Shown here: positions 1 to 64,000 of the stretch, one piece after another | How the letters are laid out: each line of letters opens with the position of its first letter | Position numbering within the stretch: position 1 is the first letter of the stretch | From: Bacilli bacterium | GTDB taxonomy: Bacteria > Bacillota_I > Bacilli_A > ML615J-28 > CAG-313 | Reading direction: 5' to 3' | Assembly (NCBI GenBank): GCA_045119035.1 | Contig: JBGVCU010000057.1 | Location: forward strand, 37,238 to 101,237 | DNA length: 64,000 nt | Notes under the pieces: model-generated | What the model saw: only the letters and a program-made list of their open reading frames with translations | Told to the model about the DNA's origin: nothing | The model's database searches: none | Position numbers and translations under genes: made by a program

Positions 1-95
1 CATCCAAGGTTACATAGTGAACCAGGTCAGGCCTTGATCGGAGCAGCCTTAAGCTTTTGTAACTTGTGGGTGGGGGGCTCTAAGATGAAATCCTT
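1..95 (+). ncRNA. ffs: Signal recognition particle RNA (4.5S/scRNA), 3' portion truncated by the window start
   Basis: GC-rich, non-AT-biased stretch containing ACCAGGTCAGG ... GGAGCAGCC, which matches the conserved SRP RNA domain IV strands (E. coli 4.5S: CCAGGUCAGGUCCGGAAGGAAGCAGCC). No ORF is present. Followed by GGGGGGCTC as closing-helix-like sequence. Confidence 0.45.
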
Positions 96-158
96 TTAAT
101 TTGATTAAAACAAAGAAAAATGATAAAATATAAAAAAACATATATATGGTAAAAAATT

Positions 159-1136
159 ATGGAATTTAAAATTGGAAATATAAAACCTAAAAACCGAATA
201 GTTTTAGCCCCAATGGCAGGAATTAGTAACCAAGCATTTAGAACCATTTGTAAAGAAATGGGAGCAGGTCTTGTATATGCTGAGATGGTTAGTGATAAAG
301 GAATACAATTTAATAACGAAAAAACAAAAAAGATGTGTGAAATCTTAGAAGAAGAACATCCAATTGCAATGCAAATATTTGGTTCAAATCATGAAACAAT
401 CACCGCATCTGCAAAAGAAATGATTAAATTATCTAACTTTGATATTCTAGATGTTAATATGGGATGTCCTGTAAATAAAGTTATAAAAAGCGATTCTGGA
501 TCAGCTTTACTTAAACACCCTGATAAGATATATAATATTGTTAAGAGTTTAAAAGAAAATGTTGATATTCCTGTATCTATTAAAATTAGAGCTGGCTATG
601 ATTTTCAAAGTATTAATTGTCAAGAAGTTACTCGACTTGCTAATTTAGCAGGTGTTGATTGTATTACAATTCATGGTAGAACTCGTTCACAACTATATAC
701 TGGAAAAAGCAATTTAGAATATATTAAAATGGTAAAAGAAACTTCAGATTGTCCTGTTATAGGAAATGGAGATATCGTTGATATTGCTACGGCTGATGCT
801 ATGTTTGAAAAAACAGGAGTAGATGCAATTATGATTGGTCGTGCTGCAATGGGAAACCCTTGGATTTTTAAGCAACTTGATCAGTATTATTCAAAAGGTA
901 TTATTTTACCTCCAGTTACACCATTTGAAGTAGTTGATATGATATTAGAACACGCTAAAAGATTACTTGATTTAAAAGGTGAACATGTTGCAATGATTGA
1001 AATGAGAGGACATGCTGCTTGGTATTTAAAACAAATTCCTCATTCAAAAGAATTTAGAGTAGAAGCAGCAAGTGTAAAAACATTTGATCAACTTGTAAAT
1101 ATATGTAACAGACTAAAAAGTAAAATAACTGACTAA
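159..1136 (+). CDS. dus: tRNA-dihydrouridine synthase (DusB-like)
   Basis: N-terminal LAPMAGISN and NMGCPVNKV catalytic-Cys motif of the Dus TIM-barrel family; length 325 aa. Confidence 0.85.
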   Translation: MEFKIGNIKPKNRIVLAPMAGISNQAFRTICKEMGAGLVYAEMVSDKGIQFNNEKTKKMCEILEEEHPIAMQIFGSNHETITASAKEMIKLSNFDILDVNMGCPVNKVIKSDSGSALLKHPDKIYNIVKSLKENVDIPVSIKIRAGYDFQSINCQEVTRLANLAGVDCITIHGRTRSQLYTGKSNLEYIKMVKETSDCPVIGNGDIVDIATADAMFEKTGVDAIMIGRAAMGNPWIFKQLDQYYSKGIILPPVTPFEVVDMILEHAKRLLDLKGEHVAMIEMRGHAAWYLKQIPHSKEFRVEAASVKTFDQLVNICNRLKSKITD

Positions 1137-1152
1137 TAAATAGTCAGTTATT
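1122..1152. terminator. Bidirectional hairpin between convergent dus and hflX
   Basis: AACTGACTA-ATAAA-TAGTCAGTT inverted repeat overlapping both stop codons and flanked by T/A runs. Confidence 0.45.
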
Positions 1153-2446
1153 TTTTAATTTCATATTGTTTATATATATTATATAAATATTGGCTAACAA
1201 CAGCATCAACATATATTCCATTATCTAAATATTCTGTTTCATTAACAATTGAATTTGTAATAATTTTATTTAATATTTCACCTTTATCATATGGAATTAA
1301 TAATTTAATATTATATTGATTTGGATATAAAATCTCTTCAATACGATTAATTAATTCACTATAGCCAGCTTTTGTTTTTCCAGAAATAAATAAATTATCT
1401 TTAGTTTCTAATGATTGTAAAACAAAATCATTAATTAAATCAGTTTTGTTATATACATTTAAAATAGGTGCATCTTTAATACCTAATTCATTTAAAACTT
1501 CCAGTGTTGTTTTAACTTGTAAGTCTAAATATGGACTACTAGCATCTATTACATGAACAACCAAATCAGCATCTAATATTTCTTCTAAAGTAGATTTAAA
1601 AGATTCAATTAAATGATGGGGTAAATTACTAACAAAACCTACTGTATCTGTTATTAAAAATTCATGATTAGAATTTGTTTTAATACGTCTTGTTGTTGTT
1701 TCAAGTGTAGCAAATAACATATTTTTAACAAACACTTGTTTTTCTTCTAATTTATCATTATTAAACATTTCAATTAAATTATTGATAGTTGTACTTTTTC
1801 CAACATTAGTATATCCAACGAATGCAACAACTTTGATATCATTAGCTTTTCTTGCTTTTCTTGCTTCTTGTCTATTTTTAACAACTTCTTTTAATTCGCT
1901 TTGAGCTTTATAAATTTGACGTTCAATATGACGTTGATCTAGTTCAAGTTTTGTTTCCCCACTACCACGACGTGCTCCTACTGCTCCACTTGCTCCACCA
2001 CCAGTACGAGACATATAATCACGTGAACCAATTAATCGTGGTAACATATATTTAAGTTTTGCAATTTTTACTTGAAGCACTGCTTCTTTTGTTTTTGCAC
2101 GTTGTTCAAATATTGTTAAAATTAACATATTACGATCAATTATTTCGCAATCTAAATACTTTTGTAGATTTGAAATTTGTGCAGGTGATAGTTCATCAGC
2201 AAATATAATAGTATGTACTTCAAGTGCATCCTTCATCATTTTTAATTCATCAAGTTTTCCTGATCCTAAATATGTTTTTGCTTTAGGATGATCTAAGTTT
2301 TGAATTAAAGTATCAACTACCTCAAAATAACAAGCTTCAGCTAAATTTATAACTTCATTAAAATGATATGAAAATAATTCATCATTTGTATATGTGTTAA
2401 CATATGCAACAATGACTTTTTGTCTTTCAATTATAGATTCTTCCAT
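1148..2446 (-). CDS. hflX: GTPase HflX
   Basis: HflX N-domain followed by G-domain motifs GYTNVGKST (G1) and DTVGF (G3); 432 aa. Confidence 0.85.
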   Translation of the reverse strand: MEESIIERQKVIVAYVNTYTNDELFSYHFNEVINLAEACYFEVVDTLIQNLDHPKAKTYLGSGKLDELKMMKDALEVHTIIFADELSPAQISNLQKYLDCEIIDRNMLILTIFEQRAKTKEAVLQVKIAKLKYMLPRLIGSRDYMSRTGGGASGAVGARRGSGETKLELDQRHIERQIYKAQSELKEVVKNRQEARKARKANDIKVVAFVGYTNVGKSTTINNLIEMFNNDKLEEKQVFVKNMLFATLETTTRRIKTNSNHEFLITDTVGFVSNLPHHLIESFKSTLEEILDADLVVHVIDASSPYLDLQVKTTLEVLNELGIKDAPILNVYNKTDLINDFVLQSLETKDNLFISGKTKAGYSELINRIEEILYPNQYNIKLLIPYDKGEILNKIITNSIVNETEYLDNGIYVDAVVSQYLYNIYKQYEIKK

Positions 2447-2557
2447 AAAGCCTCCTTAAAGATATTTAATTATAACACATTTTGTAAAAAAAAGATAATA
2501 TAATAATAATTTCTTTAACAAATTAATATTAATAGTAGAGACTTATGGAGGATATAA

Positions 2558-4240
2558 ATGTTATATAGTGAAGAAATGGAAAATGTATTAAAAAGAAGTA
2601 AAGAAATTAAAGAAAAATTAAAAGATGAAAAAGAAAATACCGGTCATATATTAATGGCATTATATGAAAATAACGATACAATATGCCATTTTTTATTTGA
2701 AGAAGATGGTATTACAATGGAAAATATATTAAAATATTATTATGAAGTAATAGATACAATTGATGATTTAAATTTAATATTTCAAAAAACAAAAGAATAT
2801 GCAGCAAAATATAAAGCTAAAAAGATATATGATGAATATATATTTTATGCTATTTTAAATAATGATTGTATTGCACATTCAATTATCAAAAAATTAAATA
2901 TTGATATGGAACAATATCTAGAAGATACACTTGAAATAATGAATGTTGACAATAATAATACTGAAAAAGAAGAATATCCTTTCTTGATTAATTTATCTTC
3001 TAATAAAAATAATACAAAATATATAAAGTATAAAGATTATCTTGAAAGAATGATATATATATTAAACAAGAAAAATAAACATAATCCTTTATTGATTGGT
3101 AATCCCGGGGTTGGTAAAACCGCGCTTGTTGAAGGTTTAGCAAAACATATCAAAACCCCAGTATATCAACTTGATATAGGTATTACAGTATCTAAAACAA
3201 AATATCGTGGCGAACTTGAAGAAAAAATAATCAAAACAATGAATTTTATAAAGAAAACTAACTCAATTTTATTTATTGATGAAATACATACGATAGTTAA
3301 CTCTTCAAACTCCGATAGTGCTTTAGATATCGCTAATATCTTAAAACCGTATTTAACAAAAGAAAATATCAAAATAATTGGAGCTACTACTTTAGATGAA
3401 TATTATAATTTTATTGAAAAAGATAAAGCACTATCAAGAAGATTTAATAATTTATTTATTGATGAACCTAATATATCTGAAACAAGTAATATTGTAAATA
3501 GATTACTTCCAATATACGAAGAATATCATGATATAAAATATAACAAAAAGCTAATCAATAATATAATTAACTATACCAATATATATATGCCAAATAAAAC
3601 ATTTCCTGATAAAGCATTAGATATAATTGATGAATTAGGATCTAGAAAAGGAAAAAACTTAGAACATACTCTTAAAAAAATAATAAAAGATTATACAGGT
3701 ATATATACGATAAATGAAAATAAATTAAATAAAATCAACTTATTTTATCCAGAACTAATTAAATATTATAAACCGTTAATAAAACTAAATTTTAACGATA
3801 GAAATAATATTGTATTAATTAAAACAAAAACTGATTTTAAAATAAACAATTTAATTAATGATTTAGAAAAGATATTCAGGTTTAAAAAAGAAGCATATTT
3901 AGAAATAGATTTAGAATTATTTACAGATTATACTATGTTAAATAATTTAATTGGTTCATCTAAAGGCTATGTAGGATATAATGAAGGTGGCTTATTATCT
4001 GAACATATTTTAAAATATCCGTTATCAGTAATTTATTTAAAAAATTTAGATAAATGCCATTATCAGATAGAATATTTTATTAGAAATATATTTAAAAAAG
4101 ATTTTTTATTAGATAATAAAAATAGAAAAATTTATCTAAAAAATTGTATTTTTTTATTTTCAATAAGTGAAAATAATCAAAATGTTGGATTAATAAGACA
4201 TAATGTGAATAAAAAAATAGAATTTGATATTGAAATTTAA
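2558..4240 (+). CDS. Clp-N domain AAA+ ATPase (ClpA/B/C-like) with one intact nucleotide-binding domain and a degenerate second
   Basis: Clp_N-like N-terminus; Walker A LLIGNPGVGKTALVEGLA; ClpB D2-like tail SSKGYVGYNEGGLLSE with no second P-loop; only 560 aa. Confidence 0.6.
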   Translation: MLYSEEMENVLKRSKEIKEKLKDEKENTGHILMALYENNDTICHFLFEEDGITMENILKYYYEVIDTIDDLNLIFQKTKEYAAKYKAKKIYDEYIFYAILNNDCIAHSIIKKLNIDMEQYLEDTLEIMNVDNNNTEKEEYPFLINLSSNKNNTKYIKYKDYLERMIYILNKKNKHNPLLIGNPGVGKTALVEGLAKHIKTPVYQLDIGITVSKTKYRGELEEKIIKTMNFIKKTNSILFIDEIHTIVNSSNSDSALDIANILKPYLTKENIKIIGATTLDEYYNFIEKDKALSRRFNNLFIDEPNISETSNIVNRLLPIYEEYHDIKYNKKLINNIINYTNIYMPNKTFPDKALDIIDELGSRKGKNLEHTLKKIIKDYTGIYTINENKLNKINLFYPELIKYYKPLIKLNFNDRNNIVLIKTKTDFKINNLINDLEKIFRFKKEAYLEIDLELFTDYTMLNNLIGSSKGYVGYNEGGLLSEHILKYPLSVIYLKNLDKCHYQIEYFIRNIFKKDFLLDNKNRKIYLKNCIFLFSISENNQNVGLIRHNVNKKIEFDIEI

Positions 4241-4268
4241 CAAGGTATTAAAATACCTTGTTTTATTA
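4241..4268 (+). terminator. Rho-independent terminator
   Basis: CAAGGTATT-AAA-ATACCTTG hairpin followed by TTTT. Confidence 0.55.
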
Positions 4269-4367
4269 TTCTTTCTTTAAAATAAAAAATAAAACATATG
4301 TATTTGAAATTTTTTAAAATTTATGTTATAATAAAATGTAATAGTCTATAAAAAAGGAGGTAGTAAT

Positions 4368-7300
4368 ATGAAACATAATCAAAGTAATTATCGTATTGAA
4401 CTTCGTAATAAACATTTGTTAGATATTTTATGTAGTGATTACTACCTAGAACTTGGAGTAATTGACTTAAATCTTTTAAATGATTTATTAAATGATAAAC
4501 AATTGAATCTAGTTGATATTGAGTATCGTGATTTATCTAATGAAGGTGTAGGACAAATTAGAGAAGATGATGAAGATATTCATTATCAAGTAAATTATTT
4601 AGTTTCACTTAGACAAAAGAACTCAACAGATAAATTTTTTATTACTTGTAATTGTTTAAGATATTTAAATACTGAAGGTTTTGAAGTCCATGCTCCTATG
4701 GTGCTTATTCCTGTTGAAATTGACTATGAAAATTTTAGAATTTGTAAATCTGGTCCTGCTATTCCTAACTCTTTACTTCTTAATTATTTAACAAAAGAGT
4801 TTATGATTAAAGAATCAAATCCTAATTATGGTAAAGAAAATAATGATTCTAAAAAACAATCAAGTTTAGCACATAGTTTAGATGATTTTAAAAATCCAAA
4901 ACTAAATACTTTCTCTCAAATTGATAAATATTGTGAAGAACTAGCTAGTCTTTGTGGTTTAAAATATAATATTTATAATTATTTAACAACTGTTCAAGTA
5001 GAATATAATGATTATATTAGTGATGAAAATGTATTCGATGTTGAACGTTCTATATATAGCCGTAGACCTGAAGAAATTACTGAAGAATATTTCAAAAAAG
5101 TAAAAGCAATTCTTCCAACAAATATTAGCCAAAAAGAAGCAATTCTAAAAGCAGCAAACGGTGAAAGCTTCGTCGTAAACGGAAAACTTGGAAGCGGTAA
5201 AACATATACAGCAATTAATATTATATGTGACCAATTAGCAAAAGGTAAAAAGATTTTATATGTTAACCAAGATATTGATAATTTATATGATATTGAAAAA
5301 AATTTAAATGCCCTTCATTTAGAAAATGCGGTTTATAATTTTTCAAAAAACATTAAATCAATTGACTCTTCAAAAACAGTATTCCCAGATGGTTTTGATT
5401 CTGAATTTGATATCAGTAAAGTTAAAAAAATTGAAAGTTATCATGATCACTATGATTATAAACTTCATGGATATTCAAAAAGAAAAATATACGAAGATAT
5501 TGCTGTTATTAAAAGACAACATCAAAAATTAGAACCAATTGAGATTAAAACTAATCTACAATATTTTGAAGCTGTTCATATTTATGAACAAGCTAAAGAA
5601 GTTGAAAAAAGATTAAATTTAATTGATCCATATGATACAAACTGTTGGAGAAATATTTCTATTGAGCATCATAACTTAAATGACCAAGAAATTGCCAATA
5701 GAACAAAGAATATGTTAGACGCAAACCAACAATTATTAAAAAAATCTCTTGCGTTCCAAGAAAATTATTTTATTAAAGCTCCGAATAATATAGCTGATAT
5801 ATATTCACTTACTACATGTATGGCTGAATTTGCTAAAGCAAGACCTCTAAAATCATGGCTTGACAGAAGCACAAAAGTAAAAGTAAAATCGGCTATTCAA
5901 GAATTACAAAATTTATCTGATACATATTTTTCTGTAAGAGAATATTATGGACAAAATATTTTAAATACATATGTTCCAAAGAAAATAGATAATATTATTG
6001 AAAGATTACATTATAAATTATTTGGGACATCAGAGCTTACAAAAGCCAGTGATGAATTATATATTAATAAATTATTAAATGAAAAAAATAATATAATTCA
6101 AATCACTGAGACTATTAAAAAACTATCATTAGATTTTGAAAATGTTTCAAATAATATTAAACAATATTTTAATATTAATAGTCTTGATGAATACATATAT
6201 GAGACAATTGAAGAATTATATTTATTATTATCAAATAACTATATTATTAAAAAATGGTATATTGCGTTTAACACAGCTTATGAGAAATTAATGGATATTC
6301 AAAATGAAGTACTATATCATATAGATGAATTAGAACTTTTAAAGAAAGAATTATCACAATATATTTTAAAACCAGAATATTTAACTTTTGAATATTCTGA
6401 TGAAGCAGCAAAATCACCAATTTTTAATCTTTATGCTAGACGTTATTTTAATAGAAAAGCAATAACACAAGCACATTTAACAGTTGATCATATTACTGAT
6501 TTATATGAAAGATTTTATAAAAAACAACTAGAAATTAATCAACTAGTTGTAGATATGACATATATTAAAAAATATAGTGTTGAAGAACAATATAAAGCAT
6601 TTATTGCTTTTTGTAATTATGTAAAACGTCTTTCTAAATTAGAAATGCGTATAATTAAAAATTTCTTCGCAAATGTTGTTTATAATCCTGAATATGATTA
6701 TGAAAAAGTTATTAGTGATTTACAAATTTTCTTACAAAACGTAGATTCACTTAAAAAACTTGAAAATAGATTATTAGAGTATAAAATTAAATTAACATCT
6801 CATTTACCACATGAAAAAATAAATGAATTATTAACATGGAATATATATTTACAAGATGTATTATTATGTGGAAAAGAATTAGAGGGAATTTTTAAATATA
6901 ATAGTGATATTCATTATGCTGGTTTAATATATCTTTCTAAAAAAGATAGTCAAATTGAACATGTTCAAAATAAAGTAAAAGAAAAAGAACAATATTTTAT
7001 CTCTTTATTAGGAGAATCTTTTAAAGGATTTGATACCGATATTACAGGTATTACAAAATTAATTGAGTATTTTGATCAATTCTCTGATCGTTTCAAACAT
7101 ATAAGATATATTGATCAATTATTTAATGATAAATTTTATCAAATGGTAACTGATTCTGAGGAAATTTTAGACCTATATAATAAATGGTTTGAAGCTTATA
7201 AAGCTTTATCAAACTGTTTTAGAGGAGGTTTATCTATATTCCAAAGACAGAAGTTAAGTGAAAATCATATTTTACTACAAAAATACTATAATAAAATAAA

Positions 7301-8678
7301 TCAACTTGATGATGTTATATATATTACAACTATTTTAAATGAGTGGGAACAATATTGTTTAAATGATTTTATTACTGGTATTAAAGAAGGAAAATATAAA
7401 GAAAATCTTGCTGTTAATTTCTATTATTCAGTATTAGATAAATATCGTACAGAACTAGAAAAAATCCCATATGTAGAATATTCTACAGATGAATTTTTGA
7501 ATGATGTTAAAGAATATAATATGTATGAACTTGCATATTGTACAAAAAACATTCATAAAATTAGATTATCTGTTCAACATGATAAAAGAAATAACCGTTT
7601 TAATACTGTTCGTTTTAATGATTATAATGCTATGATTAATTTTACTTTAAATCAACGTGCTATATATTTAGCTGATTTAAATATCTTTAATTCTAATATT
7701 AAATTATCAAACTTTGATTTAGTTTTAGTTGATGATGGACATTTATCAACTGCGAACAAATATAATCGTATTAAAGAATGTAAACAAGTAATTGTATTTG
7801 GAGATAAATCATTTAGATCTTCAATTGTTAACTCTTTAATGCAAAGAACACCTACTCATGCAACTATTGACTTTAATCATCGATATGTTTTAATGTCTAA
7901 TAAATACAATAATTTATTCTCTAGAACAAATCAATATATTAAGTCACATAAAACAAAAACATTTATTGAACCAATTGAGTCAATTGATGATTTTGTTAAT
8001 GAAGTTGTAAAAGTATTCTATGAAAAACCTAATCAAGTAATGAATATTATTGTAGGTAAACATAGCACAAAACGTATTATGTATAAAAAATTAATCGATA
8101 AATTAGTAGAGTTTTATTCGAGAGAAGAAATTACTACGATTTTCAATTATCGTATTAAGATAATTTATTCAAATCATGAATCTGCAAGCTATGTAAATAA
8201 TGTATTCTTCTTTTTTGATGATTATTTAAATATGGATGAAAATTCACTTGAATTATTATTTAAGAATTTTACAATTGTAGAAAATTATATTTTCATCAAA
8301 TATATTAAAAACGAAAATGAAGAAGAAAATCAAAAAATCGTTAAACTTCTTAATGGTATTATTAACAATAAAGAAGGAATTAAAAAAGAAAAAGAAATTA
8401 GTAAAATCATTATTGATGATATAAAGAAAAGAAATATTGGTACAAGAGTAGATTTTGGTTTTGGTGCCTTTGATATTGTAATTAGATCTACAACGAATAC
8501 TGGTATAATTATATCTGGTTCTAAGACAGAAGATATATATTCTAATATAGATGATGTAAATTTCTATGTTACAACATATAGAAAATTTGGATGGAACGTA
8601 ATAATGATTGATATTGCTGAATTTGTTGATGATTACTATTCAGCGTTAAATAAAATTATAGACTTATGTAAGAAATAG
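4368..8678 (+). CDS. Giant cytoplasmic P-loop protein (1436 aa); DUF4011-like N-terminus and degenerate SF1-helicase-like motifs
   Basis: Strong RBS AAGGAGG. N-terminal FEVHAPMVLIPVEIDYENF block. Walker A GKLGSGKTYT near aa 268. A distant VLVDDGH / VIVFGDKSF motif II/III-like region near aa 1090. No TM segment or signal peptide. Confidence 0.55.
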   Translation: MKHNQSNYRIELRNKHLLDILCSDYYLELGVIDLNLLNDLLNDKQLNLVDIEYRDLSNEGVGQIREDDEDIHYQVNYLVSLRQKNSTDKFFITCNCLRYLNTEGFEVHAPMVLIPVEIDYENFRICKSGPAIPNSLLLNYLTKEFMIKESNPNYGKENNDSKKQSSLAHSLDDFKNPKLNTFSQIDKYCEELASLCGLKYNIYNYLTTVQVEYNDYISDENVFDVERSIYSRRPEEITEEYFKKVKAILPTNISQKEAILKAANGESFVVNGKLGSGKTYTAINIICDQLAKGKKILYVNQDIDNLYDIEKNLNALHLENAVYNFSKNIKSIDSSKTVFPDGFDSEFDISKVKKIESYHDHYDYKLHGYSKRKIYEDIAVIKRQHQKLEPIEIKTNLQYFEAVHIYEQAKEVEKRLNLIDPYDTNCWRNISIEHHNLNDQEIANRTKNMLDANQQLLKKSLAFQENYFIKAPNNIADIYSLTTCMAEFAKARPLKSWLDRSTKVKVKSAIQELQNLSDTYFSVREYYGQNILNTYVPKKIDNIIERLHYKLFGTSELTKASDELYINKLLNEKNNIIQITETIKKLSLDFENVSNNIKQYFNINSLDEYIYETIEELYLLLSNNYIIKKWYIAFNTAYEKLMDIQNEVLYHIDELELLKKELSQYILKPEYLTFEYSDEAAKSPIFNLYARRYFNRKAITQAHLTVDHITDLYERFYKKQLEINQLVVDMTYIKKYSVEEQYKAFIAFCNYVKRLSKLEMRIIKNFFANVVYNPEYDYEKVISDLQIFLQNVDSLKKLENRLLEYKIKLTSHLPHEKINELLTWNIYLQDVLLCGKELEGIFKYNSDIHYAGLIYLSKKDSQIEHVQNKVKEKEQYFISLLGESFKGFDTDITGITKLIEYFDQFSDRFKHIRYIDQLFNDKFYQMVTDSEEILDLYNKWFEAYKALSNCFRGGLSIFQRQKLSENHILLQKYYNKINQLDDVIYITTILNEWEQYCLNDFITGIKEGKYKENLAVNFYYSVLDKYRTELEKIPYVEYSTDEFLNDVKEYNMYELAYCTKNIHKIRLSVQHDKRNNRFNTVRFNDYNAMINFTLNQRAIYLADLNIFNSNIKLSNFDLVLVDDGHLSTANKYNRIKECKQVIVFGDKSFRSSIVNSLMQRTPTHATIDFNHRYVLMSNKYNNLFSRTNQYIKSHKTKTFIEPIESIDDFVNEVVKVFYEKPNQVMNIIVGKHSTKRIMYKKLIDKLVEFYSREEITTIFNYRIKIIYSNHESASYVNNVFFFFDDYLNMDENSLELLFKNFTIVENYIFIKYIKNENEEENQKIVKLLNGIINNKEGIKKEKEISKIIIDDIKKRNIGTRVDFGFGAFDIVIRSTTNTGIIISGSKTEDIYSNIDDVNFYVTTYRKFGWNVIMIDIAEFVDDYYSALNKIIDLCKK

Positions 8679-8686
8679 GAGGTATT

Positions 8687-9502
8687 ATGACTCTTGGAAT
8701 AGTACAATTTTTCAAAGATTACATTGGAGTAGATAGTGCTGGTAATTTATTAGTAAATGGGATTATTAAATTAGTAATTGATTTATTATTAGTTATTGCC
8801 CTACTTGTCTTTGTATTTCTATTTTTAATTAAACATACTAAAACAAAAAAGATCTTAGTATTTTCAATTATCTATTTATCAGTATATTTAATTATTGGTT
8901 CATTTGGATTAGTATTACTTAGATCTTTAATGACTGTTGGTATTATTATGTTTTTAGGTGTTTTAGTTGTTAACTATGCACCTGAGGTTAAATCACACTT
9001 TACTGCTTTAAAACGTGGAAAAGGTGAAAAAGGATTTATTACAAATGCTCAAGCAAAAGAACAATTAATTGATACTTTAATTAGAACTGTTGAATATTTA
9101 ACTTCAAGAAAAATTGGAGCAATTATTACTTTAGAAAAAGAAAATTCACTTAACACATATATTGACAAAGGAACAAAAATTGAAGCAAATGTATCATTTG
9201 AACTTCTTGCTACAATCTTCTGGCCTAATACTGCTTTACATGATGGTGCAGTAATTATTCGTGGAAGTAATATCATGTGTGCTGGAACATTCTATCCACC
9301 TAGCGAAAATGCAGATATTCCTAAAACTTTAGGTTCACGTCATAGAGCAGGGCTTGGAATTAGTGAAGTAAGTGATGCTTTTACAATAATTTTATCTGAA
9401 GAAACAGGTAATATTGCTACAACAATTTCTGGAACAATTACATCTAATATTACTGTTGAAAGTTTAAGAGTATCATTAGATCAAAACATTTTAGTAAAAT
9501 AG
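8687..9502 (+). CDS. cdaA: Diadenylate cyclase CdaA (c-di-AMP synthase), membrane-anchored
   Basis: Three N-terminal TM helices followed by a DAC domain with the DGA (TALHDGAVII) and RHRAG motifs. Confidence 0.85.
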   Translation: MTLGIVQFFKDYIGVDSAGNLLVNGIIKLVIDLLLVIALLVFVFLFLIKHTKTKKILVFSIIYLSVYLIIGSFGLVLLRSLMTVGIIMFLGVLVVNYAPEVKSHFTALKRGKGEKGFITNAQAKEQLIDTLIRTVEYLTSRKIGAIITLEKENSLNTYIDKGTKIEANVSFELLATIFWPNTALHDGAVIIRGSNIMCAGTFYPPSENADIPKTLGSRHRAGLGISEVSDAFTIILSEETGNIATTISGTITSNITVESLRVSLDQNILVK

Positions 9503-9511
9503 GAGCAATAT

Positions 9512-10720
9512 ATGACATTAGGAATAAATAATATTTTCTCAAATTTAAATTTAAATTCATTTCATATATATTTATTTTCTTCAATATTTGTTCTAATTTT
9601 AATTATTTTAAAAATAGTTCTTCATAAAAAAATTGATTTTATCGGAATATTATCATTCTTAATTATTTCAACTTGTGCATTAATGTTTTCACAAGAAAAT
9701 ATTTGTAGTGTTATTAATATTATTTTTGCTGTGTTATATGGTTTATTATTTATTTATGTTTTACTTGACTATATTTATACTGCAAAATGTCATTCAATTT
9801 GCAAAACAAGAATTCAAGATTATTTAAAAAACAGTGAATTTGAATATTTTATTCAAGTAAATAAAAAGAATAGAGTTATTGATTATTCTTTAAATTTTAC
9901 AAACCTTGCAAATAGAGATAGTGAAGGAATCTTTAATTTAAAATTCCCTGAAATATTTTTCGAAAGAACAAATATTACAGCTGTAAATGGAGAACCTGCA
10001 ACAATTCATTCATTACCTATTTTTAGAAGTAATTATTCAAAAGCAATTTCACGTCATAAAAATTATGAATTTTCAATTACAATTTTAGATGAAAATGATC
10101 ATGAAGTAAATTATGAAGGTATTATTCAACCAGTTTATTTTCATAACATTTTAATTGCAAAAAATATTTATCTATCTGTAAATAGAATGCAAATATTAGA
10201 AACAACTAGATCAACACTTGTTGAAGCAACTCAAAACTTACTAGATGCTAGAAATCAAACATATGTATTGATGTCACTTACAAGTGGAGTAGTAATGTAT
10301 TTTGACTTCCAAACAAAAATGTATATGTCTACTGAAAGCTTCCAAAAGTATACTGATACAGTTAGACAAGAATATGATTTCGATGAATTTTTATCAATGA
10401 TTCACCCTGAAGATGTTCAATTCTATATGGATCAAAGTTCTACTATTAACTCTCTTAGAACAACTAGATTAAAATTCAGAATGTTTATTGGAAATAAATA
10501 CTATGGTGTTATTGAAGATTCTATCTTCCTTGCTAAAGATGAAAAATTAGTATCACTTATTCGTGTAGCAGGTGATGCTTATAAAGAAGAAGCAAGTGAT
10601 GTAGTATTATCTACTCAAGAAGCAAATGATATCTTAGATGATTTAGGATTAAGCGATATTGATAAGATGGCTGGTTCAACAATCGATTTATTAAACCGCT
10701 TAAGTAAGAAAAATGACTAA
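9512..10720 (+). CDS. Membrane protein immediately downstream of cdaA; possible CdaR-like regulator (call is position-based only)
   Basis: Three N-terminal TM segments plus a ~300-aa soluble domain. Operonic spacing: 10 bp after cdaA, and overlaps ispDF by 8 nt. YbbR repeats could not be verified by eye. Confidence 0.4.
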   Translation: MTLGINNIFSNLNLNSFHIYLFSSIFVLILIILKIVLHKKIDFIGILSFLIISTCALMFSQENICSVINIIFAVLYGLLFIYVLLDYIYTAKCHSICKTRIQDYLKNSEFEYFIQVNKKNRVIDYSLNFTNLANRDSEGIFNLKFPEIFFERTNITAVNGEPATIHSLPIFRSNYSKAISRHKNYEFSITILDENDHEVNYEGIIQPVYFHNILIAKNIYLSVNRMQILETTRSTLVEATQNLLDARNQTYVLMSLTSGVVMYFDFQTKMYMSTESFQKYTDTVRQEYDFDEFLSMIHPEDVQFYMDQSSTINSLRTTRLKFRMFIGNKYYGVIEDSIFLAKDEKLVSLIRVAGDAYKEEASDVVLSTQEANDILDDLGLSDIDKMAGSTIDLLNRLSKKND

Positions 10721-11846
10721 GTATCAAGCAATATTATTAATGGCCGGAAGTGGAACTAGATTTTCAAAGAATGAAAATAAAGCTCTTCTTAAAATTGGCA
10801 ATGACTATTTATTTAATCATTCACTTAAAGTTTTTTTAAATGATAATTTATGCGATAAAATATTTCTTGGAATAAATCCAGCTGATTATGAATTTATTAA
10901 ACCATTAGTGAATGATGAAAAAATTACAATTATAAATGGTGGATTAACTAGATTTGAAACTGTTAAAAATTGTTTAAAAGAAGCATCTATGGATGTTATT
11001 ATACATGATGCAGCAAGACCTATTCTAAATATAGATGATATTAGATTAATACAAGAAGAACTAAATCAATATGATGCTGTGTGTTATTATGAAAAGTGTG
11101 TTGATACATATCGTATTAATAAAAATAATATTATTAAAAATTTAGATCGAAGATCAATGTATAAAATCTTAACTCCACAGGCATTTAAGAAAAATACATT
11201 TAAAACAATTTTATCAACAATTGATAATCCTTCTATTACAGATGAAATATCAATTCTTTTAGATTATGAGTACAAAATAAAACATCTTGAAGCGCCTCAC
11301 TCTATGCCTAAACTTACATATCCACAAGATTATGAATACATTGATTATTTATTAACAAGAAATTCATATCAAAAAATAGGACATTCATTCGACTTTCATC
11401 CTTTTGTAGATGGAGATGGTTTTAGTTTAGGTGGAATACATATTTCGTTTCATAAAAAACTAAAAGGTTGGAGCGATGGAGATCCATTAATTCATTCTAT
11501 TACAGAAGCTATTATTGGTGCTTTAGGCTTAGGTGATATAGGTAAGCTTTTCCCTGATAATGATCCTAAGTATAAAGGAATTCATTCAAATTATTTCTTA
11601 AAAGAAGCTAAACAATTACTTAAACAACATCAATATGAAATAATTAATATTGATTCAATCGTTTATTTAGAAAAACCAAATCTAAAAAATTATAAACCTC
11701 TAATGGAAGATAATATTAGTAATATTTTAAATATCGAAAAATCTTTAATTAATGTTAAAGCAACTACTATGGAACAAAAAGGACTAGTTGGTAGTGGAGA
11801 TGGTATTGGTGCTGAAACTGTAATATTAATAAGAAAGATAAAATAA
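10713..11846 (+). CDS. ispDF: Bifunctional IspD/IspF (MEP cytidylyltransferase fused to MEcPP synthase)
   Basis: N-terminal MAGSGTRF IspD motif. C-terminal IGHSFDFHPF ... HSDGD IspF metal-binding and active-site motifs. 377 aa, about IspD plus IspF. Confidence 0.8.
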   Translation: MTKYQAILLMAGSGTRFSKNENKALLKIGNDYLFNHSLKVFLNDNLCDKIFLGINPADYEFIKPLVNDEKITIINGGLTRFETVKNCLKEASMDVIIHDAARPILNIDDIRLIQEELNQYDAVCYYEKCVDTYRINKNNIIKNLDRRSMYKILTPQAFKKNTFKTILSTIDNPSITDEISILLDYEYKIKHLEAPHSMPKLTYPQDYEYIDYLLTRNSYQKIGHSFDFHPFVDGDGFSLGGIHISFHKKLKGWSDGDPLIHSITEAIIGALGLGDIGKLFPDNDPKYKGIHSNYFLKEAKQLLKQHQYEIINIDSIVYLEKPNLKNYKPLMEDNISNILNIEKSLINVKATTMEQKGLVGSGDGIGAETVILIRKIK

Positions 11847-11876
11847 ATCTCTATTTTTAATAGAGATTTTTTTATT
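11847..11876 (+). terminator. Rho-independent terminator
   Basis: ATCTCTATT-TTTAA-TAGAGAT hairpin followed by a T-run. Confidence 0.55.
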
Positions 11877-11939
11877 TTATAATTTAATACAATATTAATA
11901 TTTAATTAAATTATTAATATATATTAATAGGGTGTATAT

Positions 11940-12581
11940 ATGAAGAAATTATTAATTATATTTATGATTTTACTTATATTTATGTTAATACTAAAAAGCG
12001 CTGATAATTATTTTAGTGAAACTACAAAAATCTATATTGAAAAACAAGCAGATAATCTTGCATCAAACGCAATAAAAGATATAATATTAGAAACTGTTGT
12101 TCCATATATCGATAAAGATCATCTTTTAGATATTAAATATAATAATAACAAAGTAGAAACGGTTATTGTAAATACAAAAATAACTAATTTTATAATGGCA
12201 AAAGCATCAGAACTTATAGATATATTATTAGATAATAAATATATTGAAAAAGAGTTAAATACAATTAAAGTCCCATTAGGTACTTTTATATCTAACTCTT
12301 TATTTTCTTCATTTGGTCCACTTATTACAATACACCTAAAACCGCTTGGAGCATATAATGCAGATATATATACAAATATTTCAAGTTATGGAATTAATAA
12401 TAGTTTAATTGAGGTTTATTTAGATGTTGTAATTGATATAGTGGCACTCATTCCTTTACAAAAACAAAATATAAAAATTTCATCAAAAATATATCTAATT
12501 TCACAAATAATCCAAGGAAGTATACCTAATTACTATTATGGAAATGGAGCAAGTATTGATTACATACCAGATAATGACTAA
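11940..12581 (+). CDS. YunB-like (sporulation protein YunB family) membrane-anchored protein
   Basis: N-terminal TM segment. C-terminal YGINNSLIEVYLDVV ... IPLQKQNIKISSKI ... QGSIPNYYYGNG resembles the remembered YunB family signature; recognition is from memory only. Confidence 0.4.
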   Translation: MKKLLIIFMILLIFMLILKSADNYFSETTKIYIEKQADNLASNAIKDIILETVVPYIDKDHLLDIKYNNNKVETVIVNTKITNFIMAKASELIDILLDNKYIEKELNTIKVPLGTFISNSLFSSFGPLITIHLKPLGAYNADIYTNISSYGINNSLIEVYLDVVIDIVALIPLQKQNIKISSKIYLISQIIQGSIPNYYYGNGASIDYIPDND

Positions 12582-12630
12582 TGTCTATACATTATTGTTA
12601 TAAAAAACATATTATAGATGGGGAAGATAT

Positions 12631-13176
12631 ATGTATGGATATTGTAATTATAAGTCGAATAAATTAAACAAAGCAATTAAATCTTCATTTATAAGCCTAA
12701 TATCAGCAATCATAGTTCAATTTATAATATGGATTGTAACTAATGAAATATTTAGGAATTTAACAAATAAGGAAAAAGAAGAACTACAAATATTTGATTT
12801 TATTTCTTCTGTAATAATAGGAATTATAAATGGTTTTTTAAATGTATATCTTTCCAAAGAAGCGTTCGTTTTTGCTGCAAGTATTATTGCGGTTTTAGTT
12901 AATGATTTTGTTGATTATTTTTTCTACAATGAACTACCAACAATTTCACTTGTGGAAGAAATAATATTAACCATTATATCTATATATATTGTTGTGTTCA
13001 TTGTTGCAAATTTATTTGAAAATACAAAGTTTAAAAATAATGATATAACATATTCAATTTTAATGAACATTATTATTTTTATAACACTTAGTGTTGATTT
13101 TAGTGTATATGAATTATTATTAAATAATAATGGTAATAATAATTTAAATTTAACTGTTCCAGTTGCTTTTGAATGA
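12631..13176 (+). CDS. Hypothetical polytopic membrane protein
   Basis: ORF with 4-5 hydrophobic helices; ends with a TGA stop. Confidence 0.5.
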   Translation: MYGYCNYKSNKLNKAIKSSFISLISAIIVQFIIWIVTNEIFRNLTNKEKEELQIFDFISSVIIGIINGFLNVYLSKEAFVFAASIIAVLVNDFVDYFFYNELPTISLVEEIILTIISIYIVVFIVANLFENTKFKNNDITYSILMNIIIFITLSVDFSVYELLLNNNGNNNLNLTVPVAFE

Positions 13177-13196
13177 CATATGACAAGTTAATTTAC

Positions 13197-13305
13197 TTTA
13201 CAAACATTAAAAAATATGATATAATATCTAAGATGTGATATTATGCGATATCACTCCTTGCTTTAGTATCGGCTAAAGCCTAAAGACCAAAAGGAGGTGT
13301 AAAGA
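13197..13305 (+). promoter_or_regulatory. rpsF promoter (TTTACA-17-TGATATAAT) plus structured 5' leader; candidate S6:S18 autoregulatory leader
   Basis: Extended -10 at 13217-13225. Leader has two hairpins, GTGATAT-TATGCG-ATATCAC and GCTTTAG-TATCG-GCTAAAGC, ahead of the AAGGAGG RBS. Confidence 0.4.
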
Positions 13306-13587
13306 ATGAAAAAATACGAAGTTATGTATATCATTCGCCCAGAAGTTGATGAAGAAGGAAGAAAAGCAGTTATTGATGAAATCAATAATGTTTTCACTGG
13401 ATTAAATTCAACAGTAGAAAAAGTTACTGAAATGGGTGTAAGAGAATTAGCTTATGAAATTAGCAAATGCACTAAAGGTTTCTATGTTTTATTAAACGTA
13501 ACAGCAACTCCAGAAGCTGTAAAAGAATTCGACCGTGTTGCTAACATCAAAGAAACTGTAATTCGTCATATCTGTGTTGCTGAATAG
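13306..13587 (+). CDS. rpsF: 30S ribosomal protein S6
   Basis: MKKYEVMYIIRP start; 93 aa; first gene of the conserved rpsF-ssb-rpsR order. Confidence 0.95.
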   Translation: MKKYEVMYIIRPEVDEEGRKAVIDEINNVFTGLNSTVEKVTEMGVRELAYEISKCTKGFYVLLNVTATPEAVKEFDRVANIKETVIRHICVAE

Positions 13588-13590
13588 TAG

Positions 13591-14121
13591 GTGAAGCACA
13601 TGATGAATAAAGTATTTTTAGTAGGACGTATCACAAGAGACTTAGAATTAAGACAAACTGCATCAGGTCATCCATATGTATTTTTTACAGTGGCTGTAAA
13701 CAGACTTCCATTACCAAATGGAGAAAGAGTAGCAGATTTTATTAGTTGTGTCGCTTGGAATCGTCAAGCAGAAAATTTATCAAGATTTATTCGTAAAGGC
13801 GGATTAGTTGGAATTGATGGAAAACTACAAACTCGTACAGTTCAAAATCCAGATGGTTCTAGTAGAACTGTTATGGAAGTAGTTTGTGATAATGTTACAT
13901 TCTTAGAACCTAGATCAAATAATGATCAACAAGTAGATTCTAACTATTTTAACCAAAACAACACTCGTCCACAATTTAATCCAAACAATAACTATAATCA
14001 AAATAGTTTTTCTGGATTTAATCAATCTGCCAATTCAAGAAACCCAGAGCCTAAGGAAAATCCTTTTGCTCAAGAACAACCTAGTCACTTCGATATAAGC
14101 GATGATGACTTACCATTTTAG
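13591..14121 (+). CDS. ssb: Single-stranded DNA-binding protein
   Basis: OB-fold N-terminus; Gln/Asn/Pro-rich linker; acidic DDDLPF C-terminal tail. Confidence 0.9.
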   Translation: MKHMMNKVFLVGRITRDLELRQTASGHPYVFFTVAVNRLPLPNGERVADFISCVAWNRQAENLSRFIRKGGLVGIDGKLQTRTVQNPDGSSRTVMEVVCDNVTFLEPRSNNDQQVDSNYFNQNNTRPQFNPNNNYNQNSFSGFNQSANSRNPEPKENPFAQEQPSHFDISDDDLPF

Positions 14122-14133
14122 GAGGAAAGAATA

Positions 14134-14355
14134 ATGGCACAATTTAGAAGACGTAAAAAGACTTGCTATTTCACAGACAATAAAGTTGAAAAAATTGACT
14201 GGAAAGATGCTGATTTACTAAAAAGATTCGTATCTGATCGTGGAAAAATTTTACCACGTCGTGTAACTGGTACAAAAGCTATTTACCAAAGAGAATTAGC
14301 TGTTGCTATCAAACGTGCACGTCATATGGCATTATTACCATTCGTTAAAGAATAG
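14134..14355 (+). CDS. rpsR: 30S ribosomal protein S18
   Basis: 73 aa, basic, [10 protein letters not shown] motif. Confidence 0.95.
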
Positions 14356-14364
14356 TATAAGTCA

Positions 14365-14478
14365 TGTAATATTACAAGTTCATTTTGAAAAAAATATTAC
14401 AATTTGAATTTGAAAAAATTACGGTAAGCAAAGGTATAAAAGATTATATAAGATCGTTCGAAAGAGCGGTCTTTTTTC
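14365..14478 (+). repeat. Direct repeat copy 1 (~110 bp) ending in a rho-independent terminator
   Basis: TGTAATATTACAAGTTCATTTTGAAAAA ... AGATCGTTCGAAAGAGCGGTCTTTTTT; about 85% identical to 15588-15690. Confidence 0.6.
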
Positions 14479-14595
14479 TATATAGAGAAGTAAAAGAAAT
14501 AAAAGTTATATTATCATATAATATAGAACTATCCTACGGTCTATATATTCAGCCTATATCGAACTTTCTATTATATATACGGCGTTTTAATCTAT

Positions 14596-14625
14596 AAAAT
14601 TTGATGATTGTGTGTTATAATATTG
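14596..14625 (+). promoter_or_regulatory. Promoter of the hydrolase gene (TTGATG ... TGTGTTATAAT)
   Basis: Extended -10 TGTGTTATAAT about 30 bp upstream of the GGAGG RBS. Confidence 0.4.
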
Positions 14626-14656
14626 AAGTAAAATATGAATTCAGGAGGTTGCGCAT

Positions 14657-15487
14657 ATGAATAAAAAAATAAAACACAATGGCGAACTTGTGATGATAAA
14701 TAATCACAAAATTCATATATATAGAGAAGGAAATAAAAACAACCCTATAATTGTATTTATGTCAGGTCATTGTACAGTTGCTCCTGTTTATGATTTTAAA
14801 GTTTTATACGGAAAATTATTAAATAACTTTAGGGTAATTGTTATTGAAAAATTTGGATATGGTTATTCTGATATATGTGATTCACCTTGTGATATTGATA
14901 CTCTTGTTTCAATACAAAGACAGGCGTTAATTACACTAGGAGAAACTGGACCATATATCTTAACAACTCATTCAATGTCAGGCTTAGAAGCGATTAGATG
15001 GAAACAAAAGTATCCTGATGAAGTATCTGCTATTATTGGTATTGATATGGCAACTCCATTATCTTTTAGTGTTTGGAAAGAAAAAGATATTAAAAAAATA
15101 GTTCGTCTTATGAAGGTTTTAAGAGGAATGAGACTTGCTAGTGTTTTAAGTACAGTTAGTAATCTTTCTTTAAATGAGGATGAATTTAAACAACATAAGC
15201 TTTTAAAGAAAAGAAATGCATTTAACTAATGTTGCATAAATGAAGCAAAAGAAGTTTTGAATAATGTAAGACTTGTAACTGAGTCTGGTGATATTAAATG
15301 TCCAACATTATTATTTTCATCTAATGGTCAAGATCAAGAACAAGACTGGGTATTAAATCAACAAAAATTTGCTACAATGATGGATGCAAAGTTGATTCAG
15401 TATGATTGTGGACATTATATCCATCATTTTAAAAGTGATGAAATGCGTAAGGAAATTATTGAATTTGTAAAATCATTAGAAAAATAA
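14657..15487 (+). pseudogene. Alpha/beta-hydrolase interrupted by an in-frame TAA (15227-15229)
   Basis: The 190-aa and 76-aa ORFs lie in the same frame. HSMSG nucleophile elbow sits upstream of the stop; CGHYIHHF catalytic-His region sits downstream. Confidence 0.6.
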
Positions 15488-15491
15488 AAAA

Positions 15492-15536
15492 ATATTTAAC
15501 GGTCGGTAGAGCAATTCGGTCGGCCGTTTTTTATTT
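15492..15536 (+). terminator. Rho-independent terminator
   Basis: AACGGTCGG ... TCGGCCGTT stem followed by TTTTT. Confidence 0.5.
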
Positions 15537-15587
15537 CAAGGCAAATTTGTAGTTTCTGTTCAGAATAACTTTGTAATTTTACATCAT

Positions 15588-15690
15588 TGTAATATTACAA
15601 GTTCATTTTGGAAAAATATAACAATTTGAATTTGGAAAAATCACAAGTAAAATAAGATATGTAAGATCGTTCAAAAGAACGGTCTTTTTT
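15588..15690 (+). repeat. Direct repeat copy 2, ending in terminator GATCGTTCAAAAGAACGGTCTTTTTT
   Basis: About 85% identical to 14365-14478, including the duplicated TTTGAAAAA/TTTGGAAAAA sub-repeats. Confidence 0.6.
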
Positions 15691-16201
15691 GTTACTTTAA
15701 CGGCAGTATTAATATTAAGTATATAATAATAAAAATCAAATTGATAAAATAAATCCAAATTATAAAAGAAATAATATAATTTAATATATCTATATAAATA
15801 GTATATGAAGTATATATTGTACTTACTATTACATATAATATAATTACTTACTTTGTTAATTCTAACTCAACTATAAAACTTAAATGAGTTTTTTTGCTCA
15901 AATACTTTTTGTAAAATTATTCCAGATTAGCTTTGTAATGATACATATTGATTTGATTAAAAAATTGTTTTAATATGTTTTTTTATAAAATAATACTAAT
16001 TTAATAAAGAATTTGAATTAAAAATGTAAATTTTTTCTAATAATATAAATTTGTATTATAATTTCAGTATTGAAACTAACCTTAGTTAAATTTATATAGA
16101 AAGTAACTGCATAAATATATGAATTTAATATATTTTTTAGCATAGAAAAAACCTATAAGTAGTTTTAATATTAATTGTGATATTATGATTTAAAAATTTG
16201 A

Positions 16202-16236
16202 GTTGCTTGCAAATTGCAAGCAACTGTGGTATAATA
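16202..16236 (+). promoter_or_regulatory. 25-bp perfect palindrome AGTTGCTTGCAAATTGCAAGCAACT abutting the extended -10 (TGGTATAAT) of the fic promoter; candidate operator
   Basis: Perfect dyad 16202-16226; -10 at 16231-16236; start codon at 16264. Confidence 0.5.
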
Positions 16237-16263
16237 TTTATATGAAAGAAAGAATGTGATTAT

Positions 16264-17121
16264 ATGTATGAAAGAACATCTATACGTTTTTTTAATAATA
16301 AACCTGTTAGATCTTTTTATGATACTGAATTATCAAATTGGTTAATGTGTGCAGTAGATTTGATAGATGCTATTGTTGAAACAAATAATGCTAGAATATA
16401 TTGGTATACTATTAAAAGAAGAAGACCTGAGTTAGTTGCATTTTGCAAGCAACTGAAAATGAGGGCTGCCGATTCTAAAATATATAATACTGATTGTCTT
16501 ACAGAGGAAGGAATAAATTTGCTTTTGTTTTTGCTTCCAATTAAAAATAAGTTAGCTATTCAAGAATGGATTAAAGGTAAGAATAATCCTTTAGATGAAC
16601 AAAGTAAGCTTAGAGCATATGAATTGTTTGATAGTGATATTATTAATAATATTGAAGTTGGTACTATTAATGGACTAAAACAAATACATTCATTCTTATT
16701 TGGTGGATTATATTCTTTTGCAGGACAAATTAGAGAAAAAAACATTTCCAAAGATAATTTTACTTTTGGGAATGCACTATACTTAAATGAAACATTAAGT
16801 AAAATAGAAAAAATGCCAGAAGTGACTTTTGATAATATTGTTGAAAAGTATGTAGAAATGAATATAGCACATCCATTTATGGAAGGTAATGGTAGAACTA
16901 CTAGAATATGGTTAGATTTGATATTTAAAAAGAATCTTTCTATGGTTATAGATTGGAGCAAAATAAAGAAAGAAGAATATCTAAATGCTATGCGAGTTAG
17001 TGTATATTCTGATAAGCAAATAAAAGATTTGTTAAAATCAGCTTTAACAAGTGATATTAATAGTAGAGAGTTATTTATGAAAGGAATAGATTACTCATAC
17101 TATTATGAAGAAGTAGAGTAA
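16264..17121 (+). CDS. fic: Fic family protein (putative AMPylase)
   Basis: Canonical Fic motif [12 protein letters not shown]; 285 aa; no recognisable [ST]xxxE[GN] inhibitory helix found. Confidence 0.8.
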
Positions 17122-17400
17122 TATTAAATACAATTATAGTTAAATTAGTATATATGAATCAAAATATGACAAAACACTTTGCAAATACAATATCTAGTTT
17201 ATGCATTATAGTAAGCATTGCATTATTGTTTTGTCCTATTTCATCTTTTTAAAATGAAGATAAAACCATAAGTAAATATGTTTTTATAACTAGTATTATA
17301 ATTTGTTTAATTTATTTTATCAAATGAAAAAAGTATAATATAACTATATGTTATTATACAAATGATTTAATAATTATTAATTTTATATTTTGGTGAGTTT

Positions 17401-18303
17401 ATGGAACAATTATTTATTAATTTTAGAGAAAAAGTAAAAGAACATCACAATTTAGTTGAATCAATTTGTTTATCTAATAGTAGTGGTGTAATTTGGTGCG
17501 AACAATATATTCCGAGTAATAGAAGAAATATATATTCTCATTCAAAAAGTTTTACTTCGCTTATGGTAGGTATTGCTATAGATGAAGGGATGTTAACATT
17601 GGATACAAGACTTTCTGATGTATTTAAAGATGAAATGACAATAGAAGAATATGAGAAGTTATATAAAATTAAAGTTAAACATTTATTAAATATGTCTAGT
17701 GGTTTTGATCAACCATGCTTATTTACTGATCAAAGAATATCAGGACAAGGATATCCTGATTATTTAAAATTTATGTTTTCATTAGAAGTAAAAGTAGAAC
17801 CAGGTACAAAATTTTTCTACTCAAACGGTGATACTTATTTACTATCTAGAATTGTTTCTAAAGTATATAACCGTAATTTTACACAACTATGTTACGAAAA
17901 AATATTTAAACCATTAGAAATAGGATTACCTATGTGGGGTGTAGATCCTATGGGATATTGTATTGCAGCTAGTGAACTATGCTTAAGTGTTATTGATATG
18001 AATAAATTAGGTATTTTATTCAAAAATAATGGAGTTTACAAAGGAAAAAGAATTGTTTCAGAAGAATATGTAAAAATGTGTTCTTGTCCTCAAATTTCAA
18101 CTAATGGTGGATGGGGTGACTATTCATTTCAATTTTGGATGGTTCCAGAGTGTGATGCATATCGTGCTGATGGTGCATACGGACAAATAACAATAATTTT
18201 TAGAAATTGTGATTATATTTTATCTTTCCAAAGACCTGAAGATGATAAATTAAGTGTAGTATTAGATATTTTAAGAGAAGAAGTATTTAATAAAATCAAA
18301 TAA
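17401..18303 (+). CDS. Beta-lactamase/transpeptidase-fold serine hydrolase
   Basis: S-x-x-K motif (YSHSKSF) and Y-S-N motif (FYSNGD); 300 aa. Confidence 0.65.
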   Translation: MEQLFINFREKVKEHHNLVESICLSNSSGVIWCEQYIPSNRRNIYSHSKSFTSLMVGIAIDEGMLTLDTRLSDVFKDEMTIEEYEKLYKIKVKHLLNMSSGFDQPCLFTDQRISGQGYPDYLKFMFSLEVKVEPGTKFFYSNGDTYLLSRIVSKVYNRNFTQLCYEKIFKPLEIGLPMWGVDPMGYCIAASELCLSVIDMNKLGILFKNNGVYKGKRIVSEEYVKMCSCPQISTNGGWGDYSFQFWMVPECDAYRADGAYGQITIIFRNCDYILSFQRPEDDKLSVVLDILREEVFNKIK

Positions 18304-18461
18304 AAATTAAAAAAATATTCAAAAGAAATAACAATTTAAATCAAAAAAAATATTAATTAGTGTTTTTCATTTGTCAATAAAATATATCAATGAAATTTTA
18401 AGAAATATAATTTGATTTGTGTAATAGATATGTTATATTAAAATATAAGGAGATAATTTGT

Positions 18462-18746
18462 ATGAATAGAATTAATATTTTTATAAATGTTTATGTTCAT
18501 TATCCAGAAGTATATAATGAAACAATAGTTAGTAGTAAGTTGGATCAATATTTTAAAGGCTATTTTAAAGAAAGCGAAACATATGTTAAGTTTCATACGT
18601 CTCCAGCAACTGAAAATCAAATTATTGTTATTGAAACACCTATTGAAAAAATAGTAGATATAGATAAATTAAAACAACAATGGAATGAGTATTTATTAGT
18701 ATACTTCAATCATGAAATTAAAGAGATTATATATAAAATTAATTAG
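18462..18746 (+). CDS. Hypothetical small protein (95 aa)
   Basis: ATG preceded by AAGGAGA; chosen over the tool's upstream start at 18417. Confidence 0.4.
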   Translation: MNRINIFINVYVHYPEVYNETIVSSKLDQYFKGYFKESETYVKFHTSPATENQIIVIETPIEKIVDIDKLKQQWNEYLLVYFNHEIKEIIYKIN

Positions 18747-18794
18747 ATAAATACTTTTTTGTTTTTAATTTAAAAATTACTAGGAGGATATATT

Positions 18795-19331
18795 ATGAAA
18801 CTAGTGTTAATAATAGGTGCAGGTGCAGTTGGTAAAATGACTGTTGGACAAGAACTGATAAAAATAACGAATTTAAGACTATTTCATAATCATATGATGA
18901 TTGAACCTGTTATTGAAATTTTTGGTAAGTTTAAGGGTGATACAATACTTAAATTACGCGAAATTATTTTTGATGATTTTGTAAATGATGATAATGAAGG
19001 TATGATTCATACACTAATGTGGGCATTTGATATGAAATCAGATTGGGAATATGTTGAAAATCTAGTTAATAAATTTGATGAAGTATATTGTGTAGAGTTA
19101 ATTGCTTCACAAGAAGTTCGTTTAGAAAGAAATAAAACAGAAAATAGATTACAAAATAAAGCTTCAAAACGTGATATAGAAACATCTAATAAACGTGTGT
19201 TATATGAAGATACACATCGACTTGTTAGTTTTGAAGGAGAAATTCCTTTTAAAAATTATTTAAGAATAAACAATGAAAATATTGAAGCTAAAGATGTAGC
19301 TCAAATGATTAAAGATGCTTTTAATTTATAA
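18795..19331 (+). CDS. Small P-loop NTPase/kinase (chloramphenicol-phosphotransferase-like or AAA_33-like size class)
   Basis: Walker A IGAGAVGKMT at the N-terminus; 178 aa; strong AGGAGG RBS. Confidence 0.5.
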   Translation: MKLVLIIGAGAVGKMTVGQELIKITNLRLFHNHMMIEPVIEIFGKFKGDTILKLREIIFDDFVNDDNEGMIHTLMWAFDMKSDWEYVENLVNKFDEVYCVELIASQEVRLERNKTENRLQNKASKRDIETSNKRVLYEDTHRLVSFEGEIPFKNYLRINNENIEAKDVAQMIKDAFNL

Positions 19332-19509
19332 AATGATACTAATAATTTTAAAAGAAAAAGATCATAAAGTAATTTATGGTCTTTTTTGACGCTATATATT
19401 AGAATTATTATAAGATTATTTGATATCTATTTTTTCTTGTGATATAATAAAACAAAAAAGATAATTGTTTTATTATATTATTAACTTTAAAGATAAGGAG
19501 GTGTTGATA

Positions 19510-22500
19510 GTGAAAAATAGTGAGTTTAATGTATTTGATGAATATCAAAGAACCAATGAAAATATTAATTTCCAAGCAATACAATATTCAGTTACAAGTA
19601 AAGAATCATATATACAAAAAGATGAAGTATTAAGAACTAATGAAGAAAATCTATTAAATAATTCTAATAAAAAAATTAGTTCTAAAACTGATACTAGTAT
19701 AGTTAAAAAATTAATACAAAAAGTAACAGAAGCAACAAGCTCATTAATTGGAAATATTGCTATAACTGCTACAATAGCTGTTACATCAATTGTTATTTTC
19801 TCTAGTGTACTAATTAAAGCACCTAATATTGAATTGCTAGATTTAATAGCTGGATATGATTATGTTTCTTATAATATATATATTGATGAAACAAGTGAAG
19901 ATATGGATTATTATGTTTCTATATCGAATAACTTTGAAAATTATATATATGAATTACATGAAGGTGAAAATCTTGGAAATGTAAATAATTTAAAGCATAA
20001 TTTGGAATATGAATTAGCTGTCATTGGTATAGGCAAAAGTGATAAACAAGAAATAAAATATTTTAAAACAAAATTCTATACGACAACAAGTGTTAAAATA
20101 ATTTCTATTAAATGGATAGTAGAAGGAATAATTGTTAAAGAAGAAGAAACCGAAGAAAATTTTAATCCTTCCTATGACGGAGCAACGCCTATTAAACCAT
20201 CAACTAATCAATTTAACTATACATTCTTAAAATGGAATGCTTCAGTTGATGACTACGGGAATATTACATATATTGCAGAATTCATTGAAAGTGTTAGACT
20301 TTATACTGTTAAATGGATAGTAGAAGATAATATTGTAAAAGAAGATCAAATAGAATATGGAGTAACTCCTACATATAATGGAACTACCCCAACAAAAGCA
20401 TCAACTAATGAATTTAACTATACATTCTTAAAATGGAATCAAACAACTGATGAAATAGGAAATATCACATATATCGCAGAATTTACCGAAAGTTCTAGAT
20501 TATATTCTGTAACATGGATTTCTGAAAATGTTATTTTAGAAGAAGATCAAATAAAATATGGAGTAACTCCTACATATAATGGAGATACCCCAACAAAAGC
20601 ATCCACTAATGAATTTAACTATACATTCTTAAAATGGAATAAATCGACTGATGAAATCGGAAATATCACATATATCGCAGAATTTACACAAAGTACTAGA
20701 TTATATTCTGTAACATGGATATCTGAAAATATTATTTTAGAAGAAGATCAAATAGAATATGGTATAACTCCTACATATAATGGAGTTACCCCAACAAAAG
20801 CATCAACTAATGAATTTGACTATACATTCTTAAAATGGAATGAAACAACTGATGAAAACGGAAATATCACATATATTGCAGAATTTACCCAAAGTACTAG
20901 ATTTTATTCTGTAACATGGATATCTGAAAATATTGTTTTAGAAGAAAAACAAATAGAATATGGTGCAATCCCTACTTATGATGGCGTAACACCTTCTAAA
21001 GAAATGACAGTAGATGAAGAATATACGTTTATTGGTTGGGATAAAGAAATATCAAGTGTAACATCAGATATTTCATATAACGCTGTATTTGAAACAATTA
21101 TACATGAATATACAGCAACATTTATAGAACTTAATCCAGAAGAATTAACTATTGATTATGATAATCCTGATGTATATTCAATAACATTTAATACTAACTT
21201 TGATAATAGTTCTGATTCGAGATTATTATACAGAATTATTTTAACAGATATTGAAACAAATACTCAATACACATACGAAGGAACAGACGCAATTGCAACA
21301 ATTGATGTGTTATCATCAGTAAAAGAATTGTCTATTTCTTATGAATACGTTGGTTTATATAATGAAATGGAAAAAGTATTTGAAGTTAGCAATGTCGTTG
21401 ATCACATTGTTATAAGTAATATTACTGTTGAAATTCAAGACGAATATACATTAATAGATACTGACTTATATGAATTAAATCTTCAAGTAAATTCAAATTA
21501 TTCAAATGAAGAAGTCTATAACTATCTTGAATTAGTTATTACTTATGATGATTTATCAAAAAAAGAAGTATTAATTGAAAATATTTCAGTTAATGAATAT
21601 ATGAGTATTAATATTGATGTACCACAATATTGTAATTCATTCACTATCGAATATAGAATAAATTTATTAGATAGATATGGGTTAAATGAACGAATTATTT
21701 CAGGAACTAAAGAAATTGCTTTAGAAACAATTTATGAACTTAAACAAGTTTATGTAGATACAAGGATGTTCAATACAGCAAAATTTAAATTCATTCATCA
21801 TTTTGTTGATGAAAATACAACAATTGCTGTAAAAGATACAATATCAGGTGAAACTGTTTTATTGACAGAAGAATATGATTATGTAGAATTCTCAATTAAC
21901 TCTACTCAACAAGATTTTACATATTATTTATCAAGTTTAAATAATGAAATATTAGATAATGAAAAACAAATATCATTTGATTCTTCAAATGTTAATGGAG
22001 AATATAAATTTAATTATACAAATCCAGGAGATGCTATTGTAACATTTAATGATGATGGTACAATGAATATATATCTTGATACAACCTTTGAAACTGAAGA
22101 TAGTGATATATATTATTTAATCAGATATACTGATTTTAATAGCGAAAATGTTTTTGAAATTAAATATAATGAATCAGTTTCTGTAATTGAAAATATTCCA
22201 TTTAGTAATTATGGAATTGAATATTATGTTTATAAAACTGTAAATGGTATTGAATATTGCCTTGATTATATTGCTGTATCTGGTGGGGTAGAAATAATTT
22301 ATGATTCAATTATCTCTGCTAATATAGAAAGAGATAATAACAATAAATTGGTTTTATACGGATCGTTTGGTGATTATTATAATGTGAATTTTGATTCAAT
22401 AGTATTATTTATAGATGATCAAGAAATATCAATAAATTCATCTGATATTACGCTAGTTGATGGAACATATCAATTTATTTATATATTAGACATTGAACCA

Positions 22501-22623
22501 TCACAATTAAAAGTACAATATCAAGCAACATACAATAAAACAGCAATATATGAAACTATAGTATCTTCAGGAAAATTAAAAGGTGAACAATATAGAACAA
22601 TGTATTGTGTTGTTATTGAATAA
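19510..22623 (+). CDS. Type-II membrane/surface protein with about 5 tandem Listeria-Bacteroides-type (Flg_new-like) 67-aa repeats
   Basis: GTG start 9 nt after AAGGAGG; the tool's ATG at 19465 lacks an RBS. Single TM near aa 80-105. Repeats carry TPTKASTNEFNYTFLKWN. Large C-terminal domain. Confidence 0.65.
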   Translation: MKNSEFNVFDEYQRTNENINFQAIQYSVTSKESYIQKDEVLRTNEENLLNNSNKKISSKTDTSIVKKLIQKVTEATSSLIGNIAITATIAVTSIVIFSSVLIKAPNIELLDLIAGYDYVSYNIYIDETSEDMDYYVSISNNFENYIYELHEGENLGNVNNLKHNLEYELAVIGIGKSDKQEIKYFKTKFYTTTSVKIISIKWIVEGIIVKEEETEENFNPSYDGATPIKPSTNQFNYTFLKWNASVDDYGNITYIAEFIESVRLYTVKWIVEDNIVKEDQIEYGVTPTYNGTTPTKASTNEFNYTFLKWNQTTDEIGNITYIAEFTESSRLYSVTWISENVILEEDQIKYGVTPTYNGDTPTKASTNEFNYTFLKWNKSTDEIGNITYIAEFTQSTRLYSVTWISENIILEEDQIEYGITPTYNGVTPTKASTNEFDYTFLKWNETTDENGNITYIAEFTQSTRFYSVTWISENIVLEEKQIEYGAIPTYDGVTPSKEMTVDEEYTFIGWDKEISSVTSDISYNAVFETIIHEYTATFIELNPEELTIDYDNPDVYSITFNTNFDNSSDSRLLYRIILTDIETNTQYTYEGTDAIATIDVLSSVKELSISYEYVGLYNEMEKVFEVSNVVDHIVISNITVEIQDEYTLIDTDLYELNLQVNSNYSNEEVYNYLELVITYDDLSKKEVLIENISVNEYMSINIDVPQYCNSFTIEYRINLLDRYGLNERIISGTKEIALETIYELKQVYVDTRMFNTAKFKFIHHFVDENTTIAVKDTISGETVLLTEEYDYVEFSINSTQQDFTYYLSSLNNEILDNEKQISFDSSNVNGEYKFNYTNPGDAIVTFNDDGTMNIYLDTTFETEDSDIYYLIRYTDFNSENVFEIKYNESVSVIENIPFSNYGIEYYVYKTVNGIEYCLDYIAVSGGVEIIYDSIISANIERDNNNKLVLYGSFGDYYNVNFDSIVLFIDDQEISINSSDITLVDGTYQFIYILDIEPSQLKVQYQATYNKTAIYETIVSSGKLKGEQYRTMYCVVIE
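20092..21095 (+). repeat. Tandem ~201-bp coding repeats (5 copies; the last three more than 90% identical)
   Basis: Repeating units AGATTATATTCTGTAACATGGAT(T/A)TCTGAAAAT ... GAAGAAGATCAA, visible directly in the sequence. Confidence 0.75.
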
Positions 22624-22636
22624 AAAGGAGAAATAT

Positions 22637-23680
22637 ATGGAAAAAAATAAGAAAAAATTAGTAATAAAAATAATAGAATTTTCGCTAATTATTGGTGTTA
22701 TAACATTTGTTTTATTGGCGACATTAATTCAACTATTTAATCCAGAATCAAAATTTTCTTTATGGTGTATAGAAAATGTTTGGAATGTAAAAAACACATT
22801 TGCTTCATTGAAAAATCATTTACCAATATTAATTGATTCATTAATTTATATATGTATTGTTTATGCAGTTTGTAAAATAATTAGAATCATTTTTAATTCA
22901 AAAATGAAAAAGAATGATCGAAATAAAACTATCTATACACTATTAGACGGATTTGTTAAATATGGTTGTGCAATAGCAATTATATTATTAATTTTAAAAG
23001 CATGTGGTGTTGACACAACAGCATTAGTTGCATCAGTTGGTGTATTAACTTTAATTGTTGGGCTAGGAGCTCAATCATTAATTGCTGATATTATCGCAGG
23101 AATATTTATTATTTTTGAAAACGAATATAATGTAGGAGAAATCATTTGTGTTGATGGCTTTAGAGGTACTGTTATTGAAATTGGAATAAGATCAACAAAA
23201 GTATTAGATGCAGCTGGAAATATTAAAATAATAAATAATAGTAACATCGGAGATATTGTAAATTTATCTAGAGAACTTTCTTTGGCGGTTGTAGATTTAG
23301 ATTTCCCATATGATGTTCCTGTAGATCTTATTGAAAATATGTTACAAAAGAATTTTGAAAAAATGAAAGAAGATATTCCTTACATTATTGAAGGCCCTTA
23401 TTATAAAGGAATATGTGATTATAAAGATTCAAATGTAACTTTAAAAATTGTCGCAAAATGTAAAGAAGAAGATCGTTTCCAAGTTGAAAGAGATATAAGA
23501 AGAGCATACAGACAAGTGCTTGTTGATAACAACATTGATATTTCTTATCCTCAAGTTGTATTAAATTATCCATCTGAAAAAGAATTTACATCCACAAATA
23601 AAACAAAAAAGGATGCTAAAAACTTTAGTGATATACAAAAACAATTATCAAAAGATTTAGAGGATCAAGAACATAATTAA
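22637..23680 (+). CDS. mscS: Small-conductance mechanosensitive channel (MscS family)
   Basis: Three TM helices plus a conserved MscS beta-domain (IGIRSTKVLDAAGNIKIINNSNIGDIVN). ATG with GGAGA RBS, preferred over the overlapping upstream start. Confidence 0.8.
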   Translation: MEKNKKKLVIKIIEFSLIIGVITFVLLATLIQLFNPESKFSLWCIENVWNVKNTFASLKNHLPILIDSLIYICIVYAVCKIIRIIFNSKMKKNDRNKTIYTLLDGFVKYGCAIAIILLILKACGVDTTALVASVGVLTLIVGLGAQSLIADIIAGIFIIFENEYNVGEIICVDGFRGTVIEIGIRSTKVLDAAGNIKIINNSNIGDIVNLSRELSLAVVDLDFPYDVPVDLIENMLQKNFEKMKEDIPYIIEGPYYKGICDYKDSNVTLKIVAKCKEEDRFQVERDIRRAYRQVLVDNNIDISYPQVVLNYPSEKEFTSTNKTKKDAKNFSDIQKQLSKDLEDQEHN

Positions 23681-23684
23681 ATAA

Positions 23685-23722
23685 AAAAACCCACTCTGTT
23701 TTATATAGAGTGGGTATTTTTA
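23685..23722 (+). terminator. Rho-independent terminator
   Basis: CCCACTCT ... AGAGTGGG hairpin followed by a T-run. Confidence 0.6.
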
Positions 23723-23856
23723 TAATTACTGATATATAATATATTTAACAATATAGATAAATAAAACTTTTCAAAAACGTAAGATTATTGACAACAATTC
23801 GTAAATAGATTATAATTTAATTAGAAACGAAAATTAAATAAAAGGAGAATTAAAAA

Positions 23857-26718
23857 ATGAAAAAATATTTAACAATATTATTGTTGGTGTTATTTTTTGT
23901 ACTTTCTTCATGTACTATGATTCCGGGAACTACTCCTGGGGGAAATAATCCAACTGATGGTAATAATCCAACTGATGGTAATAATCCATCCGATGGAACT
24001 GGATCTAATGATGGAAATAATGATCCATCAGGTGGAGAAAATCAAGATCCAGTTGTAATTGCTATCGATAAGATGATCGGTTTTGAAGATATTGAAATAT
24101 CAAAAGGAGAATATTTCAATCCATATAAAGGAGTAAAAGTTACATCAACTACTAAAGAAGATATTACTAAATATTTAACAGTATCTGGTTACGTTGATTA
24201 TGGTACTATTGGTGAATATGAAATCACATATAGTATTAATTATGGTGAATCTAATAGAGTAATTAATCGAAAAGTTACTGTCTTAGATAGAGAAATTAAT
24301 AGACCAAGATATTCTTATAATGGTTCAAATCAAACAATTTCTTTAGGTGAAGGTTCATACCGAAGTGGAGATGGTTCTGAACTTGATTCACCAGTTGATC
24401 CAATTTATTTAGAAAATGATTTAAGAAATAAACCGGTACCTACTAGTTCGTGGTGGACAACAATGTTAAGAGATAACTATGGAGCATCTAATGGAATTTT
24501 TACTAATCCATATCGTTCATCATTCCAAGCAGATGGTGTTGAAATTACTGATTGTAAAGAAGGTTTTACTCAATACTGGACAGATGCAGAAGGAACTGTT
24601 TCTACAGCTCAATTTTTTAATGCTTTAAAAGAAGTTATGTTTAAAGCTGCATCTTTAAATTCTACTTATTATACAAGAGTTATAGATTATAGTGATACAA
24701 CAGCTAAAATTGCACTTAGAAACACTATGGAAGGTGCAGATGAAATGGTAGTAACCTTTGTTCAAGGTTCTCCATATATCTTTGCTGAACAAAAAGAAAA
24801 AACTGGATCATTTTCTTTAACTGTTGGTGGAGCTACTAAACCTTATGAATTCTATGATTTATCAGGTAATAAAGTAAGTGGTACATATACTGGAGATGCT
24901 TTAATTATAAAGATTCCAGAAATGCATGTAGGTTATGTTTGTGCAGTACCAAGTGGACCAAACGCTACACTTCCACAAAATCCAATTTATCAAGATAAAT
25001 ATTATTTAATTAATGCTCCTGCTAATACGACATTTAATATTTCAAGAGTTAAACATTCAAATGAAGCATTCACTGAAAATATTTCTTATATTTTAGGTGA
25101 TGGTAATTATTTTTCAATTGGATCATTAAACAATCTACAAGAAGCAAGTTTTTATCATGAACATGCATATTCACTTGTTCATAGAGGAACAGTAGCTTAT
25201 AATGTTGATCATGAATCAAGTATTATTACTACTGAATACACTCATAATTACAGTAATTTAAAAAATGAATCAAATCCAGTATTTGCCTTACTTCCACATC
25301 AATATAAATATAGTGATGCCTCTTTAACATCTTACTATTTCAAATCAGTTCGTGGAGATTTAAAAGTTTATAATGGTTCTACTTTTAAAACAGAACAATC
25401 ATTCTATGGAATCTTACCAGGATATACTGCACCTACTGATAATGGATTTAATGATGCTAAAATGGAATCATACTTAAAATCTTTAGATTTAAATACTAAT
25501 CGTACTTATGGTGATAGTGATAAATATAGAGATGGACCTTACTGGGATTCTAAAACTATTTATCCTTTAGCTCAAGGTATATTAATGGCTGATCAACTAG
25601 GAAACACTACATATAAAGATAAATTCTTAAATAAGATCAAAGTACATTTAGTAGATTGGTTTACATATGATGGATCTGATGATAAAAACTATTTATATTA
25701 CAATGAAAAATATGGTACAATGTATTATTCAAATAATGATTTTAATACAGCAACTTCCCTAAATGACCATCACTTTACACATGGATATTTAGTATTTGCA
25801 GCTGCTGTTGTATCAATGTATGATAATAATTTCTACGTAACTTATAAAGACATTATCAACGCATTACTTCAAGATTATGCATGTCCAACACGTGATAGTG
25901 AAAAGTATCCATACCTTAGAACATTTGATAAATGGCAAGGTCACTCTTGGGCTGATGGATTTGGATCTGCTGCAGAAGGGAATAACCAAGAATCTTCAGG
26001 TGAAGCACTAAACTCTTGGGTTGCAGCTTATTTATTTGGTTTACAAGAACAAAACCAAGAATTAATTGATGCAGCAATTTATGGATTCACAACAGAAGTA
26101 AACTCAATTAAACAATATGTATTCAACTATGATAATGACTTATGGTCAGAAGAATATAGAAAACAAACAGATATTTGTTGTATTACTTGGGGTGGAAAAA
26201 ACACTGATGCTACATTCTTTGGACTTAATCCTTCCTTTGTTTATGGTATTCACTGGTTACCTATTGGACAATACGTAAGTAGTTATGCTATTAGTGCTAC
26301 TGATAAAGCTGCTTTAACTAGAATTTATAATAATTATTTAGAAAGAAAAGTAGGATTTAAAGATACTTGGATGTCAAATATGAGATGTATTGAAGCTACT
26401 TTAGATCCAAATAATGCAATTAATAACTTCAATGAATCAGCAATTTTAAATGATGATTATCCAAATGATTTAGCACCAACTTACTATAATATATATGCAT
26501 CTAAATCATTAGGTCTAAGAACAGATGAAATAATTGTATCAAATGCTCAAAATGTTGGATGGAGTGTTTATAAATTAAATAATACAACATATAATGTTCA
26601 ATTATGGAATCCAACAAGTTCTAGTCAAACAGTAAAAGTTATAGATAGTACTGGTAATGTAATTAAGACACTTACAATAGAAGCTAATTCATTTGTAAAC
26701 TATTCTATAACAAAATAA
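23857..26718 (+). CDS. Lipoprotein with GH81-like endo-beta-1,3-glucanase domain
   Basis: Lipobox LSSC. GNNPTDG linker repeats. NDHHFTHGY, FDKWQGHSWADG and NNQESSGEA match the GH81 conserved blocks (NDHHFHYGY, GHSWA, E-S-S-E) as remembered. Confidence 0.65.
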   Translation: MKKYLTILLLVLFFVLSSCTMIPGTTPGGNNPTDGNNPTDGNNPSDGTGSNDGNNDPSGGENQDPVVIAIDKMIGFEDIEISKGEYFNPYKGVKVTSTTKEDITKYLTVSGYVDYGTIGEYEITYSINYGESNRVINRKVTVLDREINRPRYSYNGSNQTISLGEGSYRSGDGSELDSPVDPIYLENDLRNKPVPTSSWWTTMLRDNYGASNGIFTNPYRSSFQADGVEITDCKEGFTQYWTDAEGTVSTAQFFNALKEVMFKAASLNSTYYTRVIDYSDTTAKIALRNTMEGADEMVVTFVQGSPYIFAEQKEKTGSFSLTVGGATKPYEFYDLSGNKVSGTYTGDALIIKIPEMHVGYVCAVPSGPNATLPQNPIYQDKYYLINAPANTTFNISRVKHSNEAFTENISYILGDGNYFSIGSLNNLQEASFYHEHAYSLVHRGTVAYNVDHESSIITTEYTHNYSNLKNESNPVFALLPHQYKYSDASLTSYYFKSVRGDLKVYNGSTFKTEQSFYGILPGYTAPTDNGFNDAKMESYLKSLDLNTNRTYGDSDKYRDGPYWDSKTIYPLAQGILMADQLGNTTYKDKFLNKIKVHLVDWFTYDGSDDKNYLYYNEKYGTMYYSNNDFNTATSLNDHHFTHGYLVFAAAVVSMYDNNFYVTYKDIINALLQDYACPTRDSEKYPYLRTFDKWQGHSWADGFGSAAEGNNQESSGEALNSWVAAYLFGLQEQNQELIDAAIYGFTTEVNSIKQYVFNYDNDLWSEEYRKQTDICCITWGGKNTDATFFGLNPSFVYGIHWLPIGQYVSSYAISATDKAALTRIYNNYLERKVGFKDTWMSNMRCIEATLDPNNAINNFNESAILNDDYPNDLAPTYYNIYASKSLGLRTDEIIVSNAQNVGWSVYKLNNTTYNVQLWNPTSSSQTVKVIDSTGNVIKTLTIEANSFVNYSITK

Positions 26719-26734
26719 AATTATAAATATATCT

Positions 26735-26770
26735 AAAAAATGGTGTAAAAATATTTTACACCATTTTATT
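26735..26770 (+). terminator. Rho-independent terminator
   Basis: AAAATGGTGTAAAA-ATA-TTTTACACCATTTT hairpin. Confidence 0.6.
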
Positions 26771-26913
26771 ATACTTAACTGATTTTTTTATATTACTGTT
26801 TAAATATATAATTTAAATAAATTATATTTTAATTACTTATTTATTTGTATATTAAATAAATTTATTATATAATTTATATAGGATTAAATAATATTATAAA
26901 GGGGATTCGTTAT

Positions 26914-29277
26914 ATGAAGAAAGTTTTTAAAGTTTTTCTTGCGTTAATATGCGTAATGTTATTAGTATCTTGTGAAAAGTTATCTCACTCTAAAAAAGAG
27001 GAATTGATGTCTTTTTTTAAAAGTCATTCAATAGATGTTACATATGAACTTCAGGCTCAAGATATTTCAATGGAAGTCTTTTCTTTAAATGCAAGAAAAG
27101 ATGTAATTCAATTTGAAACTTCAGAGGAATTAGATGCAAATACAAAAATTTCGTTTATTGTGGATATTGAAAATAATAATTTATTTTATGATTTAGGGAA
27201 AAGAGTTATATATACAAAAATTCCTAATTCTAACACAACTACTGAACTAAATGTTGAAAAATATATTTCAGATATTAGAGAGGTTGATGGAAATTTAACT
27301 TTTTGGTTTGATATGGCTGAATATTTTGAAGATAGCAATCTTGATTTAAATGATTATATAATATATGATCCTTTAGTTAAGTTCACTGCTGTATTTAAAA
27401 TGAATAAAATTGTTGAGTTAAGTTATAGCGCTGAGGGAATCACTTCGGTAATGAAAATAGGTGGTTATGTATACAAGGATAATGTAGAACCTGAATCTGC
27501 TGGTCTTAAAAAAATTGAGTTACCAAATATAGATGATTGTTTATATTTAACTGAAGAAGAATTTATGACACATGTAGAAACCGGAGCAAGCGGTGATATT
27601 GATAATTATGAAATAATTGTCCAATATAATGACTTTGCTTGGATAAATGGAAATATAATTGTTTCAGAATTTAGTGGATATATTTATGATAAAAGTAATG
27701 AAGTGAATGTTAAAAGGATATATCTTGAGGATATTTATTATAATGAAGAAGATGTTATGATATCAGAAGATGGTAAGTTTAATATTTATACTGACTATTG
27801 TGGAAAAACATTCTCTGAAGAAATAAAAGTTGATACCGATCATGAGGCTGTATTTGATAGATATATTTTCAGAGTAGTCTATCATGATGTTACTATATTA
27901 AGAGATGAATTTACAGCTAGTTATTTTCAAGGATATATATATGATACTAAAAAAGCAAAATATATTAAGAATATAGGACTAGATGATTTGATTTATGATA
28001 TAGAAGAAATTCGTTCATCAAAAGATGGAAAAATTGAACTATCTACTGAATTCTGTGGATTAATGTTTACAACAGAAATTCAAGCTAAAATAATAAATGA
28101 AGAAGTTCTAGATACATATGAGTTAATTATTACTAGTCACGATTTTACTATTATAAAAGGTGAATTATCTGTTTCTAGTGTTAGTGGATATATCTACGAT
28201 ACTGTAAATGAGATACCATTAGAAAATATTTCTTTAAGGGATATTTATTATGATGAAGAAAATATTCTATCATCAGAAGATTATACATTTACTGTTTCTA
28301 CTGAATACTACGATAGAGAATTTACAGCTGAAGTTCAAGCTATATTAATTAATGATACGAATATTGAATCTCGAAATATACCTACTGACATAGGAAAAAT
28401 AAAATACGGATTTGCTATAGATAACAATATTTATATTTGTAATGAAAGATATTTATATATATTTGATCAAAACTGTGAAAATATCCTTGCACAAATTGAT
28501 TTACAATGTATTGCTAAATCGCATTATGTGAAAGATGATTATTTATATATTACATCTTATATGCCTTATGAAACTACTTTTAAACCTAGTGACTCATTTA
28601 TTAGTTACGTTACTAAAATTCAACTTTCAAATTTTACAGTTGAAAAACAAGTAAAAGTTAATTGTTTACCAAATTCGATAATTGTTGATAATAGAGATAA
28701 AGTTATACTTTCAAAAAGTGCAAATCAACATGTATATATTGATGAAGTAGATATGGAAACTGGTAAATTAACTCCACTTATTCGAAGTTATCAAAATGAT
28801 GTTTTACTATATGATTCATATAATGATATTTTATCAATAATAACATGTGTGCATACAGGTGATAATGAACTTTATGTATATGATGGTACTAAATGGAATT
28901 TTAAGAGATATAATACATTCGAAAATAAGAAATTACTTTATTCCTCACAAGATTCATTAATTTTTGATGACGGTGTTTATGTATTTGATTCAGCTTCAAG
29001 TAACTATGTCTTTAATGTATTTAATTACTCAACTATGATTTTAAATTATAACTTCAAAAAACAATGTGCTGTTATTGATGATGAGTATGTTTATATTATT
29101 GAAAGAGAACAAGGGAATCAGTTTAACTCGTTGGTAATATATAATATTAGTACAAATAGTTATAATAGATATTTTCTTCCTAAAGCTTATGATATAGATG
29201 TATCTTTTATGTATAAAATAGCTGATGATATTTATTGTGTAGATACGAATGGTATAATTTATAAGATTATTATATAA
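26914..29277 (+). CDS. Lipoprotein, paralogue A (787 aa), with an internally triplicated ~80-aa module
   Basis: Lipobox LLVSC. About 45% identical to the next gene. Repeated SGYIYD ... EDGKFN ... CG.TF..EI..K modules. Conserved C-terminal domain. Confidence 0.6.
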   Translation: MKKVFKVFLALICVMLLVSCEKLSHSKKEELMSFFKSHSIDVTYELQAQDISMEVFSLNARKDVIQFETSEELDANTKISFIVDIENNNLFYDLGKRVIYTKIPNSNTTTELNVEKYISDIREVDGNLTFWFDMAEYFEDSNLDLNDYIIYDPLVKFTAVFKMNKIVELSYSAEGITSVMKIGGYVYKDNVEPESAGLKKIELPNIDDCLYLTEEEFMTHVETGASGDIDNYEIIVQYNDFAWINGNIIVSEFSGYIYDKSNEVNVKRIYLEDIYYNEEDVMISEDGKFNIYTDYCGKTFSEEIKVDTDHEAVFDRYIFRVVYHDVTILRDEFTASYFQGYIYDTKKAKYIKNIGLDDLIYDIEEIRSSKDGKIELSTEFCGLMFTTEIQAKIINEEVLDTYELIITSHDFTIIKGELSVSSVSGYIYDTVNEIPLENISLRDIYYDEENILSSEDYTFTVSTEYYDREFTAEVQAILINDTNIESRNIPTDIGKIKYGFAIDNNIYICNERYLYIFDQNCENILAQIDLQCIAKSHYVKDDYLYITSYMPYETTFKPSDSFISYVTKIQLSNFTVEKQVKVNCLPNSIIVDNRDKVILSKSANQHVYIDEVDMETGKLTPLIRSYQNDVLLYDSYNDILSIITCVHTGDNELYVYDGTKWNFKRYNTFENKKLLYSSQDSLIFDDGVYVFDSASSNYVFNVFNYSTMILNYNFKKQCAVIDDEYVYIIEREQGNQFNSLVIYNISTNSYNRYFLPKAYDIDVSFMYKIADDIYCVDTNGIIYKIII

Positions 29278-29291
29278 TTGATTAAAAACTT

Positions 29292-29320
29292 AACAAGACC
29301 TTAAATGGTCTTGTTTTTAT
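29292..29320 (+). terminator. Rho-independent terminator
   Basis: AACAAGACC-TTAAAT-GGTCTTGTT followed by TTTT. Confidence 0.55.
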
Positions 29321-29429
29321 TATTAAATATATTTAAAATAATAATTTAAATATTATTTATATAGTTGTATAAAAAATATATTTATTGTATAATTTATTAT
29401 AGTAAGAAATAACATGAGGGGCTACTTGT

Positions 29430-31538
29430 ATGAAAAATATTTTTAGACTATTAGTTTTTGTATTAAGTATATTTTTATTAACATCATGTGTAATAGATGA
29501 TTTTTCAAAAAAAGAAGAATTAATTTCTTTTTTTAATAGTCATTCAACGGACATCACTTATGAAATACATAATGAAGGTGAGTCAGTAGAAGTTTTTGAA
29601 CTAAACATAAGACCAGATGCTATTTTGTTTGAAACATCAGATGAATTATTGGATCAAAATAAAATTATGTTTATGTATGATTACATAAATAATAATTTGT
29701 TTTATGATTTTGGTGAAAAAATAATTTATACAAAATTAAATAATTCAAACAATGTTTTTACTAAAAATACAAATATTAATAGATATATATATAATATATT
29801 AGAGGTTAAAGGAAATTTATTTTTCGATTTTAGTTTATATCACTATTTAAATGATAATAACATTGAAGTGGCTGATTTTATTTTAAGTGATTATTATGTA
29901 ACATTTAGTACGAAATTTAGTGATAATAAACTCGTTGAATTATCATATGAAATTGATGGAATTAAGGCAGTTATAAAAATTGGAGGATATATAAAAAACC
30001 CTAATGTAACGCCTGAGTCAACAGGATTTAAAGAAATTATGTTTCCGAGCATTAATGATTGTTTATTATTCACTGAAGAAGAACTTAAGACTCATTTAAA
30101 TTATGAAGCGAGTGGAGATATTGATAACTATGAATTAATTATTTCAGATCATGATTTTGAAGTTATAAATGGACAGGTTGTTGTTAAAAAGTGTAATGGA
30201 ATAATTTATGATAATACTAATTCTGTAACTCTTAGATCTATTGGTTTGAGGAATTTATATTATAATAAAGAAGATATTCTAGAGTCAGAAGATGGAAAAT
30301 TTAAAGTAAATATTGATTGTTTTGGAAAGACATTTTCAACTGAAATTCAAGCTACAGTAGTTCCTGATGAAGTGTTTAATCAATATAAGTTAATAATTTC
30401 TTCTCATAATTTTGAAATCTATAACTACAAATTGTATGGAAATACTCTTAGTGGATATATTTATGACACTGTAAATCAAACTAAAATTAAAGATATAACT
30501 ATAAATGATGTAAATTATAATGAATTTGAAGTATTTTTGGAACATGAAGATACATTTATTGTATCAACTAAATATTATGGCGCAACATTTACTGCAGAAA
30601 TAAAAGCAAATAAGATTAAGAATGCTGAATTTGAAACAGTTAAAAATATTTTAACGAAATTAACCTATGGATTTTCTATAGACAATAACATTTATTTATG
30701 TGACGAAAGATATCTATATAAATTTGATCCGAGAAGTAATGAGTTAATTGGCAAAATTGATTTACAATCTATTGGTAAATCACATTACGTAAAAGATGAT
30801 TTTTTATATATTACATCTTATGTGCCGTATGAAAATACTTATAGAGAAGATGATGAATTCGTTGGTTACATTACTAAAATTAAACTAACTGATTTTACAA
30901 TTGACAAACAAACAAAAGTAAATTGTTTTCCAAATTCAATAATAGTAGATAATAGAGATAATGTTTTAATTTCAAAAAGCGCAAATCAACAGGTTTATAT
31001 TGATGAAGTAGATATGGAAACTGGTAGCTTAACTCCTCTTATTGACTCTCATGCACACGATGTTTTACTATATGATTCGTATAATGATGTTTTATTAGTT
31101 ATACAATATGCTAGTGGACGCAGCAATGAATATTATATATATGATGGCATTAGTTGGAAATTAAGTGGATATAACTCACAAGAACATGATGTATTACTTT
31201 ATACATCAAATGAATTATTAATTTTTGATAATGGTATTTATCACTATGATATAGCAACTAACAACTACGTTTTTCATGAAATTATCTGTTCAAAAATAGC
31301 ATTGAACTATTACTTCAAACAACAATCTGCTACTATAGATAATGAATATGTTTATATACTAGAATACAGCAGCTTTAATCGTATTAACTCATTGATAGTA
31401 TATAATATTAATACAGATAATTTTAATAGATATTTTATTCCAATAGATAACCCAGTTAATTTTAAATTTATGTATATTGTGGATGATATAATTTACTGTA
31501 TTAGTGATAATGGTATTATATATAAAATTATAAGATAA
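29430..31538 (+). CDS. Lipoprotein, paralogue B (702 aa)
   Basis: Lipobox LLTSC; collinear with 26914-29277 (KEEL(M/I)SFF.SHS.D.TYE ... YGF(A/S)IDNNIY(I/L)C(N/D)ERYLY). Confidence 0.6.
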   Translation: MKNIFRLLVFVLSIFLLTSCVIDDFSKKEELISFFNSHSTDITYEIHNEGESVEVFELNIRPDAILFETSDELLDQNKIMFMYDYINNNLFYDFGEKIIYTKLNNSNNVFTKNTNINRYIYNILEVKGNLFFDFSLYHYLNDNNIEVADFILSDYYVTFSTKFSDNKLVELSYEIDGIKAVIKIGGYIKNPNVTPESTGFKEIMFPSINDCLLFTEEELKTHLNYEASGDIDNYELIISDHDFEVINGQVVVKKCNGIIYDNTNSVTLRSIGLRNLYYNKEDILESEDGKFKVNIDCFGKTFSTEIQATVVPDEVFNQYKLIISSHNFEIYNYKLYGNTLSGYIYDTVNQTKIKDITINDVNYNEFEVFLEHEDTFIVSTKYYGATFTAEIKANKIKNAEFETVKNILTKLTYGFSIDNNIYLCDERYLYKFDPRSNELIGKIDLQSIGKSHYVKDDFLYITSYVPYENTYREDDEFVGYITKIKLTDFTIDKQTKVNCFPNSIIVDNRDNVLISKSANQQVYIDEVDMETGSLTPLIDSHAHDVLLYDSYNDVLLVIQYASGRSNEYYIYDGISWKLSGYNSQEHDVLLYTSNELLIFDNGIYHYDIATNNYVFHEIICSKIALNYYFKQQSATIDNEYVYILEYSSFNRINSLIVYNINTDNFNRYFIPIDNPVNFKFMYIVDDIIYCISDNGIIYKIIR

Positions 31539-31544
31539 AAAATA

Positions 31545-31582
31545 AAAGTTTGGTTAATTTATTTATTAACCAAACTTTTTAT
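31545..31582 (+). terminator. Rho-independent terminator
   Basis: AAAGTTTGGTTAAT ... ATTAACCAAACTTT followed by a T-run. Confidence 0.55.
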
Positions 31583-31602
31583 TATTTATAAAATTAAAAT
31601 AT

Positions 31603-31616
31603 TGAAACCGATTTCA
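31603..31616 (+). promoter_or_regulatory. cre-like site TGAAACCGATTTCA (fits TGWAANCGNTNWCA)
   Basis: Exact fit to the CcpA cre consensus, about 45 bp upstream of the -10 of the 1284-aa lipoprotein gene. Confidence 0.4.
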
Positions 31617-31676
31617 TAAAAAAGAATAAAACGTTTGCAAAATATATGTAAATATGTTATAATATATTGTAAAAAA

Positions 31677-31690
31677 TTTAAACGTTTCAA
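31677..31690 (+). promoter_or_regulatory. Candidate operator TTTAAACGTTTCAA between the -10 and the RBS
   Basis: One mismatch from the perfect palindrome TTGAAACGTTTCAA found at 38021-38036; related site ATAAAACGTTTGCAA at 31626-31640. Confidence 0.35.
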
Positions 31691-31712
31691 TGTAAGGAGG
31701 AAAAAACGTTAT

Positions 31713-34700
31713 ATGAAAAAACTAACTAAATTTTTTGCATTATTACTTGCTGTTTTAGGATTAGTTTCTCTAGTTGCTTGTGGTGAAGAAAAACCAGAAC
31801 CACAACCTAAACCTGAACCAGTTTTACCTTATAATGCATTAGGTTCTTTCCATGATGGTGGGGACGCTATTTATGGATTTGTTTCTAACAGTGCGGAAGA
31901 ATTATCTTTTGTTTATGATAAAGCTGATGAAGCTTATGCATGGGCAAATATTTATACAGAAATTGATGCAAATGCATCATTAAAATCTTACAAAAAATTA
32001 GTAATCACTGCTCATGGTAGTGGTACTATGTTATTAAAATTAGAATGTATTGATGGAACTCCTGCAAAAGAAGTTAGCATTAATATTCAAGCTAGTTCTA
32101 CTACTTATGACTGGAACTTAATGAATGATGCAGATTTCTTAGATTCTGTTACAAAAATTGTAATTTTTGCAGCACCTGGTAAAGCAGAAGGTGTTGGTGA
32201 AATCCACATTACTAAACTTGCATTTGAAGAAGAAATTGCTGGACAAAGCGGTAACTTCATTATTCAAACTGGATACAATGATATTCCATCTAACGTTAAT
32301 GAATATAACGGTAAAGATGAAATCTTTGATTTCAATGCAAAATGGGAAAATGTAAACGATGAATGTTATGAAATTGAACAAGACGAAGAAACAAAAGAAG
32401 TTTCTGTTAAATATAACAAAACTGCTGGTATGGAATGGTCTTGTATGGCATCAAATGTTAAAGGTAACTTTGCTAAATTTAAATATGTAGTATTAGTTAT
32501 GAAAGGTACTGAAGGAAATTCTGTTTTAATTAAAGCAGAAGGTCAAGGTGTAGCTAAAGAAGTTAACTGCACATTAGACGGTTCAGTTCAAACATTTGTA
32601 TTAGATATTTCTACATATACAGATGCATTAAAATCTGCTATCGCTAAAATCGTATTATTCGGTCATCCAGGTGGTGAAGGTAAAGGTAACTTTACAATTT
32701 ATCAAGCTTATATGACTGAAGAAGCTCCAATTGAAGTAGAAGAAACTATCGTAAATGAATATGATGGTGTTTCTGAAACATTCGATATTTCTAATCATTG
32801 GTATGATGGTGGAGATGGTGTTTATACAACTTCTAAAGTTAATGATGGTGTAAAAGTTGATTATGCTAAAACTGCTGAATGGCAATTTGTTAGAGCTTAT
32901 GTAAGAAACGTAAGTGAATCATTTAACTGGGTTGTTGTTGAAGTTACTGGTGAAGCTGGTGCAACATTAATGTTAAAAGCAGCTAACGGTGTTGAAAAAA
33001 CATTCGAATTAACTGGTGGTAAAGATCAATTAGTACTTGATATTAGTGGTCTTGAAAATAAAGCTGGATTAAGCGAATTCATTATGTTCGGTCATCCAGG
33101 AAGCAAAGCTAATGGATCATTTGTTATCCATAGTGCTTATTATGCTGTTGAAGTTGAAGGTGTTGAACTTCCTTCTGTAAATGAATATACTCAATATCAA
33201 GAAGAATTTGATATTAACAAATACTGGGCTGATAATAATACTGGTACTTATACTGTAGATGGTACTACTATTTCTTGGAATAAACCAGCTGGTACTGAAT
33301 GGACTACATTCAAAACTGAAATTAAAGGATTAACTAATGAATTTGGTTACTTATACTTAGAAGTAAGAGGAACTCTAGGTCAACAAATTTTAGTTAAACC
33401 TAACGATAACGGTGCATATGAAAAATGGATCGATTTAGCTGAAGAAGCTAAAGGATATTATATTGCTATTCCTGAAGGAATGACAGTACTTCATATCTTT
33501 GGTGCTGCAGGTCTTGCAAACCTTCAAGGTGAAGTTGAAATTTTAGCTGCTAAATTAGTTAGAAGCACAAATGTATCAGAAGATGCTACATCTGTTAACT
33601 TAATGGATGCATTCTATGCAACTGCTGATCCAGTTTATGCTATTAGTGCAAACAAAATCGAATATGATAAAGCTAACTTCTCATGGGCATTCTTCAAAGC
33701 TTCATTTGTTGGTGCAACTGATGGATTCACACAAGTTAGATTCACAATTAAAGGTGAAGCTGGTGTTCAATTATTAGTTAAACCTAACGATAACGGTGCA
33801 TATGAACAATGGGTTGATTTAACAGGTGCAGAACAAACTGTTGTATTAAATAACTTACCTGAAAACTTAACTTCATTCTTAGTATTCGTTGCTCCAGGTG
33901 TTGAAAATATTTCTGGTACAATTGAAGTTTCTGAATTTGTTGCTGAAAAAGGTGTTCAAGTTGATGGTGAAGCATTAGACGTTGTTTATGAAGATAAATC
34001 AGATAATGGTTTCTACACTATTACTGAAGGAGCTACTGGTACTGTAGTTGATTATAATATTACATCTGGTGGATGGTTCTACTTCTTAATGACACCTAGT
34101 CAAGGTGCTATTGAAGATGTTGAAAAAGTTTCATTTGTATTAGATGGACATATTCAAATCTTAATTAAACCAAATGATGATGGTGCTTTAGAACAATGGG
34201 TTACTTTAGATGGTGAACAATTAGTTGAAGTAGCTATTAACGGAACTTTAACAAAAATCTTAATTTTCGTTAACCCTAACAATGTTTGTCAAGGTACTTT
34301 AACTGTTAAACAATTAAATCATACTGTTTCTGCTGCTACAGAAAATATTTATATCAATGGTAATACATTTGATGTTAACCACTTCTGGGCATCAGGTGAC
34401 CAAGGTGAATATACATTTACTGAAGAAGGAACAAAAACAGTTGTAAATTATCATACAACTGGTGCATGGAAATTCTTCTCTAATCCAATTAGTGGTGTAA
34501 CTAATCAATTCAATCATTTAAAAGTTACATTAGTAAGTGATAAAGATGTTTTAGTTACATTAAAACCAAATGATAATGGAGCATATGAAAAACACATTCA
34601 TTTAGTTGCTGGTGAACAAGTTACTTACTATTTACCAATTCCTGAAAATATGACTAAAATTGTTGGATTTATCGCCGGTGATCAAGAAGGTGCAACTGGT

Positions 34701-35489
34701 GTTGTTGAATTTGTTGAAATGACTTTAGCTAATGTTCAAAATTCAAATAACGAATTTGCTGGTGCGTTCAAAGATTGTGGTGATGGTGTTTATACTGTAA
34801 CTGCTAACGAAAATGGTGCTGTTGTTGCATACAACAAAACTGGACAAGAATGGGCTGCAATGTATGTTGATTTAGTTCCTGTAACTACTGCTGATCATGA
34901 ATTAAAATTAGTTGTTAAAGGTGAAGCTGGTGTTCAAATTTTAGTTAAATTAAATAACTCAATTGAAACTTGGTATACAATGACTGGTGCAGATGATACA
35001 TTCGTTGTTACTAATGTTCCTGCTGTATTATCTCAAGTACATATCTTCATCGCTGGTGGAGTTGCAACTGCTAGTGGATCAATTAACTTAAGTATTGTTA
35101 CTAATGAAAAAGAAGTTGACACTACTCCAGTTACTTACTCAATCGTTGATAACGGTCAAAGTGTTTATACATTTGAAGGTGATATCAATAGCGGTAATGT
35201 AGTTGTATCATATGTTAAAAATGATGCATATAATGCTGCAAAAATCGTTCCTAGTAAAGCTGTTCAAGTAACTTCAATCAAAGTTGTTGTAAAAGGTGAA
35301 GGTGAATTAATTGTTAAACCTAACGACAATTGGCAATATGAAAAGAACTTAGTATTAACTCAAGAAGGTACAGTTTATGAATGGACATTCGATACTCCTG
35401 TTGATTTAACAAACATTATGCTTATGGTTGCTCCAGGAAATGTTGAAGCTCAAGGTTCATTTACAATTGTTTCTTTTGAAGCTAAATAA
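31713..35489 (+). CDS. Large repetitive surface lipoprotein (about 9 tandem ~135-aa beta-sandwich-like modules; putative glycan-binding)
   Basis: ATG after TAAGGAGG (the tool's 31635 start lacks an RBS). Lipobox LVAC. Recurring (V/I)KPNDNGAYE(K/Q)W(I/V)DL, GEAGVQ(L/I)LVK and FGHPG modules. GGT/GCT/GTT/GAA-rich optimal-looking codons. Confidence 0.65.
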   Translation: MKKLTKFFALLLAVLGLVSLVACGEEKPEPQPKPEPVLPYNALGSFHDGGDAIYGFVSNSAEELSFVYDKADEAYAWANIYTEIDANASLKSYKKLVITAHGSGTMLLKLECIDGTPAKEVSINIQASSTTYDWNLMNDADFLDSVTKIVIFAAPGKAEGVGEIHITKLAFEEEIAGQSGNFIIQTGYNDIPSNVNEYNGKDEIFDFNAKWENVNDECYEIEQDEETKEVSVKYNKTAGMEWSCMASNVKGNFAKFKYVVLVMKGTEGNSVLIKAEGQGVAKEVNCTLDGSVQTFVLDISTYTDALKSAIAKIVLFGHPGGEGKGNFTIYQAYMTEEAPIEVEETIVNEYDGVSETFDISNHWYDGGDGVYTTSKVNDGVKVDYAKTAEWQFVRAYVRNVSESFNWVVVEVTGEAGATLMLKAANGVEKTFELTGGKDQLVLDISGLENKAGLSEFIMFGHPGSKANGSFVIHSAYYAVEVEGVELPSVNEYTQYQEEFDINKYWADNNTGTYTVDGTTISWNKPAGTEWTTFKTEIKGLTNEFGYLYLEVRGTLGQQILVKPNDNGAYEKWIDLAEEAKGYYIAIPEGMTVLHIFGAAGLANLQGEVEILAAKLVRSTNVSEDATSVNLMDAFYATADPVYAISANKIEYDKANFSWAFFKASFVGATDGFTQVRFTIKGEAGVQLLVKPNDNGAYEQWVDLTGAEQTVVLNNLPENLTSFLVFVAPGVENISGTIEVSEFVAEKGVQVDGEALDVVYEDKSDNGFYTITEGATGTVVDYNITSGGWFYFLMTPSQGAIEDVEKVSFVLDGHIQILIKPNDDGALEQWVTLDGEQLVEVAINGTLTKILIFVNPNNVCQGTLTVKQLNHTVSAATENIYINGNTFDVNHFWASGDQGEYTFTEEGTKTVVNYHTTGAWKFFSNPISGVTNQFNHLKVTLVSDKDVLVTLKPNDNGAYEKHIHLVAGEQVTYYLPIPENMTKIVGFIAGDQEGATGVVEFVEMTLANVQNSNNEFAGAFKDCGDGVYTVTANENGAVVAYNKTGQEWAAMYVDLVPVTTADHELKLVVKGEAGVQILVKLNNSIETWYTMTGADDTFVVTNVPAVLSQVHIFIAGGVATASGSINLSIVTNEKEVDTTPVTYSIVDNGQSVYTFEGDINSGNVVVSYVKNDAYNAAKIVPSKAVQVTSIKVVVKGEGELIVKPNDNWQYEKNLVLTQEGTVYEWTFDTPVDLTNIMLMVAPGNVEAQGSFTIVSFEAK

Positions 35490-35505
35490 TTAAAATTATA
35501 ATTAA

Positions 35506-35538
35506 TATGTGCACAAAATTTTTGTGCACATATTTTAT
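35506..35538 (+). terminator. Rho-independent terminator
   Basis: ATGTGCACAAAA-TT-TTTGTGCACAT followed by a T-run. Confidence 0.6.
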
Positions 35539-35634
35539 TTATTTTTCATTTAATTAAACATAAAATAAAAGTTTAAATCGTTTACATATATATAAAAATA
35601 TGGTATAATAATAAGAGTATGTTTATAGAAATAG

Positions 35635-36900
35635 GTGATTATTATGATCGATAAATTATTGCAAGAAGAAGCTTACTTATCATATAAATTTTTAATTGAT
35701 AATACTAATTTTGAAGAAAATCATCCTGGTGCTGGTTTAACAATTGATAGATCATCAAGAGATGATATGGCTACAATTGCTGCTAGTGGATTTATGCTAT
35801 CAGGACTTGTTATTGGTGTAGAACGTGGTTGGGATACATATGAAACTAACTTACAAAGAGCATATGTTACACTTAAAAACTTTAACGATAACATTCCAAA
35901 CTTCTTAGGTATGTTTGTACATTACGCAGATCCAAAAACAGGAAAAAGATATAAAAAATGTGAATACTCAACAATTGATACTGCACTATTTTTAAATGGT
36001 ATGATTACAGTTGACTCTTATTTTAAAGAGGAAAAAATCCATGAGCTAGTGTTAAGTATCTATGGAAGAATTGATTGGAACATTTTTACTTTTAAACGTA
36101 GAGGTCACTTACAATTTAGAATGGCTTACAACGATATTACTGGTGGAGATTACCTTGATAAAAATGAACATGGTTGGATTTATCATTGGAGTATGATTGC
36201 TGAACAACTATCTATGTATTTACTTGCAGCAGGATCAAAAGATATTACTAATGATGATGCTTTAAGACTATTTATGGGGTTTGATAGATATTCAGGTGGA
36301 TACAATGGGCATAACTATTTATATTCACCAATGGGGTCTTTATTTGTTTATCAATATTCTCATGCATGGTTTGATTTTAATAAATATTTAGATACAAAAG
36401 GATTTGACTGGTATAAAAATACTCAAGAAGCAATTGTTGCCAATTATGAATATTGTCGTGACAATCAACACCGTTTTAAAACATTTAAAGATGCTTGGGG
36501 GCTTTCAGCTTGCGATGGACCTAAAGGATATGTATCATATGGTCATCCACCTTTTGGTTGGGAAGATGAATTAAATCACCCAGATTTAATTGAAAGAACT
36601 GATGGAACTATTGCTATATATTCGTTACTATCTTCTTTACCATTTCATCCTGAACTAGTAAAAAATACAGTCAAAAATATATATGAAAAATATCCAACAT
36701 TATTCAGAGAATATGGATTTGTTGATAGTTTCAATAATGAAAATGGATTATGGGTTGGGGAAGATTATCTAGGTATTGATAAAGGTATTACTTTACTTAT
36801 GATAGATAACTATTACCATGGTACAACTTGGAAATATTACGTTGAAAATGAAATTATTAAGAGGGGACTACAAAAACTTCAGTTTCAAAGAAAGGAGTAA
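35635..36900 (+). CDS. Cytoplasmic (alpha/alpha)6-barrel glycoside-hydrolase-like protein (GH144-like endo-beta-glucanase candidate)
   Basis: No signal peptide. Paralogous to lipoprotein 50730-52106, with a shared GIDKGI(T/S)(L/V)LMI(D/E)NY end block and central W-rich helices. Family call is tentative. Confidence 0.5.
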   Translation: MIIMIDKLLQEEAYLSYKFLIDNTNFEENHPGAGLTIDRSSRDDMATIAASGFMLSGLVIGVERGWDTYETNLQRAYVTLKNFNDNIPNFLGMFVHYADPKTGKRYKKCEYSTIDTALFLNGMITVDSYFKEEKIHELVLSIYGRIDWNIFTFKRRGHLQFRMAYNDITGGDYLDKNEHGWIYHWSMIAEQLSMYLLAAGSKDITNDDALRLFMGFDRYSGGYNGHNYLYSPMGSLFVYQYSHAWFDFNKYLDTKGFDWYKNTQEAIVANYEYCRDNQHRFKTFKDAWGLSACDGPKGYVSYGHPPFGWEDELNHPDLIERTDGTIAIYSLLSSLPFHPELVKNTVKNIYEKYPTLFREYGFVDSFNNENGLWVGEDYLGIDKGITLLMIDNYYHGTTWKYYVENEIIKRGLQKLQFQRKE

Positions 36901-36903
36901 TAA

Positions 36904-37872
36904 GTGGTTACAATAAAAGATGTTGCAAAAGCTGCAGGAGTTTCTATTGCTACTGTATCATATGTATTAAACAATGATCCAAGAATAAAAAAAGAAACTG
37001 CTGAGAAAGTTTTGAAAGTTAGCAATGAGTTAAATTATGTTGCTAATGGCTCTGCAAAAATTTTAAAAACAAAAACAACAAACATTGTATTAACGGTTAT
37101 TCCTGAATTTGGAGGTCCAGTTCATGCGGAAATAATCGCTAATATTCATAAAACATTAAAAGAGCGAAATTATCAAATGTTAGTATGTGCTGGAGATATT
37201 GCTGAAGATATTTTATCTAGACAACTAACTGATGGAGTAATTGTATTAGATCCAAAAGTTAATCCTGAAATATTAAAAAAACTTGCTAAAACAAAAATAA
37301 AAGTTTTAGATACAAGAAAAATTTATAATTCAGACGATAATGTATATGTAAACCGTATAGATAGTTTTACTCCTTCAAAAGAACTTACAAAAATTGTTAT
37401 TAATGAAGGATATAAAAAAATTGGTTTCATGCATGGTAATTTAGAATCTCCAGATAACATCAAAAGATTTAACGGATTTAGTGAAGCCTTAGAAGAATCA
37501 AATATTACTCCGAATTGTATTTTGTATGGTAATTTTACTGAGGATGATGGATATAAGGCAATTAAAGAATATGTAGAAAACGGGAATATCTTACCTGAAG
37601 TATTATTCTGCTCAAATGATGAAATGGCAATAGGTGTTATTAATTATTTGAAAAATGCTGGATATAATTTGCCTAAAGATATAAAAATAATTGGATTTGA
37701 TAATATTAAAGCTGGTTTATATACTAATCCAACTCTTTCTACAATTGATATTAACTCAGTTGATTGGGCGAGAAATCTTGCTAATATTATGATTGATTTA
37801 ATTGAAAATAAAGATATAAATCTTAATAAATATATTCTAAAATATAAAATAATTAGAAGAGAATCTTTCTAA
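36904..37872 (+). CDS. LacI-family transcriptional regulator
   Basis: GTG start after AAGGAG. N-terminal HTH MVTIKDVAKAAGVSIATVSYVLNN. Periplasmic-binding-fold C-terminal domain. Confidence 0.85.
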   Translation: MVTIKDVAKAAGVSIATVSYVLNNDPRIKKETAEKVLKVSNELNYVANGSAKILKTKTTNIVLTVIPEFGGPVHAEIIANIHKTLKERNYQMLVCAGDIAEDILSRQLTDGVIVLDPKVNPEILKKLAKTKIKVLDTRKIYNSDDNVYVNRIDSFTPSKELTKIVINEGYKKIGFMHGNLESPDNIKRFNGFSEALEESNITPNCILYGNFTEDDGYKAIKEYVENGNILPEVLFCSNDEMAIGVINYLKNAGYNLPKDIKIIGFDNIKAGLYTNPTLSTIDINSVDWARNLANIMIDLIENKDINLNKYILKYKIIRRESF

Positions 37873-37905
37873 AAGAGACACAGTAAAAATGTGTTTCTTT
37901 TTTGT
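37873..37905 (+). terminator. Rho-independent terminator
   Basis: GAGACACA-GTAAAAA-TGTGTTTC (one G-U pair) followed by TTTTTT. Confidence 0.5.
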
Positions 37906-37919
37906 TTTCCGTAAAAATG

Positions 37920-37945
37920 TTACATATATATTTATATATATGTAA
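37920..37945 (+). promoter_or_regulatory. 12-2-12 inverted repeat TTACATATATAT-TT-ATATATATGTAA upstream of the SBP promoter
   Basis: Perfect arms; followed by AAAACGTTTGCA and the TGTATAAT -10. Confidence 0.3.
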
Positions 37946-38020
37946 AACGTTTGCATTTTCATCCAAAAAAGTGTATAATTATATACGTAAAAAGAGACGT
38001 AAATAAAAATGACGATTGAA

Positions 38021-38036
38021 TTTGAAACGTTTCAAA
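38021..38036 (+). promoter_or_regulatory. Perfect 16-bp palindrome TTTGAAACGTTTCAAA between the -10 and the RBS of the SBP gene; candidate LacI-family operator
   Basis: Perfect dyad centred on CG, 15 bp upstream of ATG 38051. Confidence 0.45.
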
Positions 38037-38050
38037 ATAGGAGGACAAAA

Positions 38051-39502
38051 ATGAAAAAAATTATGCTATTTTTAGCTACTGCAATTTTAACTTTCGTTTT
38101 AGTTAGTTGTGGTAATCCAGGCGATACTCCAGGTACTGGTGATGGAGAAAAAGATATCGTATTAACTTACGCTGCATGGAACTTAGGATCTGCTGATTCT
38201 GACACTCCAAATATGGAAAGATTAATGTTAGAAGAATTTGAAAAAGCACATCCTGGTATTAAAGTAGAAGTTGTTGAACGTCCAAAAGTTCCCGGAACTG
38301 ATGGAGATCAAGCATGGAATGAATTCTTAGGAGCAAAAGCTTCTGTAGGACAATTACCAGACGTATTCATGGCTGATAACATTCCTTACTATGTAATCAA
38401 TGACTGGGCTTATAATTTATCAACAATTGCTAATGCAGATGCTGAATATAAAAATATTTCAACTGATATTACAGGAGCTGCAACATATGAAGGTAAAGTA
38501 ATGGCATTACCAAGCGCTGTTCACTATATGGGTTATGTAGTTAACAAATCTTTATATGAAACTAAAAACTTAGATGCTCCAACTGTTGAATCAACTATGG
38601 AAGAAGTTTTAAGTTTAACTAAACAAGCTGCTGACCATGGTAGTACAACTCAACAAGGTGTTGTTGGATTCGAAGGTATTGAACATATTTTACACTGGTA
38701 TCCAGCTCAATTAAATGAAGATTATGGATGGTTTACATTTGATGGTGAAAAATTTAATTTAGATAGTGCTGAATTCCAAACAGCAGTAGAATTATATCGT
38801 GAATTAAAACAATCTCCTGACTATGTATTAGAAGCATTACAATATGTTTCTGATCAAGAAGGATCAAATGTTGTTTTAGAACAAATTTTCCCTAATTTAG
38901 ATTACTTTAACAGTAATGCAATTTTATGTAAATGGTTCTATACATATGATTTTGGTTGGATGCAACAAAAAATTGACAGCGGTGAATACTATTGGGATTT
39001 AGATTTCATTGGTACTCCAGTTGTTAACGGTGTTAAAAAAGTTCCATCAGTAATTGACTTCTTAACAATCGCAAAGACTAGTGAACATCCTCAAGAAGCT
39101 TATGAACTTGCAAAATGGATGGGATTTGGAAAAGAAGGTTACTTAAAGAGAATAGAATTATCAAACGAAGTTGAAGGTATTTCATTAGTAAACTTTGCAC
39201 CAATTCAAAATGATGCAGATTTAATGGATGAATATTTCGGTATCTACCCATCATTCACAGGATTAAGATCAATTATCGAAGCAGGTAACTTTGTAGTTGA
39301 ACCTCCAAAATTCCAAGTTGGATATGATAAAGTTCGTTATAACGGAAATTATAATGAAGACAACAAAATGGGTGATATTATTAACCAATTAATGGGTGGA
39401 GAAGTGTTAATCGCTGATATCAAAGATGCACTTAACGGTAGAGCAAACGCTATCTATCAAGCAGAATATGCAACTTTCTACTCTGAATTAGAAAAAAGAT
39501 AA
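38051..39502 (+). CDS. Sugar ABC transporter substrate-binding lipoprotein (family 1 / CUT1-like)
   Basis: ATG after AGGAGG. Lipobox LVSC plus a Gly/Asp/Thr-rich linker. Family-1 SBP blocks. Optimal-looking codon usage. Confidence 0.8.
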   Translation: MKKIMLFLATAILTFVLVSCGNPGDTPGTGDGEKDIVLTYAAWNLGSADSDTPNMERLMLEEFEKAHPGIKVEVVERPKVPGTDGDQAWNEFLGAKASVGQLPDVFMADNIPYYVINDWAYNLSTIANADAEYKNISTDITGAATYEGKVMALPSAVHYMGYVVNKSLYETKNLDAPTVESTMEEVLSLTKQAADHGSTTQQGVVGFEGIEHILHWYPAQLNEDYGWFTFDGEKFNLDSAEFQTAVELYRELKQSPDYVLEALQYVSDQEGSNVVLEQIFPNLDYFNSNAILCKWFYTYDFGWMQQKIDSGEYYWDLDFIGTPVVNGVKKVPSVIDFLTIAKTSEHPQEAYELAKWMGFGKEGYLKRIELSNEVEGISLVNFAPIQNDADLMDEYFGIYPSFTGLRSIIEAGNFVVEPPKFQVGYDKVRYNGNYNEDNKMGDIINQLMGGEVLIADIKDALNGRANAIYQAEYATFYSELEKR

Positions 39503-39516
39503 TTTATAAATAATTT

Positions 39517-39556
39517 AAGTACCAAAATACAAATAGTCTGTATTTTGGTACTTTGT
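39517..39556 (+). terminator. Rho-independent terminator (possibly leaky, since the next gene starts 24 bp later)
   Basis: GTACCAAAATACA-AATAGTC-TGTATTTTGGTAC followed by TTTGTTTTT. Confidence 0.55.
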
Positions 39557-39579
39557 TTTTAATAATAAAGGAGCAAACA

Positions 39580-42500
39580 ATGAAAAGAAAAATTTGGATT
39601 ATTGTTATAGCGGTTGTTATTTTAGCAGTTATCGTATTTGCAATTACTGGTTCAAAAACAGATGCTCCAAATATTAACTTAGATAATACTGAGTTAGATT
39701 TGACTTTTTCTGCAACAGATGAATCATATTTAAAATACAAAGAAGATAATAAAAATTTACCAATCGCAAATCAAGAATTTATTATTTTTCCAGAAGATTT
39801 AACTAGTTCAGAAGTAGAGTTTAATTCAACTAATGTTGAAAATCATCCTGAACTTAAAGAAGTATTCCACTGGGAAAAGAATTCTACATCCACAATTTCA
39901 TTTGTTTTAGATGATAATAATGTTGAAACACATTTAGCTAAAAAACTATATGTTATTGAAATTGAATACTATTCTTTAGTAGATTCAATTATTGATATTG
40001 AATTTGGATTAGAAATAAATGGAAAAACTCCATTCTTTGAAGCTTCTCAAATCAACTTAACAACTCTATGGAAAATGAGTGGAGAAGTAAGTGTTGACCG
40101 TTATGGTAATGATGTTAATATGTCTCAAGATGTATATAGATCATGGCAAACAGCTGTACTTCAAGATTCAACTAGACTTGCTAAAGAAGGATTAATTTTT
40201 GCTTTAGAAGAAGGAGATGAAATCTCTTTAACAAAAATTAATGGAGAAGTAAAAATTGGTAGAATTATTGTGAGACCAATTGAAAAACATGTTTCATATG
40301 AACAATATATTGGAAATAACACAGTTAAAAATACTGAAGCTATTAGATATGAAGCAGAACAAATGCTTAATAAAAGCAACACAACAATCAATATGAGTAC
40401 AAGTAGAGAAGTTGGTGTTGAACCATTTGATGTTAAAAATTTAAGACTTAATATCATTGGTGAAGGTTCATGGGGATCTTCAGGAGAATTTATTACTTGG
40501 GAAGTAGAAGTGCCTGAGGATGGTTATTATAACCTTGCGTTTAAAGTAAAACAATCAACTGAAAACACAACATCATATCGTACATTATATGTAAATGGAG
40601 AAATTCCATTTGAAGAAGCAAAACATTTACCATTCTCATATACATCTGAATGGACAAACGTACCTATTCAAGGAATTGATGGTACTAAATATGCTATTAA
40701 ATTAAATGCAGGAAAAAATGAAATTAGATTAGAAGTTGATAGTACATTATATCATTCTATTTCTGAGAAATTAAGCTCAATTACTGCTGAAATGAATGAA
40801 ATGGGTCTAGATATTACTAAATATACAAACGGTAATACATCAAAAGGTATTGACTGGGATATTGAAGAAAACTTCCCTGATATGAAACCTAAAATTCAAA
40901 AATGGGTTACTGAATTAAATTTAGTAATTGATACTTATAGAAAAATTTCAGGATTTAATAAAACTACAACATTATCACAAGATTTAGGTACAGCAGTACA
41001 AAAATTAGAAAAAATCATTGCTGATATTGAAGAATTGCCAAGAAGACTTTCACTTTTATCAGAAGGTTCTTCATGTGCTGCCCAACTTGTTGCAGGACAA
41101 ATGGATTCGGTTTTAACTCAAGGATTAGTTGTTGATAGTTTCTATATTTACTCAAATGAAGAAGATTTACCTAAACCAACAGGAAACTTTATTCGTTCAT
41201 TATGGGTAGGAATTCAAAGATTCTTTATTTCATTTTTTGATGATTCTTATAAGACAGATTCATCAAATGATGATGAATTAATCGTTTGGGTTAATAGATC
41301 TAGACAATATGCGGATGTTATTCAAAAATTAGCTGATGCTGCAACTGCAAATGGTGAATTACCATTCCAAGTTAAAGTATCTCTAATGAGTGATGATGGA
41401 AAATTAATTTTAGCAAACTCTGCAAACCAACAACCAGATGTAGCTTTAGGGGTTTCTGCTTGGATTCCAAATGACTATGGTATGCGTGGTATGTTAACAG
41501 ATTTAAGACAATTTGATGGATATTTAGATTTAATTAGTGAATTTAATCCTGAACAATTAGTTCCAATGACATATGATGATCATCTATACGGATTACCAGA
41601 AACAGAAAACTTCTATGTTTTATTCTATCGTACAGATACTTTAAATAAATTAGGTTTAACTATTCCAAATACATGGGATGATGTAATCGATATGTTACCT
41701 GTTTTAAAACGTTATGATATGGATTTCTATATTCCACTTTCAAACGGATCATCATCAAAATCATTTGATACAACTGCACCATTTATTTATCAATTTGAAG
41801 GTGAAGTATATTCATACAACAATAAAGGTATTTTAACTGGTGGTTTAGAAAATGAACAAACAATTCAAGCTTTAGAATTTATTACAGATTTATACACTGA
41901 ATATGGATTACCTTACCAAGTATCAAGCTTCTTTAATGAATTTAGATACAATAGAATTCCTATTGGTATTGCTGATTTCTCAACATATTTAAATTTATTA
42001 AATGGTGCTCCAGAAATTCAAGGTTTATGGGATATTACTGTTGTTCCTGGAATTAAAGTAACAGATGGTTCTGGAAATTCTAGAGTTAACCGTTATATGC
42101 CTGGTGCTCAACAAGCCGGTGTAATTTTTGAAAAGAGCGAAAAACAACAAGAAGCATGGTATTTCTTAAGCTGGTGGATGAGTAAAGATACTCAATCTGA
42201 ATATGCTAGTACAATGGTTAATACTTTAGGTAAGAGATATTTATGGAATACAGGTAATATGGAAGCATTCAAAGAACTTGCTTGGAATGAAGATCATAAA
42301 AAAGTCATTATGGAACAATGGACTCATTTAAAAGAAGTTTCAAGAATTCCTGGATATTACATTGTAGAACGTGAAATTTCTAACTCATGGAATAAAGTAG
42401 TTTATAACGATGAAAACTTAAGAAGCACACTTAGTGATGCTATGATTAAAATTACAAAAGAAATAACTCGTAAAATGCAAGAATTTGGTTATGTTGATAG

Positions 42501-42585
42501 TAAAGGAAATGTAACAGATAAACAATATATAATTCCTTCAACAGAATCAATTAATAAATGGAAGGAGGGAAATAAAGATGAGTAG
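39580..42585 (+). CDS. TM-anchored 1010-aa protein: ~520-aa unknown N-terminal extracellular region fused to a family-1 SBP domain
   Basis: ATG after AAAGGAG. One N-terminal TM (IWIIVIAVVILAVIVFAI). C-terminal half carries SBP blocks (LANSANQQPDVALGVSAWIP ... NFYVLFYRTD ... W). Overlaps the next permease gene by 8 nt. Confidence 0.6.
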   Translation: MKRKIWIIVIAVVILAVIVFAITGSKTDAPNINLDNTELDLTFSATDESYLKYKEDNKNLPIANQEFIIFPEDLTSSEVEFNSTNVENHPELKEVFHWEKNSTSTISFVLDDNNVETHLAKKLYVIEIEYYSLVDSIIDIEFGLEINGKTPFFEASQINLTTLWKMSGEVSVDRYGNDVNMSQDVYRSWQTAVLQDSTRLAKEGLIFALEEGDEISLTKINGEVKIGRIIVRPIEKHVSYEQYIGNNTVKNTEAIRYEAEQMLNKSNTTINMSTSREVGVEPFDVKNLRLNIIGEGSWGSSGEFITWEVEVPEDGYYNLAFKVKQSTENTTSYRTLYVNGEIPFEEAKHLPFSYTSEWTNVPIQGIDGTKYAIKLNAGKNEIRLEVDSTLYHSISEKLSSITAEMNEMGLDITKYTNGNTSKGIDWDIEENFPDMKPKIQKWVTELNLVIDTYRKISGFNKTTTLSQDLGTAVQKLEKIIADIEELPRRLSLLSEGSSCAAQLVAGQMDSVLTQGLVVDSFYIYSNEEDLPKPTGNFIRSLWVGIQRFFISFFDDSYKTDSSNDDELIVWVNRSRQYADVIQKLADAATANGELPFQVKVSLMSDDGKLILANSANQQPDVALGVSAWIPNDYGMRGMLTDLRQFDGYLDLISEFNPEQLVPMTYDDHLYGLPETENFYVLFYRTDTLNKLGLTIPNTWDDVIDMLPVLKRYDMDFYIPLSNGSSSKSFDTTAPFIYQFEGEVYSYNNKGILTGGLENEQTIQALEFITDLYTEYGLPYQVSSFFNEFRYNRIPIGIADFSTYLNLLNGAPEIQGLWDITVVPGIKVTDGSGNSRVNRYMPGAQQAGVIFEKSEKQQEAWYFLSWWMSKDTQSEYASTMVNTLGKRYLWNTGNMEAFKELAWNEDHKKVIMEQWTHLKEVSRIPGYYIVEREISNSWNKVVYNDENLRSTLSDAMIKITKEITRKMQEFGYVDSKGNVTDKQYIIPSTESINKWKEGNKDE

Positions 42586-43513
42586 TAAAGGTAAAATAGC
42601 AACTTTTATCGAAAAAGAGAAAAAAGCATTTAAAACCGATGATAAATCAGCGTATTTATTTGCGGCTCCATATATCATCTTATTTACAATTTTCATTATT
42701 CTTCCAACAATTTATGCGATTTATTTGTCATTTACAAGTTTTAATATGGTTGGAAAACCTAAATGGAATACTTTCCAAAACTATATTTTCTTACTTACAA
42801 GTGACTCTGAATTCATGAAATATATATTACCTAATACAATTAAATTCAGTTTAATTGTTGGACCAGGTGGATATATTTTATCATTTATGATGGCTTGGTG
42901 TTTATCACAATTACCTCATAGATTAAGAACAGTTTTAGCTGTAATTCTTTATTCTCCATCACTTACTGCCGGTATTACAATGAGTGTTGTATGGAAGGTA
43001 GTATTTGCGGGGGACTCAAGTGGTTACCTAAACTATATTCTGATGGAACTTGGATTGATTGTTGAGCCTATTGCTTTCTTACAATCCGAAAAATACTTAT
43101 TTACAATAATGGTTATTGTTACCCTTTGGGGTAGTATGGGTGTTGGGTTCTTAGCAATGCTTGGAGGTATCCTAAATGTAAACCCAGAACTATACGAAGC
43201 GGCTTACTTAGATGGTATGCATAGCCGTTGGCAAGAAATCATTTATATTACAATTCCACAAATGAAATCTTCAATGTTATTCGGTGCGGTAATGACAATT
43301 GTAGGAACATTTAGTTCCGGTGCAATTGGGGTACAACTATCCGGTTCAAACCCAACACCAAACTATTCAGGTTCATTAATTCTGAACCATATTGAAGACT
43401 ACGGATTTATTAGATACGACATGGGATATGCGGCTGCCTTATCTGTTGTATTATTAATAATTATCTATGTATTTAGTAAAGTGGCTAATGCTTTATTTAA
43501 GGAGAAAGACTAA
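42578..43513 (+). CDS. Sugar ABC transporter permease (MalF/UgpA-like)
   Basis: Six TM helices; EAA loop EAAYLDGMHSRWQEIIYITIPQ. Confidence 0.85.
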   Translation: MSSKGKIATFIEKEKKAFKTDDKSAYLFAAPYIILFTIFIILPTIYAIYLSFTSFNMVGKPKWNTFQNYIFLLTSDSEFMKYILPNTIKFSLIVGPGGYILSFMMAWCLSQLPHRLRTVLAVILYSPSLTAGITMSVVWKVVFAGDSSGYLNYILMELGLIVEPIAFLQSEKYLFTIMVIVTLWGSMGVGFLAMLGGILNVNPELYEAAYLDGMHSRWQEIIYITIPQMKSSMLFGAVMTIVGTFSSGAIGVQLSGSNPTPNYSGSLILNHIEDYGFIRYDMGYAAALSVVLLIIIYVFSKVANALFKEKD

Positions 43514-43515
43514 TT

Positions 43516-44400
43516 ATGGCATTTAGAAAATCAAAATATAGTGTTACAAAAGTCAATCCTAAATCATTTAATTTAGGTCAATTACCGTTCTTACTTGCGG
43601 TATTACCAATTGCAGCCTTTATGCTTTTACCACTATTATACATATTTAATCATGCATTTAAACCGTTTGATGAATTACTAGAATATCCTCCAAAATTCTT
43701 TGTAAGTCGTCCTACATTTAACAACTTTAAAGAATTATTTAAAGCATCTTCAACAACAGCAATTCCAGTATCAAGATATTTATTTAATAGTATCGTTATT
43801 ACAATTGTTGTAGTTGTATTATCAATTATTTTAAGTTCAATGGCAGGTTTTGCTTTATCAAAACTAAAATTCCATGTAAATAAAGTTATTAATGAAGTTA
43901 ATACTATTGCCTTAATGTTCGTAGGAGTTGCTGTTACAATTCCTAAGTATATGATTATTGAAAAACTTGGTTTAGTTGATAATTTCTTAGTTCATATTAT
44001 TCCGGTCTTAGCAGTTCCAGTCGGATTATTCTTGATTAAACAGACAATCGATGATATTCCTAATGAACTAATCGAAGCAGCAAAAATGGATGGTGCTTCA
44101 AGCTTTAGAATTTATTGGTCAATCATTCTTCCAATGATTAAACCAGCTATGGCAACTGTTGCAATTCTTTCTTTCCAAACAGTATGGAATGATGCAAGTA
44201 TTTCTGCAACATATTTAAACGATGATACACTGAAGACCTTCGCATACTACGTATCGACCCTATCTTCAGCATCAAACTCTACAGCAGGAATGGGAATGTC
44301 TGCTGCAGCAACACTTATTATGTTCTTACCTAACTTAATTATCTTTATTATTTTACAAGGTAAAGTTATGAGCACAATGGCTCATTCAGGTATTAAATAG
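43516..44400 (+). CDS. Sugar ABC transporter permease (MalG/UgpE-like)
   Basis: EAA loop EAAKMDGASSFRIYWSIILPMIKP; six TM helices. Confidence 0.85.
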   Translation: MAFRKSKYSVTKVNPKSFNLGQLPFLLAVLPIAAFMLLPLLYIFNHAFKPFDELLEYPPKFFVSRPTFNNFKELFKASSTTAIPVSRYLFNSIVITIVVVVLSIILSSMAGFALSKLKFHVNKVINEVNTIALMFVGVAVTIPKYMIIEKLGLVDNFLVHIIPVLAVPVGLFLIKQTIDDIPNELIEAAKMDGASSFRIYWSIILPMIKPAMATVAILSFQTVWNDASISATYLNDDTLKTFAYYVSTLSSASNSTAGMGMSAAATLIMFLPNLIIFIILQGKVMSTMAHSGIK

Positions 44401-44408
44401 GTGATTGT

Positions 44409-46469
44409 ATGAAAAGATCAGTATTTAAGAAAATTACAATATTAGTATTTATTTGTTTATTTTGTATTTTAGGTATCTCATCTACAAAAATTACAGCATC
44501 AGCTGCCTCAAACGTAAATGGTGTTCCTTATACAACTTATACAAAAAGTGTTCACGGGCTATCTCCTACGCAAACTGCATACATTCCTGTAGGTGTTATT
44601 TGTGAAACACACAATTTATCTAGTGCATCTGATATCTACTTTTATGAAAATAGCCTATATATAGCAGATACAGGTAACAAACGTATAATTCAATCGGACA
44701 TTAAAGGAAATATTATTAAAGAGTATAAACACGAAGAATTCATGTCTCCTACTGGTGTATTCGTAACAGAAGAAAGTGTTTATATCGCAGATAAAGCAGC
44801 AAAAACTGTATTTAAAGTAAGTCATGACTTAGATGCAACTGGAGCTGCAAATATCGAACTTCGTGTTGTTAAACCTTCTAAATCACCAATCTTTGGTAAC
44901 CACGATTTTGTTCCTACAAAAGTTGCGGTAAAATCAAATAGAAATATTTATGTTATTGGTGAAGGTTCAACAAACGGTATTATTGAATTCAACTATGATG
45001 GTGAATTCTTAGGATACTTAGGTATCAACAGTGTAGAATTATCATTAAGATCAATTATTTTTGGTTTCTTACTAAAAGATTTTGATGGTGCTTCAGATAA
45101 ACCTAGTGCTCCAACAAACGTTGCTTTAGGTTTAAAAGGTTCAATCCTTTCTACTAACATAAACGTTGCTGAAACATTCAAACGTTTAAACATTACAGGT
45201 ATTAATACTTTACAAGCAACAACTACATATCCAACAGTAACTTTATCTGATATTATTATGAATGATGAAGGATATATCTATATGGTTGGTGAACAAGGTG
45301 AAGTATATGAATACGACAGTAAAGGTAATTTATTATTCACATTTAATACATATGACTTTGCTCAAACAAAAGCTTTAGGTTTAACTTCTAAACCTTCTGG
45401 TATTTGTTTAGATAATGATGGAAATATTTATATTTTAGATTCAAGTTATACAAATATTCAAATTTATCAAAAAACAGTATTCGTTGACTTAGTTCACAAA
45501 GCTGTTACTCTATACAATGAAGGTAGATATGAAGAATCTAAACCTTATTGGCTAGAAATCCAAAGACAAAATACTTCATTCTCTTTAGCTCATACAGCCC
45601 TAGGTTCTACACTTGCTAAAGAAGGAAAATACGAAGAAGCATTAAAAGAATTTGAACTTGCAAAAGATTACAATGGATATTCACAAGCATATTGGGAAAT
45701 CCGTAATGCTGCAATTCAATCAAATTTACCATTATGGTTAGGTATTATTTTTGGATCAATTATTTTACTTGTAGTTGCTTCAAAAGTATACAAAAAATCT
45801 CCAGCATTTGATGGTGTTAAAGCTGGTATTGCTAAATTTAAATCTAAGAAATTAGTAAGCGAACTTTTATATGGATTTAACATATTTAAGAAACCATCTG
45901 ATACATTCTATGGTATCAAAAAACAAGGTAAAGCAAGCTATTTATCAGGAATTATCTTACTTGCTTTATTCGTAATTATTTATTTAGTTGATATTTATTG
46001 TTCTGGATTCTTATTTAGATCAGAAGCAGGACTTTCATATGTTTCAGTACAACTTGCGTTAGTACTTGGACTATTTATGTTATTTGTTGTTGTTAACTAC
46101 TTCGTAAGTACATTAAGTGATGGTGAAGGTTGGTTTAGAGATATCTTTATTTCTTCAGCTTATGCTTTAATGCCTTTCATTGTATTAACATTACCAATGA
46201 CATTCTTATCACATTTCTTAACTTATAACGAAGGATTTATTGTTGAACTTTATACAACATTTACAATGGGATGGACATTATTCTTATTAATTTATGCTAT
46301 TAAAGAAGTTCATAATTATTCATTTAAGAAAACTTTAGGAAGTGTATTAATTATTATTTTTGGAATGATTATTTTAGTCTTAATCGGATTATTAGTATAT
46401 TCATTCATGGGTCAATTAATTGACTTCTTAGTAAGTATTGTTAAGGAGGTGTTCTATCGTGCGTTCTAA
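44409..46469 (+). CDS. Secreted NHL-type beta-propeller plus TPR protein with a C-terminal multi-TM (Yip1-like) domain
   Basis: Signal peptide; repeated YIAD(T/K) ... K(R/T)(I/V) blades; TPR-like helix pair (YNEGRYEESKPYW ... GKYEEALKEF); 5-6 C-terminal TM helices. Confidence 0.5.
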   Translation: MKRSVFKKITILVFICLFCILGISSTKITASAASNVNGVPYTTYTKSVHGLSPTQTAYIPVGVICETHNLSSASDIYFYENSLYIADTGNKRIIQSDIKGNIIKEYKHEEFMSPTGVFVTEESVYIADKAAKTVFKVSHDLDATGAANIELRVVKPSKSPIFGNHDFVPTKVAVKSNRNIYVIGEGSTNGIIEFNYDGEFLGYLGINSVELSLRSIIFGFLLKDFDGASDKPSAPTNVALGLKGSILSTNINVAETFKRLNITGINTLQATTTYPTVTLSDIIMNDEGYIYMVGEQGEVYEYDSKGNLLFTFNTYDFAQTKALGLTSKPSGICLDNDGNIYILDSSYTNIQIYQKTVFVDLVHKAVTLYNEGRYEESKPYWLEIQRQNTSFSLAHTALGSTLAKEGKYEEALKEFELAKDYNGYSQAYWEIRNAAIQSNLPLWLGIIFGSIILLVVASKVYKKSPAFDGVKAGIAKFKSKKLVSELLYGFNIFKKPSDTFYGIKKQGKASYLSGIILLALFVIIYLVDIYCSGFLFRSEAGLSYVSVQLALVLGLFMLFVVVNYFVSTLSDGEGWFRDIFISSAYALMPFIVLTLPMTFLSHFLTYNEGFIVELYTTFTMGWTLFLLIYAIKEVHNYSFKKTLGSVLIIIFGMIILVLIGLLVYSFMGQLIDFLVSIVKEVFYRAF

Positions 46470-48720
46470 AACAAAGATAATCATCTCAAGTATTTTATTA
46501 CTTTTAATTGTAACTGCTATTAGCGTTTCTATTTACGCTAGTATCGACGAAAGTGATGTTGAACTTGCTGGATTTAATAATATTAGTGAATTCTATCCAT
46601 CAAATAGACATACATATCAAGAAGATTATAAAACTGCAACAAGTGTTGCTCCTGAGGTTTTAGGAGACAAAGTAAAAGAAATTTCTACTGAAATTGGTAA
46701 AGTTGAAGTTGATGAAGAAACATTAGCTTTCAAGTTTACAAACAATAGAGGTTATACTTGGGCTAGTACAGTAGATTATACAAAAGAAGATGCAGAACTT
46801 AATTCAAAAAATAAAAATAGAGTTAGATCTGCGATAATTTTAAATGTATATGATACTACAAGTGCATCATATAATATAAGAGAATATTATATGTCAGATG
46901 CACAAAGCGTTACTGTTTCTGAAATTACAAATGGATTTAGTGCTAAAGTTAAATACTATGAAAAAGCTAAAAAATATCTATTAGATATTACAATTACAAT
47001 CAATGTTACATTTACAAATGATGGAATTAATGTTTCAATTCCAAGTGAAACAATTATTGAAAATGGTGATTTCTTAGTAAATAATATTTTAGTATATCCT
47101 TATTTTGGAAGTGTTAAAGAAAATCAAGTTCCTGGATATATCTTTGTTCCAGATGGTGTAGGTGCTCTTGTAAGATATAAAAAAGCATCAACTGTTTCTC
47201 TAACAAATTATGAAAAATATATTTATGGTAAAGATTTATCATACTCAGCATCTTCAAATTTATTAACTGAAGATGTTCAAGATTCAAAAATTTATGCTCC
47301 TGTATACGGTTTTGTACATGGTGTAAATCAAAATGCTATGTTTGCTGTTATTGAAGATGGTGCTGAATACGGAAGCGTTAATGTAGAATTCTCTACAAGC
47401 TCAATGAAATATTCTACAGTTTATCCACGTTTTACATATCGTAGAACATATTCTCAACCAATGGATAAATCAGGAAATACAATTACTTTATTACAAAAAG
47501 ACAAAAATGAATTTGATATCAATATTAAATTCTTATCATTAGAAAATGAACAAGCTAACTATGTAGGTATGGCAAATGCTTATAACGATTACCTACAAAG
47601 TACTCAAAATCTTTCAAATAAACAAAACAATTCATCAATTAGTCTAAGAGTTGATACAATTGGTCTTGAAAGAACAGAAGGTGTATTATTTGATAAGAAA
47701 ATCGTTATGACAACTTTCAAAGAATATAAAGAAATCTTAGATACTTTAACTAACTCTGGTGTAAGTAATATTACTGGTGTATTTAAAGGATTTACAAACA
47801 ATGGTGTATCTTGGGCTGCTCCAAATTATGAAAAAGTTTCAAAGAAATTAGGATCACAAAATAGTTTAGAAGACTTAGTTGAAAACTACAATGTTTACTT
47901 TGAAACAGAATATCAAAAAGCAACATCACGTGTTGGTGGATATAATTCATATTTTGATTTAGCTAAAAAAATTAACGATCAACGTTATGCGTATACATAC
48001 GGTGATTATGATGCTTATTTACTTACTCACAGTAAAACTGTAGAAGTATTAAAAGAAAGTGTTGAAAAACTAGAAAAAGCAACAATTAAAAATTTATATA
48101 TCCAATCTATGGGAAGCTTATTATATTCAGATTTTGCAAATGATGTTTCATTAACAGAAGCTCAAGCTATTTATAATAATGCTTTAAAAGAAGTAAAAGG
48201 TAATGTTGCATTATCAAGTGTATATGCTTATCTTTGGGGTTCAATTGATGAATATTTCGATTTCCCATTATATAGCAGTCAATATTTAACATTTGATGAT
48301 ACTGTTCCATTCCTTGCAATTACATTATCTAATTCAATGAATCTATATTCTTCATATGCTAACTTCTATGCATATCCAAGAGAAGAATTATTAAGATTAG
48401 TTGATTATAATGTATATCCTTCATTTATTGTTACAAATGAATCTTCAAGTTTACTTGAAAAAACAAATTTAAATAATATCTATTCTTCAAAATTTGAAGA
48501 CCTAGCAAACGCTGTTACAACTTACTATCAATTTGTTAATACTCCACTTAAAAATGTAATTGGAGCAAGTCTTGTTTCAAGAACAATTCCATCAAATGGT
48601 ATTGTAATTAATAAATATAGTAATAACGTTGAAATTATTATTAACTATACAAACGTAAAACAAGTAGTTAATGGTGTTACAGTTGAAGCTATGAATTATC
48701 ATGTAGGAGGTGTAAACTAA
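46459..48720 (+). CDS. Signal-anchored 760-aa extracellular protein of unknown function
   Basis: GTG start 9 nt after AAGGAGG, overlapping the previous gene by 11 nt. The stop overlaps the next ATG by 1 nt (TAATG), so it is embedded in the transporter operon. Confidence 0.5.
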   Translation: MRSKTKIIISSILLLLIVTAISVSIYASIDESDVELAGFNNISEFYPSNRHTYQEDYKTATSVAPEVLGDKVKEISTEIGKVEVDEETLAFKFTNNRGYTWASTVDYTKEDAELNSKNKNRVRSAIILNVYDTTSASYNIREYYMSDAQSVTVSEITNGFSAKVKYYEKAKKYLLDITITINVTFTNDGINVSIPSETIIENGDFLVNNILVYPYFGSVKENQVPGYIFVPDGVGALVRYKKASTVSLTNYEKYIYGKDLSYSASSNLLTEDVQDSKIYAPVYGFVHGVNQNAMFAVIEDGAEYGSVNVEFSTSSMKYSTVYPRFTYRRTYSQPMDKSGNTITLLQKDKNEFDINIKFLSLENEQANYVGMANAYNDYLQSTQNLSNKQNNSSISLRVDTIGLERTEGVLFDKKIVMTTFKEYKEILDTLTNSGVSNITGVFKGFTNNGVSWAAPNYEKVSKKLGSQNSLEDLVENYNVYFETEYQKATSRVGGYNSYFDLAKKINDQRYAYTYGDYDAYLLTHSKTVEVLKESVEKLEKATIKNLYIQSMGSLLYSDFANDVSLTEAQAIYNNALKEVKGNVALSSVYAYLWGSIDEYFDFPLYSSQYLTFDDTVPFLAITLSNSMNLYSSYANFYAYPREELLRLVDYNVYPSFIVTNESSSLLEKTNLNNIYSSKFEDLANAVTTYYQFVNTPLKNVIGASLVSRTIPSNGIVINKYSNNVEIIINYTNVKQVVNGVTVEAMNYHVGGVN

Positions 48721-49655
48721 TGGAAAATAAGAATTTAGATTCTCAAGTTAGTCAAATTGAACAACCTCGTAAAATGAAAAAAATGAGTAAGAAAACTAGA
48801 GATACTTTAGTTGGATATTCATTTATCGGTATTTGGATTATTGGTTTCTTAGTATTTATGTTAATCCCTGTTATTAACTCTGTAATTTATAGTTTCAGTG
48901 TTGTTAAAATTGAAAGTACAGGTATTAAGATTACTCCAAACGGAACTAAAAACTTCTTAAATATTTTCCAAGCTCCAGAAGGTCTTGCTTTTACCGAAGC
49001 ATTACTTGGATTTGCTAAAGAATTAATCGTTCAAGTTCCAATTATTATTGTATTCTCAATTATTATTGCTATCTTATTAAATCAACCAATTAAATGTCGC
49101 GGTTTATTTAGAGCAGTTTTCTTCTTACCAGTTATTATTTCATCTGGTCCAGTTATTAATGAATTAGTAACTCAAGGTGCAGGTGGAGCAAGTTTAATGT
49201 CTTCAATGGGATTTACAACAATGTTAGAAGACTTATTAGGACCAACTCTTGCTGAACCTATTACAGGACTATTCTCTGATATTATTATTATATTCTGGTT
49301 CTCAGGAGTACAAATTTTAATTATGCTTGCTGGTATTCAAAAAATGGATAAACAAGTATATGAAGCAGCTCACGTTGATGGTGCTGGAAGCTGGGAAATT
49401 TTCTGGAAAATTACTTTACCATCACTAAAAGCTTTAATTTTCGTTAGTACAATTTATACAATTGTATTATTATCAACATTCTCTAACAATGAAGTAATTG
49501 TTCAAATTAAGAATAATATGTTTGCAACAGATGCTAACTTCGGTTATGGTTTCGCAAGTGCAATGTCATGGATTTACATGCTTGTTATGGCGTTATTCAT
49601 TATTCTTGTTTGTGTTGTGTTACTTCCTAGAGATAAGAAAAGAGGTGCTAAATAA
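48720..49655 (+). CDS. Sugar ABC transporter permease (second pair, MalF-like)
   Basis: EAA loop EAAHVDGAGSWEIFWKITLPSLK; six TM helices. Confidence 0.85.
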   Translation: MENKNLDSQVSQIEQPRKMKKMSKKTRDTLVGYSFIGIWIIGFLVFMLIPVINSVIYSFSVVKIESTGIKITPNGTKNFLNIFQAPEGLAFTEALLGFAKELIVQVPIIIVFSIIIAILLNQPIKCRGLFRAVFFLPVIISSGPVINELVTQGAGGASLMSSMGFTTMLEDLLGPTLAEPITGLFSDIIIIFWFSGVQILIMLAGIQKMDKQVYEAAHVDGAGSWEIFWKITLPSLKALIFVSTIYTIVLLSTFSNNEVIVQIKNNMFATDANFGYGFASAMSWIYMLVMALFIILVCVVLLPRDKKRGAK

Positions 49656-50728
49656 TGGTATTACTTACTTTCGCAATTATTTTAGTCATCGCCCTTATTA
49701 TTTCATTAATTAGTTATGTAATTAAAGAATTTAAAAAACCAAAAGGTGAAAGATTTGATGTAAAAGGTCAAATCAACCAAAAGATTAATACATTAAAAAA
49801 TCTTAATAAACAAAAAGTTAAAAACTTCTTATTTGGAACTAACTTTAGACGTGGTTGGTTACCAAGTGCTGTTGTATATGTTTTATTAATTAGTATTGGA
49901 TTTGTATACTTATATCCAGTATTATATATGATTTCAAACAGTTTCAAAAGTTTAAATGACATTGTTAACCCATCAGTTAGTTGGGTTCCAACACAATTTT
50001 ATTTAGATAACTTCTCAAGAGCATTTAGAGTATTAAACTTCTTTAAAGTATTATTAAAGAGTTTACCAGTTACTTTACTTCCTGCAGTATTACAAACAGG
50101 TATTTGTTCTGTAATTGGTTATGGATTTGCTAAATTTGAATTCAAAGGAAAATTTGTGGTTTTAGTACTAGTTATTTTAGCATTCATTATTCCTTCTCAA
50201 ATTTATATGATTCCTAAATATGTATTATTCTATGATATGGGATTCTTCGCAAAAGGTAAAGAAAATATGCAATTCTTAACAATTGCACTTCCTGCATTAT
50301 TAGGACAAGGATTAAACTCATCAATCTTTATTCTAATTTTCTATCAATTCTTTAAGATGATTCCATATTCATTAAATGAAGCAGCAGAAATTGATGGTTG
50401 CGGTCCATATAGAACATTCTTCACTATCGGTGTTCCTCTTGCAGGTCCTGCATTCTTAATCTGCTTCTTATTTGGATTTGTATGGTATTGGAATGAAACA
50501 TATTTCTTAAGTATGTTTGCTCCTGAATTCCCTAACTTACAAATTAAATTATCATACTTTGTATCAGAATATACTGAACTTTACAAAGATGATCAAATGT
50601 TAAAATTAAACGAAGGTGTAAGACTAGCTGCAACACTTCTAATCTTACTTCCAATGTTAATAATTTATCTATTCTTACAAAAATGGTTCGTTGAAGGTAT
50701 CGAACGTTCAGGTATTACAGGTGAATAA
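49655..50728 (+). CDS. Sugar ABC transporter permease (second pair, MalG-like)
   Basis: EAA loop EAAEIDGCGPYRTFFTIGVPLAGP; six TM helices. Confidence 0.85.
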   Translation: MVLLTFAIILVIALIISLISYVIKEFKKPKGERFDVKGQINQKINTLKNLNKQKVKNFLFGTNFRRGWLPSAVVYVLLISIGFVYLYPVLYMISNSFKSLNDIVNPSVSWVPTQFYLDNFSRAFRVLNFFKVLLKSLPVTLLPAVLQTGICSVIGYGFAKFEFKGKFVVLVLVILAFIIPSQIYMIPKYVLFYDMGFFAKGKENMQFLTIALPALLGQGLNSSIFILIFYQFFKMIPYSLNEAAEIDGCGPYRTFFTIGVPLAGPAFLICFLFGFVWYWNETYFLSMFAPEFPNLQIKLSYFVSEYTELYKDDQMLKLNEGVRLAATLLILLPMLIIYLFLQKWFVEGIERSGITGE

Positions 50729-50729
50729 T

Positions 50730-52106
50730 ATGTTTAAAAATTTTAAAAAATTATTATTAATTTTATTCTTATTCTTATTTTCATTTGCAATTGTAAGTTG
50801 TGATGATCCAACACCAGGTGGTGAAAATCCTGGAGAAGATGAAATTCCTCCAGTTAATACAAAAGATTATCGTACAAATGTTAAAGAAAACATTGATCCA
50901 GTTTTATTAGAGGAACTTGAAGGAGGCTTCAGGTTCTTCTGGGAAACTGCCAATACAAAAGAAGGTTCATCAGGATATGGATTAATTCCAGATAGATTTA
51001 ATACATATACTAATGCACCTGGAACAGTTGCTTCTATTGCTTCAATTGGATATGGTTTATCTGCAATTCCTATTGGAATTGAATACGGATGGATTACTAA
51101 AGAAGAAGGATATGATAGAGCACTTAAATCATTACAAACTCTTTGGAATTTAAAAACAACTCATGGATTCTATTATCACATGGTAAATAGAATGACAGGT
51201 TTAAGAGAATGGAGTAGTGAAGTTTCAGTTATTGATACAGCAATTTGTGTAAATGGTGCATTAACTGTTGGTCAATATTTCGGTGGAGAAATTTTAAAAC
51301 TTGCTCATGATATTTATAAAAGAGTTGAATGGGATTGGTATTATGATGAAGGTGCAAATAAATTCTACATGGGTTATACACCTGAAAGAGGATTTAGTGG
51401 TCACTGGAATGAATATGCAGAACAATTAATGGTTTATGTATTAGCAGCTGGAAGCCCTACATATAAAGTAGGAAAACAAGCTTACAATTTTATGAAATTC
51501 AGCAGTAAAAAAGCTGATGCAACAGAAAACTACGGTTCATTCTATATGACATGGACAGGTAGTCTATTTACTTATCAATTCTCACATGCATGGATCGATT
51601 TTAGAAATATCGAAGATGCAAATGGTGTAGATTGGTTTACAAACAGTGTTAATGCTTCAAAAGCATCAATAGCATATGCAGTTAAAAATTCAAAAACATA
51701 TAAAACATATAGTAATGTTTCTTGGGGAGCAACAGCATGTGATGGTCCAGGTGGATACTGTGGTCCTTATGGATCAGGTCCATCAAGCGGAAATGCCCAT
51801 GTTTCTGATGGAACAATTCCTCCATGCGGAGCTATTGGATCTATCGTATTTACTCCAACAGAATCAATTGCAGCTATGAATAACTATCGTACATATGATA
51901 GATTATGGTCAAAATATGGATTTAAAGATGCATATAACCTAGATGTTTCAGAAGCTGGATGGTATGGAAATGATATCATCGGTATTGATAAAGGAATCAG
52001 CGTTCTTATGATTGAAAACTATATTTCAGACTTTATTTGGAATATGTTTATGGATAATATGTATGTACAAGCTGGTTTAAATGAATTAGGTTTTAAAGAA
52101 GTTTAG
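50730..52106 (+). CDS. Lipoprotein (alpha/alpha)6 glycoside-hydrolase-like enzyme (extracellular paralogue of 35635-36900; GH144-like endo-beta-glucanase candidate)
   Basis: ATG 1 nt after the previous stop; lipobox IVSC; Pro/Gly/Glu-rich linker; collinear with the cytoplasmic paralogue. Confidence 0.55.
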   Translation: MFKNFKKLLLILFLFLFSFAIVSCDDPTPGGENPGEDEIPPVNTKDYRTNVKENIDPVLLEELEGGFRFFWETANTKEGSSGYGLIPDRFNTYTNAPGTVASIASIGYGLSAIPIGIEYGWITKEEGYDRALKSLQTLWNLKTTHGFYYHMVNRMTGLREWSSEVSVIDTAICVNGALTVGQYFGGEILKLAHDIYKRVEWDWYYDEGANKFYMGYTPERGFSGHWNEYAEQLMVYVLAAGSPTYKVGKQAYNFMKFSSKKADATENYGSFYMTWTGSLFTYQFSHAWIDFRNIEDANGVDWFTNSVNASKASIAYAVKNSKTYKTYSNVSWGATACDGPGGYCGPYGSGPSSGNAHVSDGTIPPCGAIGSIVFTPTESIAAMNNYRTYDRLWSKYGFKDAYNLDVSEAGWYGNDIIGIDKGISVLMIENYISDFIWNMFMDNMYVQAGLNELGFKEV

Positions 52107-52115
52107 GCGTGAAGT

Positions 52116-55100
52116 ATGAAGATTAAAAACAATTTACAAACAATAAATATAGAATCAGCTGGTTTAGAATTCAAATTCTTACCATCTGGGGACATTAATA
52201 CAATTAAATTTAACAATAACAATATTTCTATGTATAGAGGTACTACATTAGATGGTACACTAGGAAATTTTTATTTAAAAACAATGGATGATGATGGTAT
52301 TGTTTCATACACTAAATTAATTGGTGTTGACAGTCCATCAAGCTTTGGAGTTAAAGATAATAAAGCAATATATTCAGGAACATATGAAGGAATCGAATAT
52401 AAATTAGTTTTAACAGTTAAACATCACACATGGTTTTGGACATTACAATTAACTGGTAATAAAAATGCATCAGTATTTTATGTCCAAGATATATCTTTAA
52501 ACTCGCCATCTGCAAATGAAGCTTACAATTGTCAATATTTAGATCATCAAGTATTTGAAACAGAATCTGGATATAACATTGTAACAAAACAAAATCAAGG
52601 TGAACCTTTACTTATTCAATCAGGATCATTAACCAAAAATATTTCTTATGCTACTGATGGATTTGATTTCTTTGGAAATGCTTATAAATTATATAACGTT
52701 CCAACAGCAATCTCAGAAACTGGTTTACCATCAAAGATATATCAATACGAATTTGCTTGTCATTGTTTTGAAACAGAAAACTATGATTTATCAAATGGAG
52801 TTGAAGTAATTTTCTATAGTAGTTTATTAGAAAATTATCATACTTTAGGTAATCAAATTAATGTTGATGATATAAAAAATCAATATCATGAATTAGATCA
52901 TAATATTGAAATAGATAATCTAAATAAAGTTAATTTAAAAGTAGATTATCAAAATACTTATCCTTATGTTTCACTTAAAGGAAAAGTTTATAATGAACTT
53001 AAAAAAGGGCGTATAGATGAAGAATACCTTGATGATGAATTAGTATCTTGGTTTGATAAATCTGGAGTTCACTATGTTGATTCTGTAAAAGAATTATATG
53101 TAGAACGTCCTCATGGAATGGTTCATATATCAAATGGTTTAAAACCAATTGATGATAAGACATTCAGTACTACTTGTTGGATTTTTGGTGTATTTAATTC
53201 ACATATTTGTTATGGTAATACTAATTTTAATAAAATGTTAACTCATAATAAATCAGCATTAAATGTATTAAAAACAAGTGGGGAAAGAATTTTTGTTAAA
53301 GTTGATAAAGAATATTATTTATTAAATCTTCCTGGTATGTATACAATGGATGTTAATACAAGTACTTGGTATTACCAAATTAAAAATGATATCCTAAAAA
53401 TTACTACTTCAGTAAGATATGAAACAGGATTAGTTCAAACTAATATTGAATCACTTAAAAATAAAAAATATGATTTCATTATCTCTGATAACTTAATGAT
53501 GGGTTCAGATGAAAATGCGCATCCTATTAGTTATACAACACTTGATTCAAAAGTAATCTTTAAATTTGCTGATAATACATTTTCTCATGATCGTTATCCA
53601 GATTTAGAATTCGTTGTAGATACTAAAACTGATGGTACTTATAAGTATGGATCAGATGAAGTATTCTTTGAAGATAAAAAATCATATGGTAACCCAATTT
53701 TAACAATTAGCTATAAAAAAGCCTCTCATATCGAATTAATTCACTCAGTGTCAAAAGATGATACATTCTATGACATTAATGAATTACAAAACGAATATAA
53801 TCAAAAGTTTAATGAAAACATTAATCATTTTAAATTAATTTCTAAAGATAAAGATTTTGAAAAATTCAACCATATCGTTAAATGGTATACACAAAATGCA
53901 TTAATTCACTATGCTTCTCCTCATGGATTAGAACAATATGGTGGAGCTGCTTGGGGAACAAGAGACGTATGTCAAGGTCCTATTGAATTATTTGCAACAC
54001 TAAAAAGATATGATTTAGTTAAATCAACAATTAAATATATCTACTCTAGACAATTTGTTGATACACATGAATGGCCTCAATGGTTCATGTTTGACAATTA
54101 CCGCAATATTCAAGCTTGGGAATCTCATGGAGATGTTATTGTATGGCCTTTAAGAACTGTGGCATATTACTTAGAACAAACAAATGATTTATCAATTTTA
54201 GATGAAGTTGTTCCATATAACAACCGTTATGACGGAGGATTTGTTGAAGAAGACACAATCTTAAATCATATTAAAAATGAAGTAAAATCAATTGTTGAAA
54301 GTATGGTAGATGATTACAACTTACCAAGCTACGGTGGTGGTGACTGGGATGATACATTACAACCTGCTAATAAATCATTAACAAATAAATTAGTTAGTGG
54401 TTGGACAGTACTTTTATTAATTGATGCGTTAAAGAAATTCAATGAATTTACAAATGATGAATTTAAAGATTTATTAGATAAATTAACTGCTTCATATAAT
54501 AAATATTTATTGATTGATGATATCCCATCAGGATTTGTATATTTTGGAAATGAAACACCAGAACTTATGTTACATCCAAGAGATAATAAAACTGGTATTA
54601 ATTATCGTTTACTTCCAATTACAAGAGGAATGATTGCTGAACACTACGATAAGAAAAATATTTCAAAATATTTAGAAATTATTGATAAAAACTTAATGCA
54701 TCCAGATGGTGTGCATTTAATGAACACAACAGTTAAATACCAAGGTGGAACACCAAAACTATTTGTTAGAGCTGAAACTGCTACAAACTTTGGACGTGAA
54801 ATTGGTCTACAATATGTACATGCTCATATTAGATATATTGAAGCAATGACAAAAATTGGAGAAGCAGATAGAGCATTTAAAGGACTTAATGTAATTTGTC
54901 CTGTAAACATTAAAAAACATGTTCCTAATGCTTTACCTCGTCAGGCTAACGTATATTTCTCTTCATCAGATGGAAACTTCAGAACTCGTTATCAAGCTGA
55001 TAAAGAATTTGATTTATTAAGAACTGGAGAAAGAGAAGTAAAAGGTGGATGGAGACTTTATTCAAGTGGTCCTGGTATTTATCTAAATCAATTAATTTCT

Positions 55101-55361
55101 AACTTCTTAGGAATTAAAACATATCAAAACGATTTAGTTATTGATCCTGTAATGCCTAAAAAATTAAAAGGATCAAAACTAGAATATGTTTACAATGGAA
55201 AACTTTTAAAAGTTGAATATCAAAAAACAAGTAAAATTACATCTGTAATTCTAAATGGAGAAGAAATTGTTAATATTCATAAAAATAACAAATATCGTCC
55301 ATCAGGAATTAGAATTGATTTCAATTTATTAAAAGATGTTAATGAATTAATTGTTAAATAA
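52116..55361 (+). CDS. Cytoplasmic GH94-like glycoside phosphorylase (size and blocks resemble 1,2-beta-oligoglucan phosphorylases)
   Basis: 1081 aa; no signal peptide; central (alpha/alpha)6 region with GLEQYGGAAWGTRDVCQGP and HGDVIVWPLR blocks. Confidence 0.55.
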   Translation: MKIKNNLQTINIESAGLEFKFLPSGDINTIKFNNNNISMYRGTTLDGTLGNFYLKTMDDDGIVSYTKLIGVDSPSSFGVKDNKAIYSGTYEGIEYKLVLTVKHHTWFWTLQLTGNKNASVFYVQDISLNSPSANEAYNCQYLDHQVFETESGYNIVTKQNQGEPLLIQSGSLTKNISYATDGFDFFGNAYKLYNVPTAISETGLPSKIYQYEFACHCFETENYDLSNGVEVIFYSSLLENYHTLGNQINVDDIKNQYHELDHNIEIDNLNKVNLKVDYQNTYPYVSLKGKVYNELKKGRIDEEYLDDELVSWFDKSGVHYVDSVKELYVERPHGMVHISNGLKPIDDKTFSTTCWIFGVFNSHICYGNTNFNKMLTHNKSALNVLKTSGERIFVKVDKEYYLLNLPGMYTMDVNTSTWYYQIKNDILKITTSVRYETGLVQTNIESLKNKKYDFIISDNLMMGSDENAHPISYTTLDSKVIFKFADNTFSHDRYPDLEFVVDTKTDGTYKYGSDEVFFEDKKSYGNPILTISYKKASHIELIHSVSKDDTFYDINELQNEYNQKFNENINHFKLISKDKDFEKFNHIVKWYTQNALIHYASPHGLEQYGGAAWGTRDVCQGPIELFATLKRYDLVKSTIKYIYSRQFVDTHEWPQWFMFDNYRNIQAWESHGDVIVWPLRTVAYYLEQTNDLSILDEVVPYNNRYDGGFVEEDTILNHIKNEVKSIVESMVDDYNLPSYGGGDWDDTLQPANKSLTNKLVSGWTVLLLIDALKKFNEFTNDEFKDLLDKLTASYNKYLLIDDIPSGFVYFGNETPELMLHPRDNKTGINYRLLPITRGMIAEHYDKKNISKYLEIIDKNLMHPDGVHLMNTTVKYQGGTPKLFVRAETATNFGREIGLQYVHAHIRYIEAMTKIGEADRAFKGLNVICPVNIKKHVPNALPRQANVYFSSSDGNFRTRYQADKEFDLLRTGEREVKGGWRLYSSGPGIYLNQLISNFLGIKTYQNDLVIDPVMPKKLKGSKLEYVYNGKLLKVEYQKTSKITSVILNGEEIVNIHKNNKYRPSGIRIDFNLLKDVNELIVK

Positions 55362-55367
55362 AAAAAT

Positions 55368-55400
55368 AAAACTTGGTAAGTCAAATTACCAAGTTTTTTA
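55368..55400 (+). terminator. Rho-independent terminator ending the glucan operon
   Basis: AAACTTGGTAA-GTCAAA-TTACCAAGTTT followed by TTTT. Confidence 0.6.
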
Positions 55401-55604
55401 ATTATTGAATAAATATTTGAAATTTAATTAATTTTTTTTATAACATATAAAATATGATAGATAATATTTACCTTCAATATATTCAAACTTAATAATTTAC
55501 TATAATCTTAATGTTTGATAAAAATACATATTAATTAAATAAAATTAGAAAATTTGATATAATATTTATATCTATAAAAATACTTCTAATAAAAGGAGAA
55601 AGTA

Positions 55605-56147
55605 ATGAAAAAGCTTATATTAATTGGAGGCGTTCTTGCTTCTGGGAAATCTACATATGCAAATATATTAAAAGATAAATTTAATTTAACTGTTGTAACA
55701 AAGGATCGATTAAAAGAAATACTAGGCGATAATATATATGTTAATAATAGAGAAGAAAATAAAAAGTTATCAGTTATTTCATTTGAGATGATTAAATATT
55801 TGATTAGTTGTAATATGACAACAATTGTTATTGAATCAAATTTTAAAGATTATGAAATGAATGAATTAAAAAATCTTTGTTTACAATTAAACTATGATGT
55901 ATTATCTTTAGTGTTTGATGCAGATGATGAAATATTACATAAAAGATTTTTAAATAGACTAAATGAAAATCGTCATTACGTTCATAAGTCACAAGATTTT
56001 ACTGATATAAAAGATTTTATACCTGTCTTAAATGAATTAAGAAATGTTAAATATATTGGAAAAATAATTAATGTAAATTGTAATGATTTTACTTATCAAG
56101 AAAATCAAAAATTATTTAATGAAATAGAAAAATTCATAAATAACTAA
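55605..56147 (+). CDS. Small P-loop NTPase/kinase (same size class as 18795-19331)
   Basis: Walker A IGGVLASGKST; 180 aa; AAAAGGAGA RBS. Confidence 0.5.
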   Translation: MKKLILIGGVLASGKSTYANILKDKFNLTVVTKDRLKEILGDNIYVNNREENKKLSVISFEMIKYLISCNMTTIVIESNFKDYEMNELKNLCLQLNYDVLSLVFDADDEILHKRFLNRLNENRHYVHKSQDFTDIKDFIPVLNELRNVKYIGKIINVNCNDFTYQENQKLFNEIEKFINN

Positions 56148-56234
56148 TATTATTCTATAATTCTTGACAAAAAACAAATTTAACTTTATAATAGAGATAG
56201 AGAATGAGATAAAGAATATTAAGGAGAAAATATT

Positions 56235-56609
56235 ATGCATGAATTTATAGTTTTAATTTTACCATACATGATTTCAATACTTGAACTTATTGGTATTTTT
56301 GTTGTATTTTGGGCTGGTATTTATGGATTTTATAAATATTTACAAAGCTGGTTTACACACAAAAAATTTAATTTAATTGACTTACTAGGTCATCATCTTG
56401 CGATGGGACTTGAATTTAAAATGGCTGCCGAAATATTAAGAACAGTTTTAATTCAAAGTTTAGATGAACTTTATATGTTAGGTGCTGTAATTTTACTTAG
56501 AGCTATTTTAAGTTTATTAATTCATTTTGAAATGAGCCCACATAAAAAAGATAAAAAAGAAGAACATATTGAAATTGAAGAACAAGTAGAAGCAAAAAAA
56601 GCTGCTTAA
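56235..56609 (+). CDS. Small membrane protein (2-3 TM) of unknown function
   Basis: AAGGAGA RBS; hydrophobic helices; Lys/Glu-rich tail. Confidence 0.5.
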   Translation: MHEFIVLILPYMISILELIGIFVVFWAGIYGFYKYLQSWFTHKKFNLIDLLGHHLAMGLEFKMAAEILRTVLIQSLDELYMLGAVILLRAILSLLIHFEMSPHKKDKKEEHIEIEEQVEAKKAA

Positions 56610-56720
56610 ATAAAAATATTAATAGACTAGTTATAGATGAAATGATAAAATAAACGTAGACACAAAAAAAACGTGTTTACGTTTTTTCTTATGTTATAAT
56701 AAAGTAAAGGAGATGATAAT

Positions 56721-57086
56721 ATGGGAAGAACAAAAGGTGGAAAAAACAAAGAATGGACTAAAGAGCAAAAATACAAAATTATTACACCTGTTCTTAATGG
56801 ACAAAAGAGTGCCACTCAATTAATGAAAGAATTGGGTATACACAAAGGAATGATTTGTAAATGGATTGAACGTTATAATGAAGGAGGAATAGAAGCTTTA
56901 GAGAATAAACGTAAACCCGGCAATCCATTAGTCAAATATTCAAGAAGAAAAGAATTAACAGAAATTGAACAACTTGAATATGAAAATATGTTACTAAGAA
57001 TCGAGAACGAGCGATTAAAAAAAGGGTACACCGAGGAGGATGTTCTTTTAGCCCTAGAGAAATTATCAGAAAAGAATACGAAATAG
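56721..57086 (+). CDS. IS3-family transposase OrfA (HTH plus leucine zipper)
   Basis: HTH QLMKELGIHKGMICKW; heptad leucines LEYENMLLRIENERLKK; A AAA AAA G slippery site at 57017-57024 near the 3' end. Confidence 0.8.
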   Translation: MGRTKGGKNKEWTKEQKYKIITPVLNGQKSATQLMKELGIHKGMICKWIERYNEGGIEALENKRKPGNPLVKYSRRKELTEIEQLEYENMLLRIENERLKKGYTEEDVLLALEKLSEKNTK

Positions 57087-57133
57087 TAGAGACTCTTTCT
57101 CGGGAGTTTAATATAAAATCACTTTGTATAGTA

Positions 57134-57949
57134 ATGAATGTTTCAAGAAGCGGATACTATAAATGGCTAAACCGTAAAGGAACAATAAATAATTATAAAA
57201 AGAATAGAATAGCACTAGCAGAGGAAATAAAAAATATCCATAAGCATCATTCAACTTACGGATATAGATCTATAGCTCAAAATATTAGAAATCAAACTGG
57301 ATGGATATTTAGTGATAATTTATGTCATAAAGTATGTAAAAGTTTAAATATACGTTCAAAAGCACGTAAAACATATATTCCACGTGGTGAAGAGAGCATA
57401 ACTTATCCAAATATAGTAAATGGAAACTTTAATCCTTCTAGACCTTTTGAAGTGGTTGTATCTGACACAACTATAATTCATTGTAGAGGTAAAAGTTATG
57501 ATTGGACTTATTACATTGATGTTTACAATAATGAAATAATAAGTTCTGATATACAATTGTCAAAACATGGTAATGGTATTAACAATCATTTCAATTCATG
57601 TAAGAAATTTTTAAAAGAGAAAATAAAAATAGGATATAAAGACCTTGAGACGATTGTCCACTCCGATCAAGGCTCTGTATACTCCTCAAAAGCTTTCAAC
57701 AAGCTATACGAAAATTATACCATAAAAAGATCAATGAGTCGAGCAGGTACACCTACAGATAATCCTGTAATTGAATCTTTAAATGGTTGGATTAAAAATG
57801 AATTATATAAAGATTTTAAAATATATCTAGTCGAAGATATTAATATAGCTATAAATAACTATATTAAATATTTCAACACGCAAAGATTAGCTTATTCATT
57901 ACAATATAAAACCCCCGTTCAGTACAGAACTGAACAGGGATTCATATAA
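57134..57949 (+). CDS. IS3-family transposase OrfB (DDE integrase core); expressed as an OrfAB fusion by -1 frameshift
   Basis: The -1 frame is open from 57018 (...LSREFNIKSLCIVMNVSRSGYYKWL). DDE blocks DTTII, SDQGSVY and ESLNGWIKNE. Confidence 0.8.
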   Translation: MNVSRSGYYKWLNRKGTINNYKKNRIALAEEIKNIHKHHSTYGYRSIAQNIRNQTGWIFSDNLCHKVCKSLNIRSKARKTYIPRGEESITYPNIVNGNFNPSRPFEVVVSDTTIIHCRGKSYDWTYYIDVYNNEIISSDIQLSKHGNGINNHFNSCKKFLKEKIKIGYKDLETIVHSDQGSVYSSKAFNKLYENYTIKRSMSRAGTPTDNPVIESLNGWIKNELYKDFKIYLVEDINIAINNYIKYFNTQRLAYSLQYKTPVQYRTEQGFI

Positions 57950-58100
57950 ATGTTTTTTTTGTGTCTACTTTTTCTTGACTATTTCATTATAGACTAGTCT
58001 ATTTTTTAATAAATTAAAAGATATTTCTTGTTATTTTAGGAAAATTATGGTATAATATTAAAGAATTTATAGATAAAAAATATTTTATAAGGAGGCATCA

Positions 58101-58691
58101 ATGAATAAAAGAATCTTTAATGTTATTTTTAAATCAATCTTAGCTGGTGTTTTAATTGCACTTGCTGGACATATTTATTTAAATTGTTCTAATAAAATTG
58201 TTGGTGCATTTTTATTTAGTATTGGTTTAATTGGTGTAATTGTCTTAAAAGCTAATCTTCATACAGGTAAAGTTGGATATATTAAATCTAAGCAAGATAT
58301 ATTTGATTTATTAATAATTTTAGTTGTAAATTTAGTTAGTGCATATTTAGTTGGTTTACTGGTTAAAAATAGTTATGACTTAGGTTTACCATACGAAGCA
58401 AGGTTATTAAAATCAGAATTTAGAATCTTTTTAGACGGAGTATTCTGTGGAATGTTGATTTATCTCGCGGTTGAACTTTATAAGAAAACAAACAGTTTAA
58501 TTCCTGTAATAATGTGTGTTATGGCATTTATTTTAGCAGGTTTTGAACATTCTATTGCAGATGCTTATTATATGGGTGTATCTGAATTAAGTGGAAAAGG
58601 ATTGTTATATATGTTCTTAATCGTTTTAGGTAATGCTGTTGGAAGTTTAGTTGTTAGACATATACAATTACTATGTGAAAAATATAATTAA
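58101..58691 (+). CDS. Short formate/nitrite-transporter-like (FNT family) membrane protein
   Basis: AGFEHSIAD resembles the FNT GFEHSIAN signature; 196 aa (shorter than typical FocA/NirC); AAGGAGG RBS. Confidence 0.5.
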   Translation: MNKRIFNVIFKSILAGVLIALAGHIYLNCSNKIVGAFLFSIGLIGVIVLKANLHTGKVGYIKSKQDIFDLLIILVVNLVSAYLVGLLVKNSYDLGLPYEARLLKSEFRIFLDGVFCGMLIYLAVELYKKTNSLIPVIMCVMAFILAGFEHSIADAYYMGVSELSGKGLLYMFLIVLGNAVGSLVVRHIQLLCEKYN

Positions 58692-58702
58692 TTATTTAAA
58701 AG

Positions 58703-60304
58703 GTGTACAACATGATAGAAAAAGACAAAAAAGGTTATATTAAACATTTATTAAAAGCTGGTTTATTTAGTATCTTATGTGGAGCTATTACTGGTTTACT
58801 AATTTTTATATTTAAATTTTTAGCAGGTAAAGTAGGAAAGTTATCAATGAAGATTTATGATTCTTCTAAAGAAAATTTCCTTTATGTATTATTAGTTATT
58901 TTAGGACTTGCAGCTTTTGCTTTAATTATGTATTTTATTCATAAAAGAGTACCTGAAGCAAAAGGAGGAGGAATCCCTCGTAGTGAAGGTGTATTACGTG
59001 GAGTACTTAAGTTTAGATCATTTAAAACATTAATTGCTACTTTTTTTGGAAGTATGATTAGTTATATGGCAGGTGTTCCTGTTGGTACTGAAGGTCCATC
59101 TGTTTTAATTGGATCATCTGTTGGTGATTTATGTAACAAATCAAGTAAGCAAAATAAAGCTTTAAATAGATACGTTGAAACAGGAGGAGCTGCTGCAGGG
59201 TTTGCTGTTGCAACAGGAGCTCCACTTTCTGGAATTTTATTTGCATTAGAAGAAATTCATAAACGTTTTACACCAATGTTAGTTGCTACAGTATCTTTAT
59301 CTGTTGTATCTGCTACATTTGTTAATTTATCACTTTGTAATTTATTTGATATGAATCCAAATTTATTCCATTTCCATATTGCGTCAAGTTTCCAATATAA
59401 AGATTTACTATATTTAGTAATTCTTGCTGTATTAGTAGCATTATTAGTGGGACTTTACGATAAATCAATTGGAGTTATTTGGGACGCATTAGGAAACTTC
59501 TTAAGAAAAGTTCCTGCACTTGCTAAATTATTTATTGTTTTTGGATTTACAGGTATTTTAGGATTTGTATTTGTTGACGGTGTTTATAGTGGTCATGATG
59601 TAATTGAAGTTCTTGTTGGACTAAATGGATTACAAATTTCTCTTCTTACATTATTTGCTATTTTAATTATTAGATTCGTAATGATGCACTTAGTAATGGA
59701 AAGTAGTGTAACAGGAGGATTATTCATTCCTACTATGGCAATTGCTGCAGTAATTGGAGCACTTCTTGGAAGATTCTTAGTTACAATTGGAATGGAAGAA
59801 GCATTATATCCTATCGTTGTAGTACTTACAATGTGTGTGTTTATTGGAGGTTCTTTAAGAGCACCATTTACAGCTGTTGTATTATTTATTGAATTAGTTG
59901 GTTCATTTGATACATTATTCTATGTTTTAGTTGTTATGTTTATTGTTAACTTTATTGTTGAAATGTTTGATCAACCTTCATTCTACGATAGAGTAGTTGA
60001 AAAAATGGAACATAATGAATATCATGGAAAAGAAAGAATTATTGGGGACTTCTCTGTTGTTATTTCATCTAACTCATTTGTAACTGGTAAAGCTGTTAGA
60101 GATATTATGTGGCCAAATTCACTTGTTATTTTAAATATTAAGAGTGCAAATGAAACTGGTGATAATTTAGATAACGGTGGAGAAAGAAAATTATATGGAG
60201 AAGATGTAATTACATTTAGATGTCCATATTATGATAAAGAAGAGTTATATAAAGATATATATAATTTAGTAGGAAAAGATCACGATATAGTAGAACTTAA
60301 ATAG
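58703..60304 (+). CDS. ClC family chloride channel / H+-Cl- antiporter with a C-terminal cytoplasmic domain
   Basis: ClC selectivity motifs GGGIPR, GTEGP and GGLFIP. The start may instead be ATG 58712. Confidence 0.8.
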   Translation: MYNMIEKDKKGYIKHLLKAGLFSILCGAITGLLIFIFKFLAGKVGKLSMKIYDSSKENFLYVLLVILGLAAFALIMYFIHKRVPEAKGGGIPRSEGVLRGVLKFRSFKTLIATFFGSMISYMAGVPVGTEGPSVLIGSSVGDLCNKSSKQNKALNRYVETGGAAAGFAVATGAPLSGILFALEEIHKRFTPMLVATVSLSVVSATFVNLSLCNLFDMNPNLFHFHIASSFQYKDLLYLVILAVLVALLVGLYDKSIGVIWDALGNFLRKVPALAKLFIVFGFTGILGFVFVDGVYSGHDVIEVLVGLNGLQISLLTLFAILIIRFVMMHLVMESSVTGGLFIPTMAIAAVIGALLGRFLVTIGMEEALYPIVVVLTMCVFIGGSLRAPFTAVVLFIELVGSFDTLFYVLVVMFIVNFIVEMFDQPSFYDRVVEKMEHNEYHGKERIIGDFSVVISSNSFVTGKAVRDIMWPNSLVILNIKSANETGDNLDNGGERKLYGEDVITFRCPYYDKEELYKDIYNLVGKDHDIVELK

Positions 60305-60335
60305 AGTTTGGTTAATTACCAAACTCTTTTTTTAT
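60303..60335 (+). terminator. Rho-independent terminator
   Basis: AGAGTTTGGT-TAAT-TACCAAACTCT followed by TTTTTTT. Confidence 0.6.
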
Positions 60336-60607
60336 TAATTTTTTTGGATATACAGTATACTGACTTTTAAATAATAATTATTAAATATATTATAAAACAT
60401 ATTGTTTAATAAGTAGGAATTTTTCGTCAATAAAAAATACAACATTTTAATAAGAAAAAAATACATTATAAAATCTTTTTTTAAAAAAAACAAAAAGTAA
60501 ACGTTTTCCAGTGTAAAATTAAGTTGATAGCGTTGAATTATTTTCCAAAATATAGTATAATAAAGCTTAATCTGGAAATTTTACCAGTTTTTGTATGGAG
60601 GGTATAT

Positions 60608-61729
60608 ATGAAGAAAAATAGCCTATTAAAATTAGCACTTATGTTTATATTATGTTTTACATTAGTTAGTTGTAAAAATAGCGATGATACACCTAGTGGA
60701 AAACTTGTAATATATGATTTAAATGGAGGAATTTTCCAAAATTGTACATTACCAATTAAACAGTATTATACTCATAGTGAAAATGCTAAGAAAGTAATTG
60801 TTGATCCTGAAACTTTAGTTAATGATTTAATTCAAAAATCAGGTTATACTTTAGAAGGATGGTATACGGATAGTACATTTACTAATAAGTGGGATTTTAA
60901 AAATGACGAATTATTAGTTGATTCTTTAACTCTTTATGCAAAATGGGTAAAGGATATTAAATATACTTTTAATGTTTGTTATGTTGATGAAAAGACAAAT
61001 GAAGTTCATATTTTGAATTCTTATCAAGTTGAAGAAGGAGAAAAATTTGAAGACTATCGTGGATATGCTAACAAAAGAGAAGGATATACTGCGTTAAGAT
61101 TTACTGATGGAAAAGGTAATGATTGGGACTTCGATACTCCTCATCCAGGTGGTGAAAGTGATTTAGCTATTAATGTATTTGTTGAATACATTGAAGGTGA
61201 ATTTGCTATTGTTTCAACTAAAAAAGAATTCATTACAGCTGTTAATAAAAAAGAAAATATTTATTTATTAAATGATATTGATTTAGAAAATGAAGAAATT
61301 GATTTTGGAGATTTTACTGATCAAATCTTTAGTGGTAATAATTATACAGTAAGTAATTTTAAAGTTATTAAAAACATTTCTTTCCCTCAACACTTATCAA
61401 AAGATCATACAGATGAAACAAAAAATAGTGTTTATGCAAGTTTATTTGGAAACATTGAAAATACAGTTATTAAAGATGTTACATTTGAAAATGTTGTATT
61501 TGAACTTAGTGTAACTCCAGCAAGAACATATCGTATTTATCTTGCTCCACTTACAACATCAGCTAAGAATTCTACAATCTCAAATGTATCAATTAATGTA
61601 ACTTATGAATATGTTACTTTACCAAATGGATTTGATACAAACACAAATTTAATTGTTACAAACGATAATTATATCGTTACTAACGAAAATTCAAATTTTG
61701 AAAATGTAAGTATTAACAAAGGAGAATAA
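60608..61729 (+). CDS. Lipoprotein with Listeria-Bacteroides repeat (Flg_new) domain
   Basis: ATG after GGAGGG; lipobox LVSC; classic repeat signature GYTLEGWYTDSTFTNKWDF ... LTLYAKW. Confidence 0.6.
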   Translation: MKKNSLLKLALMFILCFTLVSCKNSDDTPSGKLVIYDLNGGIFQNCTLPIKQYYTHSENAKKVIVDPETLVNDLIQKSGYTLEGWYTDSTFTNKWDFKNDELLVDSLTLYAKWVKDIKYTFNVCYVDEKTNEVHILNSYQVEEGEKFEDYRGYANKREGYTALRFTDGKGNDWDFDTPHPGGESDLAINVFVEYIEGEFAIVSTKKEFITAVNKKENIYLLNDIDLENEEIDFGDFTDQIFSGNNYTVSNFKVIKNISFPQHLSKDHTDETKNSVYASLFGNIENTVIKDVTFENVVFELSVTPARTYRIYLAPLTTSAKNSTISNVSINVTYEYVTLPNGFDTNTNLIVTNDNYIVTNENSNFENVSINKGE

Positions 61730-61732
61730 AAC

Positions 61733-64000
61733 ATGAAAAAAGGTTTAATTAAAAAACTAGTTATTGTTGGTGTTGCTGTAGTAGTTTTAGCTGTAGCATT
61801 AATCTTTATTTTAAAACCTAAAGATGAACAACAATATTTTGACAATGAAAATGATGCTTTAGTATTTTCTACTTTAGAAGTAGATAAAGTTTTTAATCCA
61901 TTCTTTTCAACATCTGCAACTGACTCAAATGTAGTTGGTATGACACAAATCGGAATGTTAGGAAATGATAAAGATGGACTTTGGACTTATGGTGATGATG
62001 AAGCCGTTGTTACAAAAGATTTAGAAATTAGATATAACAAAAATAATTTAGATGAAATTGAAACTACAACATACTATTTTGTACTTAAAAATAATATCCA
62101 ATTCTCTAATGGATCTTATCTATCTATGAAAGATGTATTATTTAATCTATATGTTTATTTAGATATCGCTTATACTGGTTCTAGTACAATTTATTCTACA
62201 GATATCGTTGGTTTAAAAGAATATCGTACACAATCAGCAAGTGAAAAAGAACAAGATGCATTTAGAAAAAAATATGAAAATGAAGCAAACTCAAGAATTG
62301 CTGCATTAATTGATGCAAAAGATATTCTTTACTCTGAATATGAAGATTTTACAAAAGATACTTTCTTACCAGCTTTAGAAAACTTTGCATTATTAGAATC
62401 AGATAATGGAAATGATTATTATCAAAATGTTGTTAAAGATTATAAAAAAGCATTAGAGTTCTTTAGACAAGAATTAGAATCTGATTATAGCAACTCACTA
62501 AATTCATTTGAAGATGTTTCATTTGAAACTGAATCAGGTGAAGTTGTTAAACCTTTTAAATCAGATGTAGAAGTTTTCTTATATAATGAAGGATGCTATA
62601 AATGGGATAAGAAAACAGGTACTGGTACTTGGTCAATCTTACCTTATGCAGCTGATGGTAGTCTACTAACAAAAGAACAAGCTATTGATACTATTTTTGC
62701 ATATAAAATTCCTGATGCAATTGATGAAGTAGTATCATATTGGGCTACATCACAAACTTTATTTGATTACTTAGTAAATGAAGCAATTGAAGCAGATTTA
62801 TCTGGATCAGAATTAAAATTCCCTAATATCTCTGGTATCAGATTTGCAAATAAAGATGAAGCATGTACAGTAAATGGTGTAACATATCCAAAAGCTGAAT
62901 ACGATGAAAACGGAAATGTTAAATCTGATAGTCATGAAGTATTAAGTATTACAATTAATAAAGTTGACCCTAAAGCAATTTGGAACTTTGCATTTACTGT
63001 TGCTCCAATGTATTATTATTCAAATGAAGAACAAATAGCTTTATTTGATTATGAAACACATTTTGGTGTTGAATATGCATCTCAAACTTTTATGAATGAA
63101 GTTGTTAAAGATCCAGAAAAAATTGGTGTTCCAGTTGGTGCTGGTGCTTATGCTGCAAGTAAATCATCAGGAGGTATTTCTGATATTGAAGCAGGAGACT
63201 TCTATAGCTTAGGTGTTATTTACTTTGAAAGAAATCCATACTTTGTAATGGGACCTGCTCAAATTAAAAAAGTTAGATTCCAAGTAGTTCCATCTAACCA
63301 AATGTTAAACTCATTATATACAAATAAAGTTGATTTTATTGAACCAAATGCTAAACCTGAAACAATTAAAGAATTAAATGATAAAGCAGAAGACGGAATT
63401 GGTAATAAATCAATTAGAACATCTGGTTACGGATATATCGGAATTAATGCTGGTAAAGTACCTACAATGCAAGTTCGTCAAGCAATTATGCATTCTATTA
63501 ATACTCAACTTTGTGTTGACTATTATCAAACAACTGCATCAGCAATTCATCGTCCAATGTCACTTTCAAGCTGGGCTTATCCTACAGGATGTACACCATA
63601 CTATCCATTTATTGGTGGAAAAATTCCAAGTGACTTATCTAATGTAAACCCTGCTTATCGTGAATTTGTACTTGAAAAAGGTAAATCAGCTGGTGAAACA
63701 TTTACTCTAGAAGAACAACAAGAATTCATTGTTGGTTTAGTTACTGGTGCTGGTTATACTCTTAATAATGAAGGTATTTATAATAAAACTATTCAAGGTA
63801 ATACATATACACTTGAATATACATTTACAATTGCTGGTGCTGAAACAGATCACCCAGCATGGACAGCAATGCTAGCTGCTTCAACTTTATTAAATAAATG
63901 TGGATTTAAAATCCGTGTTGCAACAGATGCAAATGCATTAAGTAAATTATCATCTGGAGCATTAGAAGTTTGGGCTGCTGCATGGGGTTCAACAATTGAT
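61733..64000 (+). CDS. ABC transporter substrate-binding protein, family 5 (peptide/oligosaccharide type); 5' partial, continues past the window end
   Basis: ATG after AAGGAGA. N-terminal TM/signal. Family-5 start blocks (VFNPFFSTSATDSNVVGMTQIGML; GSYLSMKDVLFNLYVYLD). No in-frame stop seen to position 64000. Not in the ORF track because it is unterminated. Confidence 0.6.
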   Translation, partial: MKKGLIKKLVIVGVAVVVLAVALIFILKPKDEQQYFDNENDALVFSTLEVDKVFNPFFSTSATDSNVVGMTQIGMLGNDKDGLWTYGDDEAVVTKDLEIRYNKNNLDEIETTTYYFVLKNNIQFSNGSYLSMKDVLFNLYVYLDIAYTGSSTIYSTDIVGLKEYRTQSASEKEQDAFRKKYENEANSRIAALIDAKDILYSEYEDFTKDTFLPALENFALLESDNGNDYYQNVVKDYKKALEFFRQELESDYSNSLNSFEDVSFETESGEVVKPFKSDVEVFLYNEGCYKWDKKTGTGTWSILPYAADGSLLTKEQAIDTIFAYKIPDAIDEVVSYWATSQTLFDYLVNEAIEADLSGSELKFPNISGIRFANKDEACTVNGVTYPKAEYDENGNVKSDSHEVLSITINKVDPKAIWNFAFTVAPMYYYSNEEQIALFDYETHFGVEYASQTFMNEVVKDPEKIGVPVGAGAYAASKSSGGISDIEAGDFYSLGVIYFERNPYFVMGPAQIKKVRFQVVPSNQMLNSLYTNKVDFIEPNAKPETIKELNDKAEDGIGNKSIRTSGYGYIGINAGKVPTMQVRQAIMHSINTQLCVDYYQTTASAIHRPMSLSSWAYPTGCTPYYPFIGGKIPSDLSNVNPAYREFVLEKGKSAGETFTLEEQQEFIVGLVTGAGYTLNNEGIYNKTIQGNTYTLEYTFTIAGAETDHPAWTAMLAASTLLNKCGFKIRVATDANALSKLSSGALEVWAAAWGSTID

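What the first reader, a model, noticed from the sequence alone, without database searches (positions are those of the whole stretch)
16202..16455. Fic gene guarded by a 25-bp perfect palindrome at its promoter, with the 13-mer half-site repeated inside the ORF and no visible antitoxin
AGTTGCTTGCAAATTGCAAGCAACT (16202-16226) is a flawless dyad directly abutting the extended -10. The half-site TTGCAAGCAACTG recurs exactly at 16443-16455 inside the coding region (codons AFCKQL). The Fic protein has the full catalytic HPFxEGNGRxxR motif but no [ST]xxxE[GN] inhibitory helix that I could find, and no small upstream antitoxin ORF; the 560-bp upstream region is non-coding. This may mean transcriptional rather than antitoxin-based control of a potentially toxic AMPylase, possibly with DNA looping between the two sites.
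Basis: partly seen in the sequence, partly recalled or inferred. Interest (0 to 1): 0.55.

Follow-up and report, generated by a model that had tools for sequence, protein, structure and literature searches.

The report
Palindrome shared by promoter and coding sequence
A self-inhibited Fic toxin-like gene carries a 25-bp palindrome on its promoter, and that palindrome copies an older one buried in the codons of its own N-terminal DNA-binding domain; compensating mutations have preserved the buried copy across many bacterial phyla and three candidate anti-phage gene families.

Summary
The perfect 12+1+12 palindrome is at 16201-16225. It covers the -35 and spacer of a TTGCAA-17-TGgTATAAT promoter.

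Orthologues in unrelated genomic contexts carry a palindrome at the same place. The "half-site" in the ORF is a degenerate full second copy (16430-16454; 22 of 26 bases identical over the 26-mer that adds the flanking G at 16455).

One claim is wrong. Residues 109-283 are a class III, NmFic-type Fic domain. Its C-terminal S278-YYY-E282 aligns with the NmFic inhibitory helix. Only the last motif residue differs (E, not G/N), so no antitoxin is expected.

Residues 1-105 are a Bro-N domain. The fusion is already catalogued as the PADLOC defence candidate PDC-S04.

The intragenic copy is the ancestral one:
- It sits at the same codons in all 95 Bro-N-Fic loci whose palindrome site could be scored, from many phyla.
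- It also occurs in Bro-N/DinD-like (PDC-S13) and RhuM (PDC-S05) genes.
- It is kept by compensatory changes that alter the encoded amino acids.
- Promoter copies occur in only two Bacilli clades.

G.U pairs are not enriched, and the promoter copy lies upstream of the -10. Both point to a DNA-level element. My best guess, unproven, is that it is the binding site of the protein's own Bro-N domain (autorepression). The spacing between the two copies does not support DNA looping.

The parts
16201..16225 (.). Promoter copy of the palindrome, AGTTGCTTGCAA-a-TTGCAAGCAACT (12+1+12, perfect). Putative operator covering the -35 and spacer.
   Evidence: Orthologous copies sit in the same position relative to TATAAT in L084-L096, and in L025, L030 and L047.
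16207..16212 (+). -35-like hexamer TTGCAA, inside the left arm of the palindrome.
   Evidence: 17-bp spacer, 10 of 12 matches to consensus.
16227..16235 (+). Extended -10, TGgTATAAT.
   Evidence: TATAAT lies 3 nt after CAACTG throughout the window's clade.
16264..17121 (+). Bro-N / class III Fic fusion gene, 285 aa (PADLOC candidate PDC-S04).
   Evidence: The start codon position is conserved in 80 genome loci.
16273..16575 (+). Bro-N domain, about residues 4-104.
   Evidence: Pfam Bro-N is weak in this protein (14.3 bits). Orthologues pass the gathering score (27-34.5 against 25.6). In the full-length AlphaFold2 model the 10-residue blocks covering residues 11-100 average pLDDT 79-93, with 62 for residues 1-10 and 59 for the linker. 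Foldseek matches viral Bro-N and antirepressor N-domains.
16430..16454 (.). Intragenic (ancestral) copy of the palindrome, AGTTAGTTGCAT-t-TTGCAAGCAACT. It is centred on the 2nd base of codon 60 (16442) and is degenerate here (9 of 12 arm pairs).
16870..16905 (+). Fic catalytic motif [12 protein letters not shown] (residues 203-214).
17095..17112 (+). C-terminal inhibitory-helix motif S278-Y-Y-Y-E282-E283, equivalent to NmFic S182-Y183...E186-G187.
   Evidence: alignment. S278, Y279-281 and E282 are invariant in 22 homologues. The fused family has SYYYE[E/Q/T].

Best explanation
The gene encodes a single-chain, self-inhibited class III Fic AMP-transferase fused to an N-terminal Bro-N DNA-binding domain.

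The 25-bp palindrome is a DNA-level cis element that belongs to the Bro-N domain's own gene. The ancestral copy lies inside the codons for residues 56-64 of the domain. In the window's lineage a second copy has been placed on the promoter, across the -35 and spacer.

The most likely mechanism is autorepression. A dimer, or a higher oligomer, of the protein would bind the palindrome through its Bro-N domains. Binding at the promoter copy would shut off initiation. Binding at the intragenic copy would act as a roadblock in lineages that have no promoter copy. A potentially toxic, antitoxin-less enzyme would then stay at a low level wherever the gene lands after horizontal transfer.

Enzyme activity is controlled separately by the C-terminal inhibitory helix, as in NmFic.

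Shown here: the anatomy, the conservation, the covariation, the domain identities and the position on the promoter.
Inferred, not shown: that a protein binds the palindrome, that this protein is the Bro-N domain, and that the effect is repression.
For: 1. The promoter copy abuts the -10 at a fixed 3-nt offset and contains the -35. It is conserved in orthologues that are 62-81% identical, with compensatory changes at arm position 6 (C-G, A-T and G-C in the window, L090 and L085). The promoters of the window and L094 match at 24 of 25 positions although the proteins are only 64% identical.

2. Neighbouring genes differ in every locus, and the conserved block starts at the palindrome. Any specific binder that travels with the site must therefore be the gene's own product.

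3. The N-terminal domain is Bro-N, a predicted DNA-binding domain (PMC8096241).

4. The palindrome follows this domain regardless of the C-terminal effector. It is present in all 95 Bro-N-Fic loci whose site could be scored, in 47 of 48 viral-contig loci, 45 of them non-Fic and mostly Bro-N/DinD-like, and in the 20 RhuM loci scored. In RhuM genes it sits in a different codon phase.

5. Covariation is strong. 85.7% of cells are paired against 69.3% in shuffles. There are 197 double-sided changes against 72. None of 500 shuffles reaches the observed values, and slid registers give 15-43%. Twelve distinct inner 6-bp haplotypes are fully complementary.

6. The mismatch spectrum is symmetric between strands (GT/TG 25, AC/CA 18, other 162), and the promoter copy lies upstream of the -10. 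Both point to DNA rather than mRNA.

7. Where a promoter copy exists, the intragenic copy is degraded (mean 8.5 of 12 against 10.7 of 12; Mann-Whitney p = 2.5e-6, not corrected for phylogeny). This suggests the two copies are functionally redundant.

8. Spacing is strictly 12+1+12 in all three families, with no insertions or deletions.
Against: - No binding data exist. Bro-N has no solved DNA complex, and its DNA-binding role is largely inferred.
- The inner 6-7 bp change freely provided they stay complementary. That pattern is typical of a hairpin or cruciform, not of a base-specific duplex operator. A duplex operator would need the protein's specificity to co-evolve with the site.
- A 25-bp fully symmetric site is long for two 100-residue domains.
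- Promoter and intragenic copies match at the level of clades, not individual genomes. Ancestry alone could explain that match.
- The test showing a degraded intragenic copy rests on only two clades.
- In L095 the promoter copy lies inside the 3' end of the upstream ORF, so there it is transcribed.
Confidence: 0.45

Rival explanations
1. The palindrome works as a structure, a DNA cruciform or a single-stranded hairpin (DNA or RNA), rather than as a duplex recognition sequence. One example is a supercoiling-sensitive cruciform that disables the promoter or blocks elongation. That would tie expression to DNA topology, which an NmFic-type enzyme changes through GyrB. Another example is an mRNA hairpin that affects stability or translation. 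The Bro-N protein may or may not recognise the structure.
For: - Complementarity is conserved while the sequence changes: 12 inner haplotypes, plus the outer swap CAGTTG...CAACTG to CAACTG...CAGTTG made by paired synonymous changes. This is the classic signature of a helix.
- Predicted hairpins are stable: -16 to -17 kcal/mol, z from -4 to -6.7.
- The element sits in different codon phases in Bro-N and RhuM genes.
- NmFic targets GyrB (PMC12894286).
Against: - G.U pairs are not enriched, and 79% of non-Watson-Crick cells are non-wobble. That argues against an RNA helix.
- The promoter copy lies upstream of the -10, so it is absent from the gene's own transcript.
- There is no Rfam match.
- The spacer is a fixed 1 nt, and complementarity reaches the centre: pair 2 is 82% and pair 1 is 57%, against 46% and 37% expected. 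A hairpin cannot pair that close to its loop.
- Arms of 12 bp are short for cruciform extrusion in vivo.
- The PDC-S13 and PDC-S05 effectors are not known gyrase modifiers.
Confidence: 0.3
2. The palindrome is a recombination site. It could be a crossover point for a site-specific recombinase, or a recombination-prone hairpin. It would mediate exchange of modules between Bro-N/RhuM genes, or inversion or deletion of the 229-bp segment between the two copies in the window's clade, which would give phase variation of the promoter and the first 55 codons.
For: - Two copies flank the -10, the 5' UTR and codons 1-55. Because each copy is palindromic, the pair counts as both direct and inverted repeats.
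- In L084 and L095 the promoter copy reproduces the imperfections of the intragenic copy exactly (26 of 26 and 25 of 26).
- Bro-N is joined to several different effectors.
- In segment comparisons, DinD-like proteins find their best Fic-type matches in different lineages upstream and downstream of the palindrome.
Against: - No recombinase gene is conserved nearby.
- Most lineages have a single copy, so they have no partner site.
- All 16 loci of the window's clade are in the same orientation.
- The mosaic signal is weak: 46-62% against 38-56% identity, with no sharp break.
- The site lies in the middle of a domain, not between domains.
Confidence: 0.1
3. The promoter palindrome is the operator of an unlinked host regulator, or a minus-strand terminator. 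The intragenic similarity would then be only a relic of how the promoter arose.
For: - On the minus strand the hairpin is followed by CAAATTTTTA and was flagged as terminator-like.
- Only 64 kb of the genome was available to search for a regulator.
Against: - The T-run on the minus strand is absent in the relatives L084, L085 and L088.
- No other palindromic copy occurs in the window. The exact 25-mer occurs in metagenomes only in or before Bro-N-Fic genes.
- A host regulator cannot explain conservation of the intragenic element across phyla.
Confidence: 0.07

Closest known systems
Class III Fic proteins (NmFic of Neisseria meningitidis; also Helicobacter pylori, Enterococcus faecalis and Mycoplasma mycoides Fic)
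   Same: - 59-61% identity over about 175 residues, and the NCBIfam NmFic equivalog model scores above its cutoff.
- Same HPFxEGNGRxxR loop.
- Same C-terminal inhibitory helix, with the Ser, the Glu and the Tyr equivalent to Y183.
- No separate antitoxin.
   Different: - It carries an extra 105-residue N-terminal Bro-N domain.
- The last residue of the inhibitory motif is E, Q or T throughout the fused family, not G or N.
- Neither the target nor the oligomeric regulation has been tested.
PADLOC phage-defence candidates PDC-S04, PDC-S13 and PDC-S05 (RhuM)
   Same: - The window protein matches the full-length PDC-S04 model PDLC04841 (E 5e-117).
- The relatives that carry the palindrome fall in PDC-S13 and PDC-S05.
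   Different: - These are computational candidates. PDC-S04 showed no defence activity in the one native-host test I found. A PDC-S05 representative protected E. coli.
- None of the papers I found describes an embedded palindrome.
Intragenic or auxiliary operators: lac O2 in lacZ, gal OI in galE, purR operators downstream of its promoter (from general knowledge)
   Same: A promoter-proximal site is paired with a second copy inside a coding sequence about 200 bp downstream. Roadblock or cooperative repression is conceivable.
   Different: - Here the coding-sequence copy lies in the regulator's own DNA-binding-domain codons.
- It is the older of the two copies and is kept by amino-acid covariation across phyla.
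- The helical phase between the two copies is not conserved.
Class I FicT/FicA (VbhT/VbhA, EcFicT/EcFicA) toxin-antitoxin modules
   Same: Fic fold and catalytic loop. The enzymes probably belong to the same family of gyrase/topoisomerase IV-directed AMP-transferases.
   Different: There is no antitoxin gene, because the inhibitory helix is intramolecular. Similarity is only weak (E 1e-11).

Membership tests
Class III Fic (NmFic type) | Fic core motif HxFx[DE]GNGRxxR | tested here: met
   [12 protein letters not shown], residues 203-214.
Class III Fic (NmFic type) | C-terminal inhibitory helix [ST]xxxE[GN] in the same chain | tested here: met
   S278-YYY-E282 aligns with NmFic S182-YYY-E186. 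S and E are invariant in 22 homologues. The last residue is E283 rather than G/N, and is E, Q or T in the fused family. Ser and Glu are present and only the capping residue deviates.
Class III Fic (NmFic type) | Whole-protein score above the NCBIfam equivalog cutoff (NF046029) | tested here: met
   268.7 bits against a cutoff of 230, covering model positions 4-177 of 177.
Class III Fic (NmFic type) | AMPylation of GyrB, activation by auto-AMPylation of the Y183 equivalent, and inhibition by tetramerisation | not testable with these tools
   Y279 is conserved. The biochemistry is known only for NmFic (PMC12894286).
Class I Fic toxin-antitoxin (FicT/FicA) | A small adjacent antitoxin gene that supplies the inhibitory helix | tested here: not met
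   No such ORF lies upstream or downstream. Neighbouring genes are not conserved in relatives.
Bro-N domain (Pfam PF02498) | Score above the Pfam gathering threshold | tested here: inconclusive
   The window protein scores 14.3 bits against a threshold of 25.6. Alignable orthologues score 27-34.5, and PDC-S13 relatives 42-52. Foldseek matches Bro-N and antirepressor N-domains over about 100 residues at 2.8-4 A. Membership is reached through homology.
PADLOC PDC-S04 | Full-length match to the PDC-S04 HMM | tested here: met
   PDLC04841, E 4.8e-117, residues 1-284 against model positions 1-291 of 292.
PADLOC PDC-S04 | Confers phage resistance | not testable with these tools
   The only report I found was negative, in one native host (10.1101/2024.12.20.629700).
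Two-operator DNA looping (lac / gal type) | Conserved helical phasing between the two sites | tested here: not met
   Centre-to-centre distances are 214, 218, 224, 226, 227, 229, 232 and 233 bp, or 20.4-22.2 turns.
Intrinsic terminator | Hairpin followed directly by a U-run, conserved in relatives | tested here: not met
   Plus strand: followed by GTGGTATAAT. Minus strand: a T-run in the window only, absent in L084, L085 and L088.
Structured RNA element (Rfam, or a G.U-tolerant helix) | A match to a known RNA family, or a wobble-enriched mismatch spectrum on one strand | tested here: not met
   Rfam gave only noise. GT/TG 25 against AC/CA 18, with 162 other mismatches.
Dispersed intergenic repeat (REP / MITE-like) | Many copies in unrelated intergenic positions | tested here: not met
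   The window holds one palindromic copy plus the intragenic one. The exact 25-mer in metagenomes gave 9 loci: one is the promoter copy of a Bro-N-Fic gene (L149), four were confirmed by translation as intragenic copies in other Bro-N-Fic genes (L146, L151-L153), and four carry the same coding-type flanks but gave no confirming translation. One unexplained intergenic array was seen in L043.

The most novel reading that the evidence does not exclude
The Bro-N/RhuM-type N-terminal domain and the 25-bp palindrome encoded inside its own codons form one portable unit: a nucleic-acid-binding domain whose recognition site, as duplex or cruciform, is written into the gene that encodes it. The unit would give built-in autoregulation to single-gene, antitoxin-less candidate anti-phage effectors (PDC-S04 Fic, PDC-S13 DinD/DdrC-like, PDC-S05 RhuM). 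It might also sense changes in DNA state during infection. The site's need for symmetry would have shaped the protein sequence itself, through amino-acid pairs that co-vary according to reverse-complement codon rules.
Probability: 0.35. Interest if true: 0.85.

Novelty: new variant of a known kind. Interest (0 to 1): 0.68.

Why it matters
The ordinary part removes a false lead. The Fic enzyme is not uncontrolled, because it has the class III intramolecular brake.

The unexpected part could matter more widely. A nucleic-acid element has constrained the amino-acid sequence of a widespread domain. Residue pairs such as S/R, T/C, V/N, I/K and Y/I co-vary only because their codons are reverse complements of each other. 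The domain heads three families of candidate single-gene anti-phage systems whose regulation and trigger are unknown.

If the domain binds its own coding sequence, that would explain how toxic single-gene modules with no antitoxin stay silent after horizontal transfer into any genomic context. It would also give a concrete ligand for testing what Bro-N and RhuM domains recognise, a question open since the domain was first defined. Finally, it warns that substitution patterns in this region of Bro-N alignments reflect selection on the DNA, not on the protein.

Tried and rejected
- **Rfam** search of 15400-17300 at E up to 10 gave only noise.
- **AlphaFold2 on the N-domain alone**, with a shallow alignment, failed (pLDDT 47.5). 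I used the full-length model instead.
- **Foldseek against the PDB** was dominated by the Fic domain. A PDB sequence-profile search for a solved Bro-N relative found none.
- **A second homologous-protein search** with the N-domain returned only fragments.
- **tblastn against cultured phage records** found only four unannotated faecal contigs. The family is not in characterised phages.
- **Regulon search in the window.** AGTTG-N15-CAACT has one further exact hit, at 7727, but its interior is not palindromic. The excess of one-mismatch hits lies in coding repeats.
- **DNA-looping phasing**: not conserved.
- **Genome-by-genome co-evolution** of the promoter and intragenic copies: the signal is only at clade level.
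- **Recombination mosaic test**: weak.
- **Antisense or minus-strand terminator**: not conserved.
- **A -1 frameshift signal upstream of the hairpin**: there is no slippery heptamer in the window's clade (read directly from the sequence).
- **The 5-codon uORF at 16243-16260**: absent in relatives.
- **Cluster look-up** for names or organisms returned none. The organism is known only as a low-G+C (27%) member of the Bacilli, near Acholeplasmatales/Anaeroplasmataceae-labelled MAGs.
Full report
**1. What is in the window**

The sequence AGTTGCTTGCAA-A-TTGCAAGCAACT is a perfect 12+1+12 dyad at 16201-16225, one base to the left of the stated coordinates. It is followed by G and then TGgTATAAT (16227-16235). 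The hexamer TTGCAA inside its left arm (16207-16212) lies 17 bp upstream of the -10. This makes a 10-of-12 sigma-70-type promoter with a TG extension. The palindrome therefore occupies the -35 and the spacer.

The 285-codon ORF starts at 16264. Its start position is conserved in 80 related genome loci.

The 13-mer TTGCAAGCAACTG recurs at 16443-16455. The only three exact copies of the 12-mer half-site in 64 kb are the two arms and this site. A perfect palindrome of this arm length is not very rare on its own in such AT-rich DNA: about 7.5% of simulated windows contain one. The window also has a second, a 31-bp terminator hairpin at 35504-35534. The case for function therefore rests on comparison with relatives.

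**2. The protein, and the claim that is wrong**

Residues 109-283 align with Neisseria meningitidis NmFic at E 3e-66. They score 268.7 bits on the NCBIfam NmFic equivalog model, whose cutoff is 230. The AlphaFold2 model superposes on NmFic, H. pylori, E. faecalis and M. mycoides Fic structures.

The C-terminus ...[12 protein letters not shown] aligns residue for residue with NmFic ...GIEQSYYYEG. S278 and E282 therefore correspond to S182 and E186 of the class III inhibitory helix, and Y279 corresponds to the auto-AMPylated Y183 (NmFic biology from PMC12894286). These residues are invariant in 22 homologues.

Only the last motif residue departs from [GN]. Across the fused family the motif is SYYYE[E/Q/T], which is why a pattern search missed it. 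The gene is thus a class III Fic with an intramolecular brake. The absence of an antitoxin gene is expected, not remarkable.

**3.

Residues 1-105 or so have no counterpart in NmFic. In this protein Pfam Bro-N is only a weak hit (14.3 bits). Alignable orthologues pass the gathering score (27-34.5 against 25.6). In the full-length model the 10-residue blocks covering residues 11-100 average pLDDT 79-93, with 62 for the first ten residues and 59 for the linker. Foldseek matches this part to Bro-N and antirepressor N-domains of viral proteins.

Bro-N is regarded as a DNA-binding domain (PMC8096241).

The fusion is common. PADLOC already lists it as the phage-defence candidate PDC-S04, with a full-length match at E 5e-117. 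That candidate remains unvalidated, and one native-host test was negative.

**4. The promoter palindrome is conserved**

I fetched loci encoding proteins 64-81% identical to the window's, plus copies of the identical protein from other samples. Their neighbouring genes are all different. The upstream DNA nevertheless becomes alignable exactly at the palindrome: cAGTTGnTTGCAn-n-TTGnAAnCAACTG, then 3 nt, then TATAAT.

- The promoters of the window and L094 differ at 1 of 25 positions, although the proteins are only 64% identical.
- Arm position 6 shows C-G, A-T and G-C pairs in different lineages.
- A second Bacilli clade (L025, L030, L047, and less clearly L010) has its own version, AGTTGTCCACAA-t-TTGTGGACAACT. 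In L025, L030 and L047 it sits at the same offset from a -10-like hexamer.

This is the behaviour of a functional promoter-proximal site. It is not a dispersed repeat. The window holds no other palindromic copy. The exact 25-mer was found in nine metagenome loci. One is the promoter copy of another Bro-N-Fic gene (L149). Four were confirmed by translation as intragenic copies inside other Bro-N-Fic genes (L146, L151-L153). The remaining four carry the same coding-type flanks but gave no confirming translation.

**5. The "half-site" is a whole second copy, and it is the older one**

In register, window 16430-16455 matches the promoter copy at 22 of 26 positions. In L084, L095 and L088 the two copies match at 26, 25 and 24 of 26.

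More striking is what happens in distant relatives that have no promoter copy at all. There the codons for residues 56-64 form a perfect or near-perfect palindrome, centred on the second base of the codon equivalent to F60. Examples are:

- CAGTTGTCTACAA-t-TTGTAGACAACTG (QLSTICRQL)
- CAGTTGTCGACAA-t-TTGTCGACAACTG
- CAGTTGGTTAGTG-c-CACTAACCAACTG (QLVSATNQL)
- GAGTTGACTACAA-a-TTGTAGTCAACTG (ELTTNCSQL)
- CAACTGGGTAGTG-g-CACTACCCAGTTG

.

The encoded amino acids differ radically between these types. They co-vary as reverse-complement codon pairs: S/R, T/C, V/N, S/T, Y/I and S/G. The flanking Gln-Leu codons switch between CAG TTG...CAA CTG and CAA CTG...CAG TTG by paired synonymous changes.

I tested this on 83 distinct sequences.

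| Measure | Observed | Shuffled |
|---|---|---|
| Cells forming Watson-Crick or wobble pairs | 85.7% | 69.3% |
| Cells with a change on both sides | 197 | 72 |

None of 500 shuffles reached either observed value. All slid registers gave 15-43%. The shuffle control does not correct for shared ancestry. However, at least a dozen distinct inner haplotypes are fully complementary, so many independent compensatory events are needed. Pair 13 carries no signal, so the element is 12+1+12 = 25 bp, the same size as the promoter copy.

**6. The element belongs to the domain, not to Fic**

A scan of viral contigs with an N-domain profile returned 48 loci. Three of the proteins carry the Fic catalytic motif (L097, L142 and one more). 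The other 45 do not: 37 match the DinD/DdrC-like C-terminal pattern and 8 match neither pattern. L101, the one representative scanned against PADLOC, is a full-length PDC-S13 match. The palindrome could be scored at the same protein position in 47 of the 48 loci, with further haplotypes. Two examples are CAACTGTACGATT-c-AATCGTACAGTTG and CAACTGCTTACAA-a-TTGTAAGCAGTTG, both 13 of 13.

RhuM-family genes (PADLOC PDC-S05) carry one as well. It lies just upstream of the codons for the equivalent beta-hairpin, in all 20 loci that could be scored. They give 11 distinct sequences, scoring 9-13 of 13, against a maximum of 8-9 elsewhere in the ORF in all but one locus (11 in L139). Here the centre falls on a third codon position, a different phase from the Bro-N genes. 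One PDC-S05 representative has been reported to protect E. coli against T4, T5 and T7.

I found no description of this element in Rfam or in full-text searches. The library searched is incomplete.

**7. DNA or RNA, and who reads it**

Three observations point to DNA:

- The promoter copy lies upstream of the -10, so it is not part of the gene's own transcript.
- Non-Watson-Crick cells show no wobble enrichment and little strand bias (GT/TG 25, AC/CA 18, other 162).
- Where a promoter copy exists, the intragenic copy is more degenerate (8.5 against 10.7 of 12 arm pairs, p = 2.5e-6). That is what one expects if the two copies do the same job. The caveat is that only two clades carry promoter copies.

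Neighbouring genes are never conserved, and the element follows the Bro-N/RhuM domain through three different effector fusions and many phyla. The only specific partner that always travels with it is the domain itself. I therefore favour binding by the protein's own Bro-N domain, with autorepression at the promoter copy and a roadblock at the intragenic copy.

This is inference, and there are no binding data. The main difficulty is that the inner 6-7 bp vary freely as long as they stay complementary. That pattern fits a hairpin or cruciform better than a base-specific duplex operator. A cruciform or hairpin reading, with or without the Bro-N domain as its reader, is the main rival.

A recombination-site reading is weaker. 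No recombinase is linked, most lineages have one copy only, and the mosaic signal is faint. The looping idea is not supported, because the two copies are 214-233 bp apart with no conserved helical phase.

**8. Verdict**

The absence of an antitoxin is explained by ordinary class III Fic architecture. The finding's real interest lies elsewhere. An apparently undescribed palindrome embedded in coding sequence has shaped the amino-acid sequence of the Bro-N/RhuM domain across phyla and across three candidate defence families. The window's promoter carries a secondary copy of it.

Noticed in passing
L154-L176, L045:2192-2218, L139 (RhuM / PDC-S05 genes): RhuM-family genes carry a 25-27-bp palindrome just upstream of the codons for the '...EGxR / ADGKxY' hairpin. 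The 20 loci that could be scored give 11 distinct covarying sequences, for example CAGTTGTTCGGAA-a-TTCCGAACAACTG (13 of 13). Its codon phase differs from that in the Bro-N-Fic genes.
   Followed up: partly
L097-L144 (IMG/VR contigs): Most of these proteins are not Fic fusions: 37 match a DinD/DdrC-like C-terminal pattern and 8 match neither pattern, while 3 carry the Fic motif. L101, the one scanned against PADLOC, is a full-length PDC-S13 match. The same palindrome could be scored at the same protein position in 47 of 48 loci. The family is absent from cultured-phage records.
   Followed up: partly
L043:4420-4530 (Alistipes MAG, downstream of its Fic gene): A free-standing intergenic array holds three palindromes of three different haplotypes (AAGTGGTTAG..CTAACCACTT, CAGTTGGTTAGTC-g-CACTAACCAACTG, AGATGACTACAA-t-TTGTAGACAACT), about 42 bp apart. 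It lies next to repeated TTTCAAAGTGCCA / TGGCACTTTGAAA hairpins. None of the three matches the haplotype of the adjacent gene. It could be operators for paralogues, or decayed gene fragments.
   Followed up: partly
L084:2757-2781: A third palindrome with the same AGTTG...CAACT ends but a different interior (AAGTTGAAGCATT-t-AATGCTTCAACTT, 12 of 12) lies 181 bp upstream of the promoter copy, after an AbiEii gene. It may simply be a terminator.
   Followed up: no
L055 and L062 (MAGs labelled Candidatus Peribacteria): The Bro-N-Fic ORF has in-frame TGA codons exactly where all relatives have Gly (for example FA*KIR and SK**F). TGA therefore appears to be read as Gly (genetic code 25), which is unexpected for a MAG with that taxonomic label.
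   Followed up: partly
window 35504-35534: The only other long perfect palindrome in the window (15+1+15, AATATGTGCACAAAA-t-TTTTGTGCACATATT) is followed by a T-run, directly after the 1284-aa ORF. It is an ordinary intrinsic terminator.
   Followed up: yes
window 14657-15487: An alpha/beta-hydrolase-like gene is split into two consecutive ORFs (14657-15229 and 15257-15487). This could be a frameshift or a pseudogene. Two terminator-like hairpins follow it (about 15500-15535 and 15663-15686).
   Followed up: no
window 15488-16263: A 776-bp spacer of only 16-18% G+C lies upstream of the Fic promoter. Gene callers place a 41-aa minus-strand ORF in it (16018-16143) in L081 and L082. It has no recognisable function or homology.
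   Followed up: no
window 16243-16260: A five-codon uORF (ATG AAA GAA AGA ATG TGA) overlaps the weak Shine-Dalgarno region of the Fic gene. It is not conserved in relatives, which have stronger AAGGTGAT-type sites.
   Followed up: partly
window 19465-22623: A 1052-aa ORF is built of tandem modules of roughly 45 residues (...YTFLKWN...GNITYIAEF...), typical of a repetitive surface protein. One-mismatch hits to AGTTG-N15-CAACT are over-represented in the window (12 against about 2 expected). One of them (20784-20808) lies inside this ORF.
   Followed up: no

Follow-up and report, generated by a model that had tools for sequence, protein, structure and literature searches.

The locus analysed here raises the question of which beta-glucan its enzymes act on and how that glucan would reach the cytoplasm. 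It lies in a window of 64 kb (the whole stretch of DNA that was analysed) from a low-GC (~27%), Acholeplasmatales-like member of the Bacillota/Mycoplasmatota. Every gene that the initial annotation had listed is present where it had been placed, on the plus strand (as are all features described below), and Pfam-type family assignments confirmed the LacI regulator, the solute-binding (SBP) lipoprotein, the anchored SBP fusion and the four permeases. We consider it probable, at roughly four chances in five, that the locus is a LacI-controlled system scavenging beta-1,2-glucan, a sugar polymer that other bacteria produce, or sophoro-oligosaccharides, through the pathway of import and cytoplasmic phosphorolysis proposed below. 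Protein families, residues conserved at catalytic and binding positions, topology predictions, signals of operon structure and synteny with GH144 and with SOGP, the 1,2-beta-oligoglucan phosphorylase, make up the evidence read directly.

Enzymes and their substrate

The phosphorylase (52116..55361; 1081 aa; Pfam and PDB matches) is a GH94 enzyme of the SOGP type, predicted to be cytoplasmic, and its gene is followed by a terminator-like hairpin closing the operon (55368..55397). It carries four SOGP-type Pfam domains (PF21958, PF21250, PF17167 and PF21270), including in its architecture the SOGP-specific N-terminal domain, and it matches LpSOGP over residues 10-1068 (E = 2.6e-227). The score was 760 bits against LpSOGP (5H3Z) and at most 44 bits against every other GH94 structure, those of cellobiose, chitobiose and cellobionic-acid phosphorylases among them, which bears out the earlier placement of this ~1080-aa protein in the SOGP subgroup. 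Examination of the alignment with LpSOGP against the published residues (PMC5309861) showed that 12 of the 12 checkable substrate, phosphate and catalytic residues are kept, being identical at N138, Y141, Q621, G623, A626, R630, D631, D760 (the catalytic acid), R907, R916, E917 and H924 in LpSOGP numbering; the residues of the +1/+2 subsites are shared with LpSOGP.

Both (alpha/alpha)6 proteins have as their best PDB match the GH144 beta-1,2-glucanase XcSGL (8XUL), and the characterised members of this family, CpSGL, XcSGL and BDI_3064, act on beta-1,2-glucans. The lipoprotein (50730..52106; lipobox IVSC; PF10091 3.8e-65; 8XUL 3e-66; CpSGL 5gzh 2e-40) retains the equivalents of XcSGL E239, which is the general-acid Glu, and of F286 and Y367 (alignment read against PMC12102758), and is probably an extracellular endo-beta-1,2-glucanase. 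Its 421-aa paralogue (35635..36900; PF10091 6.6e-56; 8XUL 4.8e-42) is 34% identical to it and keeps the equivalents of E239 and F286 when the 8XUL alignment is read against the same paper; sequence prediction found neither a signal peptide nor a transmembrane (TM) segment in this protein. The paired extracellular and cytoplasmic enzymes that had been proposed are hence both of the GH144 type with the catalytic Glu kept, one a lipoprotein and the other without an export signal. GH8 and GH15 are ruled out for them by the GH144 matches, so that with a phosphorylase matching SOGP neither of the results named beforehand as contrary to the proposal, a cellobiose/chitobiose-clade phosphorylase and GH8 or GH15 enzymes, was obtained.

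It could be argued that the locus targets another beta-glucan, be it laminarin, another beta-1,3-glucan or cellodextrins, given that a lipoprotein GH81 endo-beta-1,3-glucanase (Pfam; PDB 6fop 9e-64) is encoded 9 kb upstream at 23857. The GH81 assignment made in the initial annotation is correct, but the gene is separate from the locus, being set apart by three large genes, and the only copy of the operator motif near it, just upstream at 23761-23774, has one mismatch in one scan and three in the other. Since the phosphorylase scores, the conserved SOGP subsites and the GH144 matches also speak against this alternative, we regard it as highly improbable. Of the beta-1,2- and/or beta-1,3-linked substrates first put forward, beta-1,2-glucan is the one supported by the sequence comparisons, and the beta-1,3 option finds no support inside the locus.

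A conserved transport cassette

The transport genes follow the order SBP1, bigSBP, perm1, perm2, NHL-TPR-Yip1, DUF5696, perm3 and perm4, and from bigSBP to SOGP the genes overlap or are separated by at most 9 nt. SBP1 (38051..39502) is a family-1 solute-binding lipoprotein with lipobox LVSC, whose ORF was listed as 38009-39502 and whose real start, at 38051, lies behind AGGAGG. Among PDB structures it is closest to 22hh (7e-51; five entries), and that protein shares 69% identity with the SBP1 orthologue from a cassette in Anaerolineales. The TM-anchored bigSBP (39580..42585; ~1000-1010 aa), with an ORF listed as 39553-42585 (1010 aa) and a real start at 39580, is modelled (AF2, pLDDT 86.8) with a TM anchor at its N-terminus, a pair of beta-sandwich modules, a helical bundle and, at the C-terminus, an SBP domain of family 1. 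The second beta-sandwich is CBM35-like (CBM35 E = 0.0076; PF16990 on record for homologues). For the SBP domain the best PDB sequence match is the beta-1,2-oligosaccharide (sophoro-oligosaccharide) binder Lin1841 (1e-10), a weak likeness at ~20% identity, and Foldseek superposed it on 5ysb with a TMt of 0.81.

The four permeases all match BPD_transp_1 and carry an EAA loop, perm1 (42578..43513, sharing 8 nt with the end of bigSBP) and perm3 (48720..49655, its start sharing a base with the DUF5696 stop codon) being of the MalF type, and perm2 (43516..44400) and perm4 (49655..50728, with an extra N-terminal TM helix) of the MalG type. The machinery had been described as duplicated, which holds for the inventory of two SBPs and four permeases but misleads if a local duplication is meant: identity between the permease pairs is only ~25% (25.6% between perm1 and perm3, 24% between perm2 and perm4), and SBP1 and bigSBP are unrelated in sequence. 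The block of transport genes is an ancient, rigid cassette.

Relatives of the DUF5696 gene occur at no fewer than 578 places in species genomes, and the gene order of the cassette was kept in all 80 of the 80 related loci examined, which come from several phyla; this recurrence is far beyond chance. Cultured species that carry the system include Paracholeplasma vituli, Acholeplasma equifetale and Sutcliffiella horikoshii. We found no description of such a seven-to-eight-gene transport cassette, present in hundreds of genomes, in the literature searched. GH144 or SOGP lies within 10 kb in 66 of the 80 loci, with a GH144 gene in 54, mostly directly after perm4, and a cytoplasmic GH144 in 23. Further neighbours of beta-1,2-associated types are GH3 beta-glucosidases and GH35, the family that includes the beta-1,2-acting IALB_1185. 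Specificity for beta-1,2-glucan is not a property of the cassette itself, since in six distant versions the seven-gene core is kept next to other enzymes (GH43, GH130) or next to none.

From this arrangement we infer a substrate flow in which the GH144 lipoprotein would cleave the glucan to oligosaccharides at the cell surface, SBP1 and the anchored CBM-like/SBP fusion would pass them to two separate MalFG-type permease heterodimers energised by an ATPase encoded elsewhere, the cytoplasmic SOGP would release glucose units as glucose-1-phosphate, and the remaining sophorose would be finished by a beta-glucosidase encoded elsewhere. The cytoplasmic GH144 paralogue may trim chains after import where these are longer than SOGP accepts or do not have the free end that it needs. 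We further infer that SBP1 serves perm3/4 and bigSBP perm1/2, the former pairing being drawn only from the four loci (L024, L072, L082 and L084) in which SBP1 comes after perm4. The anatomy of the locus fits the scheme first proposed, of extracellular endo-cleavage, ABC import and cytoplasmic phosphorolysis, also in its claim of a missing local ATPase: no ORF of the 64-kb window matches ABC_tran in Pfam and a six-frame scan of the window gave no LSGGQ/E signature. Unlike related loci, which carry a GH3 beta-glucosidase, the window encodes no beta-glucosidase for sophorose.

The whole cassette might instead act at the surface as one machine, bringing in long or cyclic beta-1,2-glucan mostly uncut, with cleavage taking place mainly inside by the cytoplasmic GH144. 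The CBM-SBP fusion and a repeat lipoprotein encoded upstream would capture the polymer, and the NHL-Yip1 and DUF5696 proteins would dock on and feed the second permease pair. If import were limited to sophorotriose through sophoropentaose, it would be difficult to see why 23 of 80 loci keep a cytoplasmic enzyme of endo-glucanase type, because SOGP handles such oligosaccharides on its own (PMC5309861). In addition, the Yip1, DUF5696, perm3 and perm4 genes overlap or abut in an order that is invariable in related and distant cassettes, five distant cassettes without SBP1 yet keep perm3/4, so that the second pair may use something besides a classical free SBP, and a binding protein for cyclic isomalto-oligosaccharides is among the Foldseek matches of the bigSBP SBP domain. 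However, the extracellular GH144 lipoprotein directly after perm4 in most loci favours cleavage before import, and we know of no Type I ABC importer that takes up rings of 17-25 units. We therefore treat intact import as a tentative alternative, somewhat unlikely, and keep to cleavage at the surface.

The Yip1 and DUF5696 proteins

The two genes between the permease pairs, which the initial annotation did not mention, are less well understood than anything else in the locus. The first (44409..46469) encodes an NHL-TPR-Yip1 membrane protein predicted to have a signal peptide, an NHL beta-propeller outside the cell, TPR, a single TM segment and, at the C-terminus, a multi-pass Yip1 domain. The second (46459..48720; PF18952 E = 8e-145) encodes the DUF5696 protein, modelled (AF2, pLDDT 91.6) with an N-terminal TM anchor followed, outside the cell, by a (beta/alpha)8 barrel between two beta-sandwiches. 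Both would face outward and may be accessory proteins that help the second transporter in capture or processing.

The DUF5696 protein is a remote GH129 homologue, as indicated by the comparison of its model with 5opq (Foldseek 5e-30, TMt 0.70), by its profile against the PDB (3.6e-5) and by hhalign against GH129 (probability 98.2%). This opens the possibility that it acts outside the cell as a glycosidase whose active site has been rebuilt, removing a non-beta-1,2 feature that GH144 and the transporters cannot handle; a glucose in alpha linkage, the one alpha-1,6 bond in cyclic glucan of the Xanthomonas type, and a branch are examples. Its fold and remote homology point to the retaining alpha-glycosidase families GH129, GH101, GH36 and GH31, four acidic positions (D239, D507, D621 and D/E656) show little or no variation among 81 orthologues, and in Acholeplasmatales loci a GH13 alpha-glucosidase-type gene adjoins the cytoplasmic GH144, a hint of an alpha-linked component in the substrate. 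In the profile-profile alignment, however, the GH129 nucleophile is matched to an S/Y/N column (S560 in the window protein), the adjoining acidic column is Q in this protein, and the acid/base Glu falls in a gap within a block of low alignment confidence. Because the GH129 Asp/Glu catalytic pair is not aligned with the conserved acids, an enzymatic role is unproven. DUF5696 is also retained where the cassette has quite other enzymes next to it, or no enzyme at all, which agrees better with a general structural or binding function than with catalysis on one particular substrate. Catalysis by DUF5696 is accordingly a doubtful reading, to which we give less weight than to an accessory role in transport.

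Regulation and the upstream repeat lipoprotein

The LacI-family repressor (36904..37872), with an HTH and a periplasmic-binding-protein fold, is encoded 4 nt downstream of the cytoplasmic GH144 gene, with which it is probably co-transcribed, and is followed by a terminator-like hairpin (37871..37901). Before the GH144 gene lies a TG-extended promoter-like site (35581..35609; TTTACA-17-TATAAT, 11/12), its -35 box overlapped by AAATCGTTTACA. In the promoter region of the transport/enzyme operon (37944..38035; TTTGCA-18-TATAAT at 37950-37979), AAAACGTTTGCA overlaps the -35 box and the perfect 14-bp palindrome TTGAAACGTTTCAA, a candidate LacI operator, stands at 38022-38035 between the -10 box and the RBS. 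Of 67 related loci, 25 carry palindromes of the GAAACGTTTC type upstream of the SBP gene, with a background of ~0.1 per region, and on this comparison of sequences the palindrome is conserved across phyla.

The same two-site layout recurs in the promoter region (31628..31690) of a gene for a 1284-aa lipoprotein (31713..35489; lipobox LVAC), with AAAACGTTTGCA at 31628-31639 overlapping the -35 box and TAAACGTTTCAA at 31679-31690 in the 5'UTR; a cre-like TGAAACCGATTTCA lies just upstream of these sites at ~31604. As this operator pair is common to the lipoprotein and SBP operon promoters, the regulon probably begins at 31713. The protein, whose gene ends in a terminator-like hairpin (35504..35534), consists of ~128-aa repeats with a KPND motif at residues 588, 716, 845, 977, 1105 and 1228, and gave no Pfam or NCBIfam match. 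Its homologues adjoin the cassette in five loci (L023, L062, L063, L070 and L073), and the protein probably belongs to the system as a surface component under the same control.

Catabolic sugar operons are typically marked by repression through LacI and by a cre-like site, and these features count against the idea that the locus recycles or remodels the cell's own beta-1,2-glucan instead of scavenging a foreign one. No GT84/GH189-type glucan synthase was found among the ORFs of the 64-kb window either. Some Gram-positive bacteria do make cyclic beta-1,2-glucan, the Thermoanaerobacter italicus synthase being described in PMC10834661, and a Thermoanaerobacter genome (L050) has the cassette together with GH144; even so, we think recycling quite unlikely and scavenging the better reading. 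Lastly, a 15-17-bp hairpin with a T-run between the SBP1 and bigSBP genes (39517..39553) is probably a partial terminator, which would allow SBP1 to be made in excess.

Gene content and transcriptional organisation of the locus

The region 35635-55361 carries twelve genes, all on the forward (+) strand, whose families were assigned to the open reading frames with Pfam. The first encodes a GH144-type protein (PF10091) devoid of an export signal (35635..36900), referred to here as the cytoplasmic GH144, and is followed by a LacI repressor (36904..37872) and a family-1 solute-binding lipoprotein (SBP1, 38051..39502). These precede bigSBP (39580..42585), an anchored CBM-SBP fusion of 1010 aa with the second family-1 solute-binding protein as its C-terminal 440 residues, two permeases (perm1 and perm2, 42578..44400), a 686-aa protein that joins a signal peptide, NHL repeats and a TPR to a Yip1 membrane domain at its C-terminus (Yip1 protein, 44409..46469), a 760-aa DUF5696 protein with an N-terminal membrane anchor (46459..48720; Pfam 8e-145), two more permeases (perm3 and perm4, 48720..50728), a GH144-type lipoprotein (50730..52106) and, as the last gene, a predicted 1,2-beta-oligoglucan phosphorylase of family GH94 (SOGP, 52116..55361; 1081 aa, four SOGP-type domains). 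The initial annotation had listed ten of the twelve genes correctly and left the Yip1 and DUF5696 genes unmentioned. The window has a G+C content of about 27%, matches metagenome contigs from two sequencing runs and yielded no tRNA genes.

Examination of the intergenic regions identified a terminator-like hairpin (35504-35534, + strand) 5' of the cytoplasmic GH144 gene and a promoter-like site for this gene (35581-35609, + strand; 11/12 match), which is separated by 4 nt from lacI in a unit closed by a hairpin at 37871-37901. The promoter 5' of SBP1 (37950-37979, + strand) has AAAACGTTTGCA over its -35 box; its -10 box and the SBP1 ribosome-binding site are the flanks of a perfect palindrome, TTGAAACGTTTCAA (38022-38035). 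A strong hairpin with a T-run follows SBP1 (39517-39553, + strand), while from bigSBP through SOGP all intergenic gaps measure at most 9 nt or are overlaps, and a terminator-like hairpin stands 3' of SOGP (55368-55397, + strand).

The regulator combines HTH and sugar-binding domains (Pfam), and its predicted operator is palindromic: besides the perfect TTGAAACGTTTCAA there are similar sites at two promoters, and a third has the weaker variant AAATCGTTTACA. The gene of a 1284-aa repeat lipoprotein (31713) probably belongs to the regulon, because the site pair of the SBP1 promoter recurs in front of it, AAAACGTTTGCA overlapping the -35 box and TAAACGTTTCAA lying in the leader; homologues of this lipoprotein adjoin the transport genes in five other genomes. 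Palindromes of the GAAACGTTTC type were present upstream of the SBP1 orthologue in 25 of 67 related loci (background about 0.1 per region), from Bacillaceae, Paenibacillus, Mahella, Thermoanaerobacter and Acholeplasmataceae, and this conservation, read from sequence, supports a candidate operator that travels with the system. Two further sites were seen. The first, TGAAACCGATTTCA at about 31604-31617, upstream of the promoter of the 1284-aa lipoprotein, fits by eye the CcpA cre consensus (TGWAANCGNTNWCA), which suggests catabolite repression on top of LacI control. The second is an exact copy of the operator-like motif, TAAACGTTTGAA, on the - strand inside the Yip1 gene (45177-45188), and may be due to chance or be an internal regulatory site.

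The phosphorylase and the GH144 pair point to beta-1,2-glucan

Residues 10-1068 of the phosphorylase align with the structure of LpSOGP from Lachnoclostridium phytofermentans (5H3Z; E 2.6e-227, 760 bits), every other GH94 structure giving at most 44 bits. This full-length alignment and the ordered presence of PF21958 (6e-59), PF21250 (7e-64), PF17167 and PF21270 define the four-domain SOGP architecture, including Ndom1, an additional N-terminal beta-sandwich absent from other GH94 enzymes. The window protein shares its GGDWDDT and YVHAH motifs with LpSOGP unchanged, and the comparison of residues with assigned roles in that enzyme (PMC5309861) covered 12 positions, Y1004 and S1006 falling outside the compared part of the alignment. 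The catalytic acid D760 and the phosphate-site H924 are kept, as are all ten residues of subsites +1 and +2 that set beta-1,2 specificity in LpSOGP (N138, Y141, Q621, G623, A626, R630, D631, R907, R916 and E917; PMC5309861).

Both GH144 proteins are built as one (alpha/alpha)6 barrel with PF10091 and resemble characterised members of the family, their best structural match being the GH144 beta-1,2-glucanase XcSGL (8XUL), followed by CpSGL (5GZH/5GZK) and then by 5Z06 (BDI_3064), which we take to be the sophorohydrolase. The two copies are 34% identical to each other, and the similarity scores of neither separate the endo mode from the exo (sophorohydrolase) mode. Both retain the proposed general-acid Glu (CpSGL E211, XcSGL E239) and F286, a clan residue; a further clan residue, Y367, is retained by the lipoprotein, the cytoplasmic copy having an alignment gap at that position (residue roles from PMC12102758).

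The beta-1,2 substrate proposed in the initial annotation was to count as refuted if the phosphorylase fell in a cellobiose or chitobiose clade and the (alpha/alpha)6 proteins in an unrelated family; because the former matches SOGP and the latter match GH144, the proposal stands. On the same structure matches a locus for beta-1,3-glucan or for cellodextrins was rejected. Pfam detected no GH3 or GH1 protein in the window, and hence no sophorose beta-glucosidase of the Listeria type.

The suspected beta-1,3-glucanase gene at 23857-26718 does encode a GH81 lipoprotein of the endo-beta-1,3-glucanase type, with an Ig-like domain (Pfam; PDB 6fop, 9e-64). Because it lies 9 kb upstream of the locus, behind three large lipoprotein genes, and is preceded only by a degenerate operator copy (23761-23774; one mismatch to the 12-nt pattern, three to the palindrome), we treat it as a matter separate from the beta-1,2 locus. 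Two paralogous lipoproteins encoded in between (26914-29277 and 29430-31538; 787 and 702 aa) are 50% identical over 488 aa, have similar N-termini and gave no Pfam or NCBIfam match; they might belong with GH81.

The transport cassette, its distribution and its accessory proteins

The two family-1 solute-binding proteins and four BPD_transp_1 permeases make up importers of the CUT1 (MalEFGK-like) type. All four permeases carry the EAA loop (E-A-A...G...I/V-P motif), and an export function was rejected because all four membrane subunits are of the SBP-dependent MalFG type with such loops. As initially noted, no ABC ATPase is encoded: the 64-kb window contains no ABC_tran Pfam match and, in six frames, no LSGGQ/E signature. 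Sharing of an MsmK/MsmX-type ATPase, familiar from Bacillota, is assumed here. The description of the import machinery as duplicated does not hold in the sense of a recent event, since perm1 and perm3 are 25.6% identical, perm2 and perm4 24%, and the two solute-binding proteins show no significant similarity to each other; paralogue identities of 24-26% rule out a recent tandem duplication of the transporter.

A scan with the DUF5696 profile over one genome per species returned at least 578 confirmed places, and gene order was surveyed in the best 80 of these loci, using tblastn and blastp with the window proteins. One invariant order was found in these 80 loci (SBP1, bigSBP, perm1, perm2, Yip1, DUF5696, perm3, perm4; the cassette), usually with the GH144 lipoprotein next after perm4. 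They derive from Acholeplasmatales, Mariniplasma, Izemoplasma, Haloplasma, many Bacillaceae, Paenibacillus, Thermoanaerobacter, Mahella, Fervidobacterium, an Anaerolineales MAG and a Lachnospiraceae MAG, the nearest named relatives of the window locus being those of Acholeplasmatales, Mariniplasma and uncultured gut Bacilli. GH144 occurs in 54 of the 80 loci, and either GH144 or SOGP lies within 10 kb in 66, about half of the remaining 14 being short or truncated stretches (4-17 kb). Further neighbours of the cassette are GH3 beta-glucosidases (L009, L018, L021 and L041 among the related loci), a 794-aa GH94 and a separate GH35, the latter from a family with a known beta-1,2-acting member (PMC8861115). 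A GH13 gene of the alpha-glucosidase type is found near the cassette in Acholeplasmatales loci. This alpha-amylase-family gene (full-length PF00128, oligo-1,6-glucosidase size; L009 16671-18278, L018 16740-18332, and others of that order) overlaps the end of the cytoplasmic GH144 gene and is absent from the window; an alpha-glucosidase in beta-glucan loci may relate to cyclic glucans closed by an alpha-1,6 bond.

Six distant DUF5696 proteins (21-27% identity) are still encoded within a core of bigSBP, two permeases, an (NHL/TPR)-Yip1 protein, DUF5696 and two permeases. SBP1 is absent from five of these six cassettes, L084 retaining a solute-binding protein after perm4, and the neighbours are GH43, GH130, an AraC regulator or housekeeping genes only. 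Because the distant cores keep their order beside other enzymes or housekeeping genes, the seven-gene core is, as judged from sequence, a generic platform of which the beta-1,2-glucan version is one clade. In four loci (L024, L072, L082 and L084) SBP1 sits after perm4 instead of before bigSBP. This position hints, weakly, that SBP1 works with perm3/4 and bigSBP with perm1/2.

The predicted structure of bigSBP (pLDDT 86.8) runs from a transmembrane anchor through two beta-sandwiches and a helical bundle to the SBP domain. Similarity to CBM35 in the second of the sandwiches is weak here (E 0.0076) and on record for homologues; an NCBIfam search gave no useful match. Among PDB sequences the SBP domain is closest to Lin1841 (1e-10), the sophoro-oligosaccharide binder of Listeria, which Foldseek also placed among many MalE-like matches; with the full model Foldseek returned matches to the SBP domain only and none to the N-terminal modules. 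For SBP1 the best structure is 22hh (7e-51), one of five entries (22hh-22hl) titled only "Extracellular solute-binding protein family 1". Since this protein shares 69% identity with the SBP1 orthologue encoded in the Anaerolineales cassette (L078 1945-3051), structural work on an SBP1-type protein has evidently been begun by someone, and a search for the paper behind the entries found none.

A full-text literature search for Yip1 together with solute-binding protein, permease and glycoside hydrolase returned nothing relevant. YknWXYZ of Bacillus subtilis is an ABC transporter system with an accessory membrane subunit that bears a Yip1 domain, YknYZ being an exporter-type system for toxin protection. 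The cassette resembles that system in encoding a Yip1-domain membrane protein with an ABC transporter, on which it presumably acts. It differs in that the partners are SBP-dependent importers of the MalFG type and in the large extracellular NHL propeller of the Yip1 protein.

For DUF5696, a term for which the full-text search found no paper, the AlphaFold model (pLDDT 91.6) shows a transmembrane helix followed by a beta-sandwich, a (beta/alpha)8 barrel and a C-terminal beta-sandwich. Comparison with the PDB by Foldseek ranked GH129 first (5opq, 5e-30, TMt 0.70; NagBb), then GH101, GH36 and GH31. The family profile detects ZgGH129 by sequence (3.6e-5), and hhalign of 81 cassette orthologues against seven GH129 homologues gave a probability of 98.2% (E 3e-13, 612 columns); these seven were recovered from marine metagenomes, a 152-aa ZgGH129 fragment having found nothing as homologue-search query. 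Fold and homology are thus those of GH129, and from sequence profile and predicted model we conclude that DUF5696 descends from a GH129-like glycosidase. The catalytic residues of Zobellia GH129 are the nucleophile D486 (a D486N variant is named in a structure entry title) and the acid/base E517. In a block aligned with low confidence (1-5 out of 9) the nucleophile falls on window S560, in an S/Y/N column beside an acidic column where 49 of the 81 orthologues have D/E and the window protein has Q, and the acid/base Glu falls in a gap, for which reasons we do not file DUF5696 as GH129. The nearest relatives, the Zobellia 3,6-anhydro-D-galactosidase and Bifidobacterium NagBb, share with it the three-domain fold and sequence homology, but identity is only about 12% and in the low-confidence block their catalytic Asp and Glu do not align with conserved acids. 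DUF5696 has invariant acids of its own (D239, D507, D621 and D/E656). Unlike those relatives, DUF5696 is membrane-anchored and always encoded between ABC permease genes.

A possible capture-and-import machine

Taking the observed enzyme families, conserved residues, predicted locations, operon signals and synteny together, we infer a pathway in which beta-1,2-glucan from other bacteria would be held at the cell surface by bigSBP through its CBM-like modules, perhaps with help from the repeat lipoprotein, and cut by the GH144 lipoprotein. SBP1 and the SBP domain of bigSBP would load the two separate permease pairs, both powered by a shared ATPase encoded elsewhere. In the cytoplasm SOGP would release glucose-1-phosphate, and chains on which it cannot start would pass to the cytoplasmic GH144. 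The LacI protein would keep three promoters repressed as long as an oligosaccharide effector is missing. For the NHL-Yip1 and DUF5696 proteins, predicted to be bound to the membrane, to face outward and to be coupled in translation to perm3/4, the likeliest role is to help that transporter in capture or delivery. A bolder reading, that large or cyclic glucans are imported whole, is kept alive because a cytoplasmic endo-type enzyme is conserved and perm3/4 survive without SBP1.

To our knowledge, the breakdown of beta-1,2-glucans in nature was first worked out from 2014 onwards, and then for no more than a few simple clusters. These polymers are cyclic in Rhizobiales and Brucella and periplasmic in enterobacteria and Xanthomonas, and act as symbiosis and virulence factors. 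The known clusters of Listeria and Streptomyces and the GH144 clusters of Chitinophaga and Bacteroidota have a single three-gene importer or outer-membrane systems, and in none of them is there a second permease pair, a CBM-SBP fusion, Yip1 or DUF5696. In Listeria innocua (lin1838-lin1843; SOGP Lin1839, GH3 beta-glucosidase Lin1840, solute-binding protein Lin1841, two permeases) import is likewise followed by phosphorolysis, with a cytoplasmic SOGP and an importer lacking its own ATPase (PMC12369401). That cluster has one solute-binding protein and one permease pair and is devoid of GH144, Yip1, DUF5696 and the CBM fusion, whereas the GH3 beta-glucosidase is missing from the window, and bigSBP is only about 20% identical to Lin1841 in its SBP domain. 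CpSGL (Chitinophaga pinensis) and XcSGL (Xanthomonas) share with the window the GH144 family, the general-acid Glu and clan residues, and an extracellular copy, but belong to Gram-negative hosts, whose routes pass through the outer membrane or the periplasm; in the window, one of the two copies is a lipoprotein of a cell that is wall-less or of Gram-positive type, the other being cytoplasmic. A further beta-1,2-glucan cluster from a Gram-positive organism, SGR_2422-2427 of Streptomyces griseus, likewise combines a glucanase with a CUT1-type, Lin1841-like ABC importer, yet it uses other enzyme families (GH193 glucanase, GH1 beta-glucosidase), no phosphorylase and a single three-gene transporter.

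What is new is hence the uptake cassette, the metabolic assignment being unsurprising to specialists. We give roughly three chances in ten to the proposal that the seven-gene core is an undescribed multi-part machine for glycan capture and import in Gram-positive and wall-less bacteria, a functional counterpart of the Sus-type systems of Bacteroidota, in which a glycosidase-derived, possibly non-enzymatic protein and a propeller-Yip1 protein serve a second translocator with or in place of a binding protein. If true, glycans of unusual size or cyclic form could be taken up in this way, in this case beta-1,2-glucan subsequently opened by the cytoplasmic GH144. Independently of that proposal, the locus indicates that many Bacillota, Acholeplasmatales and some Thermotogota and Chloroflexota use a much more elaborate uptake system than the simple clusters do. 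With the core, present in several hundred species or more, come two protein families of no known function, DUF5696 and NHL-Yip1; the cassette is widespread and, in the literature searched, unstudied, and now has a substrate for testing. Since a substrate is assigned for this clade and some carriers are in culture (Paracholeplasma vituli, Acholeplasma equifetale ATCC 29724, Sutcliffiella horikoshii, Fictibacillus and Paenibacillus), what the cassette as a whole does can be tested directly.

Elsewhere in the window, an IS3-type transposase pair (HTH and rve integrase ORFs, 56721-57949) lies about 1.3 kb past the operon terminator, with a small AAA_33 kinase-like gene (55605) and a DUF1622 gene in between. 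Two very large ORFs, 4368-8678 (1436 aa, with faint helicase/P-loop hints only) and 19465-22623 (1052 aa), gave no significant family match. In this genome of 27% G+C there are also a fused IspD/IspF gene (10713-11846) and a homologue of the sporulation protein YunB (11940-12581), which, with Acholeplasmatales as the nearest locus relatives, hint at a lineage between classical Firmicutes and the wall-less Mollicutes.

What the first reader, a model, noticed from the sequence alone, without database searches (positions are those of the whole stretch)
39580..42585. Membrane-anchored 1010-aa fusion: unknown ~520-aa ectodomain joined to an ABC substrate-binding domain
Ordinary Gram-positive sugar SBPs are ~430-500-aa lipoproteins. 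Here a complete family-1 SBP domain follows a long N-terminal extracellular region with no recognisable motif, anchored by a single TM rather than a lipobox. A canonical lipoprotein SBP (38051) sits just upstream, so the fusion may be a glycan-docking or second-specificity receptor feeding one of the two permease pairs.
Basis: partly seen in the sequence, partly recalled or inferred. Interest (0 to 1): 0.55.

Follow-up and report, generated by a model that had tools for sequence, protein, structure and literature searches.

The report
Sugar-binding transporter receptor with CBM-like arm
This gene encodes a membrane-anchored sugar-uptake receptor with two carbohydrate-binding-module-like domains and a helical stalk; the fusion is real and widespread, and it always leads the same uncharacterised seven-gene cassette in hundreds of Bacillota and Mollicute species, gut bacteria among them.

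Summary
The ORF is real. With the likely ATG start at 39580 it encodes 1001 aa; the 1010 aa in the title counts from a TTG inside a hairpin. It has an N-terminal signal-anchor helix and no lipobox. The C-terminal half is a complete MalE-type family-1 SBP, closest in the PDB to the Listeria sophorooligosaccharide binder Lin1841.

The "unknown" ectodomain folds with high confidence (pLDDT 92). It consists of two CBM35/CBM6-like beta-sandwiches, a helical bundle and a short connector.

The fusion is not rare. The N-terminal module alone finds 1277 clusters (50% identity) at E<=1e-30, and nearly all top hits are about 950-1000 aa. At least 569 species carry it.

In 64 of 64 loci with enough flank the gene is followed by permease-permease, an NHL-propeller/TPR/Yip1 membrane protein, DUF5696 (distantly GH129-like) and permease-permease. 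A 500-aa SBP sits beside the cassette in most loci. Flanking CAZymes change by clade; here they are GH144-like enzymes and SOGP, which points to beta-1,2-glucan.

Best reading: this is the receptor of the first importer in a conserved surface glycan capture and import cassette. Whether the sandwiches bind glycan or partner proteins is unresolved. I found no literature on the fusion or the cassette. Novelty: new variant of a known kind. Interest 0.57.

The parts
39517..39553 (.). Terminator-like hairpin (15-17 bp stem, T tail) between the lipoprotein SBP gene and the fusion gene. It is probably a partial terminator or RNA stabiliser. No promoter-like site lies between it and the ATG.
39567..39573 (+). 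Shine-Dalgarno AAAGGAG, 6 nt before ATG 39580.
   Evidence: read directly
39580..42585 (+). CDS of the 1001-aa fusion protein ('BIGSBP'), stop codon included.
39583..39651 (+). aa 2-24: N-terminal signal-anchor TM helix, no lipobox.
39757..40275 (+). aa ~60-232: beta-sandwich 1. It is CBM35/CBM6-like and carries a conserved loop insertion, DRYGNDV (aa 173-179).
   Evidence: 2w47 E 0.0065; CBM_35 26.6 bits in homologue P0078
40327..40737 (+). aa ~250-386: beta-sandwich 2, CBM35-like (YEAE...YRTLYVNG...G.NEI.LEV pattern).
   Evidence: 2vzp TMt 0.78; 5x7g E 1e-11; CBM_35 21.1 bits here; 28.9 bits in homologue P0026, cut-off 28
40744..41109 (+). aa 389-510: helical bundle of five helices, with the conserved loop motif ELPRRL.LLS.GSS in the Acholeplasma/Bacilli-type clade. 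No convincing structural or sequence relative was found.
41128..41238 (+). aa 517-553: connector made of one beta-strand and a conserved hydrophobic helix (NF..LWV.I.RFF.SFFD).
41272..42582 (+). aa 565-1001: complete MalE-type (cluster B, CUT1) substrate-binding domain.
38051..39502 (+). Canonical lipoprotein SBP ('SBP1'), the probable receptor of the second permease pair. Its homologue PDB 22hh matches at E 7e-51.
36904..37872 (+). LacI-type regulator. It is syntenic in relatives.
42578..43513 (+). Permease A1 (BPD_transp_1). Its start overlaps the fusion gene's stop by 8 nt.
43516..44400 (+). Permease A2 (BPD_transp_1).
44409..46469 (+). Membrane protein with an extracellular six-blade NHL beta-propeller (PknD-sensor-like), a TPR and a C-terminal Yip1 multi-TM domain.
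46438..48720 (+). N-terminally anchored DUF5696 protein, a distant homologue of GH129 glycosidases.
48720..49655 (+). Permease B1 (BPD_transp_1).
49655..50728 (+). Permease B2 (BPD_transp_1).
50691..52106 (+). PF10091 'Glycoamylase' protein, the domain found in GH144 endo-beta-1,2-glucanases.
52116..55361 (+). [quoted passage not shown] It is the last gene before the terminator-like hairpin at 55368-55397.
35635..36900 (+). Second PF10091 (GH144-like) protein, with no signal peptide.

Best explanation
The gene encodes the surface-tethered substrate receptor of a CUT1-type ABC sugar importer.

Shown: an N-terminal signal-anchor helix holds the protein on the outer face of the membrane. The C-terminal 440 aa form a complete MalE-type binding protein. 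Its gene overlaps the first of two permease genes.

Shown by prediction and fold search: between the anchor and the SBP lies a rigid module of about 500 aa, made of two CBM35/CBM6-like beta-sandwiches, a helical bundle and a connector.

Shown by comparative genomics: the protein is the lead gene of a conserved cassette. The order is fusion SBP, permeases A1 and A2, an NHL-propeller/TPR/Yip1 membrane protein, a GH129-like DUF5696 ectoprotein, permeases B1 and B2, plus a small lipoprotein SBP. In this window the cassette is embedded in a LacI-controlled locus with two GH144-like enzymes and SOGP.

Inferred mechanism: the N-terminal module holds polymeric or long oligomeric glycan, and/or the DUF5696 and propeller partners, next to the transporter. 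In this organism the glycan is most likely beta-1,2-glucan or sophorooligosaccharides. The SBP domain captures released oligosaccharides and delivers them to permeases A1/A2. SBP1 serves B1/B2. A shared MsmX/MsmK-type ATPase encoded elsewhere energises both importers. The cytoplasmic GH144-like enzymes and SOGP finish degradation.
For: - Architecture: Pfam SBP_bac_1 and SBP_bac_8 hits. Lin1841 is the best PDB sequence hit, E 9e-11 over aa 561-949. AF2 full-length model: pLDDT 86.8, pTM 0.77. N-terminal model: pLDDT 92, pTM 0.89.
- Fold: Foldseek matches the SBP half to MalE-type SBPs, with Lin1841 (5ysb) at TMt 0.82. It matches the sandwiches to CBM35/CBM6 (2vzp 0.78, 2w1w 0.73, 2w47 0.70). 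The family profile hits the CITase CBM35 at E 1e-11. CBM_35 reaches Pfam's cut-off in homologue P0026.
- Always fused: the N-terminal-only profile finds 3119 representatives, 1277 at E<=1e-30. Almost all of the top 150 are 940-1030 aa with the module at aa ~40-560; the shorter ones are probably truncated contigs.
- Cassette: 64 of 64 loci with at least 9.5 kb downstream have permA1, permA2, NHL/Yip1, DUF5696, permB1 and permB2, in that order in 57 (best-hit labels place permA2 last in 7). SBP1 is adjacent upstream in 25 and downstream in 30.
- Operon: there are no terminator-like hairpins between 39580 and 55361, and genes overlap or are tightly spaced.
- Substrate context: PF10091 twice and all four SOGP domains.
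- Partners are extracytoplasmic or membrane proteins: the NHL/Yip1 propeller matches the PknD sensor (1rwi) at E 1.7e-41, and DUF5696 matches GH129 at E 1.8e-7.
- No ABC ATPase is encoded in the window.
Against: - No binding or transport data exist. The window protein's own CBM_35 score (21.1 bits) is below Pfam's cut-off of 28.
- The sandwiches carry few clade-specific conserved positions (5-6%, against 16% in the SBP and the helical bundle). Their conserved residues are shared by clades whose flanking CAZymes differ: GH144/SOGP, GH51, and GH31/GH65. A substrate-specific CBM would be expected to diverge with the substrate.
- The SBP half is only about 21% identical to Lin1841, so the beta-1,2-glucan assignment rests mainly on gene context. 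A GH81 (beta-1,3-glucanase family) gene also lies upstream.
- The pairing of BIGSBP with A1/A2 and of SBP1 with B1/B2 is inferred from adjacency only.
- A physical complex is inferred from synteny only.
Confidence: 0.6

Rival explanations
1. The N-terminal module is a protein-protein scaffold, not a glycan binder. The CBM-like sandwiches and helical bundle would hold the DUF5696 ectoprotein and/or the NHL propeller of the Yip1 protein against importer A. Only the SBP domain and SBP1 would touch sugar.
For: - Sandwich 2 is the best-conserved N-terminal part between clades: 34% identity and 16% shared-conserved positions. Both sandwiches have few clade-specific positions, although the flanking CAZymes differ.
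- The helical bundle is conserved within clades but not between them (16% clade-specific, 3% shared). That pattern fits co-evolution with a partner.
- Co-occurrence with DUF5696 and NHL/Yip1 is invariant, 64 of 64 loci.
- In the window protein the CBM_35 match is sub-threshold.
Against: - The fold and the profile matches point specifically to sugar-binding CBM35/CBM6 modules.
- No partner contact has been predicted or measured.
- Conserved CBM residues could equally be structural (the EAE calcium-site pattern, the R..L.VNG core; recognised from general knowledge of CBM6/35, not tested).
Confidence: 0.28
2. The protein is not a transport receptor. It would be a surface glycan-binding or sensing protein whose SBP-fold domain has been co-opted, as SBP-like sensor domains are, and it would signal to or regulate the cassette through the Yip1 protein.
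For: - SBP folds are reused as sensor domains (general knowledge).
- The NHL propeller resembles the PknD sensor domain.
- A second, canonical SBP is present.
Against: - The cytoplasmic part is only about 4 residues (MKRK), so it cannot signal on its own.
- The gene overlaps the first permease gene, and there are two permease pairs for two SBPs.
- The A1/A2 permeases are the most conserved cassette genes and always follow this gene.
- No kinase or regulator domain occurs in the cassette.
Confidence: 0.08
3. The long ORF is an artefact: a misassembly, or a read-through fusion of two separate genes.
For: None beyond the unusual length.
Against: - More than 200 full-length homologues of 940-1030 aa occur in independent assemblies from several orders.
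- Conservation is continuous across the domain junction.
- The full-length model is confident.
Confidence: 0.01

Closest known systems
Lin1841, the sophorooligosaccharide-binding SBP of Listeria innocua (PDB 5YSB-5YSF)
   Same: It has the MalE-type two-lobe fold. It is the best PDB sequence hit (E 9e-11, aligned over aa 561-949) and the highest Foldseek TMt among the top-ranked PDB matches (0.82) for the C-terminal half. Both proteins are encoded next to a GH94 1,2-beta-oligoglucan phosphorylase.
   Different: Lin1841 is an SBP of about 400 aa with no N-terminal module. Identity is only about 21%. The ligand of the window protein is untested.
CBM35/CBM6 modules of glycoside hydrolases (CITase CBM35 5X7G/3WNK, CsxA CBM35 2VZP, C. 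thermocellum CBM35 2W47)
   Same: Both have the beta-jelly-roll fold (TMt 0.70-0.78, about 20% identity). The profile-to-sequence match is E 1e-11. The typical YEAE...NG...G.N.I.L pattern is present.
   Different: Here the modules are attached to a transporter binding protein rather than an enzyme. They are in tandem and followed directly by a helical bundle. The window protein scores below Pfam's cut-off (21.1 vs 28 bits). Sandwich 1 carries a family-specific DRYGNDV loop. Sugar binding is untested.
Sus-like surface systems of Bacteroidota (SusD/E/F binders, SusG enzyme, SusC transporter)
   Same: The logic is the same: a conserved core of surface binder(s), a surface GH-like protein and transporter genes, flanked by CAZymes that vary with the lineage.
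   Different: The components are unrelated: ABC importers rather than a TonB-dependent transporter, a cytoplasmic membrane rather than an outer membrane, and no SusC/D homologues. A physical complex is only inferred here.
Large DUF3502-type SBPs of Bacillota (LplA-like, about 550 aa)
   Same: They are oversized family-1 sugar SBPs of Gram-positive bacteria.
   Different: Their extension is a C-terminal DUF3502 domain. The window protein has no DUF3502 hit, and its extension is N-terminal and 500 aa long.
YknW of the Bacillus subtilis YknWXYZ transporter (recalled from memory, not tested here)
   Same: It is a Yip1-family membrane protein encoded with an ABC transporter and acting with it.
   Different: YknWXYZ is an exporter-type system with no SBP. 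YknW has no NHL propeller or TPR.
GH129 glycosidases (ZgGH129 5OPQ, NagBb 5WZN), compared with the cassette partner DUF5696
   Same: The DUF5696 profile aligns over about 490 residues at E 1.8e-7 to 9e-6.
   Different: No invariant acidic pair lies in the barrel region. The only invariant or near-invariant acids are E208 and D239, which lie upstream of it, and positions 411, 621 and 656 are mixed D/E. Catalytic competence is therefore open. DUF5696 is membrane-anchored and extracellular.

Membership tests
ABC transporter family-1 (CUT1, MalE-type) substrate-binding proteins | Match to Pfam SBP_bac_1 or SBP_bac_8 above the curated cut-off | tested here: met
   60.1 bits (cut-off 26) and 58.5 bits (cut-off 27), aa 596-878
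ABC transporter family-1 (CUT1, MalE-type) substrate-binding proteins | Complete two-lobe alpha/beta fold with hinge | tested here: met
   AF2 model pLDDT 86.8. Foldseek TMt 0.70-0.82 to many liganded and apo SBPs over about 420 columns
ABC transporter family-1 (CUT1, MalE-type) substrate-binding proteins | Encoded with two BPD_transp_1 permease genes | tested here: met
   Permeases at 42578-43513 and 43516-44400, with an 8-nt overlap. The arrangement is conserved in all 64 informative loci
ABC transporter family-1 (CUT1, MalE-type) substrate-binding proteins | Extracytoplasmic tether (lipid anchor or TM helix) in bacteria without a periplasm | tested here: met
   Signal-anchor helix at aa 2-24, no lipobox. 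The same holds in nearly all of the 71 relatives examined
ABC transporter family-1 (CUT1, MalE-type) substrate-binding proteins | Binds a solute and delivers it to the permease | not testable with these tools
   Needs ITC or DSF and transport assays
CBM35 (CAZy carbohydrate-binding module family 35) | Significant sequence similarity to family members (Pfam CBM_35 above cut-off) | tested here: inconclusive
   Window sandwich 2: 21.1 bits, E 3.9e-4, cut-off 28. Homologue P0026: 28.9 bits. Homologue P0078, sandwich 1: 26.6 bits. Family profile vs the CITase CBM35: E 1e-11
CBM35 (CAZy carbohydrate-binding module family 35) | Beta-jelly-roll fold | tested here: met
   Foldseek 2vzp TMt 0.78, 2w1w 0.73, 2w47 0.70, rmsd 2.2-2.9 A
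CBM35 (CAZy carbohydrate-binding module family 35) | Conserved ligand-binding and calcium-site residues in the loop site | not tested
Only the pattern-level YEAE and R..L.VNG motifs were seen
CBM35 (CAZy carbohydrate-binding module family 35) | Demonstrated carbohydrate binding | not testable with these tools
   Needs binding assays
DUF3502-type large SBPs | C-terminal DUF3502 domain | tested here: not met
   No DUF3502 hit at E<=0.01, and the extension is N-terminal
Beta-1,2-glucooligosaccharide SBPs (Lin1841-like) | Close sequence relationship to Lin1841 and conserved binding residues | tested here: inconclusive
   It is the best PDB hit, but at only about 21% identity. The paper listing the binding residues was not available
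Beta-1,2-glucooligosaccharide SBPs (Lin1841-like) | Genomic association with SOGP and beta-1,2-glucanase genes | tested here: met
   SOGP at 52116-55361, and PF10091 proteins at 35635-36900 and 50691-52106. The association is kept in Acholeplasma, Izemoplasma and Bacilli relatives but not in Lachnospiraceae

The most novel reading that the evidence does not exclude
The fusion protein would be the glycan- or partner-holding receptor of a previously unrecognised multi-protein surface machine of Bacillota and Mollicutes. The machine would comprise two ABC importers organised around a beta-propeller/TPR/Yip1 membrane scaffold and a GH129-like ectoenzyme. It would form a substrate-adaptable core cassette, functionally analogous to Bacteroidota Sus utilisomes, and would be present in at least 569 species, including gut Lachnospiraceae, Roseburia and Faecalibacterium.
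Probability: 0.3. Interest if true: 0.8.

Novelty: new variant of a known kind. Interest (0 to 1): 0.57.

Why it matters
ABC sugar importers of Gram-positive bacteria are usually described as a lipoprotein SBP plus two permeases. Surface glycan capture is attributed to separate CBM-bearing enzymes.

Here a CBM-like tandem is built into the receptor itself. The receptor always travels with a second importer, a Yip1-family membrane protein carrying a sensor-like propeller, and a GH129-like DUF. These genes are annotated only generically in hundreds of species, among them abundant gut butyrate producers.

If the cassette works as one unit, it would be a Gram-positive counterpart of the Sus paradigm. 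It would also give functions to DUF5696 and to bacterial Yip1 proteins. In addition, it would provide a marker for finding glycan-utilisation loci whose flanking enzymes indicate the substrate.

Tried and rejected
- Pfam and NCBIfam on the whole protein gave nothing for aa 1-560.
- Eight literature searches found no paper describing the fusion or the cassette. Terms covered DUF5696, PF18952 and IPR043751, Yip1 with SBP or ABC, CBM35 with SBP, CBM-fused SBPs, beta-1,2-glucan SBPs, and PDB ids 22HH-22HJ.
- The beta-1,2-glucanase family paper and the LpSOGP paper do not discuss such transporters.
- The Lin1841 structure paper is not held, so its binding residues could not be compared.
- DUF5696 as a single sequence gave no PDB hit. 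Only the profile did.
- No Foldseek hit covered the helical bundle convincingly. BcsB, Cry, Vip3 and SID1 matches have TM below 0.2 and were set aside. De novo coiled-coil and haemagglutinin sequence hits to it are compositional.
- Model coordinates are not exposed to scripts, so binding-site mapping and domain-contact analysis were impossible.
- Longer family members (1043-1275 aa) were checked for informative extra domains. None were found.
- The artefact (misassembly) reading and the DUF3502 reading were both rejected.
Full report
**Observation.** The ORF list shows 39553..42585 (+), 1010 aa from a TTG. The TTG lies inside a 15-17-bp terminator-like hairpin at 39517-39553 that follows the upstream SBP gene. 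From 39580 the product is 1001 aa, and gene callers assign that same length to a 78%-identical relative. The N-terminus (MKRK plus 21 uncharged residues, no Cys) is a signal anchor, not a lipobox. The upstream SBP has LVSCGN after its Met at 38051. Pfam places SBP_bac_1 (60.1 bits) and SBP_bac_8 (58.5 bits) at about aa 596-878 and nothing before aa 560. NCBIfam adds nothing.

**Anatomy.** I aligned 70 full-length homologues (A1) and predicted two structures.
- The fragment aa 30-560 has mean pLDDT 92.0 and pTM 0.89.
- The full protein has pLDDT 86.8 and pTM 0.77. That is high for a 1001-aa multidomain chain and suggests a defined arrangement.

The elements are:
- TM helix, aa 2-24
- beta-sandwich 1, aa ~60-232
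- beta-sandwich 2, aa ~250-386
- helical bundle, aa 389-510
- one strand (aa 517-524) and a conserved hydrophobic helix (aa 537-553)
- SBP, aa 565-1001

Foldseek against the PDB matches the sandwiches to CBM35/CBM6 modules: 2vzp at target-normalised TM-score (TMt) 0.78, 2w1w 0.73, 2w47 0.70, at about 20% identity, plus CBM-carrying enzymes. A profile of the N-terminal region alone (A3) hits the CBM35 of cycloisomaltooligosaccharide glucanotransferase at E 1e-11 (sandwich 2) and 2w47 at E 0.0065 (sandwich 1). Scanned on its own, the window's sandwich 2 scores 21.1 bits on Pfam CBM_35, below the cut-off of 28. Homologue P0026 reaches 28.9 bits, and P0078 scores 26.6 bits on sandwich 1. The helical bundle has no convincing relative. 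The C-terminal half superposes on MalE-type SBPs. The highest TMt among the top-ranked PDB matches (0.82) is to Lin1841 (5ysb), the Listeria beta-1,2-glucooligosaccharide binder. Lin1841 is also the best PDB sequence hit, E 9e-11 over aa 561-949.

**Distribution.** The protein database returned 223 homologues. The best 120 are almost all 940-1004 aa and come from Acholeplasmatales, Izemoplasmatales, 'Tenericutes', Bacillales and Lachnospiraceae. They are named only 'extracellular solute-binding protein' or COG-style 'glycerol-3-phosphate SBP'. These include Bacillus, Paenibacillus, Cohnella, Fundicoccus, Erysipelothrix, Roseburia, Agathobacter, Faecalibacterium, Oscillospiraceae and one Thermotogota MAG. 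The N-terminal-only profile, searched against 1.84 billion representatives, found 3119 proteins at E<=1e-3 and 1277 at E<=1e-30. Nearly all of the top 150 are 940-1030 aa with the module at aa ~40-560; the shorter ones are probably truncated contigs. The module therefore essentially always occurs fused to the SBP. Longer members have no extra informative domains. The signal-anchor N-terminus is family-wide, with only rare lipobox variants.

**Gene neighbourhood.** Downstream in the window lie:
- two permeases, the first overlapping the fusion gene by 8 nt
- a 686-aa protein with NHL repeats, a TPR and a C-terminal Yip1 domain
- a 760-aa DUF5696 protein
- two more permeases
- a PF10091 (GH144-type) protein
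- a GH94 1,2-beta-oligoglucan phosphorylase with all four SOGP domains

Upstream lie a second PF10091 protein, LacI and the lipoprotein SBP. Terminator-like hairpins flank the region, but none lies inside 39580-55361. No promoter-like site lies in the 77-nt spacer before the fusion gene, so transcription probably reads through from the SBP1 promoter. No ABC ATPase is encoded in the window. That is usual for CUT1 systems in Bacillota, which share an MsmX/MsmK-type ATPase (general knowledge).

I BLASTed the window proteins against all ORFs of the 80 fetched loci. In 64 of 64 loci with at least 9.5 kb downstream, all of permA1, permA2, NHL/Yip1, DUF5696, permB1 and permB2 are present. In 57 they lie in that order; in 7 the best-hit labels place permA2 after SBP1. 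An SBP1 homologue lies immediately upstream in 25 loci and after permB2 in 30. The second arrangement argues that SBP1 serves B1/B2 and the fusion SBP serves A1/A2.

The flanking enzymes differ by clade:
- GH144-like and SOGP in Acholeplasma, Izemoplasma and Bacilli types, as in this window
- a GH51 arabinofuranosidase and a winged-helix regulator in about 18-20 Lachnospiraceae loci
- GH65 and a GH125-like enzyme in five Clostridia loci, with GH31 in these and five further loci
- elsewhere GH43, GH3, or GH16 with CBM6

The cassette is thus a conserved core next to variable CAZymes.

**Partners.** The DUF5696 profile (A4) hits GH129 structures: 5opq at E 1.8e-7, 8rzg at 2.9e-7 and NagBb (5wzn) at 9e-6, aligned over about 490 residues. 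Its invariant acids (E208, D239) lie before the barrel region, and the barrel positions 411, 621 and 656 are mixed D/E. Catalytic competence is therefore uncertain. The NHL/Yip1 profile (A5) matches the six-blade sensor propeller of PknD (1rwi, E 1.7e-41) and TPRs.

**Interpretation.** The shown facts support a surface-tethered receptor of importer A carrying a CBM-like accessory arm, inside a conserved two-importer cassette. In this organism the context points to beta-1,2-glucan or sophorooligosaccharides, although a GH81 gene upstream leaves beta-1,3-glucan open.

What the arm does is inferred. I compared 49 Acholeplasma/Bacilli-type members with 20 Lachnospiraceae-type members:

| Region | Clade-specific conserved | Shared conserved |
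|---|---|---|
| SBP | 16% | 19% |
| Helical bundle | 16% | 3% |
| Sandwich 1 | 5% | 8% |
| Sandwich 2 | 6% | 16% |

This fits substrate specificity residing in the SBP. The sandwiches would have a function common to all clades. That could be generic glycan holding, calcium-dependent structure, or docking of the equally conserved DUF5696 and NHL partners. I therefore rate 'receptor of importer A with an accessory arm that concentrates glycan and/or partners' at 0.6. The pure-scaffold reading of the arm gets 0.28, a non-transport sensor 0.08 and an artefact 0.01.

**Comparison with known systems.** The C-terminal half passes every testable membership criterion for family-1 SBPs. CBM35 membership is met for fold, inconclusive for sequence threshold, and untested for ligand residues. 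The DUF3502-type large-SBP reading fails. The cassette works like a Sus-type 'binder plus enzyme plus transporter' core but shares no components with it. Eight literature searches found nothing on DUF5696, on Yip1 with SBPs, or on CBM-SBP fusions.

**Verdict.** The functional proposal is plausible but unproven. I rate it a new variant of a known kind: an SBP-dependent ABC importer with a built-in CBM-like arm and fixed non-transporter partners. Interest is 0.57. This instance is one ordinary member of the family, but the family and its cassette appear uncharacterised, widespread and experimentally tractable.

Noticed in passing
window 46438-48720 (+): DUF5696, a Pfam family of unknown function that no paper in the library mentions, is a distant homologue of GH129 glycosidases (5opq E 1.8e-7; NagBb 5wzn E 9e-6). 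It lacks an invariant acidic pair in the barrel region. It is N-terminally membrane-anchored and always part of the cassette.
   Followed up: partly
window 44409-46469 (+): A 686-aa protein combines a PknD-sensor-like six-blade NHL propeller, a TPR and a C-terminal Yip1 multi-TM domain. It lies between the two permease pairs in all 64 informative loci. In three Paenibacillus/Cohnella loci it gives two separate ORF hits.
   Followed up: partly
window 31635-35489 (+): A 1284-aa ORF; counted from its internal Met (MKKLTKFF...) the lipoprotein (LVACGEEK) is about 1259 aa. It has about nine repeats of roughly 130 aa with the motif 'LVKPNDNGAYEKW', and no Pfam hit. Homologues lie upstream of SBP1 in related Acholeplasmataceae and Izemoplasma loci. 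It may be a repetitive surface glycan-binding protein.
   Followed up: partly
window 26914-29277 and 29430-31538 (+): Two paralogous lipoproteins of 787 and 702 aa share N-terminal and C-terminal regions and internal repeats ('SGYIYD...'). Neither has a Pfam hit. They sit between the GH81 gene and the repeat lipoprotein.
   Followed up: no
window 23857-26718 (+): A GH81 (endo-beta-1,3-glucanase family) protein with a bacterial Ig-like domain. It suggests the wider locus may also target beta-1,3-glucan.
   Followed up: no
window 38009-39502 (+): The small lipoprotein SBP has a fairly close solved relative, PDB 22hh-22hl ('Extracellular solute-binding protein family 1', E 7e-51). I could find no paper for it, so its ligand is unknown to me.
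   Followed up: partly
window 39517-39553: A strong hairpin, terminator-like on both strands, lies directly between the SBP1 stop and the fusion gene's RBS. No promoter-like site follows it. This suggests attenuated read-through, giving excess SBP1 relative to the downstream genes.
   Followed up: partly
window 19465-22623 (+) and 4368-8678 (+): Two further very long ORFs: 1052 aa with no Pfam domain, and 1436 aa with only weak P-loop or helicase-like hits. Both are of unknown function.
   Followed up: no
loci L024-L080 (Lachnospiraceae), e.g. L055:8171-9691 and L060:6834-7802: In about 18-20 Lachnospiraceae loci the same cassette is preceded by a GH51 alpha-L-arabinofuranosidase and a winged-helix regulator. 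In five Clostridia loci it is preceded by GH65 and a GH125-like gene, with GH31 in these and five further loci. The core cassette is reused with different enzyme sets.
   Followed up: partly
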